From NCBI GenBank assembly GCA_018303855.1, contig JAGVXI010000013.1, forward strand, positions 34,735 to 98,734: a stretch of DNA of 64,000 nt, given 5' to 3'. The position numbers were made by a program, and so were the translations under genes. This document shows, in pieces, positions 1-64,000 of this stretch. Each line of letters starts with the position of its first letter. Positions within the stretch are counted from its first letter, which is position 1. This DNA comes from Candidatus Pacearchaeota archaeon. GTDB lineage: Archaea > Nanobdellota > Nanobdellia > Pacearchaeales > GW2011-AR1. Under the pieces are notes generated by a model. It was not told where the DNA came from and made no database searches. It saw nothing but the letters and a program-made list of their open reading frames with translations.

Positions 1-66
1 AGGAGAATATTGAAACTCAAAAAGCAACCAAGGAATTAATTGAATTGTGTAAAGGGGCAATTTAAA

Positions 67-621
67 ATGGTAGGATTAAGAAAAGCAAGTGCATATTCAA
101 AGAGAACAGTTGTTCCTTATACTCGCAGGAGCAAGAGAAAAGGCAGTAATTTCATAAAAGCAGTTCCAGCTCAAAGCATTGTTAAGTTTACAATGGGGCA
201 GGAAGCTCTTTTTAACAAAGGCAATTTTCCTTTTAGTTTAACTCTTGTTGCAGACGAAAAAGCTCAAATCAGAGCAAATGCTTTGGAAGCATGCAGGCAG
301 TATATAAACAAAAAACTTGATACCATGATGCTTGGGCAGTATGTTTTTAAGGTATTGCCTTATCCACACCATGTTCAGAGGGAAAATAAGATGCTTACAG
401 GTGCAGGAGCAGACAGAATGCAGACTGGGATGAGCTTGTCTTTTGGAAAAGCAGTTGGGCGGGCAGCTATTGTCAATCACGGAACCCGGATATTTTTTAT
501 GGCTGTTGCAAACAAAAAAGCAGAGGATATTGCACGGCATCTTTTGCATGAGATTAAATCAAAGTTGCCATGCAGAACAAAGATTGTTTCTGGGGGAGTG
601 AATGTAATTAAACAGGCTTAA
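67..621 (+). CDS. rpl10e: 50S ribosomal protein L10e (uL16 family)
   Basis: MVGLRKASAYSKRTVVPYTRRSKRKG... is the typical archaeal L10e N-terminus and length. Start taken at the internal ATG rather than the track start at 40. Confidence 0.85.
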   Translation: MVGLRKASAYSKRTVVPYTRRSKRKGSNFIKAVPAQSIVKFTMGQEALFNKGNFPFSLTLVADEKAQIRANALEACRQYINKKLDTMMLGQYVFKVLPYPHHVQRENKMLTGAGADRMQTGMSLSFGKAVGRAAIVNHGTRIFFMAVANKKAEDIARHLLHEIKSKLPCRTKIVSGGVNVIKQA

Positions 622-808
622 ATTAATGTTGGTAGTGGTTTGATTTTAATCTAATTTTTGCGTTCATTATACAATCTGTCAATATCCCTCTTTATACTAA
701 ATTAGTTCCAACTTATTTAACTCTTAAGTGGTAACATAATAGAAAGGTTTATAAATGGGGTTTTGTATGGAAAGTTAAGATAAATTGCTTAAACACAATA
801 AATAAAAA

Positions 809-1438
809 ATGGCATTTGGAAGAAATAAAAGGGAGTTAACTCCTGAACAAGAAGAAAGAATGGTTGCAGCATCTATAGTCATGGGTCCGCATGTTAAAGA
901 TAAAAATGGAAATGTGCATAGAGTGCCTGGCGGTTCTCGAGCTCTTTATGTTGCTAGTAGAGGTAAAGATTATGGAGACAAAGCCCAGCAAGCAACTACT
1001 CTTTTTCAATACGGTAGTGCATTGCAAGGTCAAACATCAGAAGTTGCAAGCATTATTAATTCTAGCCTTGGGATTTCACCAGAAGAGGCGGAAAGATTGT
1101 TAGAGGGGGGCATGGATTTAGGAAGTTTTTATTCTCAATCACTTTCAAGAGCAGATGTGCAGGCTAAAGGCGCAAAAATATACGAGGAATATTTAGATAA
1201 AGTAGAAGTTGGTGTTGTTTTATCTGAGCTTGGTGTTGGCGGGAAAAATTTCCCTAAACTTGCAAAATACTCAAACATGACTATGAAACAACTTAAAGAA
1301 GATGATAGTGCAGTTTACAAAGAACTAAAATCACTTTACTTGGACTATGTTGCAGAAACAGGAATTGGGCAATCAATAAATCAAGTAGGGCATATGAGAG
1401 CAAGCCAAAGAGTTTCTGGGTTGGAGAAAAAACTTTGA
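809..1438 (+). CDS. hypothetical protein, first gene of a 3-gene operon with a strong BRE/TATA promoter
   Basis: Long ORF with consistent coding composition. Conserved promoter motif at 729-756. No recognisable domain. Confidence 0.4.
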   Translation: MAFGRNKRELTPEQEERMVAASIVMGPHVKDKNGNVHRVPGGSRALYVASRGKDYGDKAQQATTLFQYGSALQGQTSEVASIINSSLGISPEEAERLLEGGMDLGSFYSQSLSRADVQAKGAKIYEEYLDKVEVGVVLSELGVGGKNFPKLAKYSNMTMKQLKEDDSAVYKELKSLYLDYVAETGIGQSINQVGHMRASQRVSGLEKKL

Positions 1439-1442
1439 GAAA

Positions 1443-1637
1443 ATGAAACAATTTAAGGATAAAGAAGGAAATGTTGTGGGATATGCTGGTAAAATAGTCG
1501 GACCTGTTATAGTTACTTTGCCTGAAAATTATCACCCAGGAAAAAATGGGCAACCTACAATTCAAGAATTTGGTAAAGCATTAAGAAGGGAATTATCAGA
1601 TTTTCTAGATCCTTCTCATGAAATAATTTTTCTGTAA
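1443..1637 (+). CDS. hypothetical small protein
   Basis: Tightly spaced ORF between 809-1438 and 1648-2127 on the same strand. Confidence 0.3.
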   Translation: MKQFKDKEGNVVGYAGKIVGPVIVTLPENYHPGKNGQPTIQEFGKALRRELSDFLDPSHEIIFL

Positions 1638-1647
1638 AATTCCTAAA

Positions 1648-2127
1648 ATGAACATAGAAAATTTGATGTTGAAGAGGGAGCATTTTTTCCAAGACCCAAA
1701 TAAGCCAATACAATGGTTTACAATGGCTCCAGTTCATCCAATATTAGCTAAACAAGGTTCATTTGATGTGAATTTAGCTTTTAAATGTCTTGATGACGCG
1801 CTTAGATTAACAATCGAAGATGCAAAAGAACTTCCCAAAGGAGCAATAAAGTTTGTAAAAAGAAGGGTTGTTGATGGAAAAGTTAGAAGTGTGCCTTTTA
1901 CAGAAATTTCAGACTCACAAATAGCTTATGACTGGATAAACGATAAAATGGAAGATAAAGAGGGAGTTACAAGATTTAGCAATGATGCAATTCTTATTGA
2001 AGGATTTCCTATAACCTCTGGCAAATTAGAAATAACATCGGACCAGTTAGAGTTGGGTGTGGCTGAGACTATTAGTCTAGATGGTAGAGATTGTATAGAA
2101 TATTTTGGTTTAAACCTACCAAAATAA
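1648..2127 (+). CDS. hypothetical protein
   Basis: ORF of 159 aa in the same operon. No recognisable motif. Confidence 0.4.
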   Translation: MNIENLMLKREHFFQDPNKPIQWFTMAPVHPILAKQGSFDVNLAFKCLDDALRLTIEDAKELPKGAIKFVKRRVVDGKVRSVPFTEISDSQIAYDWINDKMEDKEGVTRFSNDAILIEGFPITSGKLEITSDQLELGVAETISLDGRDCIEYFGLNLPK

Positions 2128-2319
2128 ATATCAGAGGAATATGGGCTTAAAGAAGAAAGTTCTTTGGGTGAACAAGTTTATGTTATGAAACATGGAACGT
2201 ACTGGAGACCACACAACCTAAGTGATATGAGTATGAGGCTTTTTTGCAGAAATTTTGGAATTGTTCTTGGTAACGAAATTGTCAAAGCAAAATATGGCGT
2301 GAAGTCAGAAAAGTAAAAA

Positions 2320-2598
2320 ATGGAAATTGAATGGACAGATGACCAACCAGGATTAAGGCATATTAAAGAGCATATGTTAGAAAGCAAGTTAGTTGATGAT
2401 TTATTTTTATTAATGCAAAAGCATGAGCTTAAAGAAGTCGAAGCTGATAAAGTTATAACAAGTTACGGGTGCACTAATACCTATAACTGTTTTATAAGTG
2501 CTGGTGTTAACAGGGAGGCTTATCTTATTATTATCCAGCAAAATGGTGAAAAAGGTGCACCAAATATAACTGGAGCTGTTGGCAAAATACAGCTTTAG
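2320..2598 (+). CDS. hypothetical protein
   Basis: ORF of 92 aa. No recognisable domain. Confidence 0.3.
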   Translation: MEIEWTDDQPGLRHIKEHMLESKLVDDLFLLMQKHELKEVEADKVITSYGCTNTYNCFISAGVNREAYLIIIQQNGEKGAPNITGAVGKIQL

Positions 2599-2605
2599 AG
2601 CTTTT

Positions 2606-3256
2606 TCATATGTCTTTCTTCTTTTTTCCTTTATAATCCTTAAAGCATTTAGTTAAAGTTTCTTTTCTAATAATAAAAAAGTTCGTGCTATTCCTTAGTT
2701 CATTAGAGTACCCAAATGGAACAAATGCACTTAAAACCTCTTTTCCTGCTTTTTTTATTAATTTTACTGCAGGAACAAAATCAGTATCTCCAGATATTAA
2801 AATACAAACATCACATTCTTTATCAACAACTGACTTTTTTACCATATCAATGGCTATCCATACATCAATCCCCTTTTCCTTTCTAATAATATCTGAAAGG
2901 TCTAAGAAGCTAGCTTCAATTAATGGTTTACAGTTCTTGCATAAATCTAAAGAGTCAATTGTTTCTCTTTTTCTTTTTAATATTTCCTTACTTGATAATC
3001 TTTGCAGTTTTCTTGTTATAACTTTAATTCCTTCCTTTTCAAGTTCTGAAAGAAAACGCATATGGTCATAATAAGTTTTTTCTCCATCTGCAATATCTGG
3101 AATAGAAGCATACCACCTTATTTCCTGAAGAGATAATTTTAAGTTATTGCATATAAGCTTAGCAATTTTGTTTATAGATATCTCGCTTGGTTTAAAGAAT
3201 TTCTTTACATTATGGTACCAATTGTTAGCATCAACAAAGACAATTGCCTTTTTCAT
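2606..3256 (-). CDS. NYN-domain (LabA-like/DUF88) protein
   Basis: N-terminal KAIVFVDANNWYH... and later ISGDTDFVPAV match the LabA/NYN signature. It is paralogous to 26101-26640 and 28909-29460. Confidence 0.7.
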   Translation of the reverse strand: MKKAIVFVDANNWYHNVKKFFKPSEISINKIAKLICNNLKLSLQEIRWYASIPDIADGEKTYYDHMRFLSELEKEGIKVITRKLQRLSSKEILKRKRETIDSLDLCKNCKPLIEASFLDLSDIIRKEKGIDVWIAIDMVKKSVVDKECDVCILISGDTDFVPAVKLIKKAGKEVLSAFVPFGYSNELRNSTNFFIIRKETLTKCFKDYKGKKKKDI

Positions 3257-3306
3257 ATAGAATAACTGATTCAGTTTATTATAAACTTTATGAGGAGAAT
3301 AGGAAG

Positions 3307-3337
3307 CCCGGCATTACTCCGAAGAGCCATACCGGGG
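3307..3337. other. GC-rich hairpin CCCGGCAT-N14-ATACCGGGG, about 50 nt upstream of the NYN gene
   Basis: Inverted repeat seen directly. Related hairpins sit next to the two other NYN genes (26645-26673, 28873-28899). Confidence 0.5.
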
Positions 3338-3422
3338 ACTTGAATATTAATAATAAATCTAAGAGATATTTAAATATATCGTTTTACGGTTGCGTTAAGT
3401 TGTTCTTTTCCTGTTAAATTAC

Positions 3423-4388
3423 TTACCCCTCAATCAGCTCCTTAACAAGCTGAGCCATTGTTCTCATGAAGTCTTCTGTTTTAACTTGCCACTCGTCAAT
3501 CTCTACGCCTTTTAAATCAGTAACTTCGCCGTGTGCAATTTTTTTGTGCAGATAATGCAAATCCCTATAATCAATAACATATTTCATTTTTAACTTTTTA
3601 TTATCAACAAATGTTTCTTTTAAGTTGATTGGAATGTGCTCAGGCGAAGGCGGTGAGACATTTGCTGCAATTAAAGCTGCGTGAGCAGAATCAACCATCG
3701 CCCAGTATAATCCCTCTACTGCATTTAATTCAGCAACTTTGCTTCTAGAAATATGCAATGGAGCTCTTTGAAGGGCATTATAAACAGCTTCTGGCGTTGA
3801 TTTTATTTTGCCTTTTACCAGTAGATATTTTAGAGGCTCAAAAAATCCTCCAAAATCTATAATAGACTCGCCGTACCTTATGATATTTATAACAACTGGA
3901 TCGCCTTTTAGCAAATCTTCCCACCATGTGCTAAGCTTTATTGTGTTAACATGAATCTCCCTATTATAAGGATTGCTTTTCAGGGTTTTTTCAAGTTCTT
4001 CTCTGTACCATGCTATAAGTTCCTGGTCCCAGTTTATGGAAACATCGTCGATGATAATGACAATATCAATATCAGAGCCTGCAACATTGCTTTGCTTGAT
4101 TGTAGAACCAAAGAGAACCACAGATTTAACCATTTTATCAAATTTTTGGTAAACTTTTGTTGCAAAATCAAGGGCAATTTCTGTTTCTCTTTTTAACTGC
4201 AGTGTTGGAAGTTTTTTTGAATCAGGTTTTGAGTTTTTATTTTTATCTTTTTCAGCTTTCTCTTTTTTGTCAGCAAGCAGTTTTTTTACAACTTTGGCTT
4301 CTTGTTTTTCTTCTTCTTTTTTTAATGGTGTTTTATACTGCTCTTTTTTTTCAGCCTGTTTTTTTGCATCTCTTTTTTTCTTTTTCAT
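3423..4388 (-). CDS. nucleotidyltransferase-domain protein with Lys/Glu-rich N-terminal extension
   Basis: VVLFGSTIKQSNVAGSDIDIVIIID is the Pol-beta superfamily GS...D.D motif. The first ~90 aa are KE-rich and low complexity. Confidence 0.6.
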   Translation of the reverse strand: MKKKKRDAKKQAEKKEQYKTPLKKEEEKQEAKVVKKLLADKKEKAEKDKNKNSKPDSKKLPTLQLKRETEIALDFATKVYQKFDKMVKSVVLFGSTIKQSNVAGSDIDIVIIIDDVSINWDQELIAWYREELEKTLKSNPYNREIHVNTIKLSTWWEDLLKGDPVVINIIRYGESIIDFGGFFEPLKYLLVKGKIKSTPEAVYNALQRAPLHISRSKVAELNAVEGLYWAMVDSAHAALIAANVSPPSPEHIPINLKETFVDNKKLKMKYVIDYRDLHYLHKKIAHGEVTDLKGVEIDEWQVKTEDFMRTMAQLVKELIEG

Positions 4389-4628
4389 TTCTACCCCTAT
4401 TCAATAATAAAGATTATGCATTAATAAACAATTGCTTGTTTTTAAATGTTTTTTATGTGAAAAACATCTAATATGCTATTTGATGGTTGATAACTACTAA
4501 ATTTAACCTAGTAAGGAATTGTTAACTTTGAAACAACCTTTACACTACTTTATTAATTGCAATTTATACTCTCAAGAGTGTTTGATAACCTTTTACCATT
4601 AAAACTTTTATTTTGATATTGATACTTT

Positions 4629-6458
4629 TTATTCCATCGGTCTTCCTGTAACTCTGCTTGAACCTCCGGTTATCTGTCCGCCAAGTTCCATTGGCAATCC
4701 GGAAAATCCTGCTCCAAAAGTTTGAAAATGAACTTGTGGTAGTGTTTCTCCATAGCCTGCAAAATAACTCTGCCTTAAACCTAAAGCCTGGTTCCAATAA
4801 GGTGTTTTAATTGAATAAATAGGAGATCCCATTGCTTCTAGTGATGTTGCAAAAGGGGAAGTTTTAAAGTGCTGCCACCAGTTTCCAGCTTCAATAAGTT
4901 TTTTAGCCTCAAATCCTTCTTTTCCAAGCTTTTTCATTATCTCTTTAAATGGAACATTTCCCATGCCCATTGGAAGTTCTGTGTGCTCAAAACCAAAATT
5001 ATCACTTAAGTGAATGTGTTTAAGATAAGGCTTGATTTTTTCTGATTCTTTAACAATATCTTTTTTTTCAAATCCGTATTTTCTCAGCATGTTAATATGT
5101 CCGACATCCCAGGTTACTCCAATAAGTTTTTCAGCTGCTTTTTTTGCTTCTCCTTTTGACATGCCTTCGTTAACTGCTTTTTCCACAAATGTTTCTCTTG
5201 CTTTTTCAACGATTTTTTTTAAGTCTTCTCCACGGGCAAAAGCTGTTCCTGCAGGAGGATTTTCAATAGAAACAATCGGAGCATTATTTCCAAATTTGTC
5301 ATAAGCATTAAACGCAACTTTCCCAAATGTTTCAGCTGCTTTGTCCATTGCAAACTCGTTTAATGGTTTGTGGACTTCTGGTGCATCAAATTCACTGAGC
5401 CTATTTATCATCTGCTGATATGCCATAGACTGCATTTTTGGGTCTCTTGTTGTCTGAGTTATCTGCCCAATTTTATCAGCCATATCTTTAAGTGCTTTTT
5501 TTTCTTCTGGTGTTCCAAATTTATATGCCTTATTAAAAGTAGCATTTAAATTTAATCTTATGTGATCAAGATACCTTTGCGCATTTAATATTTTATTATA
5601 TGCCTCTGCTGAAGTTGGAGTAAGAAGTTGTTCTGGATTTTTGGAGCTTAAAAGTTTTGGCATAATTTCTTGAAGCAATGGATAATTTTCATCTATTAAC
5701 CTGTCTGCTCTTTCTTTGTAAAAAACAACCTGAGATATATCATTATCCCATTCTGTGTCATTTATGGCTTTAACTTCTGCTTCTGCTGTAAATGGAATTC
5801 CTTTAGATATATCATAACCTGTTTTTTGCATAATTTTTTTACCTTCTGATGTTCTCCCACTAATTTCTTCTGGAATTGGATAATGCTTTGTTTCTCTTTT
5901 TACCCCTCTTATTTGCCCTGTTTCTTGATTAATAACCAGCATGCTTTCTGTTATTTCTTCTTTTTCTTTCATTCCAGGCTCTTTTATTTTATAAACTTCT
6001 GGAGCTGGTAAAACAGCTGAAGAGTGAAATGTAACATTTATATTTCCTTTTGAATCAAGTTCATGGCTTCTTTCAACAGCAAGAGCCATCTGCCTTTCTG
6101 CAGTCTGCCTGCCCGCTTCTGTATACCCCTCTTTTGTAATTCCAGAAGGTTCAATTAATGGGCCGTGCACTGTTAAGTCTACTCCTGTTAATTTTGCAAG
6201 TCTTTTAACTTCTTTTAAATGCTGTTGGGGAACAGATTCAAAAAGTTCATTAGAAATCAGTGTTACATCAACTACTTTTGCTCCAGAGGGAATTCTTGCT
6301 GCAACTGCTGAGATAATGTCTGCTGTTCGCGGGTCTGTTGGAAGTCCCAAACTGCCAGCAGCAACTCTATAGCCTGTAAAAAGGCTTCCATACTCAGAGT
6401 CAAATGTGGAGTATCCTCCTTGATAAATATCACTTACTTTAAAATAATTGTCTGCCAT
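4629..6458 (-). CDS. xylose isomerase-like TIM-barrel (sugar phosphate isomerase/epimerase, AP endonuclease 2 family) protein with a large internal insertion
   Basis: The C-terminal WDVGHINM...KHIHLSDN...ELPMGMGNVPF and N-terminal VDLTVHGPL resemble the two ends of the TIM barrel. About 300 aa lie between them. Inference from motifs only. Confidence 0.45.
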   Translation of the reverse strand: MADNYFKVSDIYQGGYSTFDSEYGSLFTGYRVAAGSLGLPTDPRTADIISAVAARIPSGAKVVDVTLISNELFESVPQQHLKEVKRLAKLTGVDLTVHGPLIEPSGITKEGYTEAGRQTAERQMALAVERSHELDSKGNINVTFHSSAVLPAPEVYKIKEPGMKEKEEITESMLVINQETGQIRGVKRETKHYPIPEEISGRTSEGKKIMQKTGYDISKGIPFTAEAEVKAINDTEWDNDISQVVFYKERADRLIDENYPLLQEIMPKLLSSKNPEQLLTPTSAEAYNKILNAQRYLDHIRLNLNATFNKAYKFGTPEEKKALKDMADKIGQITQTTRDPKMQSMAYQQMINRLSEFDAPEVHKPLNEFAMDKAAETFGKVAFNAYDKFGNNAPIVSIENPPAGTAFARGEDLKKIVEKARETFVEKAVNEGMSKGEAKKAAEKLIGVTWDVGHINMLRKYGFEKKDIVKESEKIKPYLKHIHLSDNFGFEHTELPMGMGNVPFKEIMKKLGKEGFEAKKLIEAGNWWQHFKTSPFATSLEAMGSPIYSIKTPYWNQALGLRQSYFAGYGETLPQVHFQTFGAGFSGLPMELGGQITGGSSRVTGRPME

Positions 6459-6784
6459 TTTTTTATTGTGATTAAATGTTATCTGAGTTAATTAATATTT
6501 AACTTTAACAGTTTTAACATGCTGATATAATAATATGCTTCTTATTTTTTTATTATTAGCACTTTTATTGATTATCCCTTTTTTATCCTATATCCAATAA
6601 TTATTTTATGTTTAAATACCTTGTTGATCTTGTTGAAAGATATTTGATTTTATGATTATATTGTAAGATTAAGACTTTTTAATCTATTCTAGTTTAAGAA
6701 ATTCTATTTGTTTATATATTATATTTAACTTTTAAGTAGTTACATAATAGAAAGATTTATAAAATGAGTTGTCCCATATTTTTT

Positions 6785-8410
6785 ATGGTACAAACTATAC
6801 ACCCGGAAGTTGTAGTCAGGGCTTATGATTTAGGTGGTTTTGGCGATATTGCAGGAGCTATGAGAGTTGCGAGCCATTTTCAAAGAACAGGAACAAAAAC
6901 CTTAATTAAAGGAACATCTCATAGTGCTGTAGAAAAACTTGAAATCTTGAGCCCAGATGTAAATTTTAAAGAAAGCCAAGTTGGTTCTGATAATCATGTT
7001 ATAAAAGTAGACATTGCAGGGCATTACAAAGATGGAAGAAATAATGGAAACAATGATGTCCCCCATCATTTTACAGAAGACATGGATAACCCTTCTAATA
7101 GAAGAAAAGAAGTGCCGATTTATTTAAAAAGTGGATTACATTCACACCAACACCCCTCGCAAATCCCATTTTATACTCACATAAACGGACACACGCCTAT
7201 GTTTTACCGTCCATTTAGAGAATGGGATTTACCAAAACCAGGACAAAGAGATGCAAGAAGACAAATTTTAGAAGCTTTAGAAACAAAAAAAAGATTCGCT
7301 CTTTTTAAAAAACCTACTTCTAATCTTCAAAAATTATTAGAAGGTCAAAATAAAATAGGATTTGCCCACATATCCCCTCAAATGCAAGCATGGCCCCCAG
7401 AAAAAATTTTTGAACACCCTTATTTTCATGCTATTTATACTGCACACATATCAAAAGATAGTGATAAATTTACAATTGGTTTATTCTTAAATGGAGAACT
7501 TGAAAAAAGATTAACATCTGTTGCTGAATCAAAATATTGGAATGTTGTTGGAAGAGATGGGCAATCCACAAAATTTAACAGGGATTTGCCAACTTTATTA
7601 TTTTTAGGTTCACAACCACAAACAACAGTTACTGGGTTATTTTTATCTTCAGATATACCCAACCTAGTTACAGGAGACTTATCTTTATCTGATGCCTTAT
7701 ATGGATTAATAGCAATGGATGGACCTGCTTTTTTTTATGAAACTCCAACTTGGAAAATTCCTACCCTTACAGAATTGGGTTCAATACTCATGAAAACAGA
7801 TCCTCATTTAGCTGGAGAATTTATGGTTGGAAGCAATTCTTGTAAGATACTAAAGATAAATCAAAAAAATTCGCAAACTGGAAAAGAGATAGCTAATACC
7901 TTTTTTGAAAGAGTAGTAAATGTTTTCAGCGATAAAAAATATGCTTCTCGATATACAGAAGGTATGAGAACAGCAATCAGAAGAGAAATTCAAAGAAGAT
8001 TTGGTAATGTTCAAGTAGAAAGTAATATGAAAAGAGATTTTTATATTGTACTAGGAGCTCCTTATCTTATACAAGATGCAACTGTACAAGTTGTAGATAC
8101 ATTAAGAGCAAACCCAGAAGCATTAGCAGAAACAGAGAAAGTTAGAAGAATGCTTAAAGATGGTGTGCCAGTAAGTGTCAATGTTCACACCGGTGTTTTA
8201 GAGCCAGAAGTTACACCCTCTTTTAATTTCAAATATGGAGAACTTTCTGATTTATTATCAATTAATCCTTATCTTTATGGTTATAATAAAGATTCTAAAT
8301 CTTTAATAAAGCCAGATTATGAAGGAATAGATTATTTTTTTAACTTTAAGTATGCTCCAAAAAAACTAGAAGATTACTTATATTTTACCTTCTGTAAAAT
8401 CAATTATTAA
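6785..8410 (+). CDS. hypothetical large protein, probably leaderless start at the second Met
   Basis: 548-aa ORF (track start 6764). The TATA box at 6755-6763 sits only about 10 nt from the track ATG, so the ATG at 6785 is more plausible. No recognisable domain. Confidence 0.4.
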   Translation: MVQTIHPEVVVRAYDLGGFGDIAGAMRVASHFQRTGTKTLIKGTSHSAVEKLEILSPDVNFKESQVGSDNHVIKVDIAGHYKDGRNNGNNDVPHHFTEDMDNPSNRRKEVPIYLKSGLHSHQHPSQIPFYTHINGHTPMFYRPFREWDLPKPGQRDARRQILEALETKKRFALFKKPTSNLQKLLEGQNKIGFAHISPQMQAWPPEKIFEHPYFHAIYTAHISKDSDKFTIGLFLNGELEKRLTSVAESKYWNVVGRDGQSTKFNRDLPTLLFLGSQPQTTVTGLFLSSDIPNLVTGDLSLSDALYGLIAMDGPAFFYETPTWKIPTLTELGSILMKTDPHLAGEFMVGSNSCKILKINQKNSQTGKEIANTFFERVVNVFSDKKYASRYTEGMRTAIRREIQRRFGNVQVESNMKRDFYIVLGAPYLIQDATVQVVDTLRANPEALAETEKVRRMLKDGVPVSVNVHTGVLEPEVTPSFNFKYGELSDLLSINPYLYGYNKDSKSLIKPDYEGIDYFFNFKYAPKKLEDYLYFTFCKINY

Positions 8411-8416
8411 ACTTTA

Positions 8417-8629
8417 CTAACCAGACTTAGCCAATTCTTCATCAATTATTTGTTTAAAAGAAGAGAATGGTTGTGCTCCTTCTAAAATCTGCCCATTTAC
8501 AAAGAAAGCAGGTGTTCCTGTAACTTCTGCAGCCTGACAATCGCTAAAGTCTGTTTGAACCTCGCTTCTGAATTTTCCTGAATCTAAGCAACTTCCTATA
8601 TCATAACCTAACTCTTTAGCCCACTTTTC
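8417..8629 (-). pseudogene. 3-prime remnant of a DsbA-like thioredoxin-fold gene, truncated at its 5-prime end by the repeat element
   Basis: Translation EKWAKELGYDIGSCLDSGKFRSEVQTDFSDCQAAEVTGTPAFFVNGQILEGAQPF... aligns with the C-terminal 70 aa of the intact DsbA-like protein at 51546-52154. No start codon or N-terminal CxxC remains. The upstream boundary coincides with the start of the repeat at 8629. Confidence 0.6.
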
Positions 8630-8932
8630 TTATTTATTTTTAATATCAAAAAGTCCTTGTGTTTTACCACACCTTAAAAGGTGTGGTTTGTTTGGACTTT
8701 TGGATGCTCAAGATACCACCACACACTAAAGTGTGTGGTTTTCTTCAAGTATCTTGACATCAAGAAATCCATGTGTGTTTGGTTGGATTTATCAAGAACA
8801 ATAGTTCTTGAGTGTGCTCAAGATTCTTTGAATCTTGGCATTTAGAGACAGAAATGCTAATATTTCTGTGTAAATAACAACAATACTTAGCCGAGCATAT
8901 CTAATAATCATTAATTATAATTTGTCAAAGAC
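8629..8932 (+). mobile_element. MITE-like modular palindromic repeat, copy 1
   Basis: About 300 bp of non-coding sequence with several perfect palindromes (8666-8687 ACCACACCTTAAAAGGTGTGGT, 8719-8738, CAAGAACAATAGTTCTTG). Both ends and internal modules reappear as the reverse complement at 37700-37946. Confidence 0.55.
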
Positions 8933-8998
8933 TAAATAATCTTTACAATTCATTTACAAACTAAAGTAGATGGATTTTTTGCAGAGAAATTAAAAACT

Positions 8999-9601
8999 TT
9001 AAATCCTCACAACCCTTTTGTACTTTTCTTTTGGGTTTTCAAATGGAAGTTTTTTATTTTCCTGCTCTATCTCTCCATGAAGTCTTTCTGGTTCCATGCT
9101 TCCTTGAACAATTCCTCTTCCTTTAAATGGATTCATTAAATCTCTTCTTACATGAGCTTCCTGGGTTGCTCTCTCGTTTCTTACAAGAGTTGGGGGCTCA
9201 ACATAAGTTGCAGTATATTTTTCCATTTCTTTTTCTGCTACTGTTAAAGTTTCATAACCTGCATTTGCACGGTTGTTATATTTTATTATTTGTTCTTGCT
9301 TTTCATCTCTTTTTACTTGGGCATTTGCAGTTCCTTGTTCAAGATTCTGAGTTGTTTGATTCTGAACCTGGATTCTCCTCAATACAGAAGCTGTTGCTGA
9401 TGAAGAAACTGCAGGCAGGAACTGCTGGAATTGGATATTTTCTACCATATCTTCTGCTTCACTTAAAGCTCGTTCCAAGTTTGCCTCATCTATCTTAAGC
9501 TTTATCTTAGGAGATTTATTTTTATTTTTCAACATAATCTTCTGCTCAGCTTTTTGTTTTTCTTTATCTTCCTTCATCCTGCTTTTTTTCTTTTTTGGCA
9601 T
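8999..9601 (-). CDS. hypothetical charged (K/E/Q-rich) protein
   Basis: ORF of 200 aa. Low complexity. No domain recognised. Confidence 0.35.
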   Translation of the reverse strand: MPKKKKSRMKEDKEKQKAEQKIMLKNKNKSPKIKLKIDEANLERALSEAEDMVENIQFQQFLPAVSSSATASVLRRIQVQNQTTQNLEQGTANAQVKRDEKQEQIIKYNNRANAGYETLTVAEKEMEKYTATYVEPPTLVRNERATQEAHVRRDLMNPFKGRGIVQGSMEPERLHGEIEQENKKLPFENPKEKYKRVVRI

Positions 9602-9754
9602 AAAAACAAGAATTATTGATAATTATTAAAACTATCGTATAGGCTTAGCTGAGTTATGTTATTAGATTGAATAATGTAAATAATTTGTAAATAAATACAT
9701 TAGTTTAATTTTGTCAATTATCTAAATATTTTTATAATCAAACCTTTTTTAGCT

Positions 9755-10090
9755 CTAATTAATTTTTATTCTGCTTACCTCTGTTTTGAGTTTTGGCAAA
9801 TCACTTTCTATTATTTTCCATACTCTGTCCATACTTACACCAAAATAAACATGGCTTAATACATCTCTAAATCCTGCTATATCTTTCCAAGCTATCTTGG
9901 GGTACTTTTCTCTAAATGAATTAGGGATATTTTTAACTGCTTCTCCAATTATCTCCAACTGCCTTATTATTGCACTTTGTCTTAATTTATCCTTAGAAAA
10001 TTTCTCGCTGTTTAACCCCCTTGAAAAATTTTCTATATCATTTATGCTTTCTTTAATGTCTTCTATAAACAAGCCTACATTTCTTTTCAT
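9755..10090 (-). CDS. HEPN/DUF86 (HepT-like) toxin component
   Basis: Small protein ending ...RDVLSHVYFGVSMDRVWKII..., typical of DUF86/HepT. It overlaps the upstream MNT gene by 4 nt. Confidence 0.6.
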   Translation of the reverse strand: MKRNVGLFIEDIKESINDIENFSRGLNSEKFSKDKLRQSAIIRQLEIIGEAVKNIPNSFREKYPKIAWKDIAGFRDVLSHVYFGVSMDRVWKIIESDLPKLKTEVSRIKIN

Positions 10091-10605
10091 ATTATTTTTA
10101 TTTCCTCTTTTAAAATATTTTCCTTTATTAAGGGTTTAATAACAGAATATTCTACTAAATCTACTTTTCTCCCAAGAATGTCCTCTAATTTTAATTTTAA
10201 CCTAATAAAACCAAGTAAACTCATGCCTTTATCATTAATTTCAACAGCTATATCAACATCACTATTCTTCTTTTGCTTGCCTCTTGAATAACTTCCAAAA
10301 ATTCCGGCTTTGGTGACTTTATTTTTCATTAAGATTTTGATTATTTTAGACTTAATTTTTTCTATTTCTTTGTTTGGCTTTGTTTTTTTAGACAATAATT
10401 CTTTATCAGCCATTTTCTCTTTTTTTAATAGTTCTGAATTTGGTAATTCAGTTCCAAGATATAACCTTCTTTTTGAGATTTTATTACCATTTCTTACAGA
10501 GATAACTCTATAATAATACTTTCTTCCATTAATGTTTCTAACTTCTGTAAATGTCATAATCTGCTTATGTCTACAATATTTATAAATCCTTCTGTGTGGA
10601 CACAA
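10087..10605 (-). CDS. minimal nucleotidyltransferase (MntA-like) antitoxin component
   Basis: GIFGSYSRGKQKKNSDVDIAVEI is the GS..D.D NTase motif. The N-terminal ~60 aa may be an extension or a mis-called start. Confidence 0.6.
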   Translation of the reverse strand: MCPHRRIYKYCRHKQIMTFTEVRNINGRKYYYRVISVRNGNKISKRRLYLGTELPNSELLKKEKMADKELLSKKTKPNKEIEKIKSKIIKILMKNKVTKAGIFGSYSRGKQKKNSDVDIAVEINDKGMSLLGFIRLKLKLEDILGRKVDLVEYSVIKPLIKENILKEEIKII

Positions 10606-10677
10606 TAAAGATTTAGCAGTTTGCTGGGTGTAAAAAGATATTACCTAAAAGGGTATGCTTTGTTCCAAAAACCCAAT

Positions 10678-12171
10678 TCAAGTATAACTCGGCATACCAT
10701 GAGCTTTCTTAAATGTATCAAACAACTGAAAAGCAGTTCCTGCTCCTTTTTCTGTTGAAAGCCTTCTTAAGTGGTTTTTTTCTATCCAGTCGTCTTTTCT
10801 TATTGGGTTCGCACTTTTTTTCGTGCTTTTTGCTTCTGTTTTTTTCGGCGCTTCTTTTTTATTATAAAATCCAATAAGCGCCAGAAATGGATTTGACTCA
10901 TCTTTTTGCGCTTCTTTTGCTTTTTGCTCAGGTGTTTTATCCTCTAAAAACTCATCGATATCATTTTGCAATTGTTCAAGGCTTTCTGTTGTTGCTCCTT
11001 CAATTAAAGTTAAAACATCCCCTATATCTGATTTATCAAGCTCATAATCTAATTTATCAAGCTCCTCTTGGTTTAAAGCATACCCCTTAAATATTACCTC
11101 TAGTCTTCCTGAAAATCTCCCTCCTTGCTGGGGAATAGCTGTGAATATAACTTCTATTAAAGAACAGGCAAAATAATCTCTTTTTATTTTTAGATTTTTA
11201 AAATCTCTTGGTAGTTCTCCTGTAAGAGCTGCAACTTTTGGGTCTACCTTTTCTTTTCCAAATAAAACAAGCTCCATTCTAACTGTATTAAAAAGATTAA
11301 CCACTCTTGGATCTCTGTTAATTTCTTTCATCTCTAATTTTTGGGCTGCTCTTAAATAAGGCTTTGCCCACCTTGAATAAAGTTTCAATGAATTTACCTG
11401 CTGTTTTAAATATATTTTTTCCATTTCATATCTTTTTCTTAATTCTTTTTCTGATTGTTCTACCCAAATATTGAACTCCTGGACTCTTGCTTTTACAATC
11501 CTTTTAATTTGATCGTTTAAATCAAGCTTATTAGTATCTTCTGGGGTTTTAACAATTAAAAAAGCATCAATAAGCGTCTGGAACCCCATTTGCCCGAGCG
11601 CCATTGCTTTAATGCTTGAGTTTCCTCGTGCAGGATAGTCAACTTTGTCCATCCAGATTTGTTTTAAAGACAAAATAGATGCTTCTTTTATGTTCCTGTC
11701 TTTGGATTTAGTATCAGCATAATACTGCAATCTTATTTTGAATTCTTTTAAGTCATAGATAATATTTAAAATGCCTTTTAGAACAATGCCGGCGTTTGCC
11801 AATAACTTAGACGCTTCATCCTGGACTCTGCTTGCTTTTAAACCTGTTTCTGCAAAATGGCTGCTTCCTGGCGTTGAGGTAAAATTATCTATTAGTTTTT
11901 GCGGAGATAATCCTCTGTCATTCATTAAATCTATAATAAAAAAATAAAGCGGTTCTAATGATTCGCCTCCCGAATTATAAACTAGCCTGTGGGAAGCTTC
12001 AGCGCCGTTTTTATCTATTCTTCCTTTTTCATCTACAACTAAAGCAATTGGTTTAACTTCCTCTGCCTGTATGTTTTCAGCAGAGCCATATTTTGCTAAC
12101 AGTTCTTTGCCGTTTTCTGCATAAAGTTCTGGATTGATTTTCCCAATAATCTGCGGAATTGTTGCCACCAT
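10678..12171 (-). CDS. conserved hypothetical protein (497 aa)
   Basis: Long uninterrupted ORF. No recognisable motif. Confidence 0.4.
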   Translation of the reverse strand: MVATIPQIIGKINPELYAENGKELLAKYGSAENIQAEEVKPIALVVDEKGRIDKNGAEASHRLVYNSGGESLEPLYFFIIDLMNDRGLSPQKLIDNFTSTPGSSHFAETGLKASRVQDEASKLLANAGIVLKGILNIIYDLKEFKIRLQYYADTKSKDRNIKEASILSLKQIWMDKVDYPARGNSSIKAMALGQMGFQTLIDAFLIVKTPEDTNKLDLNDQIKRIVKARVQEFNIWVEQSEKELRKRYEMEKIYLKQQVNSLKLYSRWAKPYLRAAQKLEMKEINRDPRVVNLFNTVRMELVLFGKEKVDPKVAALTGELPRDFKNLKIKRDYFACSLIEVIFTAIPQQGGRFSGRLEVIFKGYALNQEELDKLDYELDKSDIGDVLTLIEGATTESLEQLQNDIDEFLEDKTPEQKAKEAQKDESNPFLALIGFYNKKEAPKKTEAKSTKKSANPIRKDDWIEKNHLRRLSTEKGAGTAFQLFDTFKKAHGMPSYT

Positions 12172-12591
12172 TTTTTTAATTTATTGTCTTATGATGTTGA
12201 AGTTTAATTATACTGCCTATTTATTATAGGTTAACCTACTTTTAATCTCTTATATATCATTTATTTGGTATTATTATAAATTATCGCTTGTTTGCATTCT
12301 CCTATTTATTATTTAAAGAAGGCTGTGTTTAAAAAATGTTTGTACAAACATTTTTTTGAGTTGATTAAAGTAAATAACTGCCAAGACGTGTGGGTTATGC
12401 AGATTTGTTGAGGTGTTATTAAGTATATAAAATCCAGCAATTACTTAATGCAAGGTGAATTACTTTAACCTATAATATTAAGTTTAATCTGTTATTAACC
12501 TTTAGTTTCATCATGTTATTTTTAAACTTCTCTTTATCCAACTTTCTTTTTATTTTCCATATCAATCAGCCAACCATAATTTTAAAAACAA

Positions 12592-12960
12592 ATGCTACTT
12601 ATGTGTTTTATGGGGTTTTTAGGTTTTGGAAAAAAGAGAGATATCGTTGACTTGACAGAGCATTATAAAAGACAGCAGGAAAAACTTGCTCGGCAACAAG
12701 GACAGACTGCCAACTCAATTACTCAAACTGGAAGCGGAGAAGGATTTAGTGTTTTTGATAATTTAGATAATCAAGCCCCATCATCAGCAACTTCTGAAGA
12801 TGTGGATTTTGGCGCAGGAGAAGGAAGTATTGAAGAAAGAAGAAAAAGGCTTGCTAAGAGGTTGATGGAAATGACGACTAAGATTGAAGAATTAAGCAAT
12901 CAGATTTATCATCTTCAGCAGAGGGTTGAGTTATTAGAAAAGAAGACAAGTATTAGGTAA
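12592..12960 (+). CDS. hypothetical coiled-coil protein
   Basis: The C-terminal half has heptad-like content (RRKRLAKRLMEMTTKIEELSNQIYHLQQRVELLEKK). Confidence 0.3.
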   Translation: MLLMCFMGFLGFGKKRDIVDLTEHYKRQQEKLARQQGQTANSITQTGSGEGFSVFDNLDNQAPSSATSEDVDFGAGEGSIEERRKRLAKRLMEMTTKIEELSNQIYHLQQRVELLEKKTSIR

Positions 12961-13193
12961 GGTTGATAACAGTATTCTAATGGCATTAAATAAATTTATT
13001 AACACACTTTTGTTCTATGTTTTATAAAAAATATAAATAGGTTATTCAGTGTCGTCTGATTTTTCAGATTTATCAGCCTCGTCAGTTTCATCAGATTCAG
13101 CATCAGATTTAAGAATATGTCCAATTAGCGCATCCCTGTGTTTCATGCTAAAATACAAGGAATCACTTATATTTAAGTTTAATTATATATAAA

Positions 13194-14975
13194 ATGGCTT
13201 GGAAAAAAGAAAAAATAGACTTTAAGTATAATTTCAAAGTGTATTGGGAAATTTTAAAAGAGCATAAATCCATGTTTTTTGCACTGCTTTTTGTTACCTT
13301 AACAGTTGAGGCTTTGCTTATAGTAGACAAGTTTTTATTTAAAAAAATCATTGACGATGGTACAGAATTTATTGCTGGGACAATTGCCCAAGCAGTTTTT
13401 GTGAAAACCTTATTTGTCCTGGCATCTGTTTTTATTGGGATTTCTTTGATTAGAACTATAGGAAAATGGTTTAATATCCATCTTTTAAATGTGCTAGACG
13501 CACAACTTATCTGGGAATTAAAAAGAAAGTATTTCAATCATATTCTTGGTTTAAGTCATAGTTTTCATACAACTCATAGAACAGGTTCTTTAATATCAAG
13601 ATTAAATTGAGGGGCAGGTGCAATTGAGGCAATGACTGACATTGTTGTATTTAACTTTGCTCCTATGTTTTTCCAGTTAATTGTTGTTGGTTTGTCTATT
13701 GCTTATTTTAGTATTTTGCCAGCAGTAGTTATTTTTGGAGTTTCTATTTTATTTATTTCTTACAGCTATTTTATACAACACATACAGCAGAAATCAAAAT
13801 TATTATTTAATAATTTAGAAGATAGGGAAAAAGGATTTATTAGCGATATTCTCACAAATATTGATTCTATAAAATACTTCGGCAAAGAAAGCGTAATAAA
13901 AGCAAAATTTAAGGTAATAACTGAGAAAACAAAAAAAGCTGGTTTAAGATACTGGAGATATTACAGATGGTTTGATTCTATACAAATTTTAATACTTTCA
14001 ATAGGCACTTTACTTTTGGTTTATTTTCCTTTAATGGATTTTTTAGCAGGGAAAATAACACTTGGAACTTTGGTTTTTATTTACACTGTTTATGGAAATG
14101 TTGTTGGTCCAATGTTTGGTTTTGTCTGGGGGTTAAAAGGATTTTACAGAGCAATGGCTGATTTTCAGTATTTATTTGAATACGGAAAAATTAAAAATGA
14201 CATAAAAGACAGGAAAGATGCGAAAGAACTGCCGATTAGAAAAGGTGAAGTTAATTTTGAAAACATAAGTTTTGACTATGGGAAAAGGAAAATCTTCAGA
14301 AATTTTAATTTAAAGATAAAACCAAATGAAAAAATTGCTTTGGTTGGGCATAGTGGGTGTGGCAAGACAACTTTGATTAAGCTTCTTTACAGATTTTATG
14401 ATGTTAAAGCAGGGGCGATTTACATTGATGGTTATGATATCGAGGAGTTTAAGCAGGAATTTCTGAGAGGTGGATTAAGCATTGTTCCGCAAGAGTGTAT
14501 TTTATTTGATGATAATGTTTATAATAATATTCTATTCAGTAATCCACAAGCTTCTCACAAAGAAGTTTTTGATGCGATAAAACTTTCACAGCTTGATAAA
14601 GTTATAAAAAGCTTTCCTAAAAAAGAGGATACAATTGTTGGAGAAAGAGGAATTAAGCTGAGTGGTGGCGAAAAGCAGAGAGTTTCAATTGCAAGAGCAA
14701 TTCTCGCCAATAAAAGAATTCTTGTTTTAGATGAAGCAACTTCCTCTCTTGATTCTGAAACAGAGCACGAAATTCAGAGTGCGCTTGCAAATCTTTTGAA
14801 AGGAAGAACTTCAATAATTATAGCGCACCGCCTTTCCACAATTATGAATGCGGACAGGGTTGTTGTAATGAGGCAGGGTGAGATTGTTCAGATGGGAAGA
14901 CACAATCAATTGATTAACCAGCCAGGAGAATACAAAAGGTTGTGGAACCTTCAGAAGGGAGGGTATATAAAATAA
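13194..14975 (+). pseudogene. ABC exporter (fused TMD-NBD, MsbA/Sav1866-like) interrupted by a single in-frame TGA at 13608-13610
   Basis: The two track ORFs (13194-13610, 13632-14975) are in the same frame. Read-through gives ...SLISRLN*GAGAIEAMTDIV..., the conserved SRL(T/N)xD region of ABC exporter TM3. Walker A GHSGCGKTT, signature LSGGEKQR and Walker B ILVLDEATS are present. Confidence 0.65.
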
Positions 14976-14998
14976 TCTTTCGTTTAAAAAATAATAAA

Positions 14999-16213
14999 AT
15001 GAACCCAAAAAATATTAAAAAAAAGGCGAGGGCATATGCGCTGAAAAATGCGCTTGCATATGGAGGAAAAGCTCAGGTTGGAGCTGTTCTCTCTGGCTTG
15101 TTTCACGAGGGCTTGAAAAAAGAGGATGTTAAAAGGGCGATTAAAGAGATAAATGAGATAGTTAAAGAAATTAACAGCTTAACATTAAATGAGCAAGCTA
15201 ATCGGTTTCAAGCATTAAAAGAAACTGTAAGCCAAAGGCATGTAAGAGAAGGCTTATCTGAGCTGCCAAATGCAAAAAGAGGAAAAGTTGTCATGAGAAT
15301 TTCTCCTGCCCCAAGCGGGCCAATGCATATTGGAAATGCCTTAGTTGCAGCATTAAATTTTCTTTATGCTCAGAAATACAGTGGGAAATTTTGTGTTAGA
15401 ATAGAAGACACAAATCCTGAAAATATATACAAGCCTGCTTATGCATTGATTAAACAAGATGCAAAGTGGCTTTTTGGAAATAAAACAAAGATTGTTATTC
15501 AATCCAAAAGAATGACCTTTTATTACAAATATGCTGAAAAACTTCTTAAAAAAGGAACTGTTTATGTCTGCACTTGTGCTTCTGAGGATTTTAAAGAAGA
15601 ATATGTTAATAAAATGAAGCCATGTCCTTGCAGGGGTTTAAGTGTTCAAAAGCATTTAGCAAGATGGAAAAAAATGCTTTCTAAAAAAGAAGATAATTAC
15701 AAAGAAGGAGTGGCTGTTTTAAGATTCAAATCTTCAATGACTGACAAAAATCCTGCAATGCGTGATTTTCCTTTGGCAAGAATAAATGAAGCAGAGCATC
15801 CTTTGCAGAAACACAAATATAGGGTTTGGCCTTTGATGAATTTGGCTGTTGCTGTTGATGATATAGATATGAGGATGACTCATATTATTCGCGGGAAAGA
15901 TCATATGGACAACGCAAAAAGACAGTGCATGATTTTTAATGCACTTGGCAAAAAATGTCCTTGGACAGCATTTTTAGGCAGATTCAAATTTAAGGATTTT
16001 AAGTTATCAAAGACAAAAATAAGGCAGGGAATTGAACAGGGAAAATACAAAGGATGGGATGATCCTGCACTGCCGACAATTTCAAGCTTAAGAAAACAGG
16101 GATATAAAAAGCAGGCTTTTTTGAAATTTGCAGAGCATATTGGACTAAGTGAGAATGATAAAGTAATGGGAAAAGAGGATTATCTTGAACTTTTGGATAC
16201 ATTTAATAAATAA
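14999..16213 (+). CDS. gltX: glutamyl-tRNA synthetase, archaeal/eukaryotic type, catalytic domain only (C-terminally truncated)
   Basis: N-terminus ARAYALKNALAYGGKAQVGAVLS, HIGH-like PSGPMHIGNA, LSKTK (KMSKS equivalent) and GWDDPALPT are all present. The ORF stops about 70 aa after LSKTK, with no continuation in any frame up to 16500. Confidence 0.65.
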   Translation: MNPKNIKKKARAYALKNALAYGGKAQVGAVLSGLFHEGLKKEDVKRAIKEINEIVKEINSLTLNEQANRFQALKETVSQRHVREGLSELPNAKRGKVVMRISPAPSGPMHIGNALVAALNFLYAQKYSGKFCVRIEDTNPENIYKPAYALIKQDAKWLFGNKTKIVIQSKRMTFYYKYAEKLLKKGTVYVCTCASEDFKEEYVNKMKPCPCRGLSVQKHLARWKKMLSKKEDNYKEGVAVLRFKSSMTDKNPAMRDFPLARINEAEHPLQKHKYRVWPLMNLAVAVDDIDMRMTHIIRGKDHMDNAKRQCMIFNALGKKCPWTAFLGRFKFKDFKLSKTKIRQGIEQGKYKGWDDPALPTISSLRKQGYKKQAFLKFAEHIGLSENDKVMGKEDYLELLDTFNK

Positions 16214-16504
16214 TTCTATTATTAATCGAAAAGTTTTTAATTATGAAGCCATGCAAAATTATTTGATTAATGCTATAACATTTGGTTATTAAACGCTGTG
16301 ATATTTATTGTGAAAAATAAATAACTCAAAACCTAATTGTGAGGCACCGGTTAATTGCGAACATTTGAGTATAAGGTAAAATCATCATGTTGTTTTACAT
16401 AGTGATGTTCTATGCGTATAGTTATAGTATTCTCAACCTAATTTTAGTAATAACTCTTAATCAACTGCTATCTCTTAATCTACACAAGTAATTAATAAAT
16501 CTCA

Positions 16505-16786
16505 TTAAACCTCTATTATAACAACTCCTTTTTTTATTTTGCATTGACACGCAAGCCTATATCCCTGTTCTTTATTTTCTATACCCATATTTTTTTCCTG
16601 CTCTGTTATATCTGTAAGATTTTTCATTCCCTCCTTAATTTTTATGAGGCAAGTTCCGCATAATCCATCTTCACAAGAAAAAGGAACCTCTAACTTTTTA
16701 CATGCTTGTTTTATTGGCATGCCATCTTCTATTGCTATTTCTTTTTCATCAGAAATAATTTTTGCCATTATAATCTTCAATTGCAA
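16505..16786 (-). CDS. [2Fe-2S] ferredoxin-like protein
   Basis: Cys pattern SCEDGLCGTCLIKI...LACQC in 93 aa. Confidence 0.5.
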   Translation of the reverse strand: MQLKIIMAKIISDEKEIAIEDGMPIKQACKKLEVPFSCEDGLCGTCLIKIKEGMKNLTDITEQEKNMGIENKEQGYRLACQCKIKKGVVIIEV

Positions 16787-16906
16787 GAATTTTTAAACCT
16801 TTTGATGAGAAAACAAAAATTTAATTCAATAAAATTTTAACAGCATGTTTAATTATTTCTATATTGCAACTATTAGTTTTCCCACACCATTTTTAACAAC
16901 TTTATG

Positions 16907-17956
16907 TCAATTTTCTTCCTTCACATATTCTTTATCTTCCTGGGGCAAAACATATTCTCCTTTATTTATATACTCATAAGCATGATATGCTGCAGCAACA
17001 CCTTCTCCAACTCCTGTAATGGCTTGTTTAAATTCTGTATCTGTTACATCTCCTGCTGCATAAAACCCCTCAATATTTGTTTCTGCATTTCTATTTATTA
17101 TTATTTCTTCTTTTTTATTTATTTTAACACCTATTTTTTTAGCCATATTACTAAGAGGTATATGCCCTATATCAACAAATAGCCCATCTATCTTGAATTC
17201 CTTATTTCCTTTATGTGGTTTATCAAGGATAATGCTTGTTATAATCTGGCCTCCCTTTATCTCTATGACGTTGGTATTATTGATAACCTCAACTTTTTTT
17301 TGTTTTATTTTTTCTTCAAGTCTTTGCATGTTTATTGGTTCTGGATGAACTTTTTTCCCTCTATAAAAAACATAAACTTTCTTTGCAAATTCTGTTAAAA
17401 GTAATGTTTCTTTCACAGCACTATCACTACCCCCAACAACCCCAACGGTCTTCCCCCTGAATAAAGGACCGTCGCATAAAGCACAGTAACTTACTCCTTT
17501 ATTTTCAAACTCTTTTTCTCCTGGGACTTCTAATTTTTTCCATTTACTTCCAGTAGCATAAATTATTGTTTTTCCAGAAAATGTTTTCTTTTTTGTTTGA
17601 ACTTCAAAAAATATTCTGTTTTTACGTTCATTTTTTTTAATGATTTCAATTTTTTCATTTATGATATTAATATCATAATCTTTTGTATGATTTTCAATTA
17701 ATTTAGCAAGCCCCTGCCCAGTTATAGAAACAAAACCTGGGTAATTTTCAACAACATGTGTTAAAGTAATTGTTCCTCCAAGCATTTCTCCAATAAGAAG
17801 AGTTTTCATTCCGAGTCTTCCAGCATACATCGCTGCCGCTAAACCAGAAACCCCTGCACCAATGATGATTACATCATAAAAAATATTTTCATTTGGGGTA
17901 AAATTATTCTTTTGCCTTGGATTATAAACAATCTTATAGTCTTTTTCTACACTCAT
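16907..17956 (-). CDS. trxB: thioredoxin-disulfide reductase
   Basis: FAD motif IIGAGVSGLAAAMYAGR, redox-active CALCDG, NADPH motif GVVGGSDSAVKE and C-terminal GFYAAGDV. Confidence 0.75.
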   Translation of the reverse strand: MSVEKDYKIVYNPRQKNNFTPNENIFYDVIIIGAGVSGLAAAMYAGRLGMKTLLIGEMLGGTITLTHVVENYPGFVSITGQGLAKLIENHTKDYDINIINEKIEIIKKNERKNRIFFEVQTKKKTFSGKTIIYATGSKWKKLEVPGEKEFENKGVSYCALCDGPLFRGKTVGVVGGSDSAVKETLLLTEFAKKVYVFYRGKKVHPEPINMQRLEEKIKQKKVEVINNTNVIEIKGGQIITSIILDKPHKGNKEFKIDGLFVDIGHIPLSNMAKKIGVKINKKEEIIINRNAETNIEGFYAAGDVTDTEFKQAITGVGEGVAAAYHAYEYINKGEYVLPQEDKEYVKEEN

Positions 17957-18004
17957 TTTATTTAAATGGGTAAAATATTAATCTTATTTAAACCTTGCTA
18001 AATT

Positions 18005-18980
18005 TTATAGTTTTAATACTTCTTCGACGTTTATCCAGGATTTTTCAGTGTTTAAAGCATCTTCCAATGCAAGTCTTGGACAAGCAGTATTCACCCATGA
18101 TTTAACGAAAGGGAAGTTCTCCATTTCCCTTATGTCAACACCATCTGCAACAAATGTAAAAAACTTTTTTTCTGGAAATTTTATCTTTAATTTTTCAACA
18201 TAGTGAAAATGTTCCTGCCCGGGTTTTGTTGTAACAATAACCCCTACTTTATCTGCCATTAAAAATATCTTTAAATTTTTTTCTTTTAATTTTAAAATAT
18301 TTTCAATCTCTCGTTTATCGTATTCTTTAAGCTTGTTTGTTTTAGGATTAAAAACATAGATAACCTTATTTGAATTAGAATCAGCTTCGCTAAATAATAA
18401 AGCTCTTGGATGAAACATTCCATCCCCCACATAAAGATAAACATCAACTTTCGCAGGCAATTTTAAATTACCATGGTAAATATCACACCCAAGAATTTGC
18501 ATTTTTGATTTTGTTCTTTCTGGCTGTGAGCTTGCAATTTTGATCCCTTGCTCTTCAAGCTGTTTGATAATTTTATCTATTCCATGCAAAAATTGGGTTG
18601 TTGTGTAGATAGCAAGTGTTTTATGCTTTTTTAGCTCATCTATAGCTGATTTAGCTAATTCAATTTTCCCGGTGTATTTGACATTAATAAATTCAACTTT
18701 CATGGTTCTAAGTTCTCCATCCTTTTGGATTTTTTATAAACAAGTTATGCCCAAATTGTATAATTAAATCTACTCTTTTTATCATGGTTATAGGGATATC
18801 ACAACCCCCAAAACACTGTCCTAACCAAACCATCACCTTTGCATCTGTATTCTCTTCAATAGCATTAATGACTTCTTCTGCTCTTTGCTTTAAACCATCT
18901 GGCAATTGTAAAAGGACTGATTTTGCCTCGTGTTTTTTAACAAGTTCAACAACTTTCTTTGTTTCTAAATCATATTCCAT
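18005..18980 (-). pseudogene. dph2: 2-(3-amino-3-carboxypropyl)histidine synthase Dph2 (diphthamide biosynthesis), frameshifted
   Basis: Track ORFs 18708-18980 and 18005-18703 are the N- and C-terminal parts of one Dph2-like protein (LLQLPDGL...FGH...). They lie in different frames, with the junction in an A-rich run (ataaaaaatccaaaagg). Confidence 0.6.
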
Positions 18981-19022
18981 AAAATTACTTAACTTGATTA
19001 TTTTTAAATCTTGTTGATTAAT

Positions 19023-19088
19023 GCTAAGAACCAGATTAAAATTAGTTGGCTAAGAACTCTTTTAACTAAGAACCTTCTGGCTAAGAAT
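19023..19088. promoter_or_regulatory. four direct copies of GCTAAGAA(C/T) in the promoter region of dph2
   Basis: Repeats seen directly at 19023, 19049, 19066 and 19080 between two minus-strand genes. Confidence 0.4.
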
Positions 19089-19108
19089 GTAAGTGTAGCT
19101 GTAATGCT

Positions 19109-20056
19109 TCAAGTAATTAATGCTTCAACTAATTTATTGTTAATTCTCTTACCTTGATTGTCAAATGATTTTTCCCTGCACTTTTTCTTAAACTTATCAA
19201 AGCATTTTTTAGAACAGCATCCATTCATGTTCTTTTCACACTCAACACAGCATACAAAAAGTTTGTCGCATTCAAAATCCCTGCAATTCCTGCACAAATC
19301 ACATTCTTTATCACAGATTTCGCATTTTGTTAGATTATTCCGCTCTTCCCTAATAGAAGTTATGAGCCTTTTGTCAAACACAAAACATTTTCCCTCCCAA
19401 AAGCTATTTCTGAATTGCTCTCCAAAATTCAAAATGCCTCCATCAAGCTGATTTACATCCTTAAATCCTTTTTCTCTAAGATAAGCAGAAGCTTTTTCAC
19501 ATCTAACTCCTCCTGTGCAATACATAACTATCTTATTGTTTTCCATACCATTAAGTTTTTTTATAGCATTTGGAAACTGCCTAAATGTTTTTATGTTTAG
19601 GTGAATTGCGTTTTTGAATCTGCCAAATCTGTATTCATAATCATTTCTTGCATCTAAGATTATAAAATCCTTTCCAGCTTCTCCCTTTTTATACAATTCT
19701 AAAAATTCTTTTGGGGATATTCGTTTTCCAGCATTATTTAAATTAACCTTCTTTTTAAATGCAACAATCTCCTTCTTTACTTTAACAGCTATTTTTGTAA
19801 AAGGATGAGTTTTGCAAATTTCCTCTTTAAATACAATGCCATGAAATCTTTTATCAGTGCTTAAAATTTTTTTATATTTATCTGTTTGTTCCTTCGTCCC
19901 ACAAACAGAACCATTTATTCCCTCTTCCGCAACTAAAATTCGTCCAAGAACCCCTAATTTTCTACACTCTTTTAAATGCTTTAAGACAAATTCTTCTGGA
20001 TTTTTAATAGTTATATACCTATAAAATAATAAAACATGAATTGGTTTTGTCATCAA
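19109..20056 (-). CDS. trhO: rhodanese-domain protein of the TrhO/YceA (UPF0176) family with Cys-rich C-terminal tail
   Basis: VLLFYRY...GRILVAEEGINGSV and rhodanese CTGGVRCEKA are present. The C-terminal tail carries about 14 Cys. Confidence 0.65.
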   Translation of the reverse strand: MMTKPIHVLLFYRYITIKNPEEFVLKHLKECRKLGVLGRILVAEEGINGSVCGTKEQTDKYKKILSTDKRFHGIVFKEEICKTHPFTKIAVKVKKEIVAFKKKVNLNNAGKRISPKEFLELYKKGEAGKDFIILDARNDYEYRFGRFKNAIHLNIKTFRQFPNAIKKLNGMENNKIVMYCTGGVRCEKASAYLREKGFKDVNQLDGGILNFGEQFRNSFWEGKCFVFDKRLITSIREERNNLTKCEICDKECDLCRNCRDFECDKLFVCCVECEKNMNGCCSKKCFDKFKKKCREKSFDNQGKRINNKLVEALIT

Positions 20057-20160
20057 GAAATAAAATCTGACATGTTTATAAAATTTAGCTTATGTTAGGT
20101 TTATTTGTCGAACAATTTTTCATTAAGAACATTTATAAAATCCTATCAATGTATTAATTT

Positions 20161-20394
20161 ATGAAGTATAAAGGTGATAGGCATGGAAATTTAATTGAGG
20201 TCTTACCAAAAGGCGTTGAAAAAAGAGTTAGGCTTGGTTGGACTCCGAGTCCAGGGTTATCTCCATTTAAATCTGATGGGGTAGTTTTTGACTATGATAA
20301 AAATGGAATGTTGCTTCCACCATGTCATGAGGACAGAAGCCAAATTCAAGTTCATTACTCGCCTAAGGTCTTTCAAGATAATTTTTTCTTTTAG
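20161..20394 (+). CDS. hypothetical small protein (3-prime end runs into a tandem repeat)
   Basis: ORF only. The stop codon lies inside the 28-bp repeat. Confidence 0.2.
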   Translation: MKYKGDRHGNLIEVLPKGVEKRVRLGWTPSPGLSPFKSDGVVFDYDKNGMLLPPCHEDRSQIQVHYSPKVFQDNFFF

Positions 20395-20469
20395 CTAAAT
20401 TTAAGATAATTTTTTCTTTTAGCTAAATTTAAGATAATTTTTTCTTTTAGCTAAATTTAAGATAATTTT
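20375..20469. repeat. 28-bp perfect tandem repeat, about 3.4 copies (AAGATAATTTTTTCTTTTAGCTAAATTT)
   Basis: Seen directly. It lies upstream of rpiB. Confidence 0.85.
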
Positions 20470-20502
20470 ATATACATTCTACAATTAATAAGTTCATAAA
20501 AA

Positions 20503-20955
20503 ATGGTGCAAACTAAAATTTATACTGCTAGCGACCATGTAGGTTTCAAGTTAAAGGAAAAGCTGAAAAAATATCTTGATAATGAAGGTTATGAAATAAA
20601 AGATTTTGGTTCACATAAATATAACAAGCTAGATGATTATCCTGATTTTGTAATTCCATTAGCAAAAGCTCTTTCTAAAGATAAAACGTTTAAGGGAGTT
20701 ATCTTCGGTAAATCGGGACAAGGAGAAGCAATTACTGCAAATAAAGTTAAAGGCATAAGGGCAGTTGTTTATTATGGTGGAAACCTAAATATAATAAAAC
20801 TTTCACGACAGCATAATGATTCAAATGTTCTTTCTCTTGGAGCTGGTTTTTTATCTTATCAAGAAGCAGTTAAAGCAGTTGATTTGTGGCTAAAAACTCC
20901 TTTTAGCAATGCCCTAAGGCATAAAAGAAGATTGGGGAAGATTGAAGGGAATTAA
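20503..20955 (+). CDS. rpiB: ribose-5-phosphate isomerase B (RpiB/LacAB family)
   Basis: 150 aa, with GSHKYNKLDDYPDF, GVIFGKSGQGEAITANK and SLGAGF matching the family. Confidence 0.75.
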   Translation: MVQTKIYTASDHVGFKLKEKLKKYLDNEGYEIKDFGSHKYNKLDDYPDFVIPLAKALSKDKTFKGVIFGKSGQGEAITANKVKGIRAVVYYGGNLNIIKLSRQHNDSNVLSLGAGFLSYQEAVKAVDLWLKTPFSNALRHKRRLGKIEGN

Positions 20956-21002
20956 ATACATATAATAATGCAAACATTTAAATAATATACATATGTATAC
21001 AA

Positions 21003-21245
21003 TTGTATATGGAGACAACAATAAGAGTAAATCCAAGAACTAAAGAAGAACTTGATGCTTTTAGGCAATACAAAAGCGAGAGCTATGATGAATTAGTGAG
21101 AAAACTTATTTATTTAGCTAAATTGGCTGAAAAAGAACCCAAACTTAGCCAAAAGACTATTCTTGAAATAAGGGAAGCAAGAGAAAGAATTAAGAAAGGA
21201 GAATTCTATACAGAAGATGAAGCTAAGAAGATTCTTGGCTTGTAA
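21003..21245 (+). CDS. RelE/ParE-associated antitoxin (same family as 37190-37411)
   Basis: TIRVNPRTKEELDAFRQYKSESYDELVRKLI parallels TIQVSKELLEKLAVMKMHEKESYESIIWDLI of the antitoxin upstream of the intact RelE. Confidence 0.5.
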   Translation: MYMETTIRVNPRTKEELDAFRQYKSESYDELVRKLIYLAKLAEKEPKLSQKTILEIREARERIKKGEFYTEDEAKKILGL

Positions 21246-21248
21246 AAG

Positions 21249-21314
21249 ATGTACGAACTTAAGTTTGATAAGAAAGCCACTGAACTCTTCGGAAACCCAC
21301 CCGCCACATAACAT
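21249..21314 (+). pseudogene. RelE/ParE toxin remnant (21 codons)
   Basis: MYELKFDKKATELFGNPPAT* starts 4 nt after the antitoxin stop. It resembles the N-terminus of the intact toxin MYSVELSRTAEKQFFKL at 37412. Confidence 0.4.
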
Positions 21315-21384
21315 TTACAAATTTATAAATTTTATACCACAATCATGGAAAGATTTATAAACATGTGGAAGTATATATTTCCAT

Positions 21385-21915
21385 ATGGAAATAAAAATAA
21401 CCATTTTAAAATCTTTTTTCGAAGAACCAAATAGAAAATTTAGCATCAGACAACTTTCTAGAATCTTGAAGATTAATCATACTACTATAAGGCAACATCT
21501 TAACAAACTTGTTAAAGAAGGTTTTTTATCATTAAAAAAAGAAGAGATATATTCTTTTTATCAGTTGGTTTTATCTAAAAAAACCTTAAACTTGAAGTTA
21601 TATTATAACCTAGAAAAAATCAGAATTTCTAATCTCGTAGAATATTTAGAAAAAGAGTATGATCTGCCTACTATTATACTATTTGGGAGTTATGCCTCGG
21701 CAATGGACGACATAACTAGTGACGTAGACATCTGCATAATTTCAAACATAAATAAAGAGTTTGTGGCACAAAAATACGAGAAAACACTAGGTAGAAAAGT
21801 AAGTATTCACAAGTTTACTAAAATTTCCTGGGAAAAAGCAAAAAAAACAAATCCTAACTTAATAAACAATATCTGCAACGGTTTGGTTTTATCTGGGGAA
21901 TTGGAGGCATTATGA
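21385..21915 (+). CDS. HTH plus nucleotidyltransferase-domain protein (MNT-like)
   Basis: N-terminal wHTH (IRQLSRILKINHTTIRQHLNKLVKEGFL) followed by ILFGSYASAMDDITSDVDICII. A BRE/TATA at 21347-21362 supports a leaderless start. Confidence 0.55.
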   Translation: MEIKITILKSFFEEPNRKFSIRQLSRILKINHTTIRQHLNKLVKEGFLSLKKEEIYSFYQLVLSKKTLNLKLYYNLEKIRISNLVEYLEKEYDLPTIILFGSYASAMDDITSDVDICIISNINKEFVAQKYEKTLGRKVSIHKFTKISWEKAKKTNPNLINNICNGLVLSGELEAL

Positions 21916-22322
21916 ATTTTGAATACAATTTAAAAGAAGGAAAAGTAAAAATGGTTCTGCCCAATAAATTAAGAGCCATGAGTTTTTTTAAATCTTCTGC
22001 CCAAGCTATTGAGATTGTTAAAAGTATCCCCCTAAATTCTACTTCAGCTAAAACCGTTTTCAGAGAGCTTTATGAAGGATTAAGAGAATATTGCGGAGCA
22101 ATTGGTTATTTAAACGGATATAAGTTTATTGACCATGAATCTATAGGTTTTTTCTTAAGAGATGTCCTTAATGAACCCCAACTTTACAAAAAATTTGATA
22201 GGTACAGAAAATTAAGAAATGGAATAAATTATTATGGGGAGAACATAGACATTGAAACTGTAAAGGAAGCGCTTTTGGAAGTTCCAGTATTAATTAAAGA
22301 ATTGGGAAAGTATAAAATATGA
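21912..22322 (+). CDS. HEPN-domain protein, partner of the upstream NTase
   Basis: It overlaps the NTase gene by 4 nt. Size and helical content fit HEPN. Confidence 0.45.
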   Translation: MNFEYNLKEGKVKMVLPNKLRAMSFFKSSAQAIEIVKSIPLNSTSAKTVFRELYEGLREYCGAIGYLNGYKFIDHESIGFFLRDVLNEPQLYKKFDRYRKLRNGINYYGENIDIETVKEALLEVPVLIKELGKYKI

Positions 22323-22957
22323 AACCCCAAATTATCCCCTCAATCATAGCAAAAAATCAAGCAGAACTTAACAAGCGTTTATCTAAAGTAATAAATCTCT
22401 CGTCGATTATTCAGTTAGATATAATGGATGGAAAATTTGTGAAAAACAAGTCTTTATGGTTTGATTTTAAGCTTCCACACAAACCCAGAAAAACTTACGA
22501 AGCTCATTTAATGGTTAAAGAGCCTTTAATTTGGGTTAATGATAAAAAGAATATAAAACAAGTTAACACAGTTATTTTTCATATAGAATCTATTGGTTAT
22601 CCTGACGAAATAATCAGCTTAATCAAATCAAAACATAAAAAAGTCGGAATAGCATTAAACCCTTCTACACCTGTTAATAAGGTTAAACCTTATTTGTCAA
22701 AGATTAGTCAAATAACTACCTTAGCGGTTAATCCTGGTAAGTATGGCTCAAGGTTTTTACCTTCAGTTTTAAACAAGGTCAAACAACTACGAAAACTTAA
22801 ACCAAATCTGAATATAGAAGTTGACGGCGGTTTAGGAGATAAGCATTTGAAAGAGGCAAAAAAAGCAGGCGCCAACATGTTTATTTCAGGAGGATATTTG
22901 CAGAATACGAAGAATTCAAGGGAAGCTTATGGGAAATTGAAGAGGTTGATTGTTTAA
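22319..22957 (+). CDS. rpe: ribulose-phosphate 3-epimerase
   Basis: IIPSIIAKN, QLDIMDGKFV, HLMV, FHIES, ALNPSTP, VNPGKYGSRF and VDGGL match Rpe conserved blocks. Confidence 0.75.
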   Translation: MKPQIIPSIIAKNQAELNKRLSKVINLSSIIQLDIMDGKFVKNKSLWFDFKLPHKPRKTYEAHLMVKEPLIWVNDKKNIKQVNTVIFHIESIGYPDEIISLIKSKHKKVGIALNPSTPVNKVKPYLSKISQITTLAVNPGKYGSRFLPSVLNKVKQLRKLKPNLNIEVDGGLGDKHLKEAKKAGANMFISGGYLQNTKNSREAYGKLKRLIV

Positions 22958-23098
22958 GTAAATTGTTAACATTTAAAGCAGTAATATCTGCAAAATAGGG
23001 ATTATGACCAAAAGCTGAGGTCTTAACTTATTATAACTAACAATCTACAAAAATTTATAAGTCCAGCTAACTATTTTCTATTATTAAAAGAGGTTCAA

Positions 23099-24973
23099 AT
23101 GACCAATTACTTATCTATCTCACACCTTCAAGACATTGCAAATATCATGCGAAGAGATGTCTTAAAAATGACTACGCAAGCTGAAAGCGGGCATCCCACT
23201 TCTTGTTTAAGCGCAGCAGAAATTATGTCTGTGCTGTTTTTTCATGAAATGTCTTATGATACTAAAAACGCACTTAATCCAGATAATGATGAATTTATCC
23301 TAAGCAAGGGACACGCAGCCCCAATTCTTTATTCTGCTTTGTATAATACAGGTTGTATAAATGATAACCTGCTTGACTTGCGAAAATTAAACAGTTTTCT
23401 TGAAGGGCATCCAATTCCTTCTTCAAAACTAAAATGGATAAAAGTAGCTACAGGAAGTTTAGGGCAAGGGTTAAGTGTTGGTGTTGGTATGGCTTTAGCG
23501 GCTAAACTTCAAAATAGGAAATTTAGAACTTATGTTCTTCTTGGGGATAGTGAAATAGCAGAAGGAGAGATTTATGAAGCACTGCAGTTAGGAGCTTATT
23601 ACAAGCTTAACAATATAATCGCAATTGTTGATATTAATCGCCTTGGGCAAAGGGGCGAGACAATGATTGGACATAATATTGCTTTATATAAAAAAAGATT
23701 TAAGGGCTTTGGCTGGAATATTCTTGTATGTGATGGGCATAACATTAAAAAGTTGTTAAAAGTTTTTTCTAAAGTAAAAAACAGCAAAAAACCCTCTATT
23801 ATTTTGGCTAAAACAATAAAAGGAAAAGGAGTTGGTTTTCTTGAAGACAGGGACAGATGGCATGGTACAGCGCTGACAAAAGAGCAACTGCAAAAAGCAT
23901 TAACTGAAATTCCAAATCCTAAAATGCCTAAGATTATTATTAATAAACCGAAAGTTGTTAATGTTAAAACAATTGATAAAACTGCTAAATCACCTGCTTC
24001 AAAATCAAGCCTAATTAACAAAACAAATTACCAGAAATATCAAGAGATCTCAACACGTGAAGCTTATGGAAATGCTCTTGCAAATTTAGCTCTTAAAGAC
24101 AAAACTATTTTGGCAATTGATGCAGAAGTAAGCAATTCTACAAAATCTGAGAAAGTTAAGTATGTAAAACCACGCCAGTTTGTTGAAGCATTTATAGCAG
24201 AGCAAAACATGGCTTCAATGGCTTTAGGTTTGAGTGTTAAAGGATTTAATGTTTTTGCTTCTTCATTTGCCGCTTTCCTTACAAGGGCTCACGACCAAAT
24301 AAGAATGGCTGCGATTTCAAAAGCAGATATAACTTTTTGTGGAAGCCATTCTGGGGTTAGCATAGGAAAAGACGGTGCAAGCCAAATGGGTTTAGAAGAC
24401 TTGCCAATGTTTAGAGATTTGCCAAATAGCATTGTGCTATACCCCAGCGACGCTGTTTCCTGCAATAAATTAACAAAACTTTGTGCTGGCTTAAATAATA
24501 TTAAGTATCTTAGAACAACAAGAGCAGCAACACCTGTTATTTACAAAAATACTGAACAATTTAAGATTGGGGATTTTAAAATTTTAAAGCAAAGCAAAGA
24601 TGATAAACTTGTTTTAATTGGTGCAGGAATAACTTTATATGAAGCTCTAAGAGCTTATTCAGCTTTAAAAAACCAGCATATTAACTCAGCTGTTGTAGAT
24701 TTATACTGCATAAAGCCTTTTAATGCCAAAAAACTTATTAATTTTGTTAAAAAGCATGGCAATAAAATTGTCATTGCAGAAGACCATTATAAAGAAGGAG
24801 GAATTGGAGAAATGATTGCTGAAGAAATTGAAAATGCTAAAAGTGATATAATGCTTAGTCATTTGGCTGTCCAAGAACTGCCTCATTCAGGCACAAAAGA
24901 CGAGTTGCTTGATAAATACGGAATAGACTGGCAGGGTTATGTTGTAGTTGCAAAGGAGATGGTGAGAAGATGA
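23099..24973 (+). CDS. tkt: transketolase (N- and C-terminal halves fused in one 624-aa protein)
   Basis: SGHPTSCLSAAEIMSVLFF, GSLGQGLSVGVGMA, LLGDSEIAEGEIYEA and a C-terminal pyrimidine-binding/transketolase-C domain. Confidence 0.85.
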   Translation: MTNYLSISHLQDIANIMRRDVLKMTTQAESGHPTSCLSAAEIMSVLFFHEMSYDTKNALNPDNDEFILSKGHAAPILYSALYNTGCINDNLLDLRKLNSFLEGHPIPSSKLKWIKVATGSLGQGLSVGVGMALAAKLQNRKFRTYVLLGDSEIAEGEIYEALQLGAYYKLNNIIAIVDINRLGQRGETMIGHNIALYKKRFKGFGWNILVCDGHNIKKLLKVFSKVKNSKKPSIILAKTIKGKGVGFLEDRDRWHGTALTKEQLQKALTEIPNPKMPKIIINKPKVVNVKTIDKTAKSPASKSSLINKTNYQKYQEISTREAYGNALANLALKDKTILAIDAEVSNSTKSEKVKYVKPRQFVEAFIAEQNMASMALGLSVKGFNVFASSFAAFLTRAHDQIRMAAISKADITFCGSHSGVSIGKDGASQMGLEDLPMFRDLPNSIVLYPSDAVSCNKLTKLCAGLNNIKYLRTTRAATPVIYKNTEQFKIGDFKILKQSKDDKLVLIGAGITLYEALRAYSALKNQHINSAVVDLYCIKPFNAKKLINFVKKHGNKIVIAEDHYKEGGIGEMIAEEIENAKSDIMLSHLAVQELPHSGTKDELLDKYGIDWQGYVVVAKEMVRR

Positions 24974-25404
24974 AAGAGAAAATAAGGTTAGCTACTAAAA
25001 AGGATATGCCAAAAATATTAAATCTTTTTAATAGTGATTCTTCTTTAACAGGAGATAATAATATTCAGTATGAAAAATATCATCTAAATGAATATCTGCA
25101 TAATCCTCTTAACAAACTTATAGTTTTTGAAACTGATGGTAAAATTGTGGGAGCTCATTTATTTGAAATTTGGAAAAGAGCAAAATATGCTTATTTAAAT
25201 ATAGTAATAGTAGATAAAAGGCATAGGGGAAAAGGTATTGGCACTAAATTAATGAAATATGCTGAGAAGTTAGCAAAGAAGAATAATTTAAATCTTATTT
25301 TCTTTTTTACAGAAGTTGTAGATAAACCAATGCATAAGCTTGCTACAAAATTAAATTATAAAAAAGGAAAAAAGTTTTACTTTTTCTCAAAGAAACTAAA
25401 ATGA
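24970..25404 (+). CDS. GNAT family N-acetyltransferase
   Basis: VVDKRHRGKGIGTKLMKYAEKLA is the acetyl-CoA binding motif. Confidence 0.65.
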   Translation: MKEKIRLATKKDMPKILNLFNSDSSLTGDNNIQYEKYHLNEYLHNPLNKLIVFETDGKIVGAHLFEIWKRAKYAYLNIVIVDKRHRGKGIGTKLMKYAEKLAKKNNLNLIFFFTEVVDKPMHKLATKLNYKKGKKFYFFSKKLK

Positions 25405-26066
25405 TCCCATCAAAATTAAAAAAATTAAAAATTGAAAAAGAGCATTTTCGCGTTGCGATTTTTGGCTCTGCGCGAGTTGGCAAAAAAGATGAAAATTATC
25501 GCTTGGTTTTTCAACTTGCAAAACTTTTAGGAAGTGAAGGTATAGACATTGTAACAGGTGGAGGTCCAGGCACAATGGAAGCTGCTAATGCAGGTCATAA
25601 AGTAGGAGATAAATTAAATATCTCTCATTCTTATGGATTGCTTATTAAACTTCCAAAAGAACAAAGAGCAAACGCACATTTAGATGTAAAGAAAGAGTTT
25701 ACAAAATTCTCAGAAAGGCTTCATGAGTTTATGAAACTCTCAAATGCAGTAGTTGTTGCTCCAGGAGGCATAGGCACAACTTTAGAGTTTTTTTATACTC
25801 TTCAGCTTGTTCAGGTTAGGCATGTAAAAGACATTCCAATAATTTTAATTGGCTGGCAATGGAAAAAATTAATTGAATGGTTGAAAGAAAATCCAGTCAA
25901 GCAAGGCTATATCTCCTTGAACGAACTTGATTCTATTTATTATGTAAAAACAGTTGATGATGCTTTTTTGCTTATTAAAAAAGCAAGGGAATTAATAGAG
26001 AATAAAGAAAAAAACATTTTCCCAAGATTAAGGAAATATTGCGGAGAAAGATGCAATTTGAGTTGA
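25401..26066 (+). CDS. LOG family protein (TIGR00730 Rossmann-fold, cytokinin riboside 5-prime-monophosphate phosphoribohydrolase-like)
   Basis: VAIFGSARVGKKD, VTGGGPGTMEAANAGH and VVAPGGIGTTLEF are present. Confidence 0.7.
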   Translation: MIPSKLKKLKIEKEHFRVAIFGSARVGKKDENYRLVFQLAKLLGSEGIDIVTGGGPGTMEAANAGHKVGDKLNISHSYGLLIKLPKEQRANAHLDVKKEFTKFSERLHEFMKLSNAVVVAPGGIGTTLEFFYTLQLVQVRHVKDIPIILIGWQWKKLIEWLKENPVKQGYISLNELDSIYYVKTVDDAFLLIKKARELIENKEKNIFPRLRKYCGERCNLS

Positions 26067-26100
26067 TAATTAAACCTTTTAGCCTTTTTTAAGTGTAATA

Positions 26101-26640
26101 ATGAAAGATGAAAAAAGCAAAGAAAGAATCGCCATTTTTATTGATGGAAGCAACCTTTATCATAGCTTAAAAAATTTAAATGTTAATGAAATAAATTTTG
26201 ATAAATTAGTAAAAAAATTAAAAGGCGATAGACAAATTGTTTCTATATTCTATTATAATGCTCCTTTAGACATTAAATATGACCAAAAGAAATACTGGGA
26301 ACAGCAGAAATTTTTTGATAAGTTGAGAAAATTACCTTTCTTCAAAGTTGTTTTATGTAAAATGAGAAAAATAAGAAAAGATGTAAAAATTGTTGGTTAT
26401 GAAGTTAAAGGTGACGATGTTCATTTAGCTGTTGATTTGTTAAGTGGGGCCTATGAAAATCTTTACGATGTTGCAATCATTGTTTCAGGAGACGAAGATT
26501 TTGTTCCTGTTCTAAAAAGGGTCCAAAAATTGGGTAAGAAGGTAGAAAATGCCTATTTTACATCTAGCTCTTCAAATGCATTAAAGAATTCATCAAATAC
26601 TTCAGTTTGCATTAACCATTTTATTAAAGAAATAATATAA
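26101..26640 (+). CDS. NYN-domain (LabA-like) protein
   Basis: RIAIFIDGSNLYHSLKNL...IVSGDEDFVPVLKRVQKLGKKV. Confidence 0.7.
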   Translation: MKDEKSKERIAIFIDGSNLYHSLKNLNVNEINFDKLVKKLKGDRQIVSIFYYNAPLDIKYDQKKYWEQQKFFDKLRKLPFFKVVLCKMRKIRKDVKIVGYEVKGDDVHLAVDLLSGAYENLYDVAIIVSGDEDFVPVLKRVQKLGKKVENAYFTSSSSNALKNSSNTSVCINHFIKEII

Positions 26641-26644
26641 ACTG

Positions 26645-26673
26645 CCCGGTATTGCCCGAAGACCATACCGGGG
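26645..26673. other. GC-rich hairpin CCCGGTAT-N12-ATACCGGGG immediately 3-prime of the NYN gene
   Basis: Seen directly. It shares its core with the 3307-3337 and 28873-28899 hairpins. Confidence 0.5.
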
Positions 26674-26822
26674 AATATATTGTTATCACCCATTCACACT
26701 TTAAAAATTCTTCGGTTGCTATGGGTTGTGCAATATTCTGCATTAATGTTGCCAACTTAATTTATACAACAACATTTAAAACTCTTTCAAGCTTATTTTT
26801 AACATAAAAAGAGGTATACAGA

Positions 26823-27533
26823 ATGGAACTAATTATAACAAAAAATTCGCAAGAAATGGCACGCAAAGCCACGCGAATTATTGCTAATCTTGTAAAAAAT
26901 AAGCCAAAAGCTGTTTTAGGTTTAGCAACAGGAAGAACAATGATTCCTGTTTATAAAGAGCTTGTAAAAATAGCAAGAAAAGAAAAAATTGATTTTTCAA
27001 AAATCACAACTTTTAATGTTGACGATTATCTTGGCTTAAGTGCAAAAAACCCTGCAAGTCATGCTTATTATATGAATAAGCATTTTTTCAGCAAAGCTAA
27101 TATAAACAAAAAAAACACACATTTGCCAGATAAAAACATAAAAAGCTATGGAAAATTAATAAAAAAAGCAGGAGGCATTGATTTACAGCTTCTCGGTATT
27201 GGAAGAAACGGGCATATAGGTTATAATGAACCAGGGCAAGGTTCGACGCTAAACAGCAAAGACAGAAAAATTAAGCTAACTGAAAATACAAGAAAAGCGA
27301 ATTCAGGTGCTTTTCCTTCTTTAAGTAAAGTTCCAAAATATGCAGTTACACTTGGAATTTCAACAATTTTAAAAGCAAGAGAAATTCTTCTTTTGGCAAA
27401 TGGAAAACATAAGGCAGATGCAATTGCCAAAGCTGTAAAAGGCAAGATTTCAAGCAAAAATCCTGCAAGTTTCTTAAGAAAACACAAAAACTGCTTGTTT
27501 ATTGTTGATAGGGAAGCTGGTGGAAAACTATAA
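26823..27533 (+). CDS. nagB: glucosamine-6-phosphate deaminase (NagB/6-phosphogluconolactonase family)
   Basis: LGLATGRTMIPVYKEL, FNVDDYLGL and GIGRNGHIGYNEPG. Confidence 0.7.
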   Translation: MELIITKNSQEMARKATRIIANLVKNKPKAVLGLATGRTMIPVYKELVKIARKEKIDFSKITTFNVDDYLGLSAKNPASHAYYMNKHFFSKANINKKNTHLPDKNIKSYGKLIKKAGGIDLQLLGIGRNGHIGYNEPGQGSTLNSKDRKIKLTENTRKANSGAFPSLSKVPKYAVTLGISTILKAREILLLANGKHKADAIAKAVKGKISSKNPASFLRKHKNCLFIVDREAGGKL

Positions 27534-27549
27534 CCAATTCCAACAAATC

Positions 27550-28092
27550 TTACATCTTGGAAAAATCTCCGTGTGTTGAACCTTCCTCTTTGAAAATTAT
27601 TTTCATTTCATTGGTTGGAATTTTTACAGAATTTGTTCTTACACCAATATTAAATGCACTCTCTTTATTATCATAAATCTCATTATCTATTAAGGTTTTT
27701 ATCTTATTTTTATGTCCAAAAGGAGGGACAGCTCCTACTTCACACCCTGTTTTTTTCATAACTTCTTCTGGATTTGCCATTCGTATTTTGCCTCTTGGCC
27801 ATCCAATTTCATCTGCTACTTTTTTCATATCTACTTTCTTATTTGCAGGAATATCAACAACTACCCAATCATTATTGCCATTAGTCATTACAATTGCTTT
27901 TATCCCTTGTTTTAATTCAAAACCTCTTGTTCTTGCCGCATCTTTACTTGCGATAACTGGCTCATGCTCAATGTAAACAGGATGTAAATCTAACTTAGAG
28001 AATGTTTCTTTTATTCTTTCTAATTCTTCAAAGCCCATACACACATTTAAAGAATTTAGTTTAAATATTTTTTTATAAGTTATCTTAATCAT
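27550..28092 (-). CDS. YbaK/ProX-type aminoacyl-tRNA deacylase domain protein
   Basis: GCEVGAVPPFG plus surrounding YbaK-like blocks. The true start is probably the internal Met (MGFEELERIKE). Confidence 0.6.
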   Translation of the reverse strand: MIKITYKKIFKLNSLNVCMGFEELERIKETFSKLDLHPVYIEHEPVIASKDAARTRGFELKQGIKAIVMTNGNNDWVVVDIPANKKVDMKKVADEIGWPRGKIRMANPEEVMKKTGCEVGAVPPFGHKNKIKTLIDNEIYDNKESAFNIGVRTNSVKIPTNEMKIIFKEEGSTHGDFSKM

Positions 28093-28136
28093 TTTAAAAG
28101 AGATATCCTTAAATAATTCTATTCCTATTTTATCTC

Positions 28137-28742
28137 ATGGCTAATAAAATAACAGCTCTTGTTATTGCTGCCCACCCGGACGATGAAACAATTTGGATGG
28201 GTGGAACAATCTTAAAACGCAAAGATTGGAATTGGACAATAATATCTCTATGTCGTGCAAGTGATAAAGACAGAGAACCAAAATTCAGGAAAGTTTGTAA
28301 GTATTATAATGCTAAATCTATTATTCTTGATTTAGAAGACGACAAGTTAGAACCAATTGATATAAAAGAGATTGTTAATCTATTAAAATCTAATTTAAAA
28401 GTGTTTGATTATAATTATATATTCACCCATGGAGAAAATGGAGAATACAGGCACATAAGGCATAAAGAAGTTCATCAAGCCGTTAAGCAGATGATTATAG
28501 ACAGGGTTTTGTTATGCAAAAAATTATATTTCTTTAATTATGAAAAAGGGTTAAATGTTCCTTATCCAAATTTAATTGCTCCAAAACCAATATTAAACTC
28601 GGACTTTGTTGTTAATCTTACTGAAGAACAACTTAATTTAAAAAAGATGATTGTTAGAGATATTTATGGTTATCCTAATGAAAAAGGATTTGAGTTAATG
28701 AGCTGTAATAAAATTGAGACGTTTAATGTAGATAAATTTTGA
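28137..28742 (+). CDS. PIG-L/LmbE family N-acetylglucosaminyl deacetylase
   Basis: ALVIAAHPDDETIWMGGTI followed by H..D.D is the LmbE signature. Confidence 0.7.
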   Translation: MANKITALVIAAHPDDETIWMGGTILKRKDWNWTIISLCRASDKDREPKFRKVCKYYNAKSIILDLEDDKLEPIDIKEIVNLLKSNLKVFDYNYIFTHGENGEYRHIRHKEVHQAVKQMIIDRVLLCKKLYFFNYEKGLNVPYPNLIAPKPILNSDFVVNLTEEQLNLKKMIVRDIYGYPNEKGFELMSCNKIETFNVDKF

Positions 28743-28872
28743 AAATGAAAGAAGCGGATTTAACACCATGATTAATTTATATAACTCCTAACCCATTAAA
28801 ATTGATTGTCTATTCACAAAAAGACTTTCCGAAAGTTATTTAAAGATGTGGCTGGTACTATGTTCATATGCT

Positions 28873-28899
28873 CCCCGGTATTGCTTCGGCAAGACCGGG
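28873..28899. other. GC-rich hairpin with UUCG tetraloop (CCCCGGUAUUGC-UUCG-GCAAGACCGGG) just upstream of the NYN gene start
   Basis: Seen directly. About 11 bp stem with one mismatch. Confidence 0.5.
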
Positions 28900-28908
28900 T
28901 TTTATACT

Positions 28909-29460
28909 ATGAAACGAGTTGTTCTATTTATTGATGGAAGTAATTTTTATTATGGGCTTAAATCAATTTACGGAGAAGATAAAGAGCTTCATAATTTTAA
29001 TTTTTTAAAACTTGGAGAAAAGCTTGCAGACAAGAGAGATTTGGTGAGAGTATATTATTATAATGCCCCATTAGATTATAAAAATAATCCTGAAAAATAT
29101 GCCAAACAGCAGAAGTTTTTTGACAAAGTTAAAGCAACAGACAAAGTAAAGCTTATTTTAAGTAGACTCCAAAAAAGAAAAATAAAAGGAACTGACAGAT
29201 ACTACTACGCCATAAAAGGAGACGATATTCACTTGGCTTCTGATATGATTAAAGGAGCATATGAAGGCATGTACGATGTTGCTGTTCTCGTTTCTGGAGA
29301 TGGTGATTTTATTCCAGCAGTTAATATTATTCAAGAAAAGGGCAAGCTCGTAGAAAATGCTTATTTCAAACAAAGTTTATCTTGGCATTTAAAACAGGAA
29401 TGTGACAAATCAATAAAATTAACCAAAGAAATTCTTGACTATTGTTTCGATTTAAAATGA
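28909..29460 (+). CDS. NYN-domain (LabA-like) protein
   Basis: MKRVVLFIDGSNFYYGLKSIY...LVSGDGDFIPAVNIIQEKGKLV. Start moved to the internal ATG at 28909. The track N-terminal extension covers the hairpin. Confidence 0.7.
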   Translation: MKRVVLFIDGSNFYYGLKSIYGEDKELHNFNFLKLGEKLADKRDLVRVYYYNAPLDYKNNPEKYAKQQKFFDKVKATDKVKLILSRLQKRKIKGTDRYYYAIKGDDIHLASDMIKGAYEGMYDVAVLVSGDGDFIPAVNIIQEKGKLVENAYFKQSLSWHLKQECDKSIKLTKEILDYCFDLK

Positions 29461-30602
29461 AAATCCTGGTTTTGTATCCATACCCATTAGAACCAGATGG
29501 ACAGAGTTTGCAAGGGCATTATCTTGTTAAAGGGTTAAATGAGCTGGGAATAGAGGCAATGTCTTGCGACAGAGAAGACAACCTACAGAAATTATATGCT
29601 TACAAGTCTTTTCAGCCAGATTTCGTCATAGGTATTGGCTACTGGGGTAATACGCCAGAGCTTGTTCAAAGTCCAATAAATCATAATTTAAATTCTGTTC
29701 CTTGGTTTAATGCAGATGGCTGGGTTGCAAATTACCACAATGTTTTGGAATCACTGCCCTTGCTTGTTGTAACAAGCAACTGGGTTAAACAAACTTACAT
29801 AAGAGATGGCTTGTCTGGAAAGAATATCCATGTTTGCCCAATTGGTTTTGACCCTGAAGTTTTTCATCCAGTTGAAAAAAACAACGAGCAAATAAAAAAA
29901 CTCAGGGAAATGCTCGGTGTTTTAGAGCATGAAAAAATGATTTTTACTGCAGGCGGAGATGTTACAAGCAAAGGCGCGCAAGAGATGTTTAAAGCCTTGG
30001 CAAAAATAGACAAAGAATTTCCAGACTGGAAATATGTGCTTAAAACTTATGATAGTTTTTCAGCAGAAGACCATGGAAAAGAAGAAGAAAAACTTATAGA
30101 AGAACTTGGAATTGACAAGGAAAAAATTATTTACCTAACAGGCAAGTACTCTCCCGAATTCATGGCTTCTTTGCTTCAAGCATGTGATATTTATGCTGCT
30201 CCTTCACGATTAGAAGGTTTTGGTATGATTCAAGTAGAGGCAATGGCATGTGGCAAGCCAGTAATATCAATAAATGTTGGGGGGCCAAAAGATACTATAA
30301 TCCATGCTAAAACCGGTTTTTTAGTAGATGTTGAATCTGAAATAAAATTAGACAGAGAATGGGCATATGATTGGATGGGATTTGAGGAAAAACACCAAAT
30401 TAAATTTGACAAGCCAAAAACTTTTGCTTACAAGGCAGATATTAATCAACTCGCACATTATACGTTAAAACTTATGACAGATGATAATTTAAGAGAACAA
30501 ATGGGAAAACAAGCATCAGAACATGCTTTGCAAAACTTTCATTATAAAATCACAGCAAAGAGGATGCTGGAATTGGTTGAGAAGTATGGTGTGAAGAGGT
30601 AA
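29457..30602 (+). CDS. glycosyltransferase family 4 (GT-B, GT1/GT4 superfamily)
   Basis: EGFGMIQVEAMACGKPVISINVGGPKDTIIHAKTGFLV is the GT4 E-x7-E region. The start MKILVLYPYP is typical. Confidence 0.75.
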   Translation: MKILVLYPYPLEPDGQSLQGHYLVKGLNELGIEAMSCDREDNLQKLYAYKSFQPDFVIGIGYWGNTPELVQSPINHNLNSVPWFNADGWVANYHNVLESLPLLVVTSNWVKQTYIRDGLSGKNIHVCPIGFDPEVFHPVEKNNEQIKKLREMLGVLEHEKMIFTAGGDVTSKGAQEMFKALAKIDKEFPDWKYVLKTYDSFSAEDHGKEEEKLIEELGIDKEKIIYLTGKYSPEFMASLLQACDIYAAPSRLEGFGMIQVEAMACGKPVISINVGGPKDTIIHAKTGFLVDVESEIKLDREWAYDWMGFEEKHQIKFDKPKTFAYKADINQLAHYTLKLMTDDNLREQMGKQASEHALQNFHYKITAKRMLELVEKYGVKR

Positions 30603-30700
30603 AAAAATAGAGAAAGCGTGAAGAGGGGGAAGGAAAGAATTAAAATAAGTAATTTTTGTGCGACTTAAAGCAAGGATTATTATTTGTTTGTCATAGCTAA

Positions 30701-31753
30701 TTAATTTATTGCAATCATTCTTTCAATTGCCTTTAGTGCTTTTTGTCGTGTATTTTCTGGAATATTAATCTCATATACATCGTTTTCTAAACTGTTAAGT
30801 ACCTTTTCTAATGTTATTCTCCTCATATGCGGACAAAAAACGCTGCAAGCTCTTACGAATTCTACTTGTGGGAACTCAGATGACAAATTAGCAGCCATTT
30901 CGCATTCTGTGGCTAAATATATTCTTCTTAGTTCTTGATGGTTTTGTATATATTTGGCCATTTGAGAAGTGCTTCCATAAAAATCTGCTTCTCTCAAAAC
31001 ATCTGGTTTACACTCCCAATGAGCTAGAACGGCAGTTTCTTTTTTACCTTTAGGCATATTAAATTGTTTTCTTATATCTTTAAGCATATCTAAAGTAAAT
31101 TGTTCATGAACTACACATATCCCAAGATTTGAATCATTTTTACCTGGATAAATTAGGTCTATATTTGTTCCTTCGGCAGCTAGATCTTCTTGCATATTCA
31201 TTCCCATAAAAGAATCTGGTAAAAATATTACTTGTTCAGTCTTAAATTCATTTGCGGCATATTTAACAACTTCAAGTGCATTAGCTGAAGTGCAACAGAA
31301 GTCAGATTCTGCTTTTACAGTAGCATAGCTGTTTATGTATGTAACAACTGGTGATTTGGGATATTTTTCTTTATAGGCAAAAACATCTTGTGCCTTAAAT
31401 GGGTCTGCCAAACTGCAACCTGCTTCTAAATCAGCAATCAATACTTTCTTTTTTGGGTTAAGAATTTTTGCAGTTTCCGCCATGAATACTACTCCGTTAA
31501 ATAAAATAATAGGGTTTTCCGCTTTAGCAGCATATCTGCTCAAAGCTAAAGAATCTCCTCTCTATTCTCTTCCAGATAGCTGATATACTATCGGTATCAT
31601 ATAATTATGTCCCAAAATCAAAACATTCTTCTCTTCTTGTAATTGTAAAATCCTTTCTATTTCATCTTGATTAACCAAAAATTCTAGATATTGATCACCA
31701 CTATCTTTCATAATCCTTCTTATTCTCTCTAAATTTTCTTTATATTTTGCCAT
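30701..31753 (-). pseudogene. nadA: quinolinate synthase NadA interrupted by an in-frame TAG (31562-31564)
   Basis: Track ORFs 31562-31753 and 30701-31543 are in the same frame. Read-through gives ILGHNYMIPIVYQLSGRE*RGDSLALSRYAAKAENPIILFNGVVFMAETAKIL. The stop sits at the hydrophobic position of the conserved D-(F/I)-V-GDSL block. Confidence 0.65.
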
Positions 31754-31756
31754 CTT

Positions 31757-32683
31757 TTAGTGTTTTGGTTTTGTTATTACACAGGTATATTCTACGTCGG
31801 AAGCGAATTCTTTCATTCCATCGTTTTTTAATTTTATAGGATCTTTATAATCTCCATTATCTATAATATAAGAGACATTTAAATTATCTAATATTCCACG
31901 CAACTCTTCTACTGTAAGCATTTGAGCCATTGCTCCTATATAATCTTTAACTAATGATTCACTATTCCATCTTTCATCCCCTATTCTAGAAAGTAATGTT
32001 TTCCAATCAGCATCTCTCTTAAGATCTCTGATGTACAACCTTCCACCATTATTTAAAGTAGAATACATTGTTTTTATAGCTAAGGTTGGATCTTTAAATC
32101 TGTGTAAAGCATTTCTGCATACTATATAATTAACATCTTTTATATCAGGCATAATACTTTGTAAATCATATACACTACCTTCTCTAAATTCTAATCCATT
32201 ACTTTTGAATATTTTTTTAACAACACCTGAATCATTAATCCTATAACTTTCTGGCATTCTTTGTTGAAATGATTTTACTTCCTCTATCTTTTGTTGCATT
32301 CTTCCTTTTAAATTATCATAAGCCAATCTTATCATATCCTTAGATAAATCAATACCCACCAAATTCCCATTTGTTTCCTCAAATAGTGCTAAACTCAGTA
32401 ATCCAGAACCGCAACCTACATCTAATATGGTGCCTACATTAGAAGCAGGATGGTTAACAGAATAACACCTTGTTCTATTCCTGAAATCCTGCGCTATTCT
32501 TTTATAAGTTTTTTGTCTTGCTAGTAATCCAATTTTATTATATTCTTCGGCTAATCTTCCAGTCATAGCCTCTTGCGTAAATAAACACTCTCTACCCTTC
32601 ACGTGTATTCCAAACATCTCATTTACTGCCTTGTCTAAAGACGAACATCTTTCAATTTTGGTTCTTTCTATATTATTTACCAT
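31757..32683 (-). CDS. class I SAM-dependent methyltransferase
   Basis: ILDVGCGSGLLSLAL (motif I) and VGIDLS (motif II). Confidence 0.6.
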   Translation of the reverse strand: MVNNIERTKIERCSSLDKAVNEMFGIHVKGRECLFTQEAMTGRLAEEYNKIGLLARQKTYKRIAQDFRNRTRCYSVNHPASNVGTILDVGCGSGLLSLALFEETNGNLVGIDLSKDMIRLAYDNLKGRMQQKIEEVKSFQQRMPESYRINDSGVVKKIFKSNGLEFREGSVYDLQSIMPDIKDVNYIVCRNALHRFKDPTLAIKTMYSTLNNGGRLYIRDLKRDADWKTLLSRIGDERWNSESLVKDYIGAMAQMLTVEELRGILDNLNVSYIIDNGDYKDPIKLKNDGMKEFASDVEYTCVITKPKH

Positions 32684-32779
32684 AATATAGTAGTAACGTA
32701 TAATCTATTTAAAAGAGTGTAGTAGTGGGGGTTACAACATAATAGAAAGAATTATAAATCTGAAATCCCAACAACTAAT

Positions 32780-33496
32780 ATGAAATATGAATTATTAGAA
32801 AAGGCAGGATTAAGCCCAAATGAAGCTAAGTGCTATTTCTCCTTACTAGGAATTGGATCAGCTTCTGCTAATGAAATATCAAGAATATCTGGCGTTCATA
32901 GGGTTTCTGTTTATGATGCCCTAAGAGGACTACGAGAAAAAGGTTTAATTAGTCAAATTACAAAGGCAAATAAACTATTATTTGAAGCTGGAAATCCAAA
33001 TAAAATTTTGGAGATTATAAAAGAAAAAGAGACTATATTAGAGGAGGCTAAGTTAGTAGTACCAGATTTATTGAACTTATTTAATTCTAAAACGGAAAGA
33101 CAAGATATCCACAGCTTTAAAGGACTTGCGGGAATAAAAACGGTTCTAAATGAAATGCTTAATTCAAAGACCGAAATTTTAGATTTTGGAGCGGAACATA
33201 AGATAAAGGAATTCCTGCCTTATGATTATAAGAGATGGGATAATCAAAGGGTAAAAAATAAAACAAAAATGAGAATTGTTGCCAATATTAATATAAAACC
33301 AACCAAATTAAGACTGACGGATATTAAATACATCCCATCTCAATTTAATTCGTCTGTTTCAACCTATATCTTTGATGGAAAAGTTGCTTTAATTATGTGG
33401 GTAGAAAATCCTTTAGCCGTCATTATTGAACATAAAGCAGTTTATCAATCATATAAAAATTATTTTGAGTATCTTTGGAAAACAACAAAGAAGTAA
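32780..33496 (+). CDS. trmB: TrmB family transcriptional regulator
   Basis: N-terminal LLEKAGLSPNEAKCYFSLLGIGSASANEISRISGVHRVSVYDALRGLREKGLI is the TrmB wHTH, followed by a C-terminal effector domain. Confidence 0.7.
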   Translation: MKYELLEKAGLSPNEAKCYFSLLGIGSASANEISRISGVHRVSVYDALRGLREKGLISQITKANKLLFEAGNPNKILEIIKEKETILEEAKLVVPDLLNLFNSKTERQDIHSFKGLAGIKTVLNEMLNSKTEILDFGAEHKIKEFLPYDYKRWDNQRVKNKTKMRIVANINIKPTKLRLTDIKYIPSQFNSSVSTYIFDGKVALIMWVENPLAVIIEHKAVYQSYKNYFEYLWKTTKK

Positions 33497-33512
33497 TCAT
33501 CACCCTTTTTTT

Positions 33513-34667
33513 TCACTTCCCCTTAAACTTAACTTTTTCTAAATGATTTAAAATGTCCTTTAGGGCAACTTTTTTTACTGTTACAACTTCGTCAGCTCCT
33601 CCAGAATAAATTAAAATATCTTTTTCATTCTCATCCATTATTGCACCTGTTGTAAAAATAACATTGCTTACAAAACCTTCTTTTTCATATTTTTTTGTTG
33701 GGATTATAATTGGATGAGGAGATTTTGCTATTAGTTTTGATGGATTTTTCAAATCAAACAAAGCAGCACCAATTGAATAAATTGAATAAACATTATCTTC
33801 TTCAAACATTTTACTTAAAAAATTTGGCAGAATGTTTAATTGGCTATGGTGCTTTTTGTCTGTAACCCCATGATAAAGCAAAAGCCATCCGTCTTTTGTT
33901 TTTATTGGAGGTGCACCAGCTCCAACTCTTGAATAGTCCCATTTTCCTCTTTCAGAAAGTTTTATGGGCTTGGAATTCCCCCAATATTTCAGGTCTTTTG
34001 AAAAAGAAATCCATATATGTGGGGGTGAAAACTGAAAGCTTCCTTCTGGCCTGTTAAAAGCAACATATTCATTATTAATTTTCTCTGGAAAAATCACAAC
34101 ATCTTTATTTTGTTCTCTAAAAATCAAACCTTTTCTTTTCCAGTTTAAAGCATCTTTTGATACAGCACAGCTTGTTGTTATGTTGCCATCAATTGACAAG
34201 CTAACATAAGCCATTATATACTCTTTTCCAAGTTTTGTGATTCTTGGGTCTTCAACCCCCAATTCGCCGTCATTGAATAGCCCCTCAAAAGTTGGGTGTT
34301 TATCTATTGATTTAACTTTAAATCCTGATTTATCAAGTATAACTTTTCTTAAATGAGATATAAATGTCAGCCTTTTTGTTCCTTCTTTGAAAACCAAAGC
34401 AACATCCCTGTCCAATCCCATGTCTTTTTTTGGAAATTTATCTATTTTAACCATGCATTTATTTTTTCCAGAACATCTCGGTGCATAATAATATCTTTTG
34501 TCCTCTATTTTTTTTAGCTTTTCAGCAACCCTAACATAAAGAGCAATATCGCCATTTGGCATTCTTGTAGCTCCTGGATTAAAAGTGCCAATAACTTCAA
34601 ATTTACTTGATGAGGATTTTACATCTTCAGGAGTTACAAGTACAGCCTCTTTTTTTATTGGAATCAT
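33513..34667 (-). CDS. GH130 family glycosidase/phosphorylase (DUF377, PH1107-related)
   Basis: FNPGATRMPNGDIALYVRV, DPRITKLGKEYIMAY and GAGAPPIKTKDGWLLLYHGV. Confidence 0.7.
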   Translation of the reverse strand: MIPIKKEAVLVTPEDVKSSSSKFEVIGTFNPGATRMPNGDIALYVRVAEKLKKIEDKRYYYAPRCSGKNKCMVKIDKFPKKDMGLDRDVALVFKEGTKRLTFISHLRKVILDKSGFKVKSIDKHPTFEGLFNDGELGVEDPRITKLGKEYIMAYVSLSIDGNITTSCAVSKDALNWKRKGLIFREQNKDVVIFPEKINNEYVAFNRPEGSFQFSPPHIWISFSKDLKYWGNSKPIKLSERGKWDYSRVGAGAPPIKTKDGWLLLYHGVTDKKHHSQLNILPNFLSKMFEEDNVYSIYSIGAALFDLKNPSKLIAKSPHPIIIPTKKYEKEGFVSNVIFTTGAIMDENEKDILIYSGGADEVVTVKKVALKDILNHLEKVKFKGK

Positions 34668-34735
34668 GATTTATATTGGATAAAAGGATATAAAAAGGTT
34701 TCATAGGGGAAGGAGTGAGAGGGGAGGTTTAAACA

Positions 34736-34936
34736 CTACCATCCAAAAAGTTCTGCTAAGATCCAAAGGACAAAATATATTGCCCCCATTATTACGACAA
34801 TCCAAGAAATAAATCCTAGAAACCCAAAACTTATTTTGCCGAAATGTTGAATTGCAACAATAGCCACAGCCACTAAAAAAATAATTCCTAAAAAAGGAAT
34901 TACTATCTTATTTTCATTATGTACAAGGTTTGCCAT
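34736..34936 (-). CDS. small two-TM membrane protein
   Basis: Hydrophobic 66-aa ORF. Confidence 0.3.
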   Translation of the reverse strand: MANLVHNENKIVIPFLGIIFLVAVAIVAIQHFGKISFGFLGFISWIVVIMGAIYFVLWILAELFGW

Positions 34937-35068
34937 TTTACTTATTTTTTAGCTGTAACTAGCTTAAACTGATTAATATACAATTATATATAAACTTATC
35001 GATTGCTTGGTACTAAGCACTCAGTAGTGACGATAAACACTTATAAATGCTAAATCACTCTTTTTTCT

Positions 35069-35542
35069 ATGAAAAAAGAGGGGTCTAATGGTTCTCCATT
35101 TATTCGTGAAAGCGAAACCCATGAAAAAATTCATTCTCATTTAAAAGCTCATCCTCGTGGATTAACTACGCAAGAAATTGAAGAGCAGACAGCAATTTCT
35201 AGAAAAGCTGTAGAAAAACATTTGCAAATACTTTTATTTTCTAACGATATTTATATGAAACAAGTTGGAAGTGCTAGAATTTATTATCCAAACCATAGGT
35301 TTCATCATTTGGACTTTCAATATTTTGACTTTGGAAAAAAAAGATTTTATATAGATTTAATAGAAAATGATTATGGGAAATCATTGTTAATTCAGCAAAA
35401 AATAAAAGAAGGAGATAAATGGGTGATGAAAGGAAGTGTGTTTATCCCCTTAGATGCATCACACGAATTCTTAAAAAGATTAAAAGAAGTATTAAATTCA
35501 AAGAGATTAAAAGGAGAGATGAAAAATGGAAAAAATAGGTAA
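35069..35542 (+). CDS. winged-HTH protein, possible regulator upstream of the R-M methylase
   Basis: GLTTQEIEEQTAISRKAVEKHLQILL is HTH-like. It overlaps the MTase start. Confidence 0.4.
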   Translation: MKKEGSNGSPFIRESETHEKIHSHLKAHPRGLTTQEIEEQTAISRKAVEKHLQILLFSNDIYMKQVGSARIYYPNHRFHHLDFQYFDFGKKRFYIDLIENDYGKSLLIQQKIKEGDKWVMKGSVFIPLDASHEFLKRLKEVLNSKRLKGEMKNGKNR

Positions 35543-36401
35543 TTTGGATTTAAACAAAACCCATTTAGGAGATTGCATGGAATTATCCAAAGAATTGCCA
35601 GATGATTCTGTTGATTTAGTTGTAACTTCTCCACCTTATGCAGATACAGTTTCATACGGACATGAAGTAGAAGTTTTTAATCCTGAAAATTATGTAGACT
35701 GGTTTTTACAATTATTTCATGAGGCATATAGATTTTTAAAACCAGCAGGAAGTTTCATTTTGAATATTAATGATAGAGCAACTAATGGAGAAAGAAGCAC
35801 TTATGTTTTTGAATTAGTTTATAGAATTGCAAAAGAAACAAGATTAAAATTATTTGATAGATATATTTGGTTTAAAAAATCTGCTCTTCCTATGCCCGGG
35901 GATAAGAGGCTAAATGACAGAATAGAGTACATTTTCCATTTTGTTAAAGATACGAAAAAATTTAAAACAAATACAGATAGAGTAAGAGAACCATATAAAG
36001 AAATTTCTTTGAGAAGATTCAAAAACAAAGTCCATGGAAACGACATTATCAATTCTGATGGAACTACAGAATTATCCCAAAGAGGAAGTAGTAAACCTCA
36101 TCCACTTGGAAAAAAACCTATAACTGTTTTCAGATTTGATACTGGGAGTGCTTTAAGAGGATTAAAACATCCAGCACCATTTCACCCCCAACTTCCAGAA
36201 TTTTTCATTAAATGGCTAACTGATGAAAAAGACATAGTCTTAGATCCTTTTATGGGGGGAGGAACGACAGGCGTTGTTGCATTAAAACTTAATAGAAAAT
36301 ATTTAGGTTTTGATATTAATCCAGAATACATTAAGATGACTGAAGAAAGGATAAAGGGGGAATTTCCGGATAAAGGATTAAATGATTTTTTAAAGAGATA
36401 G
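35526..36401 (+). CDS. DNA methyltransferase, beta-class N4-cytosine/N6-adenine (type II R-M methylase)
   Basis: DLVVTSPPY (motif IV) precedes FMGGGTTGVVALKLNRKYLGFDINPEY (motif I), the beta-class order. Confidence 0.8.
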   Translation: MEKIGNLDLNKTHLGDCMELSKELPDDSVDLVVTSPPYADTVSYGHEVEVFNPENYVDWFLQLFHEAYRFLKPAGSFILNINDRATNGERSTYVFELVYRIAKETRLKLFDRYIWFKKSALPMPGDKRLNDRIEYIFHFVKDTKKFKTNTDRVREPYKEISLRRFKNKVHGNDIINSDGTTELSQRGSSKPHPLGKKPITVFRFDTGSALRGLKHPAPFHPQLPEFFIKWLTDEKDIVLDPFMGGGTTGVVALKLNRKYLGFDINPEYIKMTEERIKGEFPDKGLNDFLKR

Positions 36402-37079
36402 GCTTTGAGTGATATTCCTCTTTTTGCGAATAATCCTGCACCATTTTTTCTTATATTCTAATTTACCTATAACTGTAATTCCCTTTCTTTTTTTGGCTAT
36501 ATCTATAGGAATCTTTAAAGTGGTAAAACTACTGTGTTCTGTGGGCTTTCCGCTCCATATAGCTTCCATATCATCCCAAACAAAAACTGCTAATTCCGTT
36601 ATAAACTTTTTATTCTCTTTGAAATTTAGTTTTAAGTTTCGGTTTATAGCATAATTTATCAAAATATAATTATTGCATTTTGAGGCAGAGTGGGTTGCAC
36701 CCGTAAAAGAATCATCTGCTTGAGAGGTTTTTATCTCCCACTTCATTTTTGTTTTATCTGGAAAGATAATGTTTAAGTCTCCTATAGCATCATGCGAAGG
36801 TTCAACTATCACATTAAGTTTTTTAAGGTGTTGATTTAAAATATCTATAACCGCACTTTCCCATAAATCAAACATTCTTACCGTTATTAAAACCGTTTTT
36901 TGTCCTTTTTGATCACCAAATGTTAAATCTGGTTGCCATTCATTAATAGACCAATTTTTTTCACAAGCAACACCAAAAACATAGGGAAGACGTCTTTCTA
37001 CATAATTTATAACCTCCCGCGTATAAACCTCTGGTTTTCTCATTTCTACCAAAACTTTTTGTTTTAAAGTGGTTTTCAT
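36390..37079 (-). CDS. putative restriction endonuclease (PD-(D/E)xK-like), convergent with the methylase
   Basis: D...EIK arrangement (GDLNIIFPDKTKMKWEIK). Position and orientation are classic for a type II R-M pair. No strong homology recognised. Confidence 0.4.
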   Translation of the reverse strand: MKTTLKQKVLVEMRKPEVYTREVINYVERRLPYVFGVACEKNWSINEWQPDLTFGDQKGQKTVLITVRMFDLWESAVIDILNQHLKKLNVIVEPSHDAIGDLNIIFPDKTKMKWEIKTSQADDSFTGATHSASKCNNYILINYAINRNLKLNFKENKKFITELAVFVWDDMEAIWSGKPTEHSSFTTLKIPIDIAKKRKGITVIGKLEYKKKWCRIIRKKRNITQSLSL

Positions 37080-37093
37080 TACTTTCTCAAAAT

Positions 37094-37152
37094 CCCCCCA
37101 GCTTTTAATGTTTTCTGTGATATATTAACCCCTTATTCCCCCCCAACCCCCC
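37094..37152 (-). promoter_or_regulatory. G-tract cluster (G6, G7, G6, G4 on the minus strand) upstream of the putative REase gene
   Basis: C-runs on the plus strand at 37094-99, 37129-32, 37138-44 and 37147-52. Highly unusual in this AT-rich sequence. Confidence 0.4.
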
Positions 37153-37189
37153 GCAAAGTTTATATACTATAGCAAATTATATAGTTAAT

Positions 37190-37411
37190 ATGGATACAAC
37201 TATTCAGGTAAGCAAGGAACTGCTGGAAAAACTTGCAGTAATGAAAATGCACGAAAAAGAAAGTTATGAAAGTATTATATGGGACTTGATAGAGGACAGA
37301 ATGGAATTTTCAGAAGAAACAAAAAAGAACATCGCAAAATCTGAAGAAGAAATAAAAGCAAGAAAAACAATCTCTCTTGAACAAATTAAAAAAACTGCAA
37401 GAAGCAAGTAA
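37190..37411 (+). CDS. antitoxin of RelE/ParE module
   Basis: Small protein immediately upstream of the toxin, abutting it. Paralog at 21003. Confidence 0.55.
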   Translation: MDTTIQVSKELLEKLAVMKMHEKESYESIIWDLIEDRMEFSEETKKNIAKSEEEIKARKTISLEQIKKTARSK

Positions 37412-37660
37412 ATGTACTCTGTAGAATTATCACGCACAGCAGAAAAGCAATTTTTCAAACTTTCGGAGAGCATTAGGGAAAGAGTAATTAATGTTTTGGA
37501 AAGAATCAGAGCAAGGCCATATCATTTTGTAAAAAGAAAAGAAGGAACGCCTTATTTTATAGCCAGAATTGGAGATTATAGGGCAATTTTAAGTATTAAC
37601 AACGAACAGCTTAAGATTTATGTTATAGAAGTCGGGCATAGAAAGAATATCTATGGTTAA
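37412..37660 (+). CDS. RelE/ParE family toxin
   Basis: MYSVELSRTAEKQFFKL...GDYRAILSINNEQLKIYVIEVGHRKNIY is the RelE fold signature. Confidence 0.7.
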   Translation: MYSVELSRTAEKQFFKLSESIRERVINVLERIRARPYHFVKRKEGTPYFIARIGDYRAILSINNEQLKIYVIEVGHRKNIYG

Positions 37661-37699
37661 TTTGGTTAATGAATTGTGAAAATTATTTATTCTTTGGAG

Positions 37700-37946
37700 A
37701 ATTATAATTAATTATCATTAGCTATGCTCGGTTAAGTATTATTGCCATTTATGTCAAGATTGCCAATGCAGAAAACCATGCTCTTTAGAGCATGGATGAA
37801 TGCAATCTTGAGCATCCAAAAGTCCAAAACAAACCACACATGTCAAGAATTTTCAATTCTTGAGCACTCTCAGGAATTCACATTCCTGAAGCTTTAGTGT
37901 GTGGTAAAACGCAAGGACTTTTTGATGTTAAAGATCAATAAATAAG
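37700..37946 (-). mobile_element. MITE-like modular palindromic repeat, copy 2 (inverted relative to copy 1)
   Basis: The reverse complement matches the 8629-8932 termini (CTTATTTATT...AAAAAGTCCTTG.GTTTTACCACAC and ...TACTTA.CCGAGCAT..CTAATGATAATTAATTATAATT) and shares the internal TTGGACTTTTGGATGCTCAAGAT module. Confidence 0.55.
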
Positions 37947-37948
37947 TT

Positions 37949-37964
37949 ATGGGCTTTAGCCCAT
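37949..37964. terminator. perfect 16-bp palindrome ATGGGCTTTAGCCCAT between convergent genes
   Basis: Seen directly. It is flanked by A/T runs and sits between RelE (+) and the glycosidase (-). Confidence 0.4.
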
Positions 37965-38015
37965 AGAGAAATTCAGGTTGTCACAAAATATAATGCCCTG
38001 CACTAAAAAATCCCC

Positions 38016-39158
38016 TCACACCAGACACTTCTTAGCCTTCACGCTTTCATAAGCAGCAATGTACATGCCAGCATTCCAGCCCTGGTTTCCTTCTTTGCTT
38101 CCACTTGCAGAAACTCCTGGTTTGCCTGTTTTTCCATTTAACCATTCTGAAAAAAACGGCTTTTGCATATTTGCTTTTGCAAGTAACTCTAATTGTTTTT
38201 CAGCTTCTTTAAACTTCTTTAGTTTAACAAGCGCAAGAACATAAAATCCTCCAATGTAAGTCCATATTCCTGCATTTAGATAATGATAGGGTGTGCGTGC
38301 ATCGCAATCATTAAAATAATCTTCCCAATACTTACTTCCTCTTTTTATTGCAGGATAAATTGCCTTAACAGGAAATGGCTTGTCCACCCTTTTATTTTTA
38401 ATGTAATTAATTATTTTTTCTGCTTGCTCCTTATTTGCTAAGTCATAAATTATTGCAAGTAAATTTCCTAAGCTGTCAAACCACTCGCCAAATTCCTTAT
38501 ATTTTCCATGATTTTTCCATCTCCAAGGCAGATAAAACTCGCCTTGCCACAACTTGTCATCTTTATCTTCATTTACAATTATCTTAAGTTTTTCTGCTAG
38601 AGATTTCTTACCGATTAAATTCAGAATCTTATAGTATAATGCCTGTGTATTAATTGTATGCCCGTATTTGTGAGGAAAAGCATCTTGCCAGTCTGTTGTT
38701 GGCAGTTGTTCTAAAGTTATGTCTTCTCCAAAATCCCTGTATTCAAGCCAGGTAATTGCTTTTTTTATTGCGTTTTTATGCTTCTTGAAAAGCGAGGCTT
38801 CCTTATATCTTTGCTTATAAATATAACTACCAATAATAAACCACAAGCTTGAGTCAACTGATTTAAAGTCAACATGATGCTTTCTTCCTTTAATAAATCT
38901 GTCAACTGCATTTGGAATTTGCCCTTTCTTGCTTTGGTTTTTCGCTAAAGTAATTAATGAGTTTTTAAAAGTCTCTTTAAGTTTTTTATCTTTAAGCAAA
39001 CTTGCTCCTAAAGAAATTATCATGCTGTCTCTTCCAAAAACCATGTCATAGCCAGGGTATGCTGCATAAAACCCGTTTTTAGTTGAGCATTTTTTTAAAA
39101 CCTCAATTGCTTTTTTGTATGCTATTTCTGTTATGCCCTCTTTTTTTATTGGAATCAT
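38016..39158 (-). CDS. six-hairpin (alpha/alpha)6 glycosidase-like protein (GDE_C / GH63-like)
   Basis: Size and W/Y/D-rich blocks (DSSLWFIIGSY, WLEYRDFGEDITLEQLPTTDWQD, GNQGWNAGMY) resemble amylo-alpha-1,6-glucosidase-type domains. Inference. Confidence 0.5.
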   Translation of the reverse strand: MIPIKKEGITEIAYKKAIEVLKKCSTKNGFYAAYPGYDMVFGRDSMIISLGASLLKDKKLKETFKNSLITLAKNQSKKGQIPNAVDRFIKGRKHHVDFKSVDSSLWFIIGSYIYKQRYKEASLFKKHKNAIKKAITWLEYRDFGEDITLEQLPTTDWQDAFPHKYGHTINTQALYYKILNLIGKKSLAEKLKIIVNEDKDDKLWQGEFYLPWRWKNHGKYKEFGEWFDSLGNLLAIIYDLANKEQAEKIINYIKNKRVDKPFPVKAIYPAIKRGSKYWEDYFNDCDARTPYHYLNAGIWTYIGGFYVLALVKLKKFKEAEKQLELLAKANMQKPFFSEWLNGKTGKPGVSASGSKEGNQGWNAGMYIAAYESVKAKKCLV

Positions 39159-39227
39159 TATTTATTATAGAAAGGAGAATATAAAAATGTTTCATAATTT
39201 TGCTATTCTTGCCTCTTCATGAAAAAA

Positions 39228-39440
39228 TCAGCTTAAAACAATTGCTGATTTTAGAGCATCTAAGGGGAGATTTTTGCTTGCATTAAGAATTTCTATTCCC
39301 AATGTTCTTCCGTCTTTATCAAGGTCAATATTAACAGAATCATTTAAGGATATGGTTTCAGCTACCTCTCCTTTGCTTATTTCCTTAAAATAAATGTATG
39401 CTGCATCAGCTTCTTTATCAAATGTTATTTTCATTTCCAT
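39228..39440 (-). CDS. DUF2283-like small protein (putative antitoxin)
   Basis: 70 aa. MKITFDKEADAAYIYF is typical of DUF2283. It overlaps its partner gene. Confidence 0.45.
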   Translation of the reverse strand: MEMKITFDKEADAAYIYFKEISKGEVAETISLNDSVNIDLDKDGRTLGIEILNASKNLPLDALKSAIVLS

Positions 39441-39643
39441 ACAAGAGTTATTATCTTTATAAATTTATTCTCTTTCGCATAAACAACTTTTAAGGTTTTA
39501 TCTCCAAATTTTTTATAAGCTTCAACTTTCCCATTTTTAGTTACAGTGTAATCAGGCATTTCTATTGCAGAAGTAATATCATCTACTTTTATATCCCTCT
39601 CAATCATTCTTTGTTTAGCATGTTCTGTAAATATCACTTTCAT
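39431..39643 (-). CDS. DUF4258-like small protein (putative toxin)
   Basis: 70 aa. FTEHAKQRMIERDI is typical of DUF4258. Confidence 0.45.
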   Translation of the reverse strand: MKVIFTEHAKQRMIERDIKVDDITSAIEMPDYTVTKNGKVEAYKKFGDKTLKVVYAKENKFIKIITLVWK

Positions 39644-39775
39644 TTCAGTTTTTAGCCTCTTTTGTTTGCATTTAATTTAAAGAATTAATAAGTATTAAAA
39701 TGTTACTTGTTGTTAAATAATAACTCGTTATGGAAGTTAAGCTAGTAAATTTAGCTTAATCTTTTTCCCTAACCA

Positions 39776-42028
39776 TCACAACGCCTTATCTTTTTTAAAT
39801 TTTTCTAACAAAAGCCTTGCTGAAAGATATGCCAAAGTAGATTCAGCTCCCTGATTAAGATTAACTGAAAATCTACCCAACCCATCATAACATCCTCCAG
39901 TTGATTCATTATACATCATCTGCTTAAGATAATTTTTACCTAAAAACCAGTTAAATGAAATCACGGCATTCTCATAATATTTCTTATTGCCAGTAACAGA
40001 ATATGCAGTTAAATAGGTGCTTACCATTGAAGAAGCATCAACTGGTTGCTGGTCAAAAAAAGCTCTTTTGCCGTCTTTATTATACCATCCATTTTGTCCA
40101 ATAAGGGATAATTCTCCACCAACTATTAAAAGGCTTGTTAAAAAATCAAGAGTTTCTTTGGCAATATCAAGGTATTTTTTATCTTTTGTTGCAAGATAAG
40201 AATAAAAAAGTGCTTCAGGAATCTTTGAATTAGAATATGTAAGGTATTTTTCAAACCATTGCCATTGCTCTGAAGATTCTTTGTTGTATGATTCAACTAA
40301 GCTGTCTGATAACCTCTTTATTAATGCAAGATTTCTCTTGTGCGAAAATTTTTTGTTGTAGTAATACAGAGCCATGATTGAAAATGCTTTTGCCCTAGGC
40401 GACCTTAATTTTTCAAACCAAGAATAAGCCCTGTTAAATATTGTTTCTGCTTTTTTTGTCACTTCTCCATTATTTTCATTGTTTTCGTTATTTAATTCAC
40501 TTATAGCATAGCTTAAAGATAACATAGCTCTTCCGTATGAATCCTCGCTATAATTCTTGTTTAATTTATTTCTTTGCTGAGAAATATGATTTATAAACTT
40601 CCCAGATTCTTCCTGGCTAAACCCTAAAAAATTAAGATGGGTTTTTATCAGTTCCATAGAAAAGTCCTGATTGTATAATTGATAATGCCGTGTAGCTACA
40701 ATTAATGCTCTTGCATTGTCATCAACAGTATAGCCGGAATTTTTATCTGGATGAAAATGCTCTGCAAATTGTATTATTCCAAAATCATCTGTCAATCTCT
40801 TGAGATGATTTAATTTTATTATAGGGTATTTTTCTGTAACTTCTTTCTTAACTTCAACTATCTGATTGAATATTCTTAAATAAGAAGCAGCGACATTTGA
40901 CCAAGTCATTTGTCTTGTGTTAGCATAAGCATTTTGTTCCAACCTTTCTTTAAATTCAGGGTCAGATAAAATATCATTAACTGCTTTAACATAAGACTCA
41001 GGCTCTTTAAACTCAACTAAAACTCCCCTGTCTGCAGTTAAAAGTTCTTCTGCATATACACTTGGAGTTGAAACTACAGCTTTACCGCAGCCAGTAGCAT
41101 AAGCCAAAGTTCCAGAAACTATCTGATTCTTGTCAAGGTTAGTGCATACATAAACATCACTCGCTAAAAGATATTCAATTAATTCCTGTAAGGTTAAATA
41201 CCTGTTATAAAATTTAACATGTTCCTCTAATTTTAATTCTTTAACAATGTTCATTAAGTGATTTCTGTATTCTTCACCTTCCTCTCCTCTAACTACTGGA
41301 TGTGTCTCTCCAATAATAAGGTAATTAGCTTCAGGATGGTTTTTTATTATTTCAGGCATAGCTTTAATCATGTATTCTATGCCCTTACCCCTGCTTAACA
41401 TTCCAAAAGTGGAGATTATCTTTTTCCCATCTAACCCAAGCTTTTTTTTGTACTTCTCAGCTGATTGCAAAGATACATTTGGAATTCCATGGGGTACAAC
41501 ATGAATTTTTTTAATATTAATTTTGTAATGATTATCTAAAATTTCTTTGGCTTTTTTTGCCATAACAATTACTGCCGCACTTTTTTCAATAATCGCTTCA
41601 ACAACTCTTTTTCTTTCTTGATCTGGAAAAGGCAAGATACTATGAAAAGTTGTAACAACTGGTTTTTCTAATGTTTCAATAAAAGGTATGATATAATTTC
41701 CATACTCGCCGCCAAAAATTCCAAATTCATGCTGTATACACACGATTTTTATTAATTGGGATTTGTTTATTTTCCTCGCGAGGTTTATGTAATCTGAGAT
41801 ATTGCTGCCGTCTATCTGCATCACAACTCTACTGTCATAATTTCTTAATGTTGTATCATTTTCATTTATCGCAACAACCCTTGATTTTAAGCTTGGGTTA
41901 AATCTTTTATTCATTGCGGTAGCAAGATCTCTGGTAAATGTAGCTATCCCACATTCTCGGGGAGGAAATGTTCCAAGAAAGCATATTTTAGAATTGTCTG
42001 TTTCCCGATGAGCTTTTTGTTTATGCAT
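39776..42028 (-). CDS. bifunctional-looking protein: N-terminal GT4 glycosyltransferase fused to C-terminal (alpha/alpha)6 glycosidase-like domain
   Basis: The N-terminal 400 aa has GT4 blocks (STFGMLSRGKGIEYMIKAM, TGCGKAVVST). The C-terminal 350 aa has six-hairpin-like blocks (FAEHFHPDKNSGYTVDDNARAL, GGCYDGLGRF). Confidence 0.6.
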   Translation of the reverse strand: MHKQKAHRETDNSKICFLGTFPPRECGIATFTRDLATAMNKRFNPSLKSRVVAINENDTTLRNYDSRVVMQIDGSNISDYINLARKINKSQLIKIVCIQHEFGIFGGEYGNYIIPFIETLEKPVVTTFHSILPFPDQERKRVVEAIIEKSAAVIVMAKKAKEILDNHYKINIKKIHVVPHGIPNVSLQSAEKYKKKLGLDGKKIISTFGMLSRGKGIEYMIKAMPEIIKNHPEANYLIIGETHPVVRGEEGEEYRNHLMNIVKELKLEEHVKFYNRYLTLQELIEYLLASDVYVCTNLDKNQIVSGTLAYATGCGKAVVSTPSVYAEELLTADRGVLVEFKEPESYVKAVNDILSDPEFKERLEQNAYANTRQMTWSNVAASYLRIFNQIVEVKKEVTEKYPIIKLNHLKRLTDDFGIIQFAEHFHPDKNSGYTVDDNARALIVATRHYQLYNQDFSMELIKTHLNFLGFSQEESGKFINHISQQRNKLNKNYSEDSYGRAMLSLSYAISELNNENNENNGEVTKKAETIFNRAYSWFEKLRSPRAKAFSIMALYYYNKKFSHKRNLALIKRLSDSLVESYNKESSEQWQWFEKYLTYSNSKIPEALFYSYLATKDKKYLDIAKETLDFLTSLLIVGGELSLIGQNGWYNKDGKRAFFDQQPVDASSMVSTYLTAYSVTGNKKYYENAVISFNWFLGKNYLKQMMYNESTGGCYDGLGRFSVNLNQGAESTLAYLSARLLLEKFKKDKAL

Positions 42029-42160
42029 TTCAATGTCCTCTTTTGCTGTAATTCACTGAACTTTCAGGCATTCAAAAGTTTTAAATGTTTCTCTGCTGGA
42101 GAATAAATCTTTCAGTAGCGTATTTTTAGAGCAATTAATAGAAACATAATCTTATTCTCT

Positions 42161-42439
42161 TTAAGTATTTTTTATTGCCTTATTCAGTTCCTTTATCACT
42201 TCCTCTTCTGATATTGAACTACTTTTTCTCCATTGCTCTTTGTAATCTTTCAAGATAATTATAGTTGGTATAGAAAGAATCTTGTATCGTTTTATTAAGT
42301 CATCATTTTCATCAACATCAACCTTAACAAATTTCACCTTATTTTTATACTTTGGGATTACATTGGATGCTAATGCCTTGTCTAAGATAATGCATGATGA
42401 ACACCATTTTCCTGTAAAATCCAACACCTTTAGTTCCAT
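42161..42439 (-). CDS. thioredoxin-fold protein with WCSSC active site
   Basis: FTGKWCSSCIILDK and cis-Pro region ILSIPTIIIL. Confidence 0.6.
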   Translation of the reverse strand: MELKVLDFTGKWCSSCIILDKALASNVIPKYKNKVKFVKVDVDENDDLIKRYKILSIPTIIILKDYKEQWRKSSSISEEEVIKELNKAIKNT

Positions 42440-42440
42440 T

Positions 42441-42806
42441 TTACCTATTCAACAAAGCCTCCTCAATTATCTTAACCCCAAGATATCTATTGTTTTTGAA
42501 TTTACTTGCAACATAGATTACAATTGGCCTTTCTATTTCTCCAAGACTTTTTTCAAACAATTTGTCTATTTTTCCATTTTCTTTAATTGCTTTCCATAAG
42601 TTAATTGGTTCTTGCCCATTTTCACTTTTAATTATTGAGGCAATTTTCGGGATTATTACCTCAAGAGCTTTTTGTATTTTTTCTTTTAGATGCTCCTCGT
42701 CATACTTACTGCCCTTGTATTCCTTTACAAATTCAATAGATAGATTCTGAATTCCTTGCATTTTCTTACTTTGAACTGTCAACAATTTCTTTGATGTCCA
42801 TTTCAA
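42441..42806 (-). CDS. hypothetical protein
   Basis: 121-aa ORF between thioredoxin and DUF302. No motif. Confidence 0.3.
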   Translation of the reverse strand: MKWTSKKLLTVQSKKMQGIQNLSIEFVKEYKGSKYDEEHLKEKIQKALEVIIPKIASIIKSENGQEPINLWKAIKENGKIDKLFEKSLGEIERPIVIYVASKFKNNRYLGVKIIEEALLNR

Positions 42807-43155
42807 CCCACTCAGCTTCTTCTTTGCTTACCTCTGGAAAGAATTGGGAGATTATTGTAGGTTTCATTCCAACAATTTTTACTCTCCCGCCTTCTTCTAA
42901 AACGTTTATTTTACATGGCATACAAAGAGATATCAACCTGTTTTTATTAAGAAAATTATTTGCATGTTTTCCAGAGCAAATCTCAATTATCTTTAATGGT
43001 TTCTGCTCAAAACCTTTTGCTGCTAATCTTTCTTTAACATCATAAATCTGAAACAAACTCCAGCCTTTTTGTTCAACAGCTTTTAAAATAGACACAACAG
43101 CTTCATCAAAATTTTTGTCTGTTTCAACAACATATGCAAAATCTTCTGTTTTCAT
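42766..43155 (-). CDS. DUF302-domain protein (cassette A)
   Basis: 129 aa, about 85% identical to 54019-54408. KGWSLFQIYD...LKIIEICSGKHAN fits DUF302. Confidence 0.65.
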   Translation of the reverse strand: MKTEDFAYVVETDKNFDEAVVSILKAVEQKGWSLFQIYDVKERLAAKGFEQKPLKIIEICSGKHANNFLNKNRLISLCMPCKINVLEEGGRVKIVGMKPTIISQFFPEVSKEEAEWVEMDIKEIVDSSK

Positions 43156-43367
43156 CTTTTTCTTATGTCAGAATTTTGTATTTGCTTAATTAGCCATACT
43201 ATAAATAAGATTAAAGCAATAAAAACAAGGGTCATAAATAACCATCCAAATAACCACATTCCTCCAAAGCCCACCATCCCCATGCTTCCAAAACCAAATC
43301 TCCAAAAACCTAAAAATAATAAAAGAACAGATACTATGATTACAATTATTAAATTATCGTCTTTCAT
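43152..43367 (-). CDS. small Gly/Met/Trp-rich membrane protein (cassette A)
   Basis: 71 aa with GFGSMGMVGFGGMWLFGWLFM and C-terminal VWLIKQI. Paralog at 53382-53594. ATGA overlaps with neighbours. Confidence 0.45.
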   Translation of the reverse strand: MKDDNLIIVIIVSVLLLFLGFWRFGFGSMGMVGFGGMWLFGWLFMTLVFIALILFIVWLIKQIQNSDIRKR

Positions 43368-43636
43368 TTTCCTTTTTGATTAGCCATCAAAGATTTAACA
43401 AGCCAGACAATAACTGCCACTATTAAAACAAGTAATAAGGTGTTTACTAATACAATTGTAACATTAAAAGAATTTTTATAAGAGTCATAATAACCTGGAT
43501 AATTATTCATCATTCCTCCTCCAGAACCCCCCATATTCATCATCATTTGCATCATGCCACTCGATTCACCACAATAAATTCCTTTAGCCATGTTTATATG
43601 AACCTGTCTTAAACTTTCACTTCCTTCTCCACCCAT
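43364..43636 (-). CDS. Met/Gly-rich tail-anchored small protein (cassette A)
   Basis: MGGEGSESLRQVHINMAKGIYCGESSGMMQMMMNMGGSGGGMM... then a C-terminal TM. The first 32 codons are 100% nt-identical to the paralog at 54405-54737. Start chosen at the internal ATG preceded by GGAG. Confidence 0.5.
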   Translation of the reverse strand: MGGEGSESLRQVHINMAKGIYCGESSGMMQMMMNMGGSGGGMMNNYPGYYDSYKNSFNVTIVLVNTLLLVLIVAVIVWLVKSLMANQKGK

Positions 43637-43823
43637 CTTCTCCAGGATGCATTTGTTCCATGTAATAATCCCCAATAGCCTCGAGTTGTTCATCTGTGAG
43701 TTTATCACAACTAATTCCCGAATCTACAAGCTTTTTTGTTTCAGTAAGGTTATGCTCATGGGCAAGCACAAATGCACTAAATAGCATAATCAATAACACT
43801 ATAGGCAGAGCTATTTTTTTCAT
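43617..43823 (-). CDS. small secreted protein with signal peptide (cassette A)
   Basis: MKKIALPIVLLIMLFSAFVLAHEH... then SCDKLTDEQLEAIGDYYMEQMH. AGGAG sits 7 nt upstream. The 3-prime end overlaps the Met-rich gene by 20 nt in the +1 frame. Confidence 0.5.
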   Translation of the reverse strand: MKKIALPIVLLIMLFSAFVLAHEHNLTETKKLVDSGISCDKLTDEQLEAIGDYYMEQMHPGEDGWRRK

Positions 43824-44398
43824 TTTTCTCCTGTGTCTTTTGTTAAGACAATCCCATAATGATACGGTTTTAAATCATATTTCATTGGATGATTAAACCC
43901 GGAATTTACAGCTAATTCAATGCTTTGTTCTGGCTTAAGCCTAAGTTCCATTGGAGGTCCTCTGGGAGTTGTAGGGTCATAATTCCAATGAATAATCCCA
44001 ACCCTCCTTTCTGGTTTTAAAATTCGATAAGCTTCTTCAAGTAGTTTATTTGGCCTGTCTTTAATAAGAATATTAAAAAGAATAACATAATCAACACTTT
44101 CGTCTTCAAGTCCAGTGCCATCTGACATAAAATCACGAAGAATTGCTTTAACATTCTTTAATTTGTGCTCCCTTGCTTTTCTTTGTGTCTCTTTAATCAT
44201 CTTTGGCTCTATATCAAGAGCATAAACTTTTCCCTTTACAATTTTTGCAGCAGGTATGGTAAATATGCCGTAACCACAACCAAAATCAACCAAATTCTCA
44301 ATTTTCTTGTCAATTCCCATTACCTTAAAGATTCTTTCCACATCAAAGAATTTTCTCCACATTTTTTCTTGTGGCATTCCACTTTCCCTAACTTTCAT
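43820..44398 (-). CDS. small class I SAM-dependent methyltransferase (cassette A)
   Basis: VDFGCGYGIFTIPAA (motif I), ALDIEPKM and VGIIHWNY. 192 aa. 72% identical to 55705-56268. Confidence 0.65.
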   Translation of the reverse strand: MKVRESGMPQEKMWRKFFDVERIFKVMGIDKKIENLVDFGCGYGIFTIPAAKIVKGKVYALDIEPKMIKETQRKAREHKLKNVKAILRDFMSDGTGLEDESVDYVILFNILIKDRPNKLLEEAYRILKPERRVGIIHWNYDPTTPRGPPMELRLKPEQSIELAVNSGFNHPMKYDLKPYHYGIVLTKDTGEK

Positions 44399-44723
44399 TT
44401 TTGCTCCTTATTTTTTTGATTAACTTCTCATTTTTTTTAAGCTGTTTAAATAAAATGTCCCTCATAATGTCGCAGGCTTTAATCATCTCTGGATAAGCTA
44501 AGCTATAGTAAATATTCTTGCCGTTTCTTTTTGTTAAAACAAGATTTTTCTGCCTTAAGATAGTAAGGTGCTGTGAGATAGTTGACTGGGAAATTTTAGT
44601 AAGATTCACTAACTCGCCTACATTTCTTTTCTTATTTCTTAATAGATTTATGATCTCCAATCTTACAGGATTTGAAAGCGTTTTACATATTTCAGCATGA
44701 ATTTCATATAATTCTTTGTTCAT
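44388..44723 (-). CDS. ArsR/SmtB family transcriptional regulator (cassette A)
   Basis: LSNPVRLEIINLL...VGELVNLTKISQSTISQHLTILRQKNLV is the ArsR HTH. About 90% identical to 56265-56600. Confidence 0.7.
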   Translation of the reverse strand: MNKELYEIHAEICKTLSNPVRLEIINLLRNKKRNVGELVNLTKISQSTISQHLTILRQKNLVLTKRNGKNIYYSLAYPEMIKACDIMRDILFKQLKKNEKLIKKIRSKNES

Positions 44724-44894
44724 ATCATATTAGGATATTCTAATATTTAAATATCTTTCGCTTATTTGTTGTATATAATACAGCGCATGTTTAATGACTT
44801 TCCAATAAGATAAAAAGAGACATCTGTTAATAAAAATAAGTTTATCATAAAAAATAAGCAGTATTATAGTAGTAATTAGTTAAAAGTATTGTTA

Positions 44895-45662
44895 TTAAAA
44901 AGCATTAATCTCCCCCCCAACTTCCAAAATCCTTCGCATGAGCCTTTCAGCTGGCAGATGCTTTGTACTGAGAGGAACAAAAAAATTCCCCTTTACTCTT
45001 TTTTTGTCAGCACTCACAGAAATCCCAGCAGAATTAATCAGCTCCTTATCATTGTAATTATCTCCAATTGCAAGAACATTCTTCTTTTTTAGTTTTAAAA
45101 GTTTAATTAACTTCTTTAACCCAACTGATTTTGTTTGTTTGCCTTTCAATCCAATATCATAAGCTTCGCTGTTCCATATAAAATACAGCTCTTTATGTTT
45201 AGAAATAATTTTTTCTATTGCTTTAACTCTCTTTTTGCAATGAATTGTTATTGTAAACTCCTTTGGCTCAAATCCTTTTATGCTTTTGCTTTTAATCTGC
45301 CTTAACTTTTCAAAAACTTCTTTTAGTCGTGAAAAGCTGTTAACATGTTGATAAACCTTGCCGTTAAACCATGTTGCACTTCCATTTTCATATGTTAAGC
45401 TCATATAAAGCAAAACATCTGCAAACATTTTTTCAAGCATATATAAGCCTCTTCCAGAATTAATGTTAATGTAAAAGCCTTTATTGTGAAGCTGTTTAAT
45501 CAGTTCAATCTCGCTTTTAGGAATTTTTTTAATTTTAATGTTAAGATATTGCCCATGCTGGCTTATTTCAGTTCCTCTTGGTACAAGAATGCCGTCAACA
45601 TCAAATACAATTAACTTAATGTTTTTTATGTCCTCTTTTTTTAGCTCACTTAGGGGGTTCAT
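44895..45662 (-). CDS. HAD-superfamily hydrolase, subfamily IIB (Cof-like)
   Basis: LIVFDVDGIL (motif I) and VLAIGDNYNDKELI (motif IV). Confidence 0.65.
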   Translation of the reverse strand: MNPLSELKKEDIKNIKLIVFDVDGILVPRGTEISQHGQYLNIKIKKIPKSEIELIKQLHNKGFYININSGRGLYMLEKMFADVLLYMSLTYENGSATWFNGKVYQHVNSFSRLKEVFEKLRQIKSKSIKGFEPKEFTITIHCKKRVKAIEKIISKHKELYFIWNSEAYDIGLKGKQTKSVGLKKLIKLLKLKKKNVLAIGDNYNDKELINSAGISVSADKKRVKGNFFVPLSTKHLPAERLMRRILEVGGEINAF

Positions 45663-45766
45663 TATTATAAATAAACCACGTATAATTATTTTATAAAGTT
45701 AAGCATGAGGTTAATTATTTAAACATAGTTTGCTATGTTAATGCTATAGTAAATTAAAAGAGGAAA

Positions 45767-45917
45767 AATGATAAAACCAAAATGCAATATATGCAAAAAA
45801 GAGCTTAATGATTTTGGAGCTTTGCTTTTTTCACCTCCAGACAACAAAAACAAAGTTGATAAAAAGCATATTTGCAAAGAATGCTATAACAAATTAAAGG
45901 AAGAGTTTGGGTTGTAA
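45767..45917 (+). pseudogene. small zinc-ribbon protein split across two frames (apparent +1 frameshift near 45840)
   Basis: Frame 1 gives MIKPKCNICKKELNDFGALLFSPP... and stops at 45857. The adjacent frame gives ...NNKNKVDKKHICKECYNKLKEEFGL* ending 45917. Together they form a clean CxxC-N24-CxxC ribbon. Read by eye, so coordinates are approximate. Confidence 0.3.
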
Positions 45918-46458
45918 GATGAAAAAGAAAGATGGGGATCGGCTACAAATATACCTCATAAGACATGGTGAAAAAGACAAAGAAGGAAAGCATCTATCTC
46001 AAAACGGAATTAAACAATCTAAACTATTAGCAAAAGAATTAAGTAAAATAAAATTTAATAAGATTTATTCAAGTGATTTAGAAAGATGCATAGAAACGAC
46101 TAATCTTCTAAATAAAAAATTTAAGATAAAGGTGCTTTACAAGTCTGGGTTAAGGGAGGTTAAGGGAAAAGTTAAGGAATTTCCTAAAAAACATAAAAAA
46201 GAAATAAGCAATATAAAAACAGTTTATAACAAATTAATAAAAGAAAAGGGAAAAATTCTTGTTATTAGTAGCGGAATTGTGAATAGGATATTGTTGAGCA
46301 TGTTCCTAAAAATAGAGCCAAGCAAGGCAAATTTTATTCAAAATCCAACAGGGGTTAATTTAATTGATAAAAATATAGAAAAGAACAGATTTAGAATTTT
46401 ATACATGAATAGCACTTCCCATCTTCCAGATAAATTAAAAATAAGACAGATAGAATAA
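45907..46458 (+). CDS. histidine phosphatase (phosphoglycerate mutase-like) family protein
   Basis: LQIYLIRHGEKD is the RHG motif. Confidence 0.55.
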   Translation: MGCKMKKKDGDRLQIYLIRHGEKDKEGKHLSQNGIKQSKLLAKELSKIKFNKIYSSDLERCIETTNLLNKKFKIKVLYKSGLREVKGKVKEFPKKHKKEISNIKTVYNKLIKEKGKILVISSGIVNRILLSMFLKIEPSKANFIQNPTGVNLIDKNIEKNRFRILYMNSTSHLPDKLKIRQIE

Positions 46459-46472
46459 TTGTTACAAATAAA

Positions 46473-47231
46473 ATGAAACACATCTCACTTTCAAAGATCA
46501 CAACTCGCGGAAAAGCTCTTTATTTAGCTTATGACCAAGGAATAGAACATGGTCCCTCAACTGACTTTAATGATAAAAATGTCAATCCTCTTTATATTTT
46601 AGACATTGCAAAAAAAGGAAAATTCAATGGGATTGTTTTTCAAAAAGGCATTGCTGAAAAATACAACAAGGAGATAAGAAAAAGCAAAGTTCCTTTGATT
46701 TTAAAGTTAAATGGAAAAACAAAGTTGTTTAAAGGCGAGCCATTGTCAGCTCAGATTTGCAGTGTTGATGAAGCTATTAATCTTGGAGCAAAAGCAGTTG
46801 GTTTCACAATTTATGTTGGAAGCCAGCACGAAGAACAAATGCTTGAAGAATTTGCAAAGATTGAATCCCAAGCTCATAAAAAGGGCTTGCCTGTTATTGC
46901 CTGGATTTATCCTCGCGGAAGTTCAGTAAAAAAATACTATTCTAAAGAGCTTATGGCATATGCTTCCAGAGTTGGTTTGGAAATTGGAGCAGATATTGCA
47001 AAAATAAACTACAATGGCAATCCAAAAGATTTGCAATGGGCTGTTAAATCAGCTGGCAGATGCAAAGTAGTAATTGCCGGCGGTGTTAAGTTAAGGGAAA
47101 AAGAATTTTTGAAGCAAGCCAAAGATATAATGCAAGCTAGTTGCATGGGCTTAGCAGTAGGAAGAAATGTCTGGCAGGCTAAAAAGCCTTTGGAAGTTGC
47201 GAGGAAATTAAAGAGGATTGTTTTTGGATGA
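46473..47231 (+). CDS. class I fructose-bisphosphate aldolase, archaeal type (DhnA/FbaB family)
   Basis: GADIAKINYNG contains the Schiff-base lysine region. 252 aa, between the glycolytic neighbours. Confidence 0.65.
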   Translation: MKHISLSKITTRGKALYLAYDQGIEHGPSTDFNDKNVNPLYILDIAKKGKFNGIVFQKGIAEKYNKEIRKSKVPLILKLNGKTKLFKGEPLSAQICSVDEAINLGAKAVGFTIYVGSQHEEQMLEEFAKIESQAHKKGLPVIAWIYPRGSSVKKYYSKELMAYASRVGLEIGADIAKINYNGNPKDLQWAVKSAGRCKVVIAGGVKLREKEFLKQAKDIMQASCMGLAVGRNVWQAKKPLEVARKLKRIVFG

Positions 47232-47334
47232 AAGTAATTTTATTTTCGACTTTTAGCAATCGCAACATTTAAATAGTAATATCAGTTGATATTATCATAA
47301 CTTTGTATAAAATTTAGGTAAAATTTGTTAGAAA

Positions 47335-47640
47335 ATGGCAGCACAAATAAAACAAAAAAAACCATATGCTGATATAAATAATATAGCGAGAAGTCCAACG
47401 CTCCAAACAGTTTTAATGGTTGAGAAATTTATTGATAATAATAGCGGGGAGTATAAAAAAACAGATTTATTCAAAAATCTACCAAGGAAAGTAATGTGGC
47501 AAACTTTTCAAGTAATAATGGAATACCTTGAAAGCATATATAAAATAGTGTATGATAGAGATGGTTATGTTGTATATATCTGGAACCCAGAGTTTGCTGC
47601 AAGGTATAAAAATAGAGATGATTTAGAATGGAAGGAATAA
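47335..47640 (+). CDS. hypothetical protein, possible antitoxin of downstream RelE-like gene
   Basis: It overlaps the downstream gene by 13 nt. No motif. Confidence 0.3.
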   Translation: MAAQIKQKKPYADINNIARSPTLQTVLMVEKFIDNNSGEYKKTDLFKNLPRKVMWQTFQVIMEYLESIYKIVYDRDGYVVYIWNPEFAARYKNRDDLEWKE

Positions 47641-47951
47641 TTATATTCTCTGGTGGAGAGTTAAAAAAAGCTTTTGAGGATCTTAAAGAAAAAGACCCTA
47701 AATTACACAGGCATATTGAAAAAGCTCTTTCTGAAATTCGAAGCAATGTTTTTTGTGGTAGAAATGTAAAGAAAAATTTAATCCCCAAGATATTAATTCA
47801 AAAGTATAATATAAACAATCTTTGGATTTATAATCTTCCAGAAGGCTGGAGACTGTTATATGCCCTTACATCACCAGATAAAATTAAAGTTTTAGCAATT
47901 ATCCTTGATTGGATGAGCCATAAAGATTATGAGAGGTTATTTAAATTTTAA
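47628..47951 (+). CDS. RelE/ParE-like toxin-fold protein
   Basis: NLWIYNLPEGWRLLYAL...VLAIILDWMSHKDYERLF resembles the RelE/ParE C-terminal core. Confidence 0.4.
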   Translation: MEGIIIFSGGELKKAFEDLKEKDPKLHRHIEKALSEIRSNVFCGRNVKKNLIPKILIQKYNINNLWIYNLPEGWRLLYALTSPDKIKVLAIILDWMSHKDYERLFKF

Positions 47952-47952
47952 A

Positions 47953-48573
47953 ATGCTCCTCATTGCCAACTTCAAAAACTACAAAAAAGGAAAAAATGCA
48001 CTTAAACTAGCCAAGCTAATACAAAAGTATAACAAGCAAGCCCTAGTTGGTGTTCAATTTCAAGACATTAAATTAGTTTCCAGCAATACAAACCTAAAAG
48101 TTTATTCTCAACAGCTTACCAAAGAATTTAATGCTAAGAAAGTTAAGTTTTTAGGAGCACATGGAACTTTTCTAAATCATAGCGCTTATAAGTTAGGGCT
48201 TAATGATATAAAAAAATTAAATAATAAGTCTAAACAGGCTGGCTTGAAAGTTATTGTTTTTGCAGCAAACCTTAACGAAGTTAAGCAAATTAAGAAATTG
48301 AAACCAAATTACATAGCTTATGAAGACCCAAAACTTATTGGAACAGGAAAAAGCATAACAAAGTACAAGGGAAAAAATGTTGAAAAGTTTGTAAGATTGC
48401 TCAAAGGCACAAAGATTATTCCTGTTTGCGGTGCTGGAATTAGCTCTATTGATGATGTGAAACAAGCTAAAAAGCTTGGATGCAAAGGAGTTGCTATTGC
48501 AAGTGCGATTGCTAATGTTAAAGAAAAAGAAGCAGAGGAATTTTTAAAAGAAATAAAAAGTTTTAATGAATAA
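47953..48573 (+). CDS. tpiA: triosephosphate isomerase, archaeal type
   Basis: LLIANFKNY, FLGAHGTFLNHSAY, YIAYEDPKLIGTG and CGAGIS match archaeal TIM blocks. Start at the internal Met. Confidence 0.75.
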   Translation: MLLIANFKNYKKGKNALKLAKLIQKYNKQALVGVQFQDIKLVSSNTNLKVYSQQLTKEFNAKKVKFLGAHGTFLNHSAYKLGLNDIKKLNNKSKQAGLKVIVFAANLNEVKQIKKLKPNYIAYEDPKLIGTGKSITKYKGKNVEKFVRLLKGTKIIPVCGAGISSIDDVKQAKKLGCKGVAIASAIANVKEKEAEEFLKEIKSFNE

Positions 48574-48626
48574 GAGTTTAAAAATAAAAAAATTTATAAG
48601 TACAATATGGTTTAATACAGCATAAA

Positions 48627-48857
48627 ATGCCAGTAACAATTTATTCAACATCAACTTGTCCTTTCTGCAAGGCAGCAAAGTCTTTTTTTAAAGAGCATAA
48701 AATAAAGTTCAAAGACATTGATGTTTCTAAAAATAAAAAAGCAGCTGAAGAAGCTTATAAAAAATCAGGGGTAAATGCTGTTCCGGTTATTGATATAAAT
48801 GGGATAATAATTATTGGATTTGATCAAAATAAAATAGAAAAAGCACTTAAATTATAA
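48627..48857 (+). CDS. glutaredoxin-like protein (NrdH/Grx, CPFC)
   Basis: VTIYSTSTCPFCKAAKSFF, 76 aa. Confidence 0.65.
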   Translation: MPVTIYSTSTCPFCKAAKSFFKEHKIKFKDIDVSKNKKAAEEAYKKSGVNAVPVIDINGIIIIGFDQNKIEKALKL

Positions 48858-48868
48858 AAGAAATAAAA

Positions 48869-51163
48869 TCAAATCCTCTTTCTTCTTAATAAATTAGCAT
48901 TTGTAACAACAGTTATACTTGATAAAGCCATTGCAATCTCTGCAATAATAGGATGAAGCAAACCCGCAACTGCAACAGGAATGGCAATTGTGTTATATGC
49001 AAAAGCCCAGAATAAATTCTGCTTTATTTTTGAGAAAGTTGCCTTGCTTAAGTTTATTGATTGAACAACTCCATTTAATGAACCTTTAACAAGAACAATA
49101 TCGCCTGCTTCTATTGCAATATCTGTCCCTGTTCCCATTGCAATTCCAACATTGCTTTCTTTAAGTGCAGGGGCGTCATTTATTCCATCTCCAATAAACG
49201 CAACCATTGCTTGTTTTTTCAATTCATTGATTTTTTTTGCCTTGTCTTCTGGCAACACATTTGCTATAACTTCTTTAATTCCAACTTGTTTTGCAATTGC
49301 TTGGGCTGTTTTTTCATTATCCCCAGTTATCATAATTGTTTTATAATCTTCCATATTTAATTTATTAATGGCTTCAATTGAATCTTCTTTAACAGCATCT
49401 GCAATTCCAATAATTCCTATTGCCTTTCCGTTATCAGAAACAATAATTGTAGTAAACCCTTTGCTTTCAAATTCATTTATTTTATTATTAAATTCTTTAA
49501 GATTTATCCCTCTCTCTTTCATTAGGGTTGAATTTCCTATAACTATGCTTTTTTTGCCTATTTCTCCCTCAACTCCTCTTCCTCTTAAAATCTTAAATGC
49601 TTTTACTTCCCTGTATTTTTTTAAATTAGCTTTTTCAACAACAGCTTTTGATAATGGATGCTCACTTAGCTTTTCCAAGCTTGCTGCAACTTCCATTAAA
49701 TATCCTTCCCCAATTTCTGCATAAACTGCCCTAACTTCTGGCTTTCCTTTTGTTATTGTTCCTGTCTTGTCAAACACAATTATTTTAATCTCTTTCATTG
49801 TTTGGATTGCTTCGCCCTTTCTTATGAGAATGCCTCTTTTTGCACCCATACCACTTCCAACCATTAAAGCAGTAGGTGTTGCCAAACCCAAAGCACAAGG
49901 ACATGCGATAACTAAAACAGAAACAGCAACACCTATGGCCCTGCTTAAATCCTTATTAAAATAAAACCAGGCAATAAAAGTTAAAATTGTTATAACTAAA
50001 ACAACAGGCACAAAAACACTTGTTATTTTGTCAGCAAGTGCTTGTATAGGAATTTTTGTTCCCTGGGCTTGCTCAACAAGTTTTATAATATTGGATAAAA
50101 AAGTATCTTTTCCTATTTTAGTTGCTTTAATATACAAAACCCCGTCTTGATTAAGTGTTGCACCAATTACTTTGTCTCCTTTGGCTTTATCAATAGGCAA
50201 GCTTTCACCAGTAACCATGCTTTCATCAACAGCACTTTCTCCTTTAACTATGACTCCGTCTGTTGGAATTTTTTCTCCTGGCTTCACTATTATAACATCA
50301 TTAATTTTAACTTCCGAAATAGAAATCTCAAATTCTTTGTTATTTCTTAAAACAAGGGCATTTTTCGCGCCTAATTCAAGAAGTTTTTTTATTTCTTGGC
50401 TCGCTTTACCTCTTGCCTTCACTTCAACATACTTTCCTGTTAGGAAAAAGGCCATAATCATTGCACTTATGCCAGAATAATCTTGAACATTTATGAAGAA
50501 ACTTAAAACTCCAGTTAAATAAGCAACAACAGTCCCAAGTGCAATCAAAGAATCCATATTAAAATAAAAACTAGTAAATCCCTTTAATCCGCCCTTGAGG
50601 GTTTGAAAACCTAAAACAAATATAATCGGAAAAGAGATAATAAGCAAAACAAATGTCATTTGTTCCGGTGTATTAAACACCTTTAAGCCAAATAATCTTT
50701 CAGAAAACATAATAATAGCTATTGGAATAGTTATCAACCAAGCCCAAATAGTCTTTTTAAACCAAGATTTAATTTCCTTTTCCTCAACACTTCCATGCAC
50801 ATGTTCATTCATCTCTTCGTGGTGTGGATGCTCTTCTTTTTTATGTTCAGAATGTTTTAAATGTTCAATCTGCCTATTATCCTGTCTATCATCAGTAGGC
50901 TCTTTATATTCAATTGACTTATCTTTATTATCCTGCTTATCTTCTTCAAACTCAATTTTTTTAGCGGCATAACCTCCAACTCTTGAAACAGCTTTTTTCA
51001 AATCACTTTCACTAATATCCCCCTCAATTTCAACAAAGCCCTTCTTGGCCATTAAATTAACACTTGCACTTTTTACGCCTTTAACTTTCTTTAAGCTTTT
51101 TTCTATATTAGATGCACAACTAGCACAATGCATTCCTTCAATTTGTATTGTTGCTTTTTTCAT
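48869..51163 (-). CDS. copA: copper-translocating P1B-type ATPase
   Basis: N-terminal HMA domain [12 protein letters not shown], His-rich linker, TM CPC motif [29 protein letters not shown]. Confidence 0.85.
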
Positions 51164-51260
51164 TTTTTATTATTGTTATATCCTAACTTTATATATTCAA
51201 TTCTTTATTAATCATTGCCAGCATTATTTACCATTTTAACTTTTAATCTCTTTATTATAC

Positions 51261-51527
51261 CTACTTAATATTGTTATAAACTACTGTAAAAAGCCAGCCA
51301 ATTATCAGGCTAAGCACAATAATCTCAATTAATCCAGCAATTGTGCTTGATATTGGAACTGTGTCTCTTGCAATTTTGCTTATATCAATTCCGTGAAACA
51401 ATGCTCCAAATGTGCTTACAGTCCATGTTGGGACTATAGCAACAAAAATTGCGCACACTATATAAACAACTCCTGCAACTATTGCCAGTGAATAAGCAAT
51501 TCCCTTTGGGCTTAATTTTTCAACCAT
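51261..51527 (-). CDS. small membrane protein
   Basis: 88 aa, 2-3 TM. Confidence 0.35.
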   Translation of the reverse strand: MVEKLSPKGIAYSLAIVAGVVYIVCAIFVAIVPTWTVSTFGALFHGIDISKIARDTVPISSTIAGLIEIIVLSLIIGWLFTVVYNNIK

Positions 51528-51545
51528 GTTTTATTTTACCCCCTT

Positions 51546-52154
51546 TTATTTTTCTGATTCTTCTTCAATAATATTTTTAATCAGCTCTTTGTTTGCCCCA
51601 AAAACCTTTCTTCCGTTTATGAAAAAAGTTGGGGTTCCCTGAACATCTAGCATCTTTCCGTCATTTAAATCTCTTTCCACTTCGTATTTATACTTTTCAG
51701 AATCTAAACATGAATTAAATTGTTCCTTATTCAACTCGATTTGTATCGCATAGAGCTTTAAACTTTCTTTATCCAGCTTATTTTGATTTTCAAATAAAAT
51801 GTCATGATACTGCCAGAATTTTCCCTGTTCATTGGCACATTCAGCTGCTTCTGCCGCAATAAAAGAATTCTCATGTATTGTTAGGGGAAAATTCCTGTAA
51901 TAAAATACAACATTCTGTTCATTTAAGATTTCATTTATTATAGGTAATGAAGCTTTGCAGGCAGGACACTGAAAATCTGAAAATTCTATGATGATAGTGC
52001 TTGAATCTGAATTTCCTTTTGCAGGGTTTATTCCATTGCCAACATTTTTATAAATCTCTATTGCAGATTTCGGAAGACTAATGTAAATTAGAACCCCAGT
52101 TAATAATATTATAACTAACCCAATAATTACTACTCCTTTATTATCTCCATTCAT
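51546..52154 (-). CDS. DsbA-family thiol:disulfide oxidoreductase, N-terminal TM anchor
   Basis: FSDFQCPACKAS (CPAC active site) and GTPTFFINGRKV cis-Pro region. Confidence 0.65.
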   Translation of the reverse strand: MNGDNKGVVIIGLVIILLTGVLIYISLPKSAIEIYKNVGNGINPAKGNSDSSTIIIEFSDFQCPACKASLPIINEILNEQNVVFYYRNFPLTIHENSFIAAEAAECANEQGKFWQYHDILFENQNKLDKESLKLYAIQIELNKEQFNSCLDSEKYKYEVERDLNDGKMLDVQGTPTFFINGRKVFGANKELIKNIIEEESEK

Positions 52155-52288
52155 TTTTTATTTTCAACAGCATATTTAGTTATTTCAAGATTACAGGATT
52201 TATGTTTCCTGCACCAAGCTTCACATTTTTTTGCAAAAGCTTTTGAATTGTATAACATTCCACATGCCCCACATTTAAAATATCCCAT
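52151..52288 (-). CDS. small Cys-containing protein translationally coupled to dsbA (ATGA overlap)
   Basis: MGYFKCGACGMLYNSKAFAKKCEAWCRKHKSCNLEITKYAVENKK. Its stop TGA overlaps the dsbA ATG. Not in the ORF track (under 60 aa). Confidence 0.35.
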   Translation of the reverse strand: MGYFKCGACGMLYNSKAFAKKCEAWCRKHKSCNLEITKYAVENKK

Positions 52289-52442
52289 CTTTCTTATTAT
52301 GACTTCTTTAATCATTATCTATTTTAAAATCATTTCTCTTTTGGTTTTTTCTTTCCGTCACAGCAACTCATTTTGTTTTTTCTCATTGCATTTAATAAAA
52401 AATTATGCATTTTTCTTAATTTTTCAAGAATTTTTACCATTT

Positions 52443-52673
52443 TTATGATGGAAAGTGTTCTACACAATATCCCTTTATCTCATTGTCTTTAATCATGTCA
52501 CAATATTCCCCATTTAACGTCTGATGCGCAAGATCATGCCAGCAATTATCATCTCCAGGACTGCATTGTTCTGTAGATACTGAATTGCCTGAGATTGTTT
52601 TGTATAATGTAAGAATAAGAGTAGATGTAATTATAAAAATCACGATTAATGCTATTAAATCTATCTTTTTCAT
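52443..52673 (-). CDS. small membrane-anchored Cys-rich protein
   Basis: N-terminal TM then CSPGDDNCWHDLAHQTLNGEYCDMIKDNEIKGYCVEH. Confidence 0.35.
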   Translation of the reverse strand: MKKIDLIALIVIFIITSTLILTLYKTISGNSVSTEQCSPGDDNCWHDLAHQTLNGEYCDMIKDNEIKGYCVEHFPS

Positions 52674-52674
52674 T

Positions 52675-52941
52675 TTATTTAAAATAATCCAAGCAGTATA
52701 AAGTATTTTGATGATGACTTAAATGCTCTTTCCAGTCATTAATGCTCTCCTCATATTCTGGTAACTTGCATTCTGCCGGAATAGGATCTAAGCGATATTT
52801 GTCTAGTTCTTGGTTATTTTGTTTATTAATATTTTGAACAACCTTCCCTGTTGCATTTACTTTAATGAACACAGCTACTGTTAATGACAGAATAACAAAA
52901 ACCAGCCCAATATATATTAGATCTTTATTTATCGTTATCAT
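52675..52941 (-). CDS. small membrane-anchored protein with Cys/His-containing ectodomain
   Basis: N-terminal TM then CKLPEYEESINDWKEHLSHHQNTLYC. Confidence 0.35.
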   Translation of the reverse strand: MITINKDLIYIGLVFVILSLTVAVFIKVNATGKVVQNINKQNNQELDKYRLDPIPAECKLPEYEESINDWKEHLSHHQNTLYCLDYFK

Positions 52942-53371
52942 TTTTCTTTTCTTTGTTTACTTGGTGATATATAACCCCAATTCCAATAATGTTTGAAGCA
53001 ACACCGATAAGAAGAAATTGTAATGTGTATTTGGATAATACTGATAATCCAGAAATTCCAATAACTGCTCCAAGAAACGGGAGTATATTAAGAATATAAT
53101 GGCTGCAGCATAAAATCATGCTAATTGCAGAAATCCCCCCAGATGCAACACTTGTTGAACAGCTTATTGCGTTAAGAGAATTATAGTATGTGAATAAACC
53201 GATTTGCAAACCAAATCCCCCAATAAGCAGAATAATGAGAATGTAATATCTTCTTATAATCTCTGTTGCCATTAAAGGGAAACCTAAGATGTAAAGCACA
53301 ATTAAATTTATAGTTAAAACTATCAAAATTGCACCAATTCCATAAATCCATGCTTTTGTTTTTATGTCCAT
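52925..53371 (-). CDS. polytopic membrane protein
   Basis: 148 aa, about 4 TM, with CC pair (MILCCSHY). Confidence 0.35.
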   Translation of the reverse strand: MDIKTKAWIYGIGAILIVLTINLIVLYILGFPLMATEIIRRYYILIILLIGGFGLQIGLFTYYNSLNAISCSTSVASGGISAISMILCCSHYILNILPFLGAVIGISGLSVLSKYTLQFLLIGVASNIIGIGVIYHQVNKEKKNDNDK

Positions 53372-53381
53372 AGTTTTTTTA

Positions 53382-53594
53382 TTAGTTAGATATCCGAATT
53401 TGTTTAATCAACCAAACAATTAATAATACTAATACAACAATAATTAATAGCATAAAAATCCATCCAAAAAACCACATGCTTCCGAAGCCATAATTAAACA
53501 TACCCATTACCCCCCACATATCTCCAAAACCTCCGAACAGGAATAATGCTAAAATTATTGCTATAACCACAACCAGCGTGTTATCGTTTTTCAT
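53382..53594 (-). CDS. small Gly/Met/Trp-rich membrane protein (cassette B paralog of 43152-43367)
   Basis: GGFGDMWGVMGMFNYGFGSMWFFGWIFM...VWLIKQI. Confidence 0.45.
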   Translation of the reverse strand: MKNDNTLVVVIAIILALFLFGGFGDMWGVMGMFNYGFGSMWFFGWIFMLLIIVVLVLLIVWLIKQIRISN

Positions 53595-53962
53595 TTTCTC
53601 TCACCTCCTTTTAATTTCCTCAAAATATGAATGCAATGTTCAGCCATGTGTTTGTCAATTAAACCCATAAGAGGCTTTATTGTCTGCTCATTTAACCTAT
53701 AATATCTGTATTTTCCTTCAATTTCAACATCCACAAACCCACAATCTTTTAATCTTGATAAGTCATGTGAGACAGCTGTTTGATCTATTTTCAGCTCTTT
53801 AATAATTTCAGACACATTTTTACTGCCTTTCCTTAATAAGTTTATTATCTTTAATCTTGACTCGCTTATAAGAGTTCCAAAAAATATTTTATATGCTCCG
53901 TAAATTTCCTCTTTATAAAACCCCTCCTTATGGAATGATTTTAATATGGCTTTATTTATCAT
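53591..53962 (-). CDS. ArsR-like HTH regulator
   Basis: RLKIINLLRKGSKNVSEIIKELKIDQTAVSHDLSRLKDCGFV. Confidence 0.55.
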   Translation of the reverse strand: MINKAILKSFHKEGFYKEEIYGAYKIFFGTLISESRLKIINLLRKGSKNVSEIIKELKIDQTAVSHDLSRLKDCGFVDVEIEGKYRYYRLNEQTIKPLMGLIDKHMAEHCIHILRKLKGGERK

Positions 53963-54018
53963 ATGAAAACTAAGTACATACAGCTATTTAAGGTTTTCTA
54001 TCCTCATTTTTTAATGTC

Positions 54019-54408
54019 TTATCTTGCTTTATCCACAATTTCTTTAATATCTTTTTCTACTTCTTCAGTTTTTTTTCGACTAACCTCAGGAAAGAATTGG
54101 GAAATTATTGTAGGTTTCATTCCAGCAATCTTTATCTTTCCATTTTCTTCAAGGACATTTATTTTACACGGCATACAAAGAGATATTAACCTGTTTTTAT
54201 TAAGAAAAATATTTGCGTGTTTTCCAGAGCAAATCTCAACTATCTTTAATGGTTTCTGCTTAAATCCCTTTGCAGCCAATCGTTCTTGGATATCATAAAT
54301 CTGAAACAAACTCCAACCTTTTTGTTCAACTGCTTTCAGCACTGAAATAACAGCCTCATCAAAACTTTTATTGGTTTCAACAATATATGCAAAATCTTCT
54401 GTTTTCAT
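54019..54408 (-). CDS. DUF302-domain protein (cassette B)
   Basis: Paralog of 42766-43155. Confidence 0.65.
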   Translation of the reverse strand: MKTEDFAYIVETNKSFDEAVISVLKAVEQKGWSLFQIYDIQERLAAKGFKQKPLKIVEICSGKHANIFLNKNRLISLCMPCKINVLEENGKIKIAGMKPTIISQFFPEVSRKKTEEVEKDIKEIVDKAR

Positions 54409-54737
54409 TTTTTTCTACGCCCTATACCTCTTCCAGAACTCTTTATCTGTTTAATCAACCAAACTATCAGTAGAACTAAAATAATAATCACAAGAATAAT
54501 AAATAACCAACTAAACACATTGTAACCACTATAGTAGCTTCCATTTATTCCTTGCATCATGCTACCCTGTATATTTTGTCCTCCCATCATACCTCCAGAA
54601 CCGCCCATTATTCCACCAGAACCCATCATGTTGCCCCCCATCATCATTTGCATCATGCCACTCGATTCACCACAATAAATTCCTTTAGCCATGTTTATAT
54701 GAACCTGTCTTAAACTTTCACTTCCTTCTCCACCCAT
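54405..54737 (-). CDS. Met/Gly-rich tail-anchored small protein (cassette B)
   Basis: MGGEGSESLRQVHINMAKGIYCGESSGMMQMMMGGNMMGSGGIMGGSGGMMGG... then C-terminal TM LLIVWLIKQI. Confidence 0.5.
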   Translation of the reverse strand: MGGEGSESLRQVHINMAKGIYCGESSGMMQMMMGGNMMGSGGIMGGSGGMMGGQNIQGSMMQGINGSYYSGYNVFSWLFIILVIIILVLLIVWLIKQIKSSGRGIGRRKK

Positions 54738-54918
54738 GCATTTGTTCCATGTAATAATCCCCAATAGCCTCAAACTGTGCATCAGTAAAATTGTTGCAGC
54801 TAATATTAGAATTAATAAGCTGTTTTGTTTCAGCAAAACTCTGTTCATGAGCTGATACTAAGAATGCAATTAGTAGTAATATTCCAAAGGCGAATATTGT
54901 TAGTGTTATTTTTTTCAT
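54718..54918 (-). CDS. small secreted protein with signal peptide (cassette B)
   Basis: MKKITLTIFAFGILLLIAFLVSAHEQS...SCNNFTDAQFEAIGDYYMEQMHGWRRK. GGAGGT sits 7 nt upstream of the internal ATG chosen as start. Confidence 0.5.
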   Translation of the reverse strand: MKKITLTIFAFGILLLIAFLVSAHEQSFAETKQLINSNISCNNFTDAQFEAIGDYYMEQMHGWRRK

Positions 54919-54997
54919 TTTGATACCTCCATTACATTTATTATTACTATATCTGGAATAAGTATCTTGCCACTTAAACCGTTTTAAACCATTATTA

Positions 54998-55468
54998 TCA
55001 TCTTTGCAAATATACATTGTAAGTTTTTCCTGTCCTTTTTCTTTGAATTAAATTTCTCTTATCTAAATTAGTTAAAATTGTTGAAATCTTGGCTTTACTC
55101 CAGTCTAATCTAAACCTTAATGAATCTTGGGTAATTTCCCCAGCTTTTTTTATCTCATCTAAAATATCTTTTTCATCTTTTGACAAAGCTTTTCTTAAGA
55201 TACTATATTCTTTTTCTTTATTTTCATGCTTAAATAAATAAAAGGAAACAAAAAAAACCACAAGAAGTGCAATAATTAATGATATCAAGGTTATAACCGT
55301 AGATTTATTATTAGAACTCCTTATCTGATCCATCATATCTGCCATCGAAGTTGGCTCCTTAACAAAAATTTGGCTTAATATCAAAAGCATAATAAGATAT
55401 AATATAACTCCCACTAACAGAATAAACAATACCTTTGACACATTGTTTATATTTTGTAAATTATTCAT
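54998..55468 (-). CDS. membrane-anchored winged-HTH protein
   Basis: N-terminal TM plus C-terminal ...ISTILTNLDKRNLIQRKRTGKTYNVYL. Similar architecture to 63027-63506. Confidence 0.45.
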   Translation of the reverse strand: MNNLQNINNVSKVLFILLVGVILYLIMLLILSQIFVKEPTSMADMMDQIRSSNNKSTVITLISLIIALLVVFFVSFYLFKHENKEKEYSILRKALSKDEKDILDEIKKAGEITQDSLRFRLDWSKAKISTILTNLDKRNLIQRKRTGKTYNVYLQR

Positions 55469-55691
55469 TTTTCCCCCAGGTTATTTTATTCCACGCGCGT
55501 TCGTGATAATAATAGATAATGATCTTTAAAGTTATTTCAAAAAAACCTACACCAAAGGAGATAATAAAGCTTTTTGTAAAAATAAATACTAAAATTATCG
55601 TTGTAAGTGTTGCAATTATTCTCCAACTAATGCTTTTAACAATACTTCTCTTATGTGTGTCTATTATTTTTTTGTGTTTATCTTTTTTCAT
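55461..55691 (-). CDS. DUF2061 family membrane protein
   Basis: KRSIVKSISWRIIATLTTIILVFIFT...IIYYYHERAWNKITWG. Confidence 0.5.
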   Translation of the reverse strand: MKKDKHKKIIDTHKRSIVKSISWRIIATLTTIILVFIFTKSFIISFGVGFFEITLKIIIYYYHERAWNKITWGKNE

Positions 55692-55704
55692 TTTTATCTT
55701 TAGC

Positions 55705-56268
55705 TTACTTTCTTAAAACAATCCCATAATGATAAGGTTTAAGATTATACATTTTGGGATTGTTAAATCCAAATAAAACAGCTAATTCAATGCTTTGTTT
55801 TGGCTTAAGTCTAAGTTCCATTGGAGGTCCTCTGGGGGTTGTTGTATCATAATTCCAATGAATAATCCCAACTCTCCCTTCTGGTTTTAAAATCCGATAA
55901 GCTTCTTCAAGTAGTCTGTTTGGTTTATCTTTAGTAAGAATATTAAACAGCAGGACATAATCTACACTTTTATCACCAAGTCCGGAACCTTTGGACATAA
56001 AATCACGAAGCATAGTTTTTATATTATTCAATTTATATTCTCTTGCGCCTTTTTGTGTTTCTTCAATCATCTTTGGTTCTATATCAATAGCATAAACCTC
56101 TCCTTTCACTATCTTCGCAGCAGGAACAGTAAAGGTCCCATAACCGCATCCAAAATCTGCTACATCTTTAACCTCTTGATTTAGCCCCAAAGTTCTTAAT
56201 ATTCTGTCAGGTACGAAAAAATTTTCCCACATTTTTTCTTCTGGCATGCCACTTTCTTTAATTTTCAT
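55705..56268 (-). CDS. small class I SAM-dependent methyltransferase (cassette B)
   Basis: ADFGCGYGTFTVPAA and AIDIEPKM. Paralog of 43820-44398. Confidence 0.65.
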   Translation of the reverse strand: MKIKESGMPEEKMWENFFVPDRILRTLGLNQEVKDVADFGCGYGTFTVPAAKIVKGEVYAIDIEPKMIEETQKGAREYKLNNIKTMLRDFMSKGSGLGDKSVDYVLLFNILTKDKPNRLLEEAYRILKPEGRVGIIHWNYDTTTPRGPPMELRLKPKQSIELAVLFGFNNPKMYNLKPYHYGIVLRK

Positions 56269-56600
56269 TTTCCCCTCCTGATTTTTTGGACTAACTTTTC
56301 ATTTTTCTTAAGCTGTTTAAATAAGATATTTCTCATAATATCACAAGCTTTGATCATTTCAGGATAAGCCAGGCTATAGTAAATATTTTTCCCTTTTCTT
56401 TTTGTCAAAACAAGGTTCTTTTGCCTTAAAATAGTAAGATGCTGGGATATAGTTGACTGGGATATTTTAGTAAGATTCACTAACTCGCCGACACTTCTTT
56501 TTTTGTTTCTTAATAGATTTATAACCTCTAATCTTACAGGATTTGATAGTGTCTTGCATATTTCAGAGTGGATTTTATACACTTTTTTGTTCATAATCAT
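56265..56600 (-). CDS. ArsR/SmtB family transcriptional regulator (cassette B)
   Basis: Paralog of 44388-44723. Confidence 0.7.
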   Translation of the reverse strand: MIMNKKVYKIHSEICKTLSNPVRLEVINLLRNKKRSVGELVNLTKISQSTISQHLTILRQKNLVLTKRKGKNIYYSLAYPEMIKACDIMRNILFKQLKKNEKLVQKIRRGK

Positions 56601-56645
56601 ATTAGAATATCCGAATATTTAAATATTTTGGTTTTTATTCGTCAA

Positions 56646-57155
56646 TTAACTTAACTTGCATGATTTATCTATTGATTTTGCTATAAAATGCACTGAAAAA
56701 GCCAAGATAATAATTCCTGCAATCCTAAGCTCTGCTCCTTGAAATGGAAAGTACATGAGGGCAAGAGGCGCTCCAAATAACCCCAAAAGTAAGGCACCGC
56801 ACGTAGGACATCCAACTCCTAAAGCCCCTATAAAGCCTCCACCTATTCCAAAAAGCCCTTTTCTTCCTACAAACGCAAATGAAAATTTATATACTATGAG
56901 TGACAAATAAATACCAAACAATCCTGAAAGCAGGATAATTGAGGCAATTGTTCCATAAATATAACTCGCCCCGCTCATATCAACAGCAATTCTTAAGCTC
57001 ATATCAGCAACAGTTGCTAGCATGAAATAATACAATACTGCAAAGGCAACAACAGAGGTTATTATTGTAATGCCAAAATACTTGCTGTTTGAAAGAATAT
57101 CTTTAATTGTTACTAGCGTTGTTAACAGCTCTTTTTTAATTGACATTTTTTCCAA
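56646..57155 (-). CDS. polytopic membrane protein with CPTC motif
   Basis: GALGVGCPTCGALLLGLFG lies within a TM region. Confidence 0.35.
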   Translation of the reverse strand: MEKMSIKKELLTTLVTIKDILSNSKYFGITIITSVVAFAVLYYFMLATVADMSLRIAVDMSGASYIYGTIASIILLSGLFGIYLSLIVYKFSFAFVGRKGLFGIGGGFIGALGVGCPTCGALLLGLFGAPLALMYFPFQGAELRIAGIIILAFSVHFIAKSIDKSCKLS

Positions 57156-58203
57156 TAGCCTCTTTTATATTTTTATAACCGTCTTTTTCAAGGAGTTTAA
57201 CTATATCTTTGTTTATCATGCTAATAACTGCCGGCCCTCCATAAATCATCCCAGTAATTAACTGCACCAAGCTTGCGCCATTTTTTATCTTTTCATAAGC
57301 GGCATTTCCATTAAAAATTCCTCCAGAACCAATAATCACAAATTTTCCTTTTGTTTTTTTATACACTTTTTTTATCAGGTTGTCTGATTTTTCTCTTATT
57401 GGCTCACCGCTTATACTTCCAGAATATTTTAAGTTTGCATCATTTTGCAGTTTCTCTCTTTTTTTTGATAAATTGCTTATCACAAAACCATTTATTTTGT
57501 ATTTCCGGCTGAGTTTTATTATTTGGTTAAGGTTTTTATTGCTAATATCGGGAGAAAGTTTAAGAAAAATAACCTCGCTTTTTCTAATCACTTTAATCTT
57601 TTTTAACAACTTTTCAAGAAGCTTTGAATCTTCAAAACTTCTTCCATCCCCTGTATTTGGACAACTTATGTTTATCACAATAAAATCACCAATATTTCTC
57701 ATAATCTTAAGGGTTTTAAAATAATCTTCAGCACTTGCATCGCCTTTTATATCGCAGTCATTTGTTTTTGCGATACTTATTGCCAAAGGTATTCTGAATT
57801 TTTTTCCCTTAAGCTTTTTGTAGATATGTTCTGCTCCTTTATTTGCCAAACCATAATTGACAATTATAGCTTTATCTTTTACAAGCCTGTGCACTCTTGG
57901 TTTTGGATTGCCAAAACATTGCTCTGCAGTTATACTTCCTATCTCCATAAATCCAAACCCAACATCAGGAAGGATATCAGTCAATTGAGCATTTTTATCA
58001 AATCCAGCAGACAAGCCAACAGGATTCTCAAATTTAATACCAAAGAGTTTGTTTTCTAGTTTTTTATTTTTATAAACCCACTTTGCCCTCATTAATCTCG
58101 ATAATCTTGTTTTGCCCAAAAAACTGCCTAAAAAAATAGCCAGATTATGAACTTTTTCGGCATCAATTTTAAATAAAATAGGCCTTATTATTTCTTTATA
58201 CAT
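57136..58203 (-). CDS. pyrD: dihydroorotate dehydrogenase with class-2-like N-terminal extension
   Basis: MYKEIIRPILFKIDAEKVH, ENPVGLSAGFDKN, GFGFMEIGSIT, NISCPNT and IIGSGGI. Confidence 0.75.
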   Translation of the reverse strand: MYKEIIRPILFKIDAEKVHNLAIFLGSFLGKTRLSRLMRAKWVYKNKKLENKLFGIKFENPVGLSAGFDKNAQLTDILPDVGFGFMEIGSITAEQCFGNPKPRVHRLVKDKAIIVNYGLANKGAEHIYKKLKGKKFRIPLAISIAKTNDCDIKGDASAEDYFKTLKIMRNIGDFIVINISCPNTGDGRSFEDSKLLEKLLKKIKVIRKSEVIFLKLSPDISNKNLNQIIKLSRKYKINGFVISNLSKKREKLQNDANLKYSGSISGEPIREKSDNLIKKVYKKTKGKFVIIGSGGIFNGNAAYEKIKNGASLVQLITGMIYGGPAVISMINKDIVKLLEKDGYKNIKEAIGKNVN

Positions 58204-58473
58204 TTTATTCTACAATTTAATCTCCCTTCATCCCTGTTCCTTTTCGCTTCATAGCTGTATAATAATATCTGGATACCAATGTTTTTAAATTATTCATATT
58301 CATCTTTATGCCACAAAGTTATGTAACAATCTAAATTTCTCTATGGGCTAAAACCCACAGCTTCTTTATTGATTTTTAATACGGATTAATAGCCAAGGTA
58401 AATAATTATAATACTGGTGGTAGCTAACCGTATTATCAATAACATCATACCACTATTACAATTCATCCTTCTT

Positions 58474-58968
58474 TTATTCCTTACAGCAATCCAAAAGCTT
58501 TTTTATTGAAGAAAAAATCTTGCTTTCTCCTTTTTTATCAGCAACTGCTTCTATTACCTCTTTTCCAGGAGAATTTAATGCCCAAAACAATGCATAAAGC
58601 TCTGCTGAATCCTTGTAAAGTGACTTTGCTTCTTTTTCTTTTCCTTCTTGCAATAATCTGTTCCCAACTTCATATAACCTCATGCTTGAAGCTAAAAAAT
58701 GCTTGCTCATGCACCACTTTTCGCTTTCATCATTGTCTTTAACTATTAAAGCAAGAAGCTTTTTCCTCAATTCTCTTACAGTTTTTAATATATCAAGAAA
58801 TTTATCATCCTGGGTTTTTACATAACTAAAAAAACAATGCTCTTCCAATGATACAAGGTTCATTAAAGCTATGCTCAAATCCTCCCACGCACTTATATCT
58901 AATCTATCTTTAGATTTTATCTTTTCGATGCTGTTAATAAAATTTTTAACCTCCATTTTAAAGAGCAA
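58474..58968 (-). CDS. hypothetical protein
   Basis: 164-aa ORF. No motif. Confidence 0.3.
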   Translation of the reverse strand: MLFKMEVKNFINSIEKIKSKDRLDISAWEDLSIALMNLVSLEEHCFFSYVKTQDDKFLDILKTVRELRKKLLALIVKDNDESEKWCMSKHFLASSMRLYEVGNRLLQEGKEKEAKSLYKDSAELYALFWALNSPGKEVIEAVADKKGESKIFSSIKKLLDCCKE

Positions 58969-59554
58969 ATTGAATTATTAAAGCTGCAACAACTAGCAAG
59001 AAGAAAGTTAATAAAATCCCTTGAAATGGGATATTTCTTCCATACATTTTTTGCTTAATTTTTTTATTTAATCCAGGCGAAACAAATACAATAATTGCCC
59101 CAAGTAAACTGCTTGTTAAAGAATAATTGACAGCATAGGTTACTCCATACTCTCCAATAAATGGAAGGTATAGTGGTCCTATTGCTTTAAATATAGGCAA
59201 TAATGGCAACAAAGTTGTTAAAAAAACAATTGTTATAATCGCTGTTTTTTGAAATGGAATATACCTCTTTTTTGGGATCCTTGCAAACCACATACCCATT
59301 GACATTGCAAAAGCTCCTATAAACAAAGCAATAATTACCTTGCTAATTCCAAGCCAAACAGCTCCTGCAGCAGCTGCCCCTGCTCCAATTGTGCATAAAG
59401 GGCAATGTGCAGAGATAAATTCCAGGGAACTTATTAGCATAAAAGGCAATATTGTTGATAGTAAAACCCCCTTATTATCTTTGTTCTTTAATTTAAACAT
59501 GACAGTTAACGTACTTTTAATGCTTAATGTCCAATTAAAACTTTTTTTTAACAT
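58958..59554 (-). CDS. DsbB-like membrane protein (CPLC in first extracytoplasmic loop)
   Basis: AHCPLCTIGAGAAAAGAVWLGI resembles the DsbB/BdbC CxxC region. About 4 TM. Inference. Confidence 0.4.
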   Translation of the reverse strand: MLKKSFNWTLSIKSTLTVMFKLKNKDNKGVLLSTILPFMLISSLEFISAHCPLCTIGAGAAAAGAVWLGISKVIIALFIGAFAMSMGMWFARIPKKRYIPFQKTAIITIVFLTTLLPLLPIFKAIGPLYLPFIGEYGVTYAVNYSLTSSLLGAIIVFVSPGLNKKIKQKMYGRNIPFQGILLTFFLLVVAALIIQFAL

Positions 59555-59555
59555 T

Positions 59556-60038
59556 TTATATCCTCATGAATTCTTCATAACTTCCATCATTATTCACAGC
59601 ATAAACAACAAAATCTCCGGTTTTTTTACCAAGCATTCCTGGCGCGCCAGAAGGCATCCCAGGCATTGCAATTCCCTTAATATCTGGTTTTTCTTGTAAA
59701 AGTTTTTCAATAGCCTCTAAAGGAACATGCCCTTCCACAAAATAATTTCCAATAATAACTGTATGACAACTTTCCATTTCAGATGGAATTCCATACTGCT
59801 TCTTAATTGAATCTAAAGATTCTAGATTTACAACCTGGGTATTTGGATTTCCCTTGCTTTTAAAATAAGTAATATAAACATCGCAACACCCGCAGCTCAT
59901 GGATTTATAAACTTTCATTTCACCATTAAAACTGCCAATGGTTTCAAAACTGCTCACACTATTGCGTGTAAAAATAAAAGCCAATGCTATTAGTATTACT
60001 ATGCTTCCAATTACCCAAACTAGTGTTTTCTTTTTCAT
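59556..60038 (-). CDS. CopG/DUF411 family copper-binding protein
   Basis: N-terminal TM, then SCGCC (CxCC) and C-terminal MPGMPSGAPGM motif. Confidence 0.55.
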   Translation of the reverse strand: MKKKTLVWVIGSIVILIALAFIFTRNSVSSFETIGSFNGEMKVYKSMSCGCCDVYITYFKSKGNPNTQVVNLESLDSIKKQYGIPSEMESCHTVIIGNYFVEGHVPLEAIEKLLQEKPDIKGIAMPGMPSGAPGMLGKKTGDFVVYAVNNDGSYEEFMRI

Positions 60039-60093
60039 CTTCTTTAATTTATCCTAATTGTAAGAATAAAAAAATAAAAATTGTTTAGTTTAG

Positions 60094-60258
60094 TTAGCAG
60101 CCGCCAACCATTCCGCCATAACTGCTTTTCGCAACTTGTCCTGCTGATTGTCCTGCAGAGATAACCCCTCCAGTTGGGGAGCTTCTGAAAAACACAACAT
60201 AGATAACCGCTAAAACAAGTATAGCAATTACAATCCATAAGATTAACTTTTTATCCAT
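60094..60258 (-). CDS. small membrane-anchored protein ending in M-V-G-G-C
   Basis: MDKKLILWIVIAILVLAVIYVVFFRSSPTGGVISAGQSAGQVAKSSYGGMVGGC. Not in the ORF track (54 aa). The overlapping track ORF 60044-60238 is in the wrong frame. Confidence 0.4.
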   Translation of the reverse strand: MDKKLILWIVIAILVLAVIYVVFFRSSPTGGVISAGQSAGQVAKSSYGGMVGGC

Positions 60259-60332
60259 TATATTGTTTTTAAAATTTATTTCCTCCTTTCATCTTTTCTT
60301 TACTGAATGTGAAAAAACAACAATCTGCCATT

Positions 60333-60548
60333 TTAACATCCCCCAACCATTGTTGGTGCGCCATTTAGATTACTGCTTTGCTGAACTCTTGCAGGAATGG
60401 TTCCATGCATTTCATAATTCATTACTTCGTTGGCTGTCCAACCAGTTGTATCAATTTTTCCAGCTCCTCCTCTGAATAGAATTACATAAATAACTGCAAT
60501 TACAAGTATAGCAATTACCATCCATAAAACCACATTTTTTGTATCCAT
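60333..60548 (-). CDS. small membrane-anchored protein ending in M-V-G-G-C
   Basis: MDTKNVVLWMVIAILVIAVIYVILFRGG...NLNGAPTMVGGC. The N-terminus is paralogous to 60094-60258. Confidence 0.45.
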   Translation of the reverse strand: MDTKNVVLWMVIAILVIAVIYVILFRGGAGKIDTTGWTANEVMNYEMHGTIPARVQQSSNLNGAPTMVGGC

Positions 60549-60632
60549 GTTTTTTCTCCTATTTTCTTTGATTGATTAAGAATAGTTAATTTTTAACATG
60601 CTAAAGGGAAAAATAAAAAATAAAAGCCCCGT

Positions 60633-61313
60633 TTAGCAACCACCAACCATCCCTCCAGATGCCTGGCCCTTTTCAATTCCTCTGTATTTATTGCTTGCCA
60701 AGTTAATGTAGTTGATTTCAATTCCCTGACTTTTTAATACCTGAGCTTTACCTTCATGAATTCCTGGGAAAAACAAAACTTTCCATTTCCCTACTTCTTC
60801 AAGTATCTCTTCATCTGTGAATTCATCTCCATGGTAAAGAATCAAGTACTTTGCCACTCCACGCATAGCATAACTGTGAGCACATCCACATGCTGGTTCT
60901 CCATTCTCAAATATAACAGCTCTTGCTCCACAGCAAAATTCGCATGAGATTCCATTCTCTAACTTATAAAGAATGTTAACATATCTCTCAAAGTTAGCGC
61001 CTGTAAGTGTTTCACTCATATCAATCTTTCCCAAAGTATTTATTGTTTTATCGGCAAGTTGAGGGTTATTTGGGGAAATATCATCATACTTGATTTTCAA
61101 TTCTTCTCCATACACCCTTGGTATCCCTGTTGGAATTATCTCAGAAGCCGGAATAGTTTCAATAACCTGTCCTGTAAACGAACTATCTCCGCCAGGCGAT
61201 TTGCCAAAACTAAACATTAGTAAGCCAGCAAGGACAATCACTGCAGCAATCTGCATGTAAAATCCAGTATTTGACTTGGTTTTTTCCTTTTCGTTTTCTT
61301 CTGTTTCTGCCAT
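60633..61313 (-). CDS. membrane-anchored Cys-rich protein ending in M-V-G-G-C
   Basis: N-terminal TM, SCEFCCGARAVIFENGEPACGCAHS motif, C-terminal ...ASGGMVGGC. Confidence 0.45.
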   Translation of the reverse strand: MAETEENEKEKTKSNTGFYMQIAAVIVLAGLLMFSFGKSPGGDSSFTGQVIETIPASEIIPTGIPRVYGEELKIKYDDISPNNPQLADKTINTLGKIDMSETLTGANFERYVNILYKLENGISCEFCCGARAVIFENGEPACGCAHSYAMRGVAKYLILYHGDEFTDEEILEEVGKWKVLFFPGIHEGKAQVLKSQGIEINYINLASNKYRGIEKGQASGGMVGGC

Positions 61314-61520
61314 TTTTTTTATATTTATTTAATTAATAAACTCAGGAAAAAAATGTTTATATACCTTTAGGAGAAACTAGTTTCAGTAATAATTTAATGA
61401 GTTTTCAAGAAACCCAATTAATTTAGTTGTTGATAGATTATGTTTAACAAATTTTTGAAATTTATATATTATGATGGATAGAATTATCTTCTTACAGATT
61501 TATTTAACCAACAATAAATT

Positions 61521-62069
61521 TCACCTAATAAAATCCTCAATTCTTTCCTTATCATATTCTTCAAGCACTTCAATTTCCCCAAGTTTTGTTAAAGCTATCT
61601 TTGCGTCCATGTTTTTAAATGGCGCAACATAAACATAATCATACGTGTTTGTGAATGCCTCGAGGTTTTCAATTAATCCTTCCTCGCACATGAAATCCTC
61701 ACAATTATAATTAATTACTGCTCCTGGTCTGCCAACTCCATCGGCATGTTCAAGCATATGTTTTTGAATAAGGAGATTCATTGGTTCTTTCATAATATGT
61801 GAAGGAGGATTTTCTTCTATGTGCCCCTGCATATCTGTTGGGGGAAGGATTTTTAGATTAGAGATAACAAAATAAATCCCAAAAACGATCACAGCAAGAA
61901 TAATTAAAAATATCACCAAATTTTTAGTTTTTTTAACAGGAAAGGGTTTTTTTAATTTTTGAGATTGTTCCGGATGTTTGGCAAAATTATGGCTTTCTAA
62001 ACCTTCTTTGCTCCCAAATGTTTTATTACAGAGAGCACATATTATTAATTCTTCCATTTTATTTTTCAC
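61521..62069 (-). CDS. single-pass membrane protein with N-terminal C2H2 zinc finger
   Basis: CALCNKTFGSKEGLESHNFAKH (C-x2-C-x12-H-x4-H), then TM, then ectodomain with HIMKE...HMLEH...YNCEDFMCEEG. Confidence 0.4.
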   Translation of the reverse strand: MKNKMEELIICALCNKTFGSKEGLESHNFAKHPEQSQKLKKPFPVKKTKNLVIFLIILAVIVFGIYFVISNLKILPPTDMQGHIEENPPSHIMKEPMNLLIQKHMLEHADGVGRPGAVINYNCEDFMCEEGLIENLEAFTNTYDYVYVAPFKNMDAKIALTKLGEIEVLEEYDKERIEDFIR

Positions 62070-62121
62070 TATTATATTATTTAGCCTGTATTTAATTACT
62101 TATCTCATGATTCCATTTTTC

Positions 62122-62937
62122 TTACCGCTTTATCTTCCACAATAATAAGATGATTAAGATGTAGTAAGCATAACTAATTAACTCTAACAATGAAGGGTCT
62201 CCATTATACCCAAACAGTTCTTTAAATAATCCTCCAATGCCTCCTTTTTCATGAAGCAAAGGATAACTGCCATCAGGATTTACTTCTGGATTAATATCCC
62301 AAACATGTTCTACGATAGCTGGGAGTATGCCAGCCTCTTGAAATTCATGAATACTCTGGGCAACAAGTCCTGCTGAAAATAAAATAAGGAGTATGCTTGT
62401 TATAGTGAAAAAATATTTTATGTTAATTTTCATTGAACCTACAAAAAGCAGGTAACCTAAGAATATTGCAGCTATTACCCCTAAAAATGCCCACATAAAA
62501 TTAAATCCAGCTGACGCAAAACTTGCTGCACCTAAAAAAATGACTGTTTCAATTCCTTCTCTTAAAACAGCAATAAAAACCAATAAAAATAATCCCACTT
62601 TGCTTGCTTCTTCAATATTTTTTAAGACTCTTTGTTTTATATCTTCTGCAATGTGCTTCTGCCTTATCATCCATAGAATCATTGTTGTTAACAAAACAGC
62701 TCCAACAAGCATTGTTATTCCTTCAAATATCTCTTCTTCTTTTCCTCCAAATCCGCCATAAATCTCAATAAAGATTAGCGCTCCAATAATGCTTGTAACT
62801 ATCCCAAAACCAATTCCAACATAAACTACATTGTTATACTTTGTTTGCTTTGTCCTTGCAAGATAACTTAGAACAATCCCAACTACTAAAGCCACTTCTA
62901 AAGTTTCTCTAAATGTTATAATAAATTCTGATATCAT
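62122..62937 (-). CDS. FTR1-family high-affinity iron permease (EfeU-like)
   Basis: Two RExxE motifs (FRETLEV and LREGIETVIFL) in a polytopic membrane protein. Confidence 0.7.
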   Translation of the reverse strand: MISEFIITFRETLEVALVVGIVLSYLARTKQTKYNNVVYVGIGFGIVTSIIGALIFIEIYGGFGGKEEEIFEGITMLVGAVLLTTMILWMIRQKHIAEDIKQRVLKNIEEASKVGLFLLVFIAVLREGIETVIFLGAASFASAGFNFMWAFLGVIAAIFLGYLLFVGSMKINIKYFFTITSILLILFSAGLVAQSIHEFQEAGILPAIVEHVWDINPEVNPDGSYPLLHEKGGIGGLFKELFGYNGDPSLLELISYAYYILIILLLWKIKR

Positions 62938-63026
62938 TTTTTAAAAAATTGCAGGAATGAGGTTATTTTTATTGATGCTGTTAATTTAATCTGCCTAAAA
63001 CTCTGCAAACACTAACTTTTGCCATT

Positions 63027-63506
63027 CTAATTCTTTAGTACAACAATGTTATTCATGCCTCTGCGCTTTCTTTCTATAAGTTGTTTAGCCTCTAATTTAT
63101 CTAATAGCCTTGTGACTTTTACTTTTCCGATTCCCATTTTTTCCATTAAAGAAGCTTGAAATATTGCCCCATTTTCCTCTTGAAGCAAACTTATCACCTT
63201 CTTTTCCTCTTTATCCAAATTTTTTAAGTCGAGCTTCTTTTTCTTTTCTTTTTCTTTAATTTTCTGCACAACTATTTTTTCAGGCTGTTTAGTAAACATT
63301 AAGAATAATCCAATGATAAAAACCAACCCAGCAATTGATAAACTAATCCATGTTTGAACACCAATAGTATCAAACATTGAGCATGTAGGGCCATGGGTGC
63401 ATGTTTGCCCAACAATGCTTTTTAATGCAGAATTAAAAATTAGCACAATCGCCACTATAACCACTGCAATCCCAATAACAAGATAACCCACATTTTTATT
63501 CTCCAT
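63027..63506 (-). CDS. membrane-anchored winged-HTH protein
   Basis: TM region containing CTHGPTC, then C-terminal ...VTRLLDKLEAKQLIERKRRGMNNIVVL. Confidence 0.45.
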   Translation of the reverse strand: MENKNVGYLVIGIAVVIVAIVLIFNSALKSIVGQTCTHGPTCSMFDTIGVQTWISLSIAGLVFIIGLFLMFTKQPEKIVVQKIKEKEKKKKLDLKNLDKEEKKVISLLQEENGAIFQASLMEKMGIGKVKVTRLLDKLEAKQLIERKRRGMNNIVVLKN

Positions 63507-63525
63507 TTTTTATGTATTCAAAACC

Positions 63526-63999
63526 CTATCCTTCAACAATTATTTTTCCTTTCATATAAGGATGCGGTTTACAATGGTATGCATAAGTCCCTGGATTATT
63601 AAATGTTTTTGCATAAGTTTCTCCATTTTTTAATAAAGGAGAATCTATTTCATTGCCAGTATCTGAAGTAACTGTATGCCCTACACTATCCATATTTGTC
63701 CAAACAACTGAAGTTCCAGCTTTTATCTTTAATTCTTTTGGTGAATAATCAAAACCTTTAATAACCACACTCTCGGTTTTAGCATATTCTGCACTACCAG
63801 CATCTATATCCCCAGCATCAATATTATCCACACTAATCTCATTGGTGTTTTCGTTTCCAGTATTATCTATGTTTGTATCAGCTGTTCCACCATTATCTTT
63901 CATCGTATTTGTTGTATTATTAGGAGTTATTAGAAAATAACCTGCTACAGCAACAATTAAAACCACAGCTATTATGCCTACTATTAGACTTGTTTTCAT
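63526..63999 (-). CDS. cupredoxin (plastocyanin/azurin-like blue copper protein), membrane anchored
   Basis: GHTVTS ... YAYHCKPHPYMKG provides the His, Cys, His, Met type-1 Cu ligand set. Confidence 0.7.
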   Translation of the reverse strand: MKTSLIVGIIAVVLIVAVAGYFLITPNNTTNTMKDNGGTADTNIDNTGNENTNEISVDNIDAGDIDAGSAEYAKTESVVIKGFDYSPKELKIKAGTSVVWTNMDSVGHTVTSDTGNEIDSPLLKNGETYAKTFNNPGTYAYHCKPHPYMKGKIIVEG

Positions 64000-64000
64000 T

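Follow-up and report, generated by a model that had tools for sequence, protein, structure and literature searches.

SilE and PcoE, the periplasmic Ag(I)/Cu(I) "molecular sponges" of the enterobacterial sil and pco systems, are exported, His/Met-rich proteins with repeated HxxM, MxxH and MxxM motifs on helices (HxxM/MxxH being the Ag(I)-binding motifs of SilE), and are encoded, under metal-responsive control, next to a P-type ATPase efflux system (PMC5008109, PMC11904771). In archaea, genes for a SHOCT membrane protein and a DUF302 protein adjoin the CopA-type ATPase loci of the copper fitness islands of Cuniculiplasma divulgatum S5 and ARMAN Mia14, where the island is doubled in one genome; these islands rely on CopZ as chaperone and on a regulator of the Lrp/AsnC type (PMC5498576). 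Silver induces a SHOCT membrane protein in Haloferax alexandrinus (PMC10694973). The Bacillaceae yrk/cst-like reactive-sulfur cluster of Cytobacillus plasmid NZ_CP085393 combines an ArsR-rhodanese fusion and a class-I methyltransferase (MTase) of about 190 aa, directly before DUF302, with rhodanese, TusA, DsrE, Grx, a persulfide-dioxygenase-like MBL protein, a further TusA and TauE. As for regulators, Rv0081, PagR and NolR (repressors without metal sites) and the two-Cys sulfur-sensor group of BigR, HlyU, SqrR and sHdrR are small winged-helix repressors that regulate themselves by binding to palindromes within the promoters of their own genes. Two conserved Cys are the defining feature of the ArsR proteins that sense sulfane sulfur (PMC12423496).

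The window analysed here, a 64,000-nt stretch of contig JAGVXI010000013.1 of a Candidatus Pacearchaeota archaeon, resembles each of these in part. As in the archaeal islands, a SHOCT-family membrane protein and DUF302 adjoin a CopA locus, and there are two copies. The Lrp/AsnC regulator and CopZ set those islands apart from the window, and the ArsR1 regulator, Met-rich ectodomain protein, MTase and operator considered below are not described there. The system itself is uncharacterised, the link of SHOCT and DUF302 to copper islands being a passing note of one sentence, without functional analysis (PMC5498576). The Met-rich protein shares with SilE and PcoE its export, composition, helical motifs and ATPase neighbourhood, but neither sequence nor fold homology to them is detectable. 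Unlike SilE, which is soluble and disordered before metal binding, it folds into a helical domain that holds two invariant Cys, continues in a low-complexity Met/Gly tether and a membrane anchor at the C terminus, and often has a cytoplasmic SHOCT tail. The Cytobacillus plasmid has the ArsR-family regulator, MTase and DUF302 in common with the window, and a DsrE-family protein nearby; it differs in the rhodanese fusion and in the presence of rhodanese, TusA, persulfide-dioxygenase-like and TauE proteins, and it lacks CopA as well as any Met-rich or SHOCT membrane protein. Its MTase, itself split, is about 39% identical over 54 aa only.

Two paralogous cassettes

Translation of the open reading frames (ORFs) places two paralogous cassettes on the minus strand, at about 42.8-44.7 kb (copy A) and 53.4-56.6 kb (copy B), where the preliminary description had put them.

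Copy A:
42161-42806, minus: p121 (no family) and thioredoxin, probable end of the copy-A operon
42766-43155, minus: DUF302_A, 129 aa, cytoplasmic (PF03625, 3.8e-13; PDB 1q9u, 1j3m)
43152-43367, minus: TM peptide A, 71 aa, two hydrophobic helices and a Gly/Met/Phe/Trp loop
43364-43823, minus: Met-rich gene, broken by a 23-nt deletion at 43637/43636 (intact, 160 aa)
43538-43637, minus: 100-nt tract, 100% identical to 54639-54738, remnant of a 168-nt block
43820-44398, minus: MTase_A, class-I SAM-dependent, 192 aa (Methyltransf_25/31/11 matches; 11-nt overlap with ArsR1)
44388-44723, minus: ArsR1_A, ArsR/SmtB family, 111 aa (HTH_5, 2e-15)
44727-44746, minus: putative ArsR1 operator A, 20-bp palindrome ATATTAGAATATCCTAATAT, directly after a TTTAAATA TATA box

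Copy B and the adjacent ArsR2 array:
48869-53371, minus: rest of the ArsR2 array, with a 148-aa membrane protein, small proteins, p54, DsbA, DUF5676 and the CopA P-type ATPase
53382-53594, minus: TM peptide B, 70 aa, in the ArsR2/CopA array
53591-54018, minus: ArsR2, start of the second operon, with its own promoter (TATA box and two CATATG elements)
54019-54408, minus: DUF302_B, 129 aa (Pfam)
54405-54918, minus: Met-rich gene, broken by a 35-nt deletion at about 54738/54737 (intact, P0001)
54998-55468, minus: DUF7343, membrane-anchored winged-helix protein (PF24034, 3e-11)
55461-55691, minus: DUF2061, small membrane protein (PF09834, 1.8e-16)
55705-56268, minus: MTase_B, 187 aa (Pfam)
56265-56600, minus: ArsR1_B, 111 aa (Pfam)
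56599-56618, minus: putative ArsR1 operator B, ATATTCGGATATTCTAATAT, after TTTAAATA (repeat family D8)

Pfam returned the gene identities proposed earlier, i.e. ArsR (HTH_5), class-I SAM MTase and DUF302, together with the extra genes of copy B (DUF2061, the membrane winged-helix DUF7343 and a second ArsR). The strings quoted in the preliminary description, MMQMMMNMGGSGGGMM and GMVGFGGMW, are both present in the window, and CopA, DsbA, a CopG-like DUF411 protein and a cupredoxin were confirmed as neighbours of the cassettes, in which genes of the operon overlap by 4 nt. The notion of one shared gene set holds for ArsR1, MTase, the Met-rich gene and DUF302, which are paralogous, but not for TM peptide B: since it overlaps by 4 nt behind ArsR2, which has its own promoter, it is part of the ArsR2-to-CopA operon and not of the ArsR1 cassette.

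The CopA gene is flanked by the two diverged operon copies, between which DNA repeats of 300 nt show 81-86% identity. At the protein level the pairs are 90.6% (ArsR1), 82.2% (DUF302), 72.7% (MTase) and 59% (TM peptide) identical. These values do not fit a segmental duplication in the sense of a simple recent event, as the MTase and DUF302 pairs are no closer than either is to orthologues in other organisms (up to 72.2% and 85.6%, respectively). The two ArsR1 proteins, on the other hand, are at most 76% identical to their orthologues, and the 168-nt block, the sole exact repeat longer than 150 nt, is 100% identical between the copies in intact genes, whereas the same region is only 72-86% identical in other genomes. 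For ArsR1 and this tract the sequences therefore appear to indicate gene conversion between old paralogues.

Two ORFs of a single Met-rich gene

The preliminary description recognised a secreted peptide (43617-43823 in copy A, 54718-55017 in copy B) and a separate tail-anchored Met-rich protein (43364-43708 and 54405-54848). These are the halves of one gene, because in 678 homologues a single ORF of 160-215 aa spans both halves, and contigs 99.95% identical to the window encode intact proteins of 160 aa (A) and 215 aa (B). The intact gene occurs in at least 17 such contigs, from several samples of the same population. The tail-anchored topology without a signal peptide was likewise a product of the split, the intact protein consisting of a signal peptide, a Cys/His/Met helical domain, a Met/Gly tether and a TM helix. 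Both deletions in the window are frameshifting and remove conserved His and Met residues. Both fall inside the 168-nt block and have a boundary in common, which is exactly 100 nt away from the end of the repeat, so that the split probably arose in assembly.

In the AF2 model the helical domain (pLDDT 84-95) is followed by a disordered tether and the TM helix. Alignment of homologues revealed invariant (C41, C94, H85, M57, M69, M73) and near-invariant (H61, H66, M60, M72) ectodomain residues, which form the motifs MEQMH, HELM, MDxMM and HINM. The domain has no model in Pfam or NCBIfam and the protein no PDB relative by sequence or by fold, in agreement with the earlier view of an undescribed module. 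Its TM helix and that of TM peptide A are related at the DNA level (repeat family D4). TM peptide A belongs to the SHOCT family of membrane proteins but lacks the SHOCT tail (PF09851), which homologues of about 100 aa carry.

Regulation and gene order in other genomes

ArsR1_A scored 85.7 bits against the NCBIfam HTH_metalloreg model (cut-off 55), and the preliminary description spoke of a metal-sensing or detoxification module. For ArsR1, metal sensing is not supported, since the orthologue alignment contains none of the canonical metal sites (alpha3, alpha3N, alpha5) and the closest solved relatives in the PDB are Rv0081, PagR, NolR, HlyU and BigR (E 5e-15 to 3e-11). Only His9 and Cys13 are conserved in the family; the second Cys of the window proteins is Phe in orthologues (alpha5), and the alpha2 position is Asn. 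ArsR1 thus differs from the BigR/SqrR group, having neither sensing Cys and a conserved His9-x3-Cys13 in helix 1, and from all the repressors named above in that its probable target is an archaeal TATA-box promoter.

Operator A ends 4 nt ahead of the ArsR1 ATG, which implies a leaderless transcript. The palindrome has two sites in the window against 0.08 expected, and a TATA box with a 20-bp palindrome lies upstream of ArsR1 in 40/40 orthologous promoters from other genomes. ArsR1 most likely binds the palindrome ATATTAGAATATTCTAATAT, which lies between the TATA box and the start of the leaderless transcript, so that bound ArsR1 would block initiation; a stress signal would then release it and end repression.

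The conserved operon is represented by 368 loci in species-level genomes, nearly all DPANN. In the 80 genome loci used for neighbourhood counts, ArsR1 is directly upstream of the Met-rich gene in 40, the TM peptide downstream in 30 and DUF302 nearby in 23, so the gene order is conserved and not a chance juxtaposition; the core order of ArsR1, Met-rich protein, SHOCT-family TM peptide and DUF302 is shared by many DPANN genomes, across which DUF302 is 82-86% identical. DUF7343 is not obligatory but turns up repeatedly ahead of the Met-rich gene, after ArsR1 or the MTase (26/80 loci; four have it in the equivalent position), and in four loci p121 again comes after DUF302, in some cases together with thioredoxin. 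DUF2061 is found in none of the 160 comparison loci, only in copy B of the window lineage.

The MTase is an optional, generic member, near the Met-rich gene in just 9-11 of the 80 genome loci, and hence a module of "very small membrane peptides plus a methyltransferase" is not an adequate description. Its 2323 homologues, about 65-72% identical, are all annotated only as generic class-I MTases, and the closest solved structures (3dh0, 3i9f) are structural-genomics MTases without assigned function. Gene orders in 80 MTase-anchored metagenome loci match those of the genome loci; the full order ArsR1, MTase, Met-rich gene, TM peptide, DUF302 was found again in groundwater metagenome contigs, and the commonest arrangement is MTase then DsrE (at least 25/80). 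The DsrE-like CxxC protein (ACGTC), the usual MTase partner elsewhere, stands at the end of ArsR1 operons in 22/80 genome loci, and is absent from the window cassettes.

The C-terminal motif D-x-H-x5-C-x-H of ArsR2 (D-H-C-H, alpha5-like) is conserved. ArsR2 followed by the TM peptide was found again in six loci, arrays of ArsR2, TM peptide, p54 (Cys-rich, DUF7128) and CopA recur among genome loci, and for each remaining array member, 12-25 of the 80 loci have it close to the Met-rich gene. A copper link of the module is plausible, since CopA lies within 2.5 kb on the same strand as the Met-rich gene in 15/80 loci, directly 3' in about 8. DUF411/CopG is near it in 18/80 and DsbA in 12/80.

Copper, sulfur and other explanations

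The preliminary description likened the MTase in size to TehB-like tellurite/selenite methyltransferases. In a metalloid function of this kind, As, Se or Te would be methylated and detoxified by an ArsR-controlled TehB- or ArsM-like MTase. The pairing of ArsR with a SAM MTase, best NCBIfam matches to the SAM-binding part of ArsM models, a weak TPMT match of MTase_B (E=0.003) and the Rifle groundwater origin of the source aquifer contigs are consistent with it. We consider it highly improbable, as TehB gave no match to the window MTases at E<=0.1, the matches to ArsM models reach 47 and 44.5 bits where the cut-offs are 510 and 263 (the preliminary description, too, took the enzyme not to be ArsM), the sole Cys of either window MTase is in the SAM motif DFGCGYG while the other frequent Cys of the family is Ser here, most cassettes are devoid of the MTase, and no arsenic transporter or reductase gene is present. 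That the cassettes are decaying, pseudogenised relics without current function would explain the frameshifts and the lost His and Met residues, but is improbable in view of the intact gene in the same population, the artefact-like deletions and the intactness and strong conservation of all remaining genes.

A serious rival, although in our opinion an unlikely one, is a module against reactive-sulfur, sulfide or thiol stress. Cys13 would allow ArsR1 to detect sulfane sulfur or the oxidation of thiols, the MTase, DUF302, thioredoxin and, in other genomes, the DsrE-like protein would handle or methylate reactive sulfur, and the copper genes would be neighbours since copper and sulfide stress coincide. 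The association of the MTase and of ArsR1 operons with DsrE argues for it, as do the Cytobacillus gene set, DUF302 adjoining DsrE in Salinibacter, DUF302 in sox and SUL modules (PMC5037610, PMC6305408), BigR and HlyU among the closest PDB relatives of ArsR1, and the presence of genes for thioredoxin, glutaredoxin and TusA within the window or close to it. However, the ArsR1 family is devoid of both sensing Cys, genes for DsrE, rhodanese, persulfide dioxygenase and TauE are all missing from the window cassettes, the secreted His/Met-rich ectodomain would be left unexplained, and the Met-rich gene is often fused directly into CopA arrays.

We tentatively prefer, at somewhat less than an even chance, the explanation that the cassettes are two old paralogues of an autoregulated ArsR-family operon defending the envelope against soft thiophilic Cu(I)/Ag(I), because the Met-rich gene adjoins CopA, its product carries HxxM/MxxM motifs and a copper island surrounds it. 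Several observations stand against copper. ArsR1 has no canonical ArsR/SmtB metal sites, and its closest solved relatives are non-metal or sulfur-sensing; ArsR1-type loci have CopA less often than loci without ArsR1 (about 5/40 vs about 20/40); the DsrE-like sulfur-relay protein, the main MTase partner, is as frequent as CopA (22/80); bacterial DUF302 occurs in sulfur-oxidation or persulfide clusters (PMC5037610; PMC6305408); the Met-rich protein has no homology to known copper-binding proteins and no fold match; and both Met-rich genes are frameshifted in the assembly.

Gene content, the unity of the split gene, synteny, the conservation of operator and residues and the linkage to CopA are shown by the sequences; for copper/silver defence we infer what ArsR1 responds to, that the ectodomain binds metal, and what DUF302 and the MTase do. 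The operon encodes a secreted protein with a C-terminal TM anchor, whose folded helical ectodomain, with two invariant Cys, three conserved His and several conserved Met in HxxM/MxxM motifs, precedes a disordered Met/Gly-rich tether; a small SHOCT-family peptide of two membrane helices, the outer loop of which is rich in Gly, Met and aromatic residues; a highly conserved DUF302 protein of the cytoplasm; and, optionally, a 190-aa class-I SAM MTase, membrane-bound DUF7343 and, in other genomes, the DsrE-like CxxC protein. Copy B lies directly upstream of the second, ArsR2-controlled operon ending in CopA. On the external side of the membrane, metal would be bound by the Met/His ectodomain together with the Met-rich loops, which would work as a sponge or take over the ions that CopA exports.

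Two paralogous cassettes and their gene content

ORF listing, combined with Pfam and NCBIfam scans of the window, revealed two minus-strand cassettes.

Gene content of the two cassettes, in window coordinates
Copy A, 44723 to 42766, minus strand: ArsR, 192-aa class-I SAM methyltransferase (MTase), two overlapping small ORFs, 71-aa transmembrane (TM) peptide, DUF302
Copy B, 56600 to 53382, minus strand: ArsR, 187-aa MTase, DUF2061, DUF7343, two overlapping ORFs, DUF302, second ArsR, 70-aa TM peptide

The preliminary description regarded this region as a segmental duplication, with identities of about 90% for ArsR, 72% for the MTase and 85% for DUF302. These figures were essentially right, as pairwise comparison gave 90.6%, 72.7% and 82.2%, respectively, with 59% for the TM peptide and 81-86% DNA identity across 300-nt stretches. 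The two paralogous cassettes are real, but they are not the product of a simple recent duplication: the A and B forms of the MTase and DUF302 are no closer to each other than to orthologues of other organisms (up to 72.2% and 85.6%, respectively). The cassette ArsR proteins (ArsR1) resemble each other far more than they do other ArsR1 proteins, none of which exceeds 76%. The cassettes are either old paralogues or separate acquisitions, which have since been partly homogenised.

DUF2061, DUF7343 and the second ArsR, earlier described as insertions in copy B, are all present, and DUF7343 was recognised by Pfam as a membrane-anchored winged-helix protein. Groundwater metagenome contigs collected around the MTase display either the order ArsR1, MTase, (Met-rich gene), TM peptide, DUF302, or the order ArsR1, MTase, DUF7343, Met-rich gene. 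As the latter is the copy-B arrangement, DUF7343 is better viewed as a recurrent option than as an insertion.

The HMM searches proposed for the small ORFs assigned ArsR, the class-I MTase and DUF302, and left the central domain of the Met-rich protein without a Pfam or NCBIfam model. DUF302 (PF03625, TT1751-like) scored 49.5 and 47.3 bits (cut-off 23), and its closest solved members are PDB 1q9u (E=3.5e-14) and 1j3m (E=6e-4). NCBIfam gave no match for the Met-rich protein, the TM peptide, DUF302, p121 or the 148-aa membrane protein. The cassette DUF302 proteins (42766-43155 and 54019-54408) are 82-86% identical across DPANN genomes whose ArsR1 proteins are only ~57% identical, a conservation that is unusually strong for a protein with no assigned function.

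A single Met-rich gene, interrupted in both copies as assembled

In both copies, the stop codon of the ORF previously described as a secreted peptide overlaps the start of that described as a Met-rich tail-anchored protein. A conceptual fusion of both ORFs retrieved 678 homologues, which are single ORFs of ~160-215 aa covering both halves. Moreover, Rifle groundwater contigs 99.95% identical to the window carry intact genes: a 215-aa copy B (protein P0001, 17 contigs) and a 160-aa copy A. Aligned with these contigs, the window is short of 35 nt (copy B) and 23 nt (copy A), and the residues lost with the deletions are (PGE)AHELMDNM, including conserved His and Met. Intact deletion sites (within 43,500-43,750 and 54,600-54,850) would contain GCACACGAATTAATGGATAATATG.

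The intact A and B genes have in common a 168-nt stretch of 100% identity. Both deletions fall within it, and their right-hand boundaries coincide, exactly 100 nt short of its end. Judging by this arrangement, the deletions most likely stem from local misassembly of a repeat that exceeds the read length, so that the two "unusual small proteins" of the preliminary description probably exist only through that error. The deletions may instead be genuine in the source genome. In either case, as the two ORFs are halves of one gene, the proposed topology (tail-anchored, with no signal peptide) is an artefact: the intact gene begins with MKKIALPIVLLIMLFSAFVLA followed by HEH, a Sec-type signal peptide, and this N-terminus is kept in all aligned homologues.

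Other genomes show only 72-86% identity across the 168-nt block. Its perfect identity in the intact genes is therefore attributed to gene conversion between the copies, and a functional RNA or other nucleotide-level element was rejected as the cause. Programmed frameshifting was also rejected, as the near-identical contigs are in-frame and the window differs from them by deletions of 23 and 35 nt, not by a slippery site. In contigs from three samples (L007:10001-10588, L008 and L009) the left flank of copy B is joined to the right flank of copy A via the identical block. The junction, which corresponds to window position ~43,637 joined to ~54,738, gives a chimeric Met-rich gene (protein P0005) and deletes 11.1 kb including ArsR2 (the second ArsR), CopA and the copy-A ArsR and MTase. 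Such a junction could be either a true population recombinant or an assembler shortcut.

An AF2 model, run on the Met-rich protein P0002, predicts a helical domain of ~70 aa (pLDDT 84-95), then a disordered tether rich in Met and Gly, and a single TM helix. Among 76 relatives, Pfam detected only SHOCT domains, forming a cytoplasmic tail in 22 of them, and low-complexity or TM noise. The central domain matched no Pfam family and no fold relative was found for it; a profile of the 76 members gave no match to PDB sequences at E<=1. Neither the Met-rich proteins nor the TM peptides of the window matched SHOCT (PF09851) in Pfam. Homologues of the TM peptide of ~100 aa do match it, and the window peptides can therefore be considered tail-less SHOCT-family membrane proteins.

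Motifs of the HxxM/MxxH type are repeated and conserved across the Met-rich homologues. Homology to SilE/PcoE was undetectable, both with the profile against PDB sequences and with Pfam on the 76 members. The conserved HxxM/MxxM/His/Cys pattern of the Met-rich protein parallels the motifs with which SilE binds Ag(I)/Cu(I) (PMC5008109, PMC11904771).

Repressors, operators and the methyltransferase

ArsR1 of copy A is a member of the ArsR/SmtB family (PF01022, 56.8 bits, cut-off 22; NF033788, 85.7 bits, cut-off 55), and ArsR1 of copy B and ArsR2 gave similar scores. In both copies a TTTAAATA box is followed at once by a 20-bp palindrome (ATATTAGAATATCCTAATAT and ATATTCGGATATTCTAATAT), which ends 0-4 nt ahead of the ArsR1 start codon; these are its only two matches in the window, with 0.08 expected. 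The same box-palindrome layout, with the consensus ATATTAGAATATTCTAATAT and an ATG ~0-10 nt downstream, was found in each of the 40 orthologous promoters examined. Such conservation is strong evidence, of a comparative kind, that ArsR1 acts as an autoregulated repressor, with a predicted site overlapping the core promoter of a leaderless transcript.

The metal-sensing role initially proposed for ArsR1 was not supported, as it has no alpha3, alpha3N or alpha5 site. The canonical ligand sets (alpha3 CVC, alpha3N and alpha5 DxHx10Hx2E) are absent, helix 3 being devoid of Cys and helix 5 (AYPEMIKACDIMRDIL) of His. Only His9 and Cys13 (HAEMCK) are conserved among the 40 ArsR1 orthologues. The closest solved relatives of ArsR1 are Rv0081, PagR, NolR, HlyU and BigR. 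ArsR sensors of sulfane sulfur possess two conserved Cys, in alpha2 and alpha5, which form a polysulfide bridge (PMC12423496). The ArsR1 family lacks both and does not belong to this class (BigR/SqrR/HlyU/sHdrR/SoxR): when ArsR1 is aligned with HlyU, an Asn (LEIINLL) occupies the place of the alpha2 Cys (LQILCML), and the second Cys of the window ArsR1 (Cys84, alpha5) is Phe in all 40 orthologues.

ArsR2 (window 53591-54018, promoter included) heads a separate operon. Its promoter, conserved among orthologues, combines a TATA box with two CATATG elements, and the start codon lies within the second of these. Orthologue promoters share TTTAAATA together with both CATATG elements. The C-terminal helix of ArsR2 carries a conserved D-x-H-x5-C-x-H, which is suggestive of a metal site with non-canonical spacing, and the true metal sensor of the CopA operon is probably ArsR2. 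Arrays of ArsR2, TM peptide, p54 and CopA, with ArsR2 as the first gene, occur in other genomes. The copy-B TM peptide overlaps ArsR2 by 4 nt and is part of this second operon, running to CopA. The p54 gene (window 52151-52315), which in 13 of 80 loci immediately precedes CopA, encodes a Cys-rich 54-aa protein (CxxC...CxxxC) with a weak DUF7128 match, which may be a small metal-binding partner of the CopA pump.

The MTase is a class-I SAM enzyme (Methyltransf_25, 61 bits, cut-off 27; Methyltransf_11, 55 bits; DFGCGYG motif). Its family (2323 matches, ~65-72% identity, invariant HWNY, PRGP and YHYG) carries only generic names, and the closest structures, 3dh0 and 3i9f, are unannotated structural-genomics entries. 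A TehB-like character, suggested earlier, was not borne out: no TehB family occurs among the 19-21 Pfam families at E<=0.1 or the best 25 of 51 NCBIfam families. The statement that the enzyme is not ArsM was correct, the ArsM models scoring far under their cut-offs (NF008823, 44.5 bits versus 263; NF041537, 47 versus 510). Its single Cys lies within the SAM motif, and the As(III)-binding Cys of ArsM are lacking. The window MTases (43820-44398 and 55705-56268) have Ile or Thr, and Ser, where most relatives have His (NILH) and Cys (EQC); a ligand or catalytic pair kept by those relatives may thus be missing from them.

In metagenomes, the MTase is most often accompanied by a DsrE-family protein of 107 aa that carries an ACGTC...CP motif (e.g. 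L094:6812-7135, and many of the loci in L013-L176). It follows the MTase in at least 25 of 80 metagenome loci, and in 22 of 80 genome loci it closes an ArsR1 operon; no copy lies within the window. An MTase-DUF302 pairing also occurs in bacteria, in a sulfur context: on plasmid NZ_CP085393 of Cytobacillus oceanisediminis (L178, 1590-9826), a cluster headed by an ArsR-rhodanese fusion contains genes for an MBL hydrolase and an MFS transporter, together with a small class-I MTase that is split and DUF302, adjoined by rhodanese, TusA, DsrE, Grx, persulfide-dioxygenase-like, TusA and TauE genes. In Methanolobus, the genes around the solitary MTase orthologue give no clue, and DUF302 adjoining FetAB on an Enterococcus plasmid is uninformative for function.

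Genomic neighbourhoods and possible functions

A scan of one genome per species identified 368 Met-rich loci, nearly all in DPANN (Woese-, Pace-, Nano-, Aenigm-, Iain- and Micrarchaeota), the few others belonging to CPR bacteria or to MAGs that bear the labels Methanosarcinales or Hadarchaeota. The gene-neighbourhood check confirmed that the ArsR1-Met-rich order recurs.

Neighbours of the Met-rich gene in the best 80 of the 368 loci
ArsR1 directly upstream, same strand: 40/80
TM peptide following: 30/80
DUF302 within 2.5 kb: 23/80
MTase near: 9-11/80
CopA within 2.5 kb, same strand: 15/80
CopA anywhere in locus: 25/80

In ~8 of these 80 loci CopA comes directly after the Met-rich gene, and DUF7343, DUF411/CopG, the 148-aa membrane protein, p198, p54/DUF7128, DUF5676, DsbA and ArsR2 each recur in 12-26. 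In the window, the island continues (57136-64000) with DHODH, p164, p198, DUF411 (CopG-like), an FTR1 iron permease, another DUF7343 regulator and a cupredoxin, beyond which a matching contig carries hemerythrin and TusA. The set DUF411, p198 and p164 adjoins the Met-rich gene in other genomes as well.

SHOCT and DUF302 genes flanking copper islands were mentioned in passing for Cuniculiplasma and ARMAN Mia14 (PMC5498576), and a transcriptome study reported a SHOCT membrane protein induced by silver (PMC10694973). We found no functional study of any cassette component in the literature on DUF302/COG3439/TT1751, SHOCT or DPANN copper-ArsR. The system is uncharacterised; in kind, it resembles a repressor-controlled stress operon, with a predicted exported Met/His-rich binding protein beside a P-type ATPase.

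As far as sequence and gene order indicate, the Met-rich protein is tied to copper by direct CopA adjacency, by its HxxM/MxxM/His/Cys pattern and by the surrounding copper island. A soft-metal defence of the envelope is the favoured, if tentative, reading, slightly short of probable; the repressor of the cassette itself has none of the canonical metal sites. The cytoplasmic half of the system (DUF302, the MTase and, elsewhere, DsrE) points towards sulfur or thiol chemistry, in keeping with the Cytobacillus locus. We nevertheless consider a reactive-sulfur module rather unlikely, ArsR1 being outside the sulfane-sulfur-sensing class. Metalloid methylation, for which the MTase would be the candidate enzyme, is unlikely given its ArsM scores.

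A combination of the metal and sulfur functions is also conceivable, and we regard it as improbable. On the outer face of the membrane, Met-rich tethered proteins would capture Cu(I)/Ag(I) or copper-sulfide species. This capture would be coupled to a cytoplasmic sulfur relay and methylation (DUF302, the small SAM MTase and the DsrE-like CxxC protein), under the control of a new single-Cys/His ArsR sensor. This would constitute a previously unrecognised archaeal detoxification system and, if true, would provide the first function for DUF302 and for the MTase family.

The case also calls for caution, since a probable assembly error within a repeat created two apparent small proteins. What is gained is a new, unannotated family of extracytoplasmic His/Met/Cys domains, a defined archaeal operator-repressor pair (predicted), which is directly testable, and genomic handles both on DUF302 and SHOCT membrane proteins, two very widespread orphan families, and on the highly conserved 190-aa MTase. 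DPANN genomes are tiny, yet this one still holds two cassette copies beside a copper pump, and the cassette is present in hundreds of species-level genomes. The nature of its effector, Cu/Ag or reactive sulfur, bears on how episymbiotic archaea devoid of cell-wall compartments cope with thiophilic metals in sulfidic groundwater.

Follow-up and report, generated by a model that had tools for sequence, protein, structure and literature searches.

Apparent overlapping genes with a recoding signal in a Pacearchaeota genome: a conserved membrane-protein gene most likely split by local assembly errors

Introduction

Programmed +1 frameshifting, as known from prfB and from the genes of antizyme, relies on a slippery site where the tRNA held in the ribosomal P site re-pairs with the message in the +1 frame; in sites of the prfB type the sequence reads CUU UGA C, and an element resembling a Shine-Dalgarno sequence is present upstream. 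Methionine-rich proteins that bind copper in the periplasm are likewise familiar, with CopC, PcoE and the Met motifs of the CusF type as examples. Gene conversion between paralogues is also a known phenomenon. With genomes reconstructed from metagenomes a further kind of event has to be considered, as local assembly errors are prominent in the assemblies produced by IDBA-UD (Chen et al., 2020, PMC7111523). The error types described in that work are an unsupported consensus, Ns placed despite an overlap and a wrong number of repeats.

The locus that we discuss here can be set against each of these systems. It belongs to a stretch of 64,000 nucleotides from a Candidatus Pacearchaeota archaeon (the window), in which two paralogous cassettes each appear to hold a gene for a short secreted protein, overlapped out of frame by a gene for a Met-rich product. 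The initial annotation of this DNA saw in the overlap either the trace of a recoding signal or of an RNA element, or the outcome of a recent gene conversion. From sequence alone, damage of the kind described below looks like a pair of overlapping genes that carry a recoding signal.

Two paralogous copies and their identical core

The two copies stand approximately 11 kb apart, in cassettes whose genes are on the minus strand (Table 1). In the window sequence, the second ORF is in the +1 frame relative to the first one, with 20 nt in common. The 68-aa ORF of copy A ends …MEQMHPGEDGWRRK at its stop codon, while the second ORF begins with an ATG at 43636, and the ORFs of copy B are arranged in the same way. 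Direct comparison bears out the two blocks of perfect identity that had been noticed between the cassettes, 43541-43636 being identical to 54642-54737 and 43649-43682 to 54738-54771, and it enlarges both of them: the first is 3 nt longer than had been annotated (99 nt against 96), and the second comprises 36 nt against 34 if one allows for ambiguity in placing the indel. The 12-nt indel present in copy A only (43637-43648), as well as the 6-nt indel adjoining the 96-nt block, is confirmed by alignment. Slippage between two TGGAGAAG octamers was considered as the source of the 12-nt difference and set aside, their spacing being 13 nt, not 12.

Outside these blocks the cassettes are 80-81% identical (BLAST, for the ArsR/methyltransferase, DUF302 and Met-rich segments), and, the blocks apart, they share no exact match longer than 26 nt. 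With the chance of an exact run of 99 nt at 80% identity being about 0.8^99 = 2.5e-10, the blocks are therefore far beyond what chance would produce.

Table 1. Coordinates, in the window, of the gene copies, of the identical core and of the surrounding cassettes.
Feature	Coordinates	Strand	Content
Copy A of the single gene	43364..43823	-	In the window: 68-aa ORF 43617..43823 and 90-aa ORF 43364..43636
Copy B of the single gene	54405..54918	-	In the window: 66-aa ORF 54718..54918 and 110-aa ORF 54405..54737
Remnant of the 168-nt repeat, copy A	43538..43682	-	99-nt block 43538-43636 (= 54639-54737) and 34/36-nt block 43647-43682 (= 54736-54771)
Remnant of the 168-nt repeat, copy B	54639..54771	-	Exact matches between copies A and B
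23-nt deletion junction, copy A	43636..43637	-	Missing on the minus strand: CACACGAATTAATGGATAATATG, repeat positions 47-69
35-nt deletion junction, copy B	54737..54738	-	Missing on the minus strand: ATCCTGGAGAAGCACACGAATTAATGGATAATATG, repeat positions 35-69
Cassette A	42161..44723	-	ArsR 44388..44723; SAM methyltransferase 43820..44398; split gene; small Gly/Met/Trp-rich membrane protein 43152..43367; DUF302 42766..43155; thioredoxin 42161..42439
Cassette B	53382..56600	-	ArsR 56265..56600; methyltransferase 55705..56268; DUF2061 55461..55691; DUF7343/MarR-like membrane regulator 54998..55468; split gene; DUF302 54019..54408; ArsR-like 53591..53962; small membrane protein 53382..53594
HMA P-type ATPase	48869..51163		Downstream of cassette B

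A single open frame in other genomes

When both halves were joined in a conceptual fusion and used as a query, 1066 homologues were retrieved, typically 155-195 aa in length, many of which cover 100% of the fusion within one ORF. These proteins are continuous across the place where the window has its junction (…EAIGDYYMEQMHPGEAHELMDNMMGGEGSESLRQVHINMAK…), their sequence reading there …MEQMHPGEAHELMDNMMGGEGSE…. What the window lacks is the segment PGEAHELMDNM or AHELMDNM, the rest being frameshifted, and it is part of the most conserved segment of the family: in an alignment of 24 sequences G61, E62, H64 and M70 are invariant, and P60, A63, E65, M67 and D68 nearly so.

A scan of species-representative genomes yielded 80 loci, in other DPANN archaea and in a few CPR bacteria, from 79 of which the core could be extracted. 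A single open frame runs across the junction in each of these 79 cores, none of which has a frameshift at that place; in 26 of the 79 the two exact motifs are present in the same frame, 51 nt apart. The family may be recognized by the motif C…EAIGDYYMEQMHPGEAHExMDxMMGGEGSESLxQxHIxMAxxxYC, with a Met/Gly-rich stretch and a transmembrane helix after it. This motif is found in one ORF in the intact forms of copies A (contig L007) and B (contig L001) from other assemblies, and in no single ORF of the window sequence as deposited. The overlapping genes are thus the two halves of one archaeal membrane-protein gene, split by an assembly-specific deletion; the 20-nt overlap, correct as a reading of the window, is most likely no feature of the organism.

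Intact copies in assemblies of the same population

The intact form of both copies can be seen in independent assemblies of the same Rifle-aquifer population. For copy A it encodes 160 aa and is present on 12 contigs; the interval 43364..43823 is identical to L007:6576-7058 except for a gap of 23 nt, which over the 12,579 nt of that contig is the sole difference from the window, with 0 mismatches. The intact copy B encodes 182 aa from MKKITL (L001:10100-10648), or 215 aa as called in other assemblies (P0089, L001:10001-10648), and this longer product is encoded by 17 contigs, which come from several samples of ENA and JGI. Here again, 9,263 and 10,333 nt on either side of the junction match L001 with 0 mismatches, the placement of the deletion being ambiguous by at most 2 nt. 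The deletions of 23 and 35 nt are each of length 3n+2, so that the frame is shifted. At the junctions the window reads …CCTGGAGAAG or …CAAATGC, joined directly to ATGGGTGG….

The junction in its intact form, 69 nt long, was identified in 12 contigs from other assemblies (ENA and JGI). With a gapped pattern that left the length of the junction free, this 69-nt form was recovered in 11 of 12 loci and in one further metagenome contig, the latter being the single match, intact, of the scan of metagenome contigs. Genome contigs scanned with the same pattern for junctions of 2-39 nt, in a collection that does not include this organism, gave no match. As to the deleted forms, they belong solely to the NCBI record (MBS3085963.1, MBS3085984.1 and MBS3085985.1, the split ORFs J4225_04755, J4225_04860 and J4225_04865 of a 121,687-bp contig), bar one contig-end fragment: the 110-aa split protein recurs at the end of one JGI contig. 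When the split ORFs were looked up by exact protein sequence, no contig was retrieved beyond the NCBI source and that fragment, and the deleted forms were absent from every primary metagenome assembly searched. The remainder of the window is nearly uniform between samples. Positions 1-38742 share 100.000% identity with the JGI contig C687J26635_10000179, and this contig together with the ENA scaffold_133 matches the 64 kb at 100% identity, the two deletions excepted.

Some minor variation was noticed elsewhere in the window. A tandem repeat with a unit of 28 nt occupies positions 20375-20469 (an exact self-overlap of 67 nt at offset 28), and another assembly (L097) lacks one of the units, at 20402, reflecting either variation in copy number or a repeat-related difference between assemblies. 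Compared with the scaffold of one other sample (L096), short and dense clusters of SNPs and indels are present at 26427-26483, in or next to a gene for an NYN-domain protein, and at 35063-35119. They look like localized strain-variable spots, in 64 kb that are otherwise nearly invariant among samples.

Recoding and RNA elements as explanations of the core

One reading proposed at first for this arrangement was a programmed +1 frameshift at AAG-UGA-A, with the purine-rich GGUGGAGAAGGAAG as its stimulator and a fusion of the secreted and the Met-rich protein as its product. The likeness to prfB, while superficial, is easily seen: in both copies of the window an in-frame UGA stop is preceded by a run of purines and followed by an ORF in the +1 frame. 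Yet the configuration belongs to one assembly and is not conserved, as the 79 loci of other genomes and the assemblies of the same population have the gene in a single frame. There is also no slippery codon in the P site: in AAG UGA A, by the rule of re-pairing known for prfB and antizyme sites, the tRNA-Lys placed on AAG has no possibility of re-pairing on AGU. The junction sequences, furthermore, differ between the copies. A shift at the UGA would produce …MHPGEDGWRRK-ESLRQ…, a protein without the predicted helix 62-70 and without the MMGGEGS motif, lacking the invariant M70, M71, G72, G73, E74 and S76. The purine-rich run, which had been likened to a stimulator of the Shine-Dalgarno type, is ordinary coding sequence, corresponding to the codons of the invariant GGEGSE, and it varies with synonymous choice in the orthologues: glycine is encoded there by GGT, GGC, GGA or GGG, the codons of glutamate and serine vary too, and Ser76 (codon index 48) is TCT in 29 and AGT in 1 of 59 orthologues. 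We give this frameshift practically no credence, and consider that programmed recoding at this place is refuted as far as sequence comparison can tell.

Identity of the core at every position, third positions of codons included, would also be accounted for by a functional RNA or DNA element, for instance a structured RNA, a regulatory site or a binding site, that constrains the nucleotides of both copies. The suppression of synonymous changes that such an element implies, which had been put forward as a check, is not what orthologues display, as they vary freely at third positions: the codon is the same as that of the reference in 43.7% of cases in the core vs 40.1% in the flanks (64 orthologues), and the closest orthologue has 75% identity over the 168 nt of the intact core. 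The initial annotation itself had set free variation of third positions against a recoding signal or an RNA element, and by this standard both alternatives are therefore refuted. Folding of the core was no better than that of shuffled sequences (minimum free energy z-score of +1.39 with the core intact, of +0.31 with the core as it stands in the window), and a search of Rfam over 15.5 kb gave no match at E<=1. The borders of the tract are abrupt, as expected of a conversion tract. That an element of this kind constrains the core appears extremely improbable.

Gene conversion between the copies

In the intact genes, the longest substring common to A and B is 168 nt long, and the residues 43637-43648 that are specific to copy A in the window likewise belong to it. 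This exact tract contrasts with a background of about 80% identity, its 30-nt flanks being strongly diverged. All 45 degenerate codons of the core are identical between the copies, whereas in the neighbouring pairs of paralogues (ArsR, methyltransferase and DUF302) the same codon is used in 68% of the degenerate codons that specify the same amino acid; at this rate, the probability of 45 identities out of 45 is approximately 3e-8. A collapse of the two copies by the assembler was considered and rejected: IDBA-UD, MEGAHIT and JGI assemblies, for many samples, have the same sequence in both contexts. This agreement of all assemblers and samples means that the 168-nt identity is real. With its sharp borders and homogenized synonymous sites, the tract is best explained by recent gene conversion between the paralogues, and of the possibilities raised at the outset it is this one that has held. 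There is nothing unusual in it when compared with what is known of conversion between prokaryotic paralogues, where a short identical tract has the same features, and the phenomenon is routine content of this locus. The tract coincides with the most conserved segment of the protein, and it is probably from this segment that the initial homology came.

The gene occurs in a third version on a short contig (L105:19-507, P0003; ENA k141_449653, 629 bp). This version is a mosaic: a 5′ part that is strongly diverged, at about 60% identity, precedes the same core and the tail of copy A, and the first codon of the core differs by a synonymous GAG/GAA change. The contig may be chimeric, or the gene may be a third paralogue or allele with the same conversion tract; the case points to repeated recombination at the core or, possibly, to another assembly chimera.

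Origin of the deletions

The repeat of 168 nt exceeds both the 150-nt reads and the k of 100 of the Rifle data set. The Rifle aquifer was sequenced as 150-nt paired reads that were assembled with IDBA-UD (maxk 100), and bins were curated by automated detection of regions of zero coverage, the flagged regions being locally re-assembled with Velvet (PMC5079060, PMC8204110). From the neighbours of its locus tags and accession (JAGV… RIFCSP isolates) and from its 100% identity with Rifle contigs, we infer that the record of the window probably went through this IDBA-UD and Velvet pipeline.

Other assemblies also break at this very place. MEGAHIT contigs (k141) end exactly 141 nt into the repeat, from either edge (L009 and L104, the latter representing 11 more similar places), L014, a JGI contig, begins 101 nt from the 3′ edge, the IDBA-UD scaffold L010 stops at position 55 of the repeat and, by coordinate arithmetic, C687J26635_10000179 ends at about window position 43,638, which is the junction of copy A. 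Both deletions of the window end at repeat position 69/70, that is 99 nt from the 3′ edge, or k−1 for k=100; their left ends, at positions 34-36 in copy B and 46-47 in copy A, do not fit a simple k−1 rule, although the end of scaffold L010 is close by. Reciprocal chimeras of the two copies are found in other assemblies, with the head of A and the tail of B in L008 and the converse in L013, L103 and P0001/P0002.

The coordinates of these chimeras are L008:2528-3070, on a 10,754-bp contig, and L103:617-1204, and on a JGI contig of 123,643 bp the head of B is followed by the tail of A without the 11 kb that separate the copies. Recombination through the 168-nt repeat may have generated them as real variants, by deletion and duplication; alternatively, they are path errors of the assemblers.

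The lesion of the window thus resembles the local errors described for IDBA-UD (PMC7111523) in several respects: the exact repeat around it exceeds k as well as the reads in length, it is missing from independent assemblies, other assemblies have contig ends and chimeric joins at this repeat, and its right junction is k−1 from the edge of the repeat. It differs from them in that none of the published types is exactly that of a short deletion where the ends of two contigs overlap. We may then propose the following sequence of events. The genome would contain copies A and B with an identical tract of 168 nt (codons 48-103 of copy A), and the deposited assembly (J4225_*) would have been mis-built inside this repeat in both of them, with the loss of 23 nt from A and of 35 nt from B. 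The frameshift would yield an apparent short secreted protein ending at the UGA, and a seemingly separate Met-rich gene would begin at an internal methionine codon, with the 20-nt overlap as a result. A possible route is that left and right contigs which truly overlapped by about 30 nt were joined after the trimming of a noisy, estimated overlap. The deletions are most likely local assembly errors within the exact repeat, and the out-of-frame overlap with its UGA "site" most likely belongs to one deposited assembly, as an artefact of assembly or of curation.

The competing interpretation is that of a minority Pacearchaeota strain, with real frameshifting deletions in both paralogues that would make them pseudogenes or split genes. 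The core is after all a demonstrably recombination-active tract; the deletion of copy B contains that of copy A and has the same right end, which fits a nested history in two steps, where for example a deletion of 23 nt was copied to the second paralogue by the conversion that homogenized the core and was followed by a loss of 12 nt; and there is a microhomology of 2 nt (AT) at the borders of the 12-nt difference. Against this, 64 kb are without any other difference from the assemblies of other samples, and in the absence of a single SNP a separate lineage that went through three rare events is unlikely. The deleted forms are not found in the primary metagenome assemblies searched, the right end that they have in common falls exactly k−1 = 99 nt from the edge of the repeat, and the residues that they lose are invariant in the family. 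It is highly probable that the deletions are artefactual and do not represent rare alleles of the population; a strain of this type is unlikely to exist. Were the deletions real, the conversion tract might act as a hotspot for frameshifting deletions, which would then pass from one paralogue to the other, an improbable scenario with the consequence that a putative metal-binding envelope protein would, in a sub-population, be switched off or split into secreted and membrane halves in both copies, in other words that the surface protein of a DPANN archaeon would undergo recombination-driven on/off variation.

In the preferred account, that of an assembly artefact, the practical consequence is for annotation. 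In the deposited MAG both copies of a conserved gene are frameshifted, and NCBI lists them as at least three separate hypothetical proteins. When an exact repeat between paralogues is longer than the reads, local misassembly should be presumed likely before a biological reading is attempted.

The intact family and its gene neighbourhoods

The intact protein is made of an N-terminal signal peptide, a helical domain of about 70 residues, a Met/Gly-rich linker, which is disordered, and a C-terminal transmembrane anchor. The conserved domain comprises four short helices with invariant cysteines C39 and C92, together with His, Met and Glu residues; in an AlphaFold2 model the mean pLDDT is 74, with values of 80-93 over this domain. 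Foldseek gave no match in the PDB better than E = 2.7, and searches of Pfam and NCBIfam, with the halves as well as with the intact protein, gave no model for the conserved domain. SHOCT (PF09851) was the sole match in these collections, in the tails of homologues, many of which end in SHOCT after their transmembrane helix in the manner of the small SHOCT membrane proteins. The Met/Gly-rich, His-containing extracytoplasmic segments recall the Met-rich proteins that bind copper. The N-terminal helical domain, which has neither a Pfam or NCBIfam model nor a PDB fold, separates the family from both of these groups. With more than 1000 members, mostly in DPANN archaea and in a few CPR bacteria, the family is uncharacterized.

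The neighbours of the gene encode ArsR, methyltransferase, DUF302, thioredoxin/DsbA, HMA P-type ATPase, cupredoxin, DUF411 and FTR1, so that its cluster is metal-resistance-like, for copper or another metal. Composition and gene context suggest an extracytoplasmic role in metal handling, and the family may represent a possibly new extracytoplasmic domain, with predicted binding of metal. This large family, linked to metal resistance and still uncharacterized, may merit a study of its own.

Two further features of the cassettes can be recorded. Paralogous membrane proteins of 70-71 aa, rich in Gly, Met, Phe and Trp and assigned to no family, are encoded at 43152-43367 and 53382-53594 of the minus strand; their C-terminal transmembrane segment and tail (…LIVWLIKQI…) is nearly the same as the transmembrane anchor of the split gene in copy B, and may be a module in common with the Met-rich protein. 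Finally, between the methyltransferase and the split gene, cassette B has two genes that are absent from cassette A (54998-55691, minus strand), one for a DUF2061 membrane protein and the other for a membrane-anchored winged-helix protein (DUF7343/MarR-like); the ORF of the latter overlaps copy B in its upstream extension.

Follow-up and report, generated by a model that had tools for sequence, protein, structure and literature searches.

A C-terminal [M/Q]VGGC tail shared by adjacent membrane-anchored proteins encoded among copper genes in DPANN archaea and CPR bacteria

Why should three neighboring genes, coding for proteins of 54, 71 and 226 residues, end in the same five amino acids? The question arises from a 64,000-nucleotide stretch of a Candidatus Pacearchaeota MAG (the window, to which all coordinates refer), where three adjacent open reading frames all end in MVGGC:

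60094-60258, minus strand: small tail protein type a, 54 aa, an annotated gene (MBS3085995.1)
60333-60548, minus strand: small tail protein type b, 71 aa
60633-61313, minus strand: large tail protein, 226 aa; predicted order of parts: cytoplasmic N-terminus, membrane helix, N-terminal subdomain, CcmH-like bundle, linker, MVGGC-COOH

By re-reading the sequence and scanning all six frames, we recovered these reading frames at the positions and with the 3′ ends (ATGGTTGGCGGCTGCTAA, ATGGTTGGGGGATGTTAA and ATGGTTGGTGGTTGCTAA) that an initial annotation of the window had given. Its further observations of synonymous variation in the tail codons, of N-terminal hydrophobic anchors in all three translations and of CEFCCG and CGCAHS Cys clusters in the large protein were likewise borne out, as were the neighbors that it had named: a DUF411 protein (E = 5.8e-25), a C2H2/DUF3105 membrane protein, FTR1 and a cupredoxin. 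In the six-frame scan of the whole window, only 3 of 8122 stop-terminated segments end in GGC, and these are the three tail genes; beyond them, MVGG does not occur in any frame. The MVGGC ending on three neighbors is real, and chance is excluded as its source. All three genes are called in the public record of the MAG (MBS3085995-97), each as a 'hypothetical protein'.

We found that the 226-aa protein belongs to an unannotated and undescribed family, with 1778 matches in the database that form 269 clusters at 50% identity and with hosts among the DPANN archaea and CPR bacteria. Pfam and NCBIfam scans assigned no family to the three proteins, to ten distant members or to all 131 aligned members, a profile search against PDB sequences gave no match, a literature search for MVGGC and QVGGC returned nothing relevant, and a scan for relatives on viral contigs found none. 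The suspicion of the initial annotation that the family had not been described is upheld by these searches. Its tail, [L-P-x]-[M/Q]-V-G-G-C-COOH, stays constant while the remainder of the large protein diverges to about 35% identity; the LP before the tail is not found in DPANN-type tails.

The motif is kept across homologs: of the 120 relatives closest to the large protein, 113 end in MVGGC. The GGC ending is present in 106, and the G-x-C ending in 124, of 150 representatives taken at 50% identity. These 124 all carry G(-3) and C(-1), always with Cys as the final residue, and 113 of them carry V(-4), while position -5 is occupied by M (86) or Q (33) and L, I and V are nearly absent there. In the alignment of relatives (n = 131), G224 and C226 are invariant and V223 is at least 90% conserved. 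The family's tail contains one Cys only. In type-1 copper sites, Met and Gln are the pair of residues seen as the weak axial ligand.

What kind of protein carries this tail? The large protein has a short N-terminus, an N-terminal subdomain with the motif IPxGxPxxYGxEL and a flexible linker, and four of its parts can be placed on the window:

61203-61268, minus strand: membrane helix, approximately residues 16-37 (AF2 helix 16-37, predicted N-in/C-out)
60771-61001, minus strand: CcmH-like three-helix bundle in the predicted structure, residues 105-181
60876-60944, minus strand: Cys/His cluster C124-E-F-C127-C128 ... C142-G-C144-A-H146, at least 90% conserved in 131 aligned relatives
60636-60650, minus strand: MVGGC tail, residues 222-226, followed by TAA

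The positive-inside rule places the tail outside the cell, since large relatives have 3.0 K+R before the helix and 0.8 after it (more before than after in 81, fewer in 3). Some family members carry CC or His-rich cytoplasmic N-terminal prefixes, similar to those of the small proteins. The AF2 model of the large protein has a pLDDT of 91, and the tail retains a value of about 86; as judged from pLDDT alone, the tail may dock on the Cys cluster.

According to the model, the large protein carries a CcmH-like fold, and it includes the three-helix-bundle periplasmic domain of CcmH/NrfF (PF03918). At the profile level, hhalign aligned the family with a 9-sequence CcmH/NrfF alignment (score 18.0, 57 columns, P = 0.014, probability 3%), and the same score was reached by 1 of 200 column-shuffled controls. 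The match lays CE[YF]CC on LRCPxC, continues through helix 2 and the start of helix 3, and stops before KWKxLFFP; against the single E. coli CcmH sequence, 25 columns were aligned. The CxxC (C124, C127) falls on the position of the LRCxxC site, where L-R is replaced by [I/G]-S and where a third Cys and an inserted CxCxH hairpin have been added, so that the Cys/His cluster consists of a CxxC(C) after helix 1 together with this hairpin. The Pfam CcmH model (PF03918) matched neither the window protein nor any of the 131 members, and a Foldseek search against the PDB gave no match with E < 1. Mutual information between tail position -5 and the columns of the core singled out no clear partner, with residue 148 a weak second.

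The small genes proved to be regular companions of the large one. Directly downstream of the large gene, 81 of 88 related loci encode between one and three single-helix small proteins with the same tail. All 110 distinct small ORFs of related loci end in MVGGC, hence with Cys as their last residue; among them all three stop codons are used and, for V, G, G and C, each of the synonymous codons. Median dN/dS is 0.47 for type-a and 0.30 for type-b small ORFs, in keeping with the purifying selection that the initial annotation had made a test of its proposal. Type a consists of a membrane helix, a linker that is 70% S/A/G/Q/T and MVGGC-COOH. Type b, with 27 homologs that share invariant columns, places between its helix and a Ser/Gly linker the invariant segment DTTGWTxNExMNYEMHGTIPAR, which includes MNYEMHG. 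By the positive-inside rule, small proteins are oriented N-in/C-out in 84 cases versus 7. Their cytoplasmic prefix has at least two Cys in 18 of 110 and at least three His in 5 of 110. The small proteins are minimal tail carriers, composed of one membrane helix, a flexible linker of 20-65 residues and the tail.

We found that the large and small tails evolve in concert. At loci where the large protein has a Q-type tail, the small partner is also Q in 7 of 8 cases, the exception being locus L076, where a large protein with QVGSC is paired with small ones that end in MVGGC. Conversely, Q tails occur in 0 of 110 small proteins from the first 107 loci, where nearly all large proteins are M-type. 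The residues that flank the tail also agree within a locus, and the codons differ (Ser TCG versus AGC). On a crude tree, the M/Q state switched about 19 times. At one locus (L025) the large protein has no tail, and the small partner alone has one. Such concerted evolution points to a single reader of the tails. Tails that sit on separate genes and evolve together offer a clean natural example of peptide-reader co-evolution.

The surroundings of the tail genes in the window are rich in genes for copper and for thiol chemistry:

59556-60038, minus strand: CopG-type DUF411 protein carrying CGCC, encoded next in the operon (PF04214, above cut-off)
58958-59554, minus strand: cl3, a polytopic membrane protein with an invariant AHCPLC (519 homologs; 29 of 38 loci)
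58474-58968, minus strand: cl10, a helical protein ending in DCCKE, which alternates at this position with cl7 in other loci
52925-53371, minus strand: cl6, a membrane protein with CC[S/A/L]H[H/Y], which also adjoins distant family members
48869-51163, minus strand: CopA, a P1B-type ATPase (Pfam E1-E2_ATPase, Hydrolase and HMA; HMA GMHCASC, CPC, YN and MALSS motifs)
63027-63506, minus strand: membrane-anchored MarR/DUF7343 regulator (Pfam) with the outside loop CTHGPTC, adjoining the large gene in 25 of 38 loci
54998-55468: second MarR/DUF7343 copy
51546-52154, minus strand: membrane-anchored DsbA-like thioredoxin-fold protein with CPAC (PF13462, E = 1.8e-27)

In 29 of 38 loci, a DUF411 gene is found no further than 2.5 kb from the large gene. 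The cl3 gene, some homologs of which are fused to rhodanese, invariably comes after DUF411; in the window, the true start of cl3 is probably near 59500. The alternative to cl10, cl7, is a four-helix membrane protein ending in ECCKRW. Read in translation, CopA contains the HMA domain and the CPC, YN and MxxSS motifs of a P1B-1 ATPase, which we take to assign it to the Cu(I)/Ag(I) type, and a P-type ATPase cluster is found in 20 of 27 loci. Orthologous loci also encode a multicopper oxidase, a CsoR-type repressor and Met/His-rich proteins, distant loci encode Trx-like CxxC proteins directly after the small gene, and one locus alone (L128) has both DsbD_TM (E = 1.4e-16) and Redoxin genes. The same context contains regulators of the ArsR type and Cys membrane proteins that resemble Mer. 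Copper specificity is read from these neighbors, and other thiophilic metals may be handled instead. GC content and skew revealed no compositional island in the window. A link between thiol redox and copper has precedent in the Salmonella Scs system, whose thiol-redox proteins protect against copper. The initial annotation had missed this thiol-redox setting, together with the CcmH-like fold, the small genes as operon partners and the concerted evolution of the tails.

Several known systems come close to this arrangement. CcmH, for instance, is a thiol reductase anchored in the membrane, with a peptide Cys motif as its target (PMC3884852). The large protein differs from the system I thiol reductase CcmH/NrfF in its N-terminal anchor and extra N-terminal subdomain, in the missing LR, and in its added third Cys, CxCxH hairpin and obligatory [M/Q]VGGC tail; no Ccm/Nrf genes were recognized, either among the conserved neighbors at approximately 107 close loci or among the tabulated genes of 12 distant ones. 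The PCYCGC proteins of PF13798 resemble the large protein in being membrane-anchored and in carrying two Cys clusters (PCYCGCGGH ... CxxC) ahead of a pair of CcmH-like helices, but they lack the [M/Q]VGGC tail. In a Micrarchaeia locus, a PCYCGC gene lies directly upstream of a family member, and hhalign relates the C-terminal half of its product to a CcmH/NrfF profile with 94% probability (E = 1.4e-7). When the family itself was set against a PCYCGC member, hhalign gave no significant match, with only the ACGCAH and YCGCGGH stretches alike, and the PF13798 model matched neither the window protein nor any of the 131 members at E ≤ 0.1.

C-terminal Cys tails that pass soft metals are found in MerA (a Cys pair), Ctr1 (HCH) and CCS (CXC), where they are cytoplasmic, offer two close ligands and do not recur on separate small carriers. 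The likeness lies in a short Cys motif at the extreme C-terminus of a flexible stretch and in a proposed delivery of a thiophilic metal to a Cys-rich site, whereas the tails described here face outward, have one Cys and are duplicated on small membrane-tethered carriers. CopG (DUF411) and the Scs proteins also face outward, are rich in Cys or have a thioredoxin fold, and link thiol chemistry with copper in resistance clusters; unlike the tail proteins, they have other folds and motifs, no conserved C-terminal pentapeptide and no tail-only partners.

How might these parts work together? We give even chances to the reading that the three genes form an outward-facing, membrane-anchored, thiol-based copper-handling module within a copper-defence island. 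The CxxC(C) and the added CxCxH hairpin of the large protein would form a Cys/His-rich pocket in its CcmH-like domain, onto which its own [M/Q]VGGC-COOH tail would fold back. The tail would be the mobile arm of a relay, whose terminal Cys thiolate would capture the Cu(I) that CopA would release on the outer side of the membrane. One Cys and one Met make a weak Cu(I) site by themselves, and the capture could be assisted by the free carboxylate and by the Met or Gln at position -5. A tail that is copper-loaded, or oxidized by copper, would then dock in the pocket, including in trans from a small carrier, and the CcmH-like domain would take over the metal or re-reduce the tail cysteine. The neighboring thioredoxin-fold proteins (CopG/DUF411, Trx-like CxxC and DsbA-like) could act as partners, and the membrane CxxC proteins (cl3, and DsbD_TM in one lineage) could connect the relay to the cytoplasm. 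Its logic, including the direction of thiol or metal transfer that we infer, would follow the DsbD-CcmG-CcmH-apocytochrome chain, the tail standing in for the apocytochrome cysteines.

A broader proposal is more tentative, and we would not yet expect it to hold in full: [M/Q]VGGC-COOH may be a new, portable five-residue C-terminal tag with an obligatory terminal Cys, borne by one CcmH-derived reader and by up to three (at least one) minimal membrane-tethered carriers, with tags that co-evolve per genome in an unrecognized cell-surface copper/thiol relay typical of DPANN and CPR and lacking a described counterpart in model organisms.

The same observations can be explained in other ways. A module devoted purely to thiol redox seems unlikely, though it is the likeliest of these alternatives; the CcmH-like domain would be an oxidoreductase, the tail Cys its substrate, a regulatory pseudo-substrate or a sacrificial thiol, and copper would matter only as a thiol oxidant, with no metal bound by the tail. 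The CcmH-like fold with CxxC at the equivalent position, the Trx-like, DsbA-like, DsbD_TM and Redoxin neighbors, the single Cys of the tail and the Scs precedent are all consistent with such a module, but the restriction of position -5 to Met and Gln, the MNYEMHG of type b and the CC/His-rich cytoplasmic prefixes resemble metal ligands, and a CxxC oxidoreductase needs no extra CxCxH hairpin. The initial annotation had offered three readings of the motif, and the one in which it supplies metal ligands is the best supported of them by context, namely the copper genes and the CC/His-rich N-termini. It had also offered a processing or attachment signal. The sortase-type part of that suggestion is excluded because nothing follows the Cys, while recognition by some enzyme may still apply: an enzyme encoded elsewhere could cleave the tail (for example, after Gly-Gly) or lipidate, cross-link or attach a cofactor to its Cys, and the mature proteins would then differ from their genes. 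The strictly terminal motif with invariant G and C, and the concerted evolution that implies one reader, fit processing equally well; the tail is portable, being found on proteins made up otherwise of just a membrane helix and a linker; and L(-8), M(-5) and GG (the first two at -7 and -4 from the cleavage point) resemble the hydrophobic spacing of double-glycine leaders. Against this, no protease, transferase or sortase is conserved in the neighborhood, the tail is predicted to be extracellular, where ATP-dependent chemistry is unavailable, AF2 places it confidently on its own domain, and no membrane helix or basic cluster follows the motif as in known sorting signals. We regard such a signal as improbable.

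Two further explanations have very little probability. The large protein could be an ordinary CcmH of cytochrome c maturation with an incidental tail, but CcmF, CcmC and CcmE were unrecognized among the conserved neighbors and the annotated genes of distant loci, the LR of LRCxxC is absent while a Cys/His hairpin and a tail are added, Pfam CcmH matches none of the members, the anchor sits at the N-terminus and not at the C-terminus, and the conserved partners are copper genes. Slighter still is the chance that the small ORFs are RiPP-like precursors, the last of the three earlier readings. They are indeed short and clustered and share a Cys-containing end; however, that reading is unsupported because the conserved neighbors include no maturase (no radical SAM, YcaO, Lan or PEARL-type enzyme, nor an export protease, lies nearby) and because the peptides are membrane-anchored at the N-terminus. 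Moreover, their conserved part is C-terminal, and the same tail occurs on a folded 226-aa protein.

We also compared the tail proteins with established terminal signals and carriers and rejected each candidate. The sorting signals LPXTG/sortase, PGF-CTERM/archaeosortase and GlyGly-CTERM/rhombosortase do not fit a sole helix that is N-terminal or a neighborhood with no sortase-like conserved member. Ubiquitin-like or ThiS-type Gly-Gly carriers were set aside, as the fold is a helical bundle and not a beta-grasp, the tail is predicted outside and no E1-like or JAMM partner is nearby. A double-glycine leader would call for a C39 peptidase partner, which is absent nearby, and again the tail is predicted outside the membrane. 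For LanD-type decarboxylation of a C-terminal Cys, there is no flavoprotein nearby and the residues before the Cys are unfit; for heme attachment, there is no His beside the Cys; and for a type IV pilin-like signal peptide, the hydrophobic stretch lacks a preceding Gly at -1.

If the copper-handling reading is correct, a tethered terminal-cysteine arm and its CcmH-derived acceptor would be a new class of component in copper homeostasis, and a cytochrome-c thioreduction fold would have been reused in loci without recognized Ccm partner genes. A function would be given to three 'hypothetical' families, those of the large protein and of the small carriers and, by extension, PF13798. With only five residues, the tail is within easy reach of peptide synthesis, which opens the hypothesis to a direct check. 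The genomes of DPANN archaea and CPR bacteria are very small, yet many of them keep this multi-gene island, which suggests that it answers a genuine need at the exposed surface of their cells.

Three adjacent minus-strand ORFs were found where the initial annotation had placed them: a large protein (226 aa, 60633-61313), a type b small protein (71 aa, 60333-60548) and a type a small protein (54 aa, 60094-60258). Each closes with MVGGC and a TAA stop, and the codons are those that annotation had given. When all six frames of the 64-kb window are scanned, these are the only 3 of 8122 stop-terminated segments ending in GGC, and the string MVGG occurs in no frame outside them. All three are annotated as genes of the Candidatus Pacearchaeota MAG (MBS3085995-97), each as a 'hypothetical protein'. 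All called genes from 48.9 to 64 kb of the window are on the minus strand, and the island has the following order.

Genes of the minus-strand island, in order
63526-63999, minus strand, cupredoxin
63027-63506, minus strand, MarR/DUF7343 regulator, membrane-anchored, CTHGPTC loop outside
62122-62937, minus strand, FTR1-family permease
between FTR1 and the large tail protein, minus strand, C2H2/DUF3105 membrane protein
60633-61313, minus strand, large tail protein
60333-60548, minus strand, small tail protein, type b
60094-60258, minus strand, small tail protein, type a
next, minus strand, DUF411 protein (CopG type, CGCC)
next, minus strand, AHCPLC membrane protein
58474-58968, minus strand, helical protein ending DCCKE
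next, minus strand, CPTC membrane protein
next, minus strand, ArsR and methyltransferase
54998-55468, minus strand, second MarR/DUF7343 membrane regulator
54405-55017, minus strand, Met/Gly-rich protein
next, minus strand, DUF302 protein and ArsR
next, minus strand, CCSH membrane protein
next, minus strand, DsbA-like protein
last, minus strand, P1B ATPase

The P1B ATPase carries GMHCASC, CPC, YN and MALSS motifs, which make up the Cu(I)/Ag(I) signature. Each of the two winged-helix MarR/DUF7343 proteins combines a pair of N-terminal membrane helices with a CTHGPTC loop facing outward and resembles a metal-sensing transcription factor tethered to the membrane. At 32% GC the window is AT-rich, with uniform composition (GC 0.29-0.36) and no compositional anomaly or island signature over positions 1-64000, where ARAGORN also found no tRNA genes. 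The Met/Gly-rich gene is apparently frameshifted (54405-55017): ORF 54718-55017 ends in GDYYMEQMHGWRRK and a stop, and its continuation, ORF 54405-54848, contains MGGEGSESLRQVHINMA and then a Met/Gly-rich stretch. Intact orthologues in loci around relatives of the large gene (denoted by L-numbers) are single proteins of 162-184 aa (e.g. L004 2936-3424 and L014 13217-13720), and the break in the window copy reflects either a pseudogene or a mistake in the assembly.

The large protein has 1778 database relatives, and the motif is kept among them: the tail is MVGGC in 113 of the 120 closest (the remainder are MVGDC, MVGAC, MIGSC and MVGEC). Searched exhaustively, 1.84 billion cluster representatives yielded 269 family clusters at 50% identity; a GGC end is present in 106 and a G-x-C end in 124 of the best 150 of these 269 representatives. 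Counting back from the terminal Cys (-1), those 124 have C at -1 and G at -3 without exception, G at -2 in 106 (otherwise S, D, A or E), V at -4 in 113, M, Q, W, F or I at -5 (86, 33, 3, 1 and 1), P at -7 in 91 and L at -8 in 71, and no residue follows the Cys. The tail is constant though the core is only 30-40% identical and the linker is unalignable. Further near-invariant residues are G63, P65, Y68, G69, R110, Y111, C124, E125, C127, C128, C142, C144, H146, S147, R151, G152, W177, K178, F182 and P183. Archaeal members are all DPANN (Woese-, Pace-, Nano-, Nanohalo- and Micrarchaeia) and bacterial members are CPR (Saccharibacteria, Nealsonbacteria, Magasanikbacteria), together with one FKBP fusion from a Desulfobacterales MAG; a viral contig scan found no relatives. 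Neither Pfam nor NCBIfam has a model that matches the window protein, any of ten distant members or any of the 131 members aligned, no PDB sequence matches the family, and a full-text literature search for MVGGC or QVGGC returned nothing relevant. The large family, its small carriers and the tail motif are undescribed in these sources, as had been supposed.

The loci that we collected around the large gene's relatives number 26 from genomes and 80 from metagenomes. Small ORFs directly follow this gene in 81 of the 88 loci that extend 400 nt or more downstream (one in 56, two in 22 and three in 3), each with a single N-terminal membrane helix and an MVGGC end; only three other tail-ending ORFs were found in the collected loci, just upstream or elsewhere on the contig. 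Type a proteins consist of a helix and a linker that is 70% S, A, G, Q and T, and type b proteins have an invariant DTTGWTxNExMNYEMHGTIPAR segment ahead of the tail. All 110 distinct small ORFs encode ATG-GTN-GGN-GGN-TGY and a stop, a stricter tail than that of the large proteins, where MIGSC, MVGAC and MVGDC variants are present. All synonymous codons and all three stop codons are in use, and pairwise dN/dS has a median of 0.47 in type a and 0.30 in type b. Consequently, the small ORFs are real genes whose tail is held at the protein level, and the purifying selection expected by the initial annotation is borne out.

The proposed N-terminal anchors are likewise recovered. Lys and Arg are enriched on the N-terminal side of the helix, with 2.8 before versus 0.9 after it in small proteins and 3.0 versus 0.8 in large ones; the N-terminal side has the higher count in 84 versus 7 small and 81 versus 3 large proteins. 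This bias indicates a predicted N-in/C-out topology, with the tails and the large protein's domain facing outward. A predicted cytoplasmic prefix containing CC (MEDCCK, MDCCEN and similar) is present on 18 of the 110 small proteins and a His/Glu-rich prefix on 5; CC- or His-type prefixes were flagged in 14 of 150 large-family representatives, one of them a truncated protein without a membrane helix.

A confident AlphaFold2 model of the large protein (131-sequence alignment; mean pLDDT 91, pTM 0.78) has helices at 16-37 (membrane), 84-100, 105-120, 145-161, 167-181 and 183-195, and a short hairpin in the 121-144 interval. Over the final 16 residues, tail included, pLDDT is about 86, above expectation for a free end. 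CcmH is a thiol reductase with a single anchor and a three-helix bundle; it has its LRCPKC motif in the loop that follows helix 1, and it reduces the CXXCH cysteines of apocytochrome c (PMC3884852). Aligned by hhalign to a CcmH/NrfF profile (9 sequences, E. coli K-12 and plasmid-borne genes), the family core matched over 57 columns (score 18.0, P 0.014, probability only 3%), a score matched by 1 of 200 column-shuffled controls (mean 10.9, sd 2.1). The alignment pairs RYI..I..isCEyCC with ...l..eLRCPxC, and HSxAMRGLakYLi..h..e.tDeqIL with SNaxxAxDLRxxI..G.SDxEI. The large protein is therefore probably a distant CcmH relative outside PF03918, distinguished by a third Cys, by insertion of a CxCxH hairpin and by an additional subdomain at the N-terminus.

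Directly upstream of a family member in a Micrarchaeia locus (L117) is a PF13798 'PCYCGC' protein (5480-5986). Its C-terminal half (CVTCQN...GKSLKEIRDYIDRKY) matches the CcmH/NrfF profile well (hhalign probability 94%, E 1.4e-7), and thus this uncharacterised family may also be CcmH-derived; its direct hhalign comparison with the large-protein family was not significant.

Of the loci in which the large gene is flanked by 2.5 kb on either side, 38 in all, a small tail gene is present in 34, DUF411 in 29, the AHCPLC protein in 29, a MarR membrane regulator in 25 (also recorded as adjoining it), a protein ending ECCKRW in 19, the CCSH protein in 17 and the DCCKE protein in 12. The suggested co-occurrence accordingly stands for copG/DUF411, and not for the FTR1-cupredoxin pair, which is present in the window and in none of the related loci. 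Such a pairing is known in copper-dependent iron uptake systems. A P-type ATPase cluster lies at most 8 kb away in 20 of 27 loci; related loci additionally contain a multicopper oxidase and recurrent Met/His-rich proteins, and in CPR a CsoR-type repressor comes right after the large gene. In distant lineages the small tail gene is followed by a 310-414-aa protein with at least one CxxC and weak thioredoxin-family matches. L128 (3001-6807) encodes, in order, large tail, small tail, Trx-like 413-aa, DsbD_TM (E 1.4e-16), two small proteins and Redoxin, which is a near-complete Ccm-like thioreduction set, with no Ccm or cytochrome gene among its annotated genes. Two DsbA-like genes are present in L117. 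None of the loci examined contains a recognised Ccm or Nrf gene, c-type cytochromes being outside the search.

In several island proteins two vicinal Cys residues lie close to the C-terminal end (DCCKE, ECCKRW, PGCCH, KGCCH; window 58474-58968, minus strand, L015 9930-10382, L014 10824-11102, L128 6143-6307), and terminal Cys motifs are a general habit of the island. The sequence C.TPPGYTDAQWREHMSHHPDQYAxCL characterises a single-helix protein of 64-84 aa that recurs (L117 8058-8297, L123 1017-1256, L126 3878-4072, L128 6320-6574) and has no assigned family; its T-D-x-Q-W...HM.HH resembles the type b motif and the GDYYMEQMHPGE stretch of the Met/Gly-rich protein. L016 1266-2792 encodes a 508-aa IscU/NifU-like protein with, judging by its sequence, an apparent intein-type insert.

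The most informative new result is that large and small tails evolve in concert. Where the large protein ends in QVGGC, the small partner does too in 7 of 8 loci (L117, L122, L123, L124, L125, L126 and L128), with L076 the exception; the first 107 loci, where large proteins are M-type in almost every case, contributed 110 small proteins, and none of these has a Q tail (naive Fisher test, 1e-9). Within a locus, flanks also match between large and small proteins (PSQVGGC in L123-L125, ATQVGGC in L128, AP.MVGGC in L119). The codons of matching tails differ (Ser TCG versus AGC, AGC versus TCT), so recent gene conversion is not the cause. On a crude core-domain tree of 127 representatives, M/Q state changed at least about 19 times, and most sampled Q-type proteins have M-type nearest neighbours, so the co-switches were probably several independent events. 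In L025 (7890-8787) the large protein stops before the tail (...NKYRNE), and an overlapping downstream 95-aa small gene with a predicted cytoplasmic HCC prefix alone carries MVGGC, a natural case of a tail supplied in trans. Together, the Q-Q matching, the matched flanks and L025 imply that the same partner reads the large and small tails of one genome.

We give roughly an even chance to a mechanism whereby the tail is a Cu(I)/thiol relay arm docking on the CcmH-like domain. The terminal Cys would capture Cu(I) released at the membrane surface, assisted by the free carboxylate and by Met or Gln at -5, where L, I and V are almost absent; Met and Gln are also the pair known to serve type-1 copper sites as weak axial ligand. 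The tail would then dock in a pocket of the CcmH-like domain, which would move the metal into its own Cys/His cluster or re-reduce a copper-oxidised tail. CopG or Trx-like proteins would be the exchange partners and membrane CxxC proteins (or DsbD_TM) the link to the cytoplasm, mirroring DsbD -> CcmG -> CcmH -> apocytochrome. What the analysis shows is the invariant and strictly terminal pentapeptide, the outward topology signal, the flexible linkers, the Cys/His-rich CcmH-like domain with a tail modelled at moderately high confidence, the copper and thiol-redox neighbours and the concerted evolution of the tails; the relay itself is inferred.

A purely redox role, with no metal bound by the tail, is unlikely. 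Recognition of the tail by a processing or modifying enzyme is quite improbable; no maturase, protease or sortase is conserved among the neighbours in the loci examined. That the large protein is an ordinary CcmH is contradicted by its gene context and very improbable, and RiPP precursors, which the gene context likewise contradicts, receive almost no credence.

The components of the proposed relay resemble CcmH-type oxidoreductases, C-terminal Cys metal-transfer tails and cop-operon accessory proteins. To our knowledge, no other system combines a single reader domain with between one and three minimal proteins carrying a terminal tag of five residues that co-evolves, and we tentatively suggest that this arrangement could represent portable C-terminal tagging of a genuinely new type.
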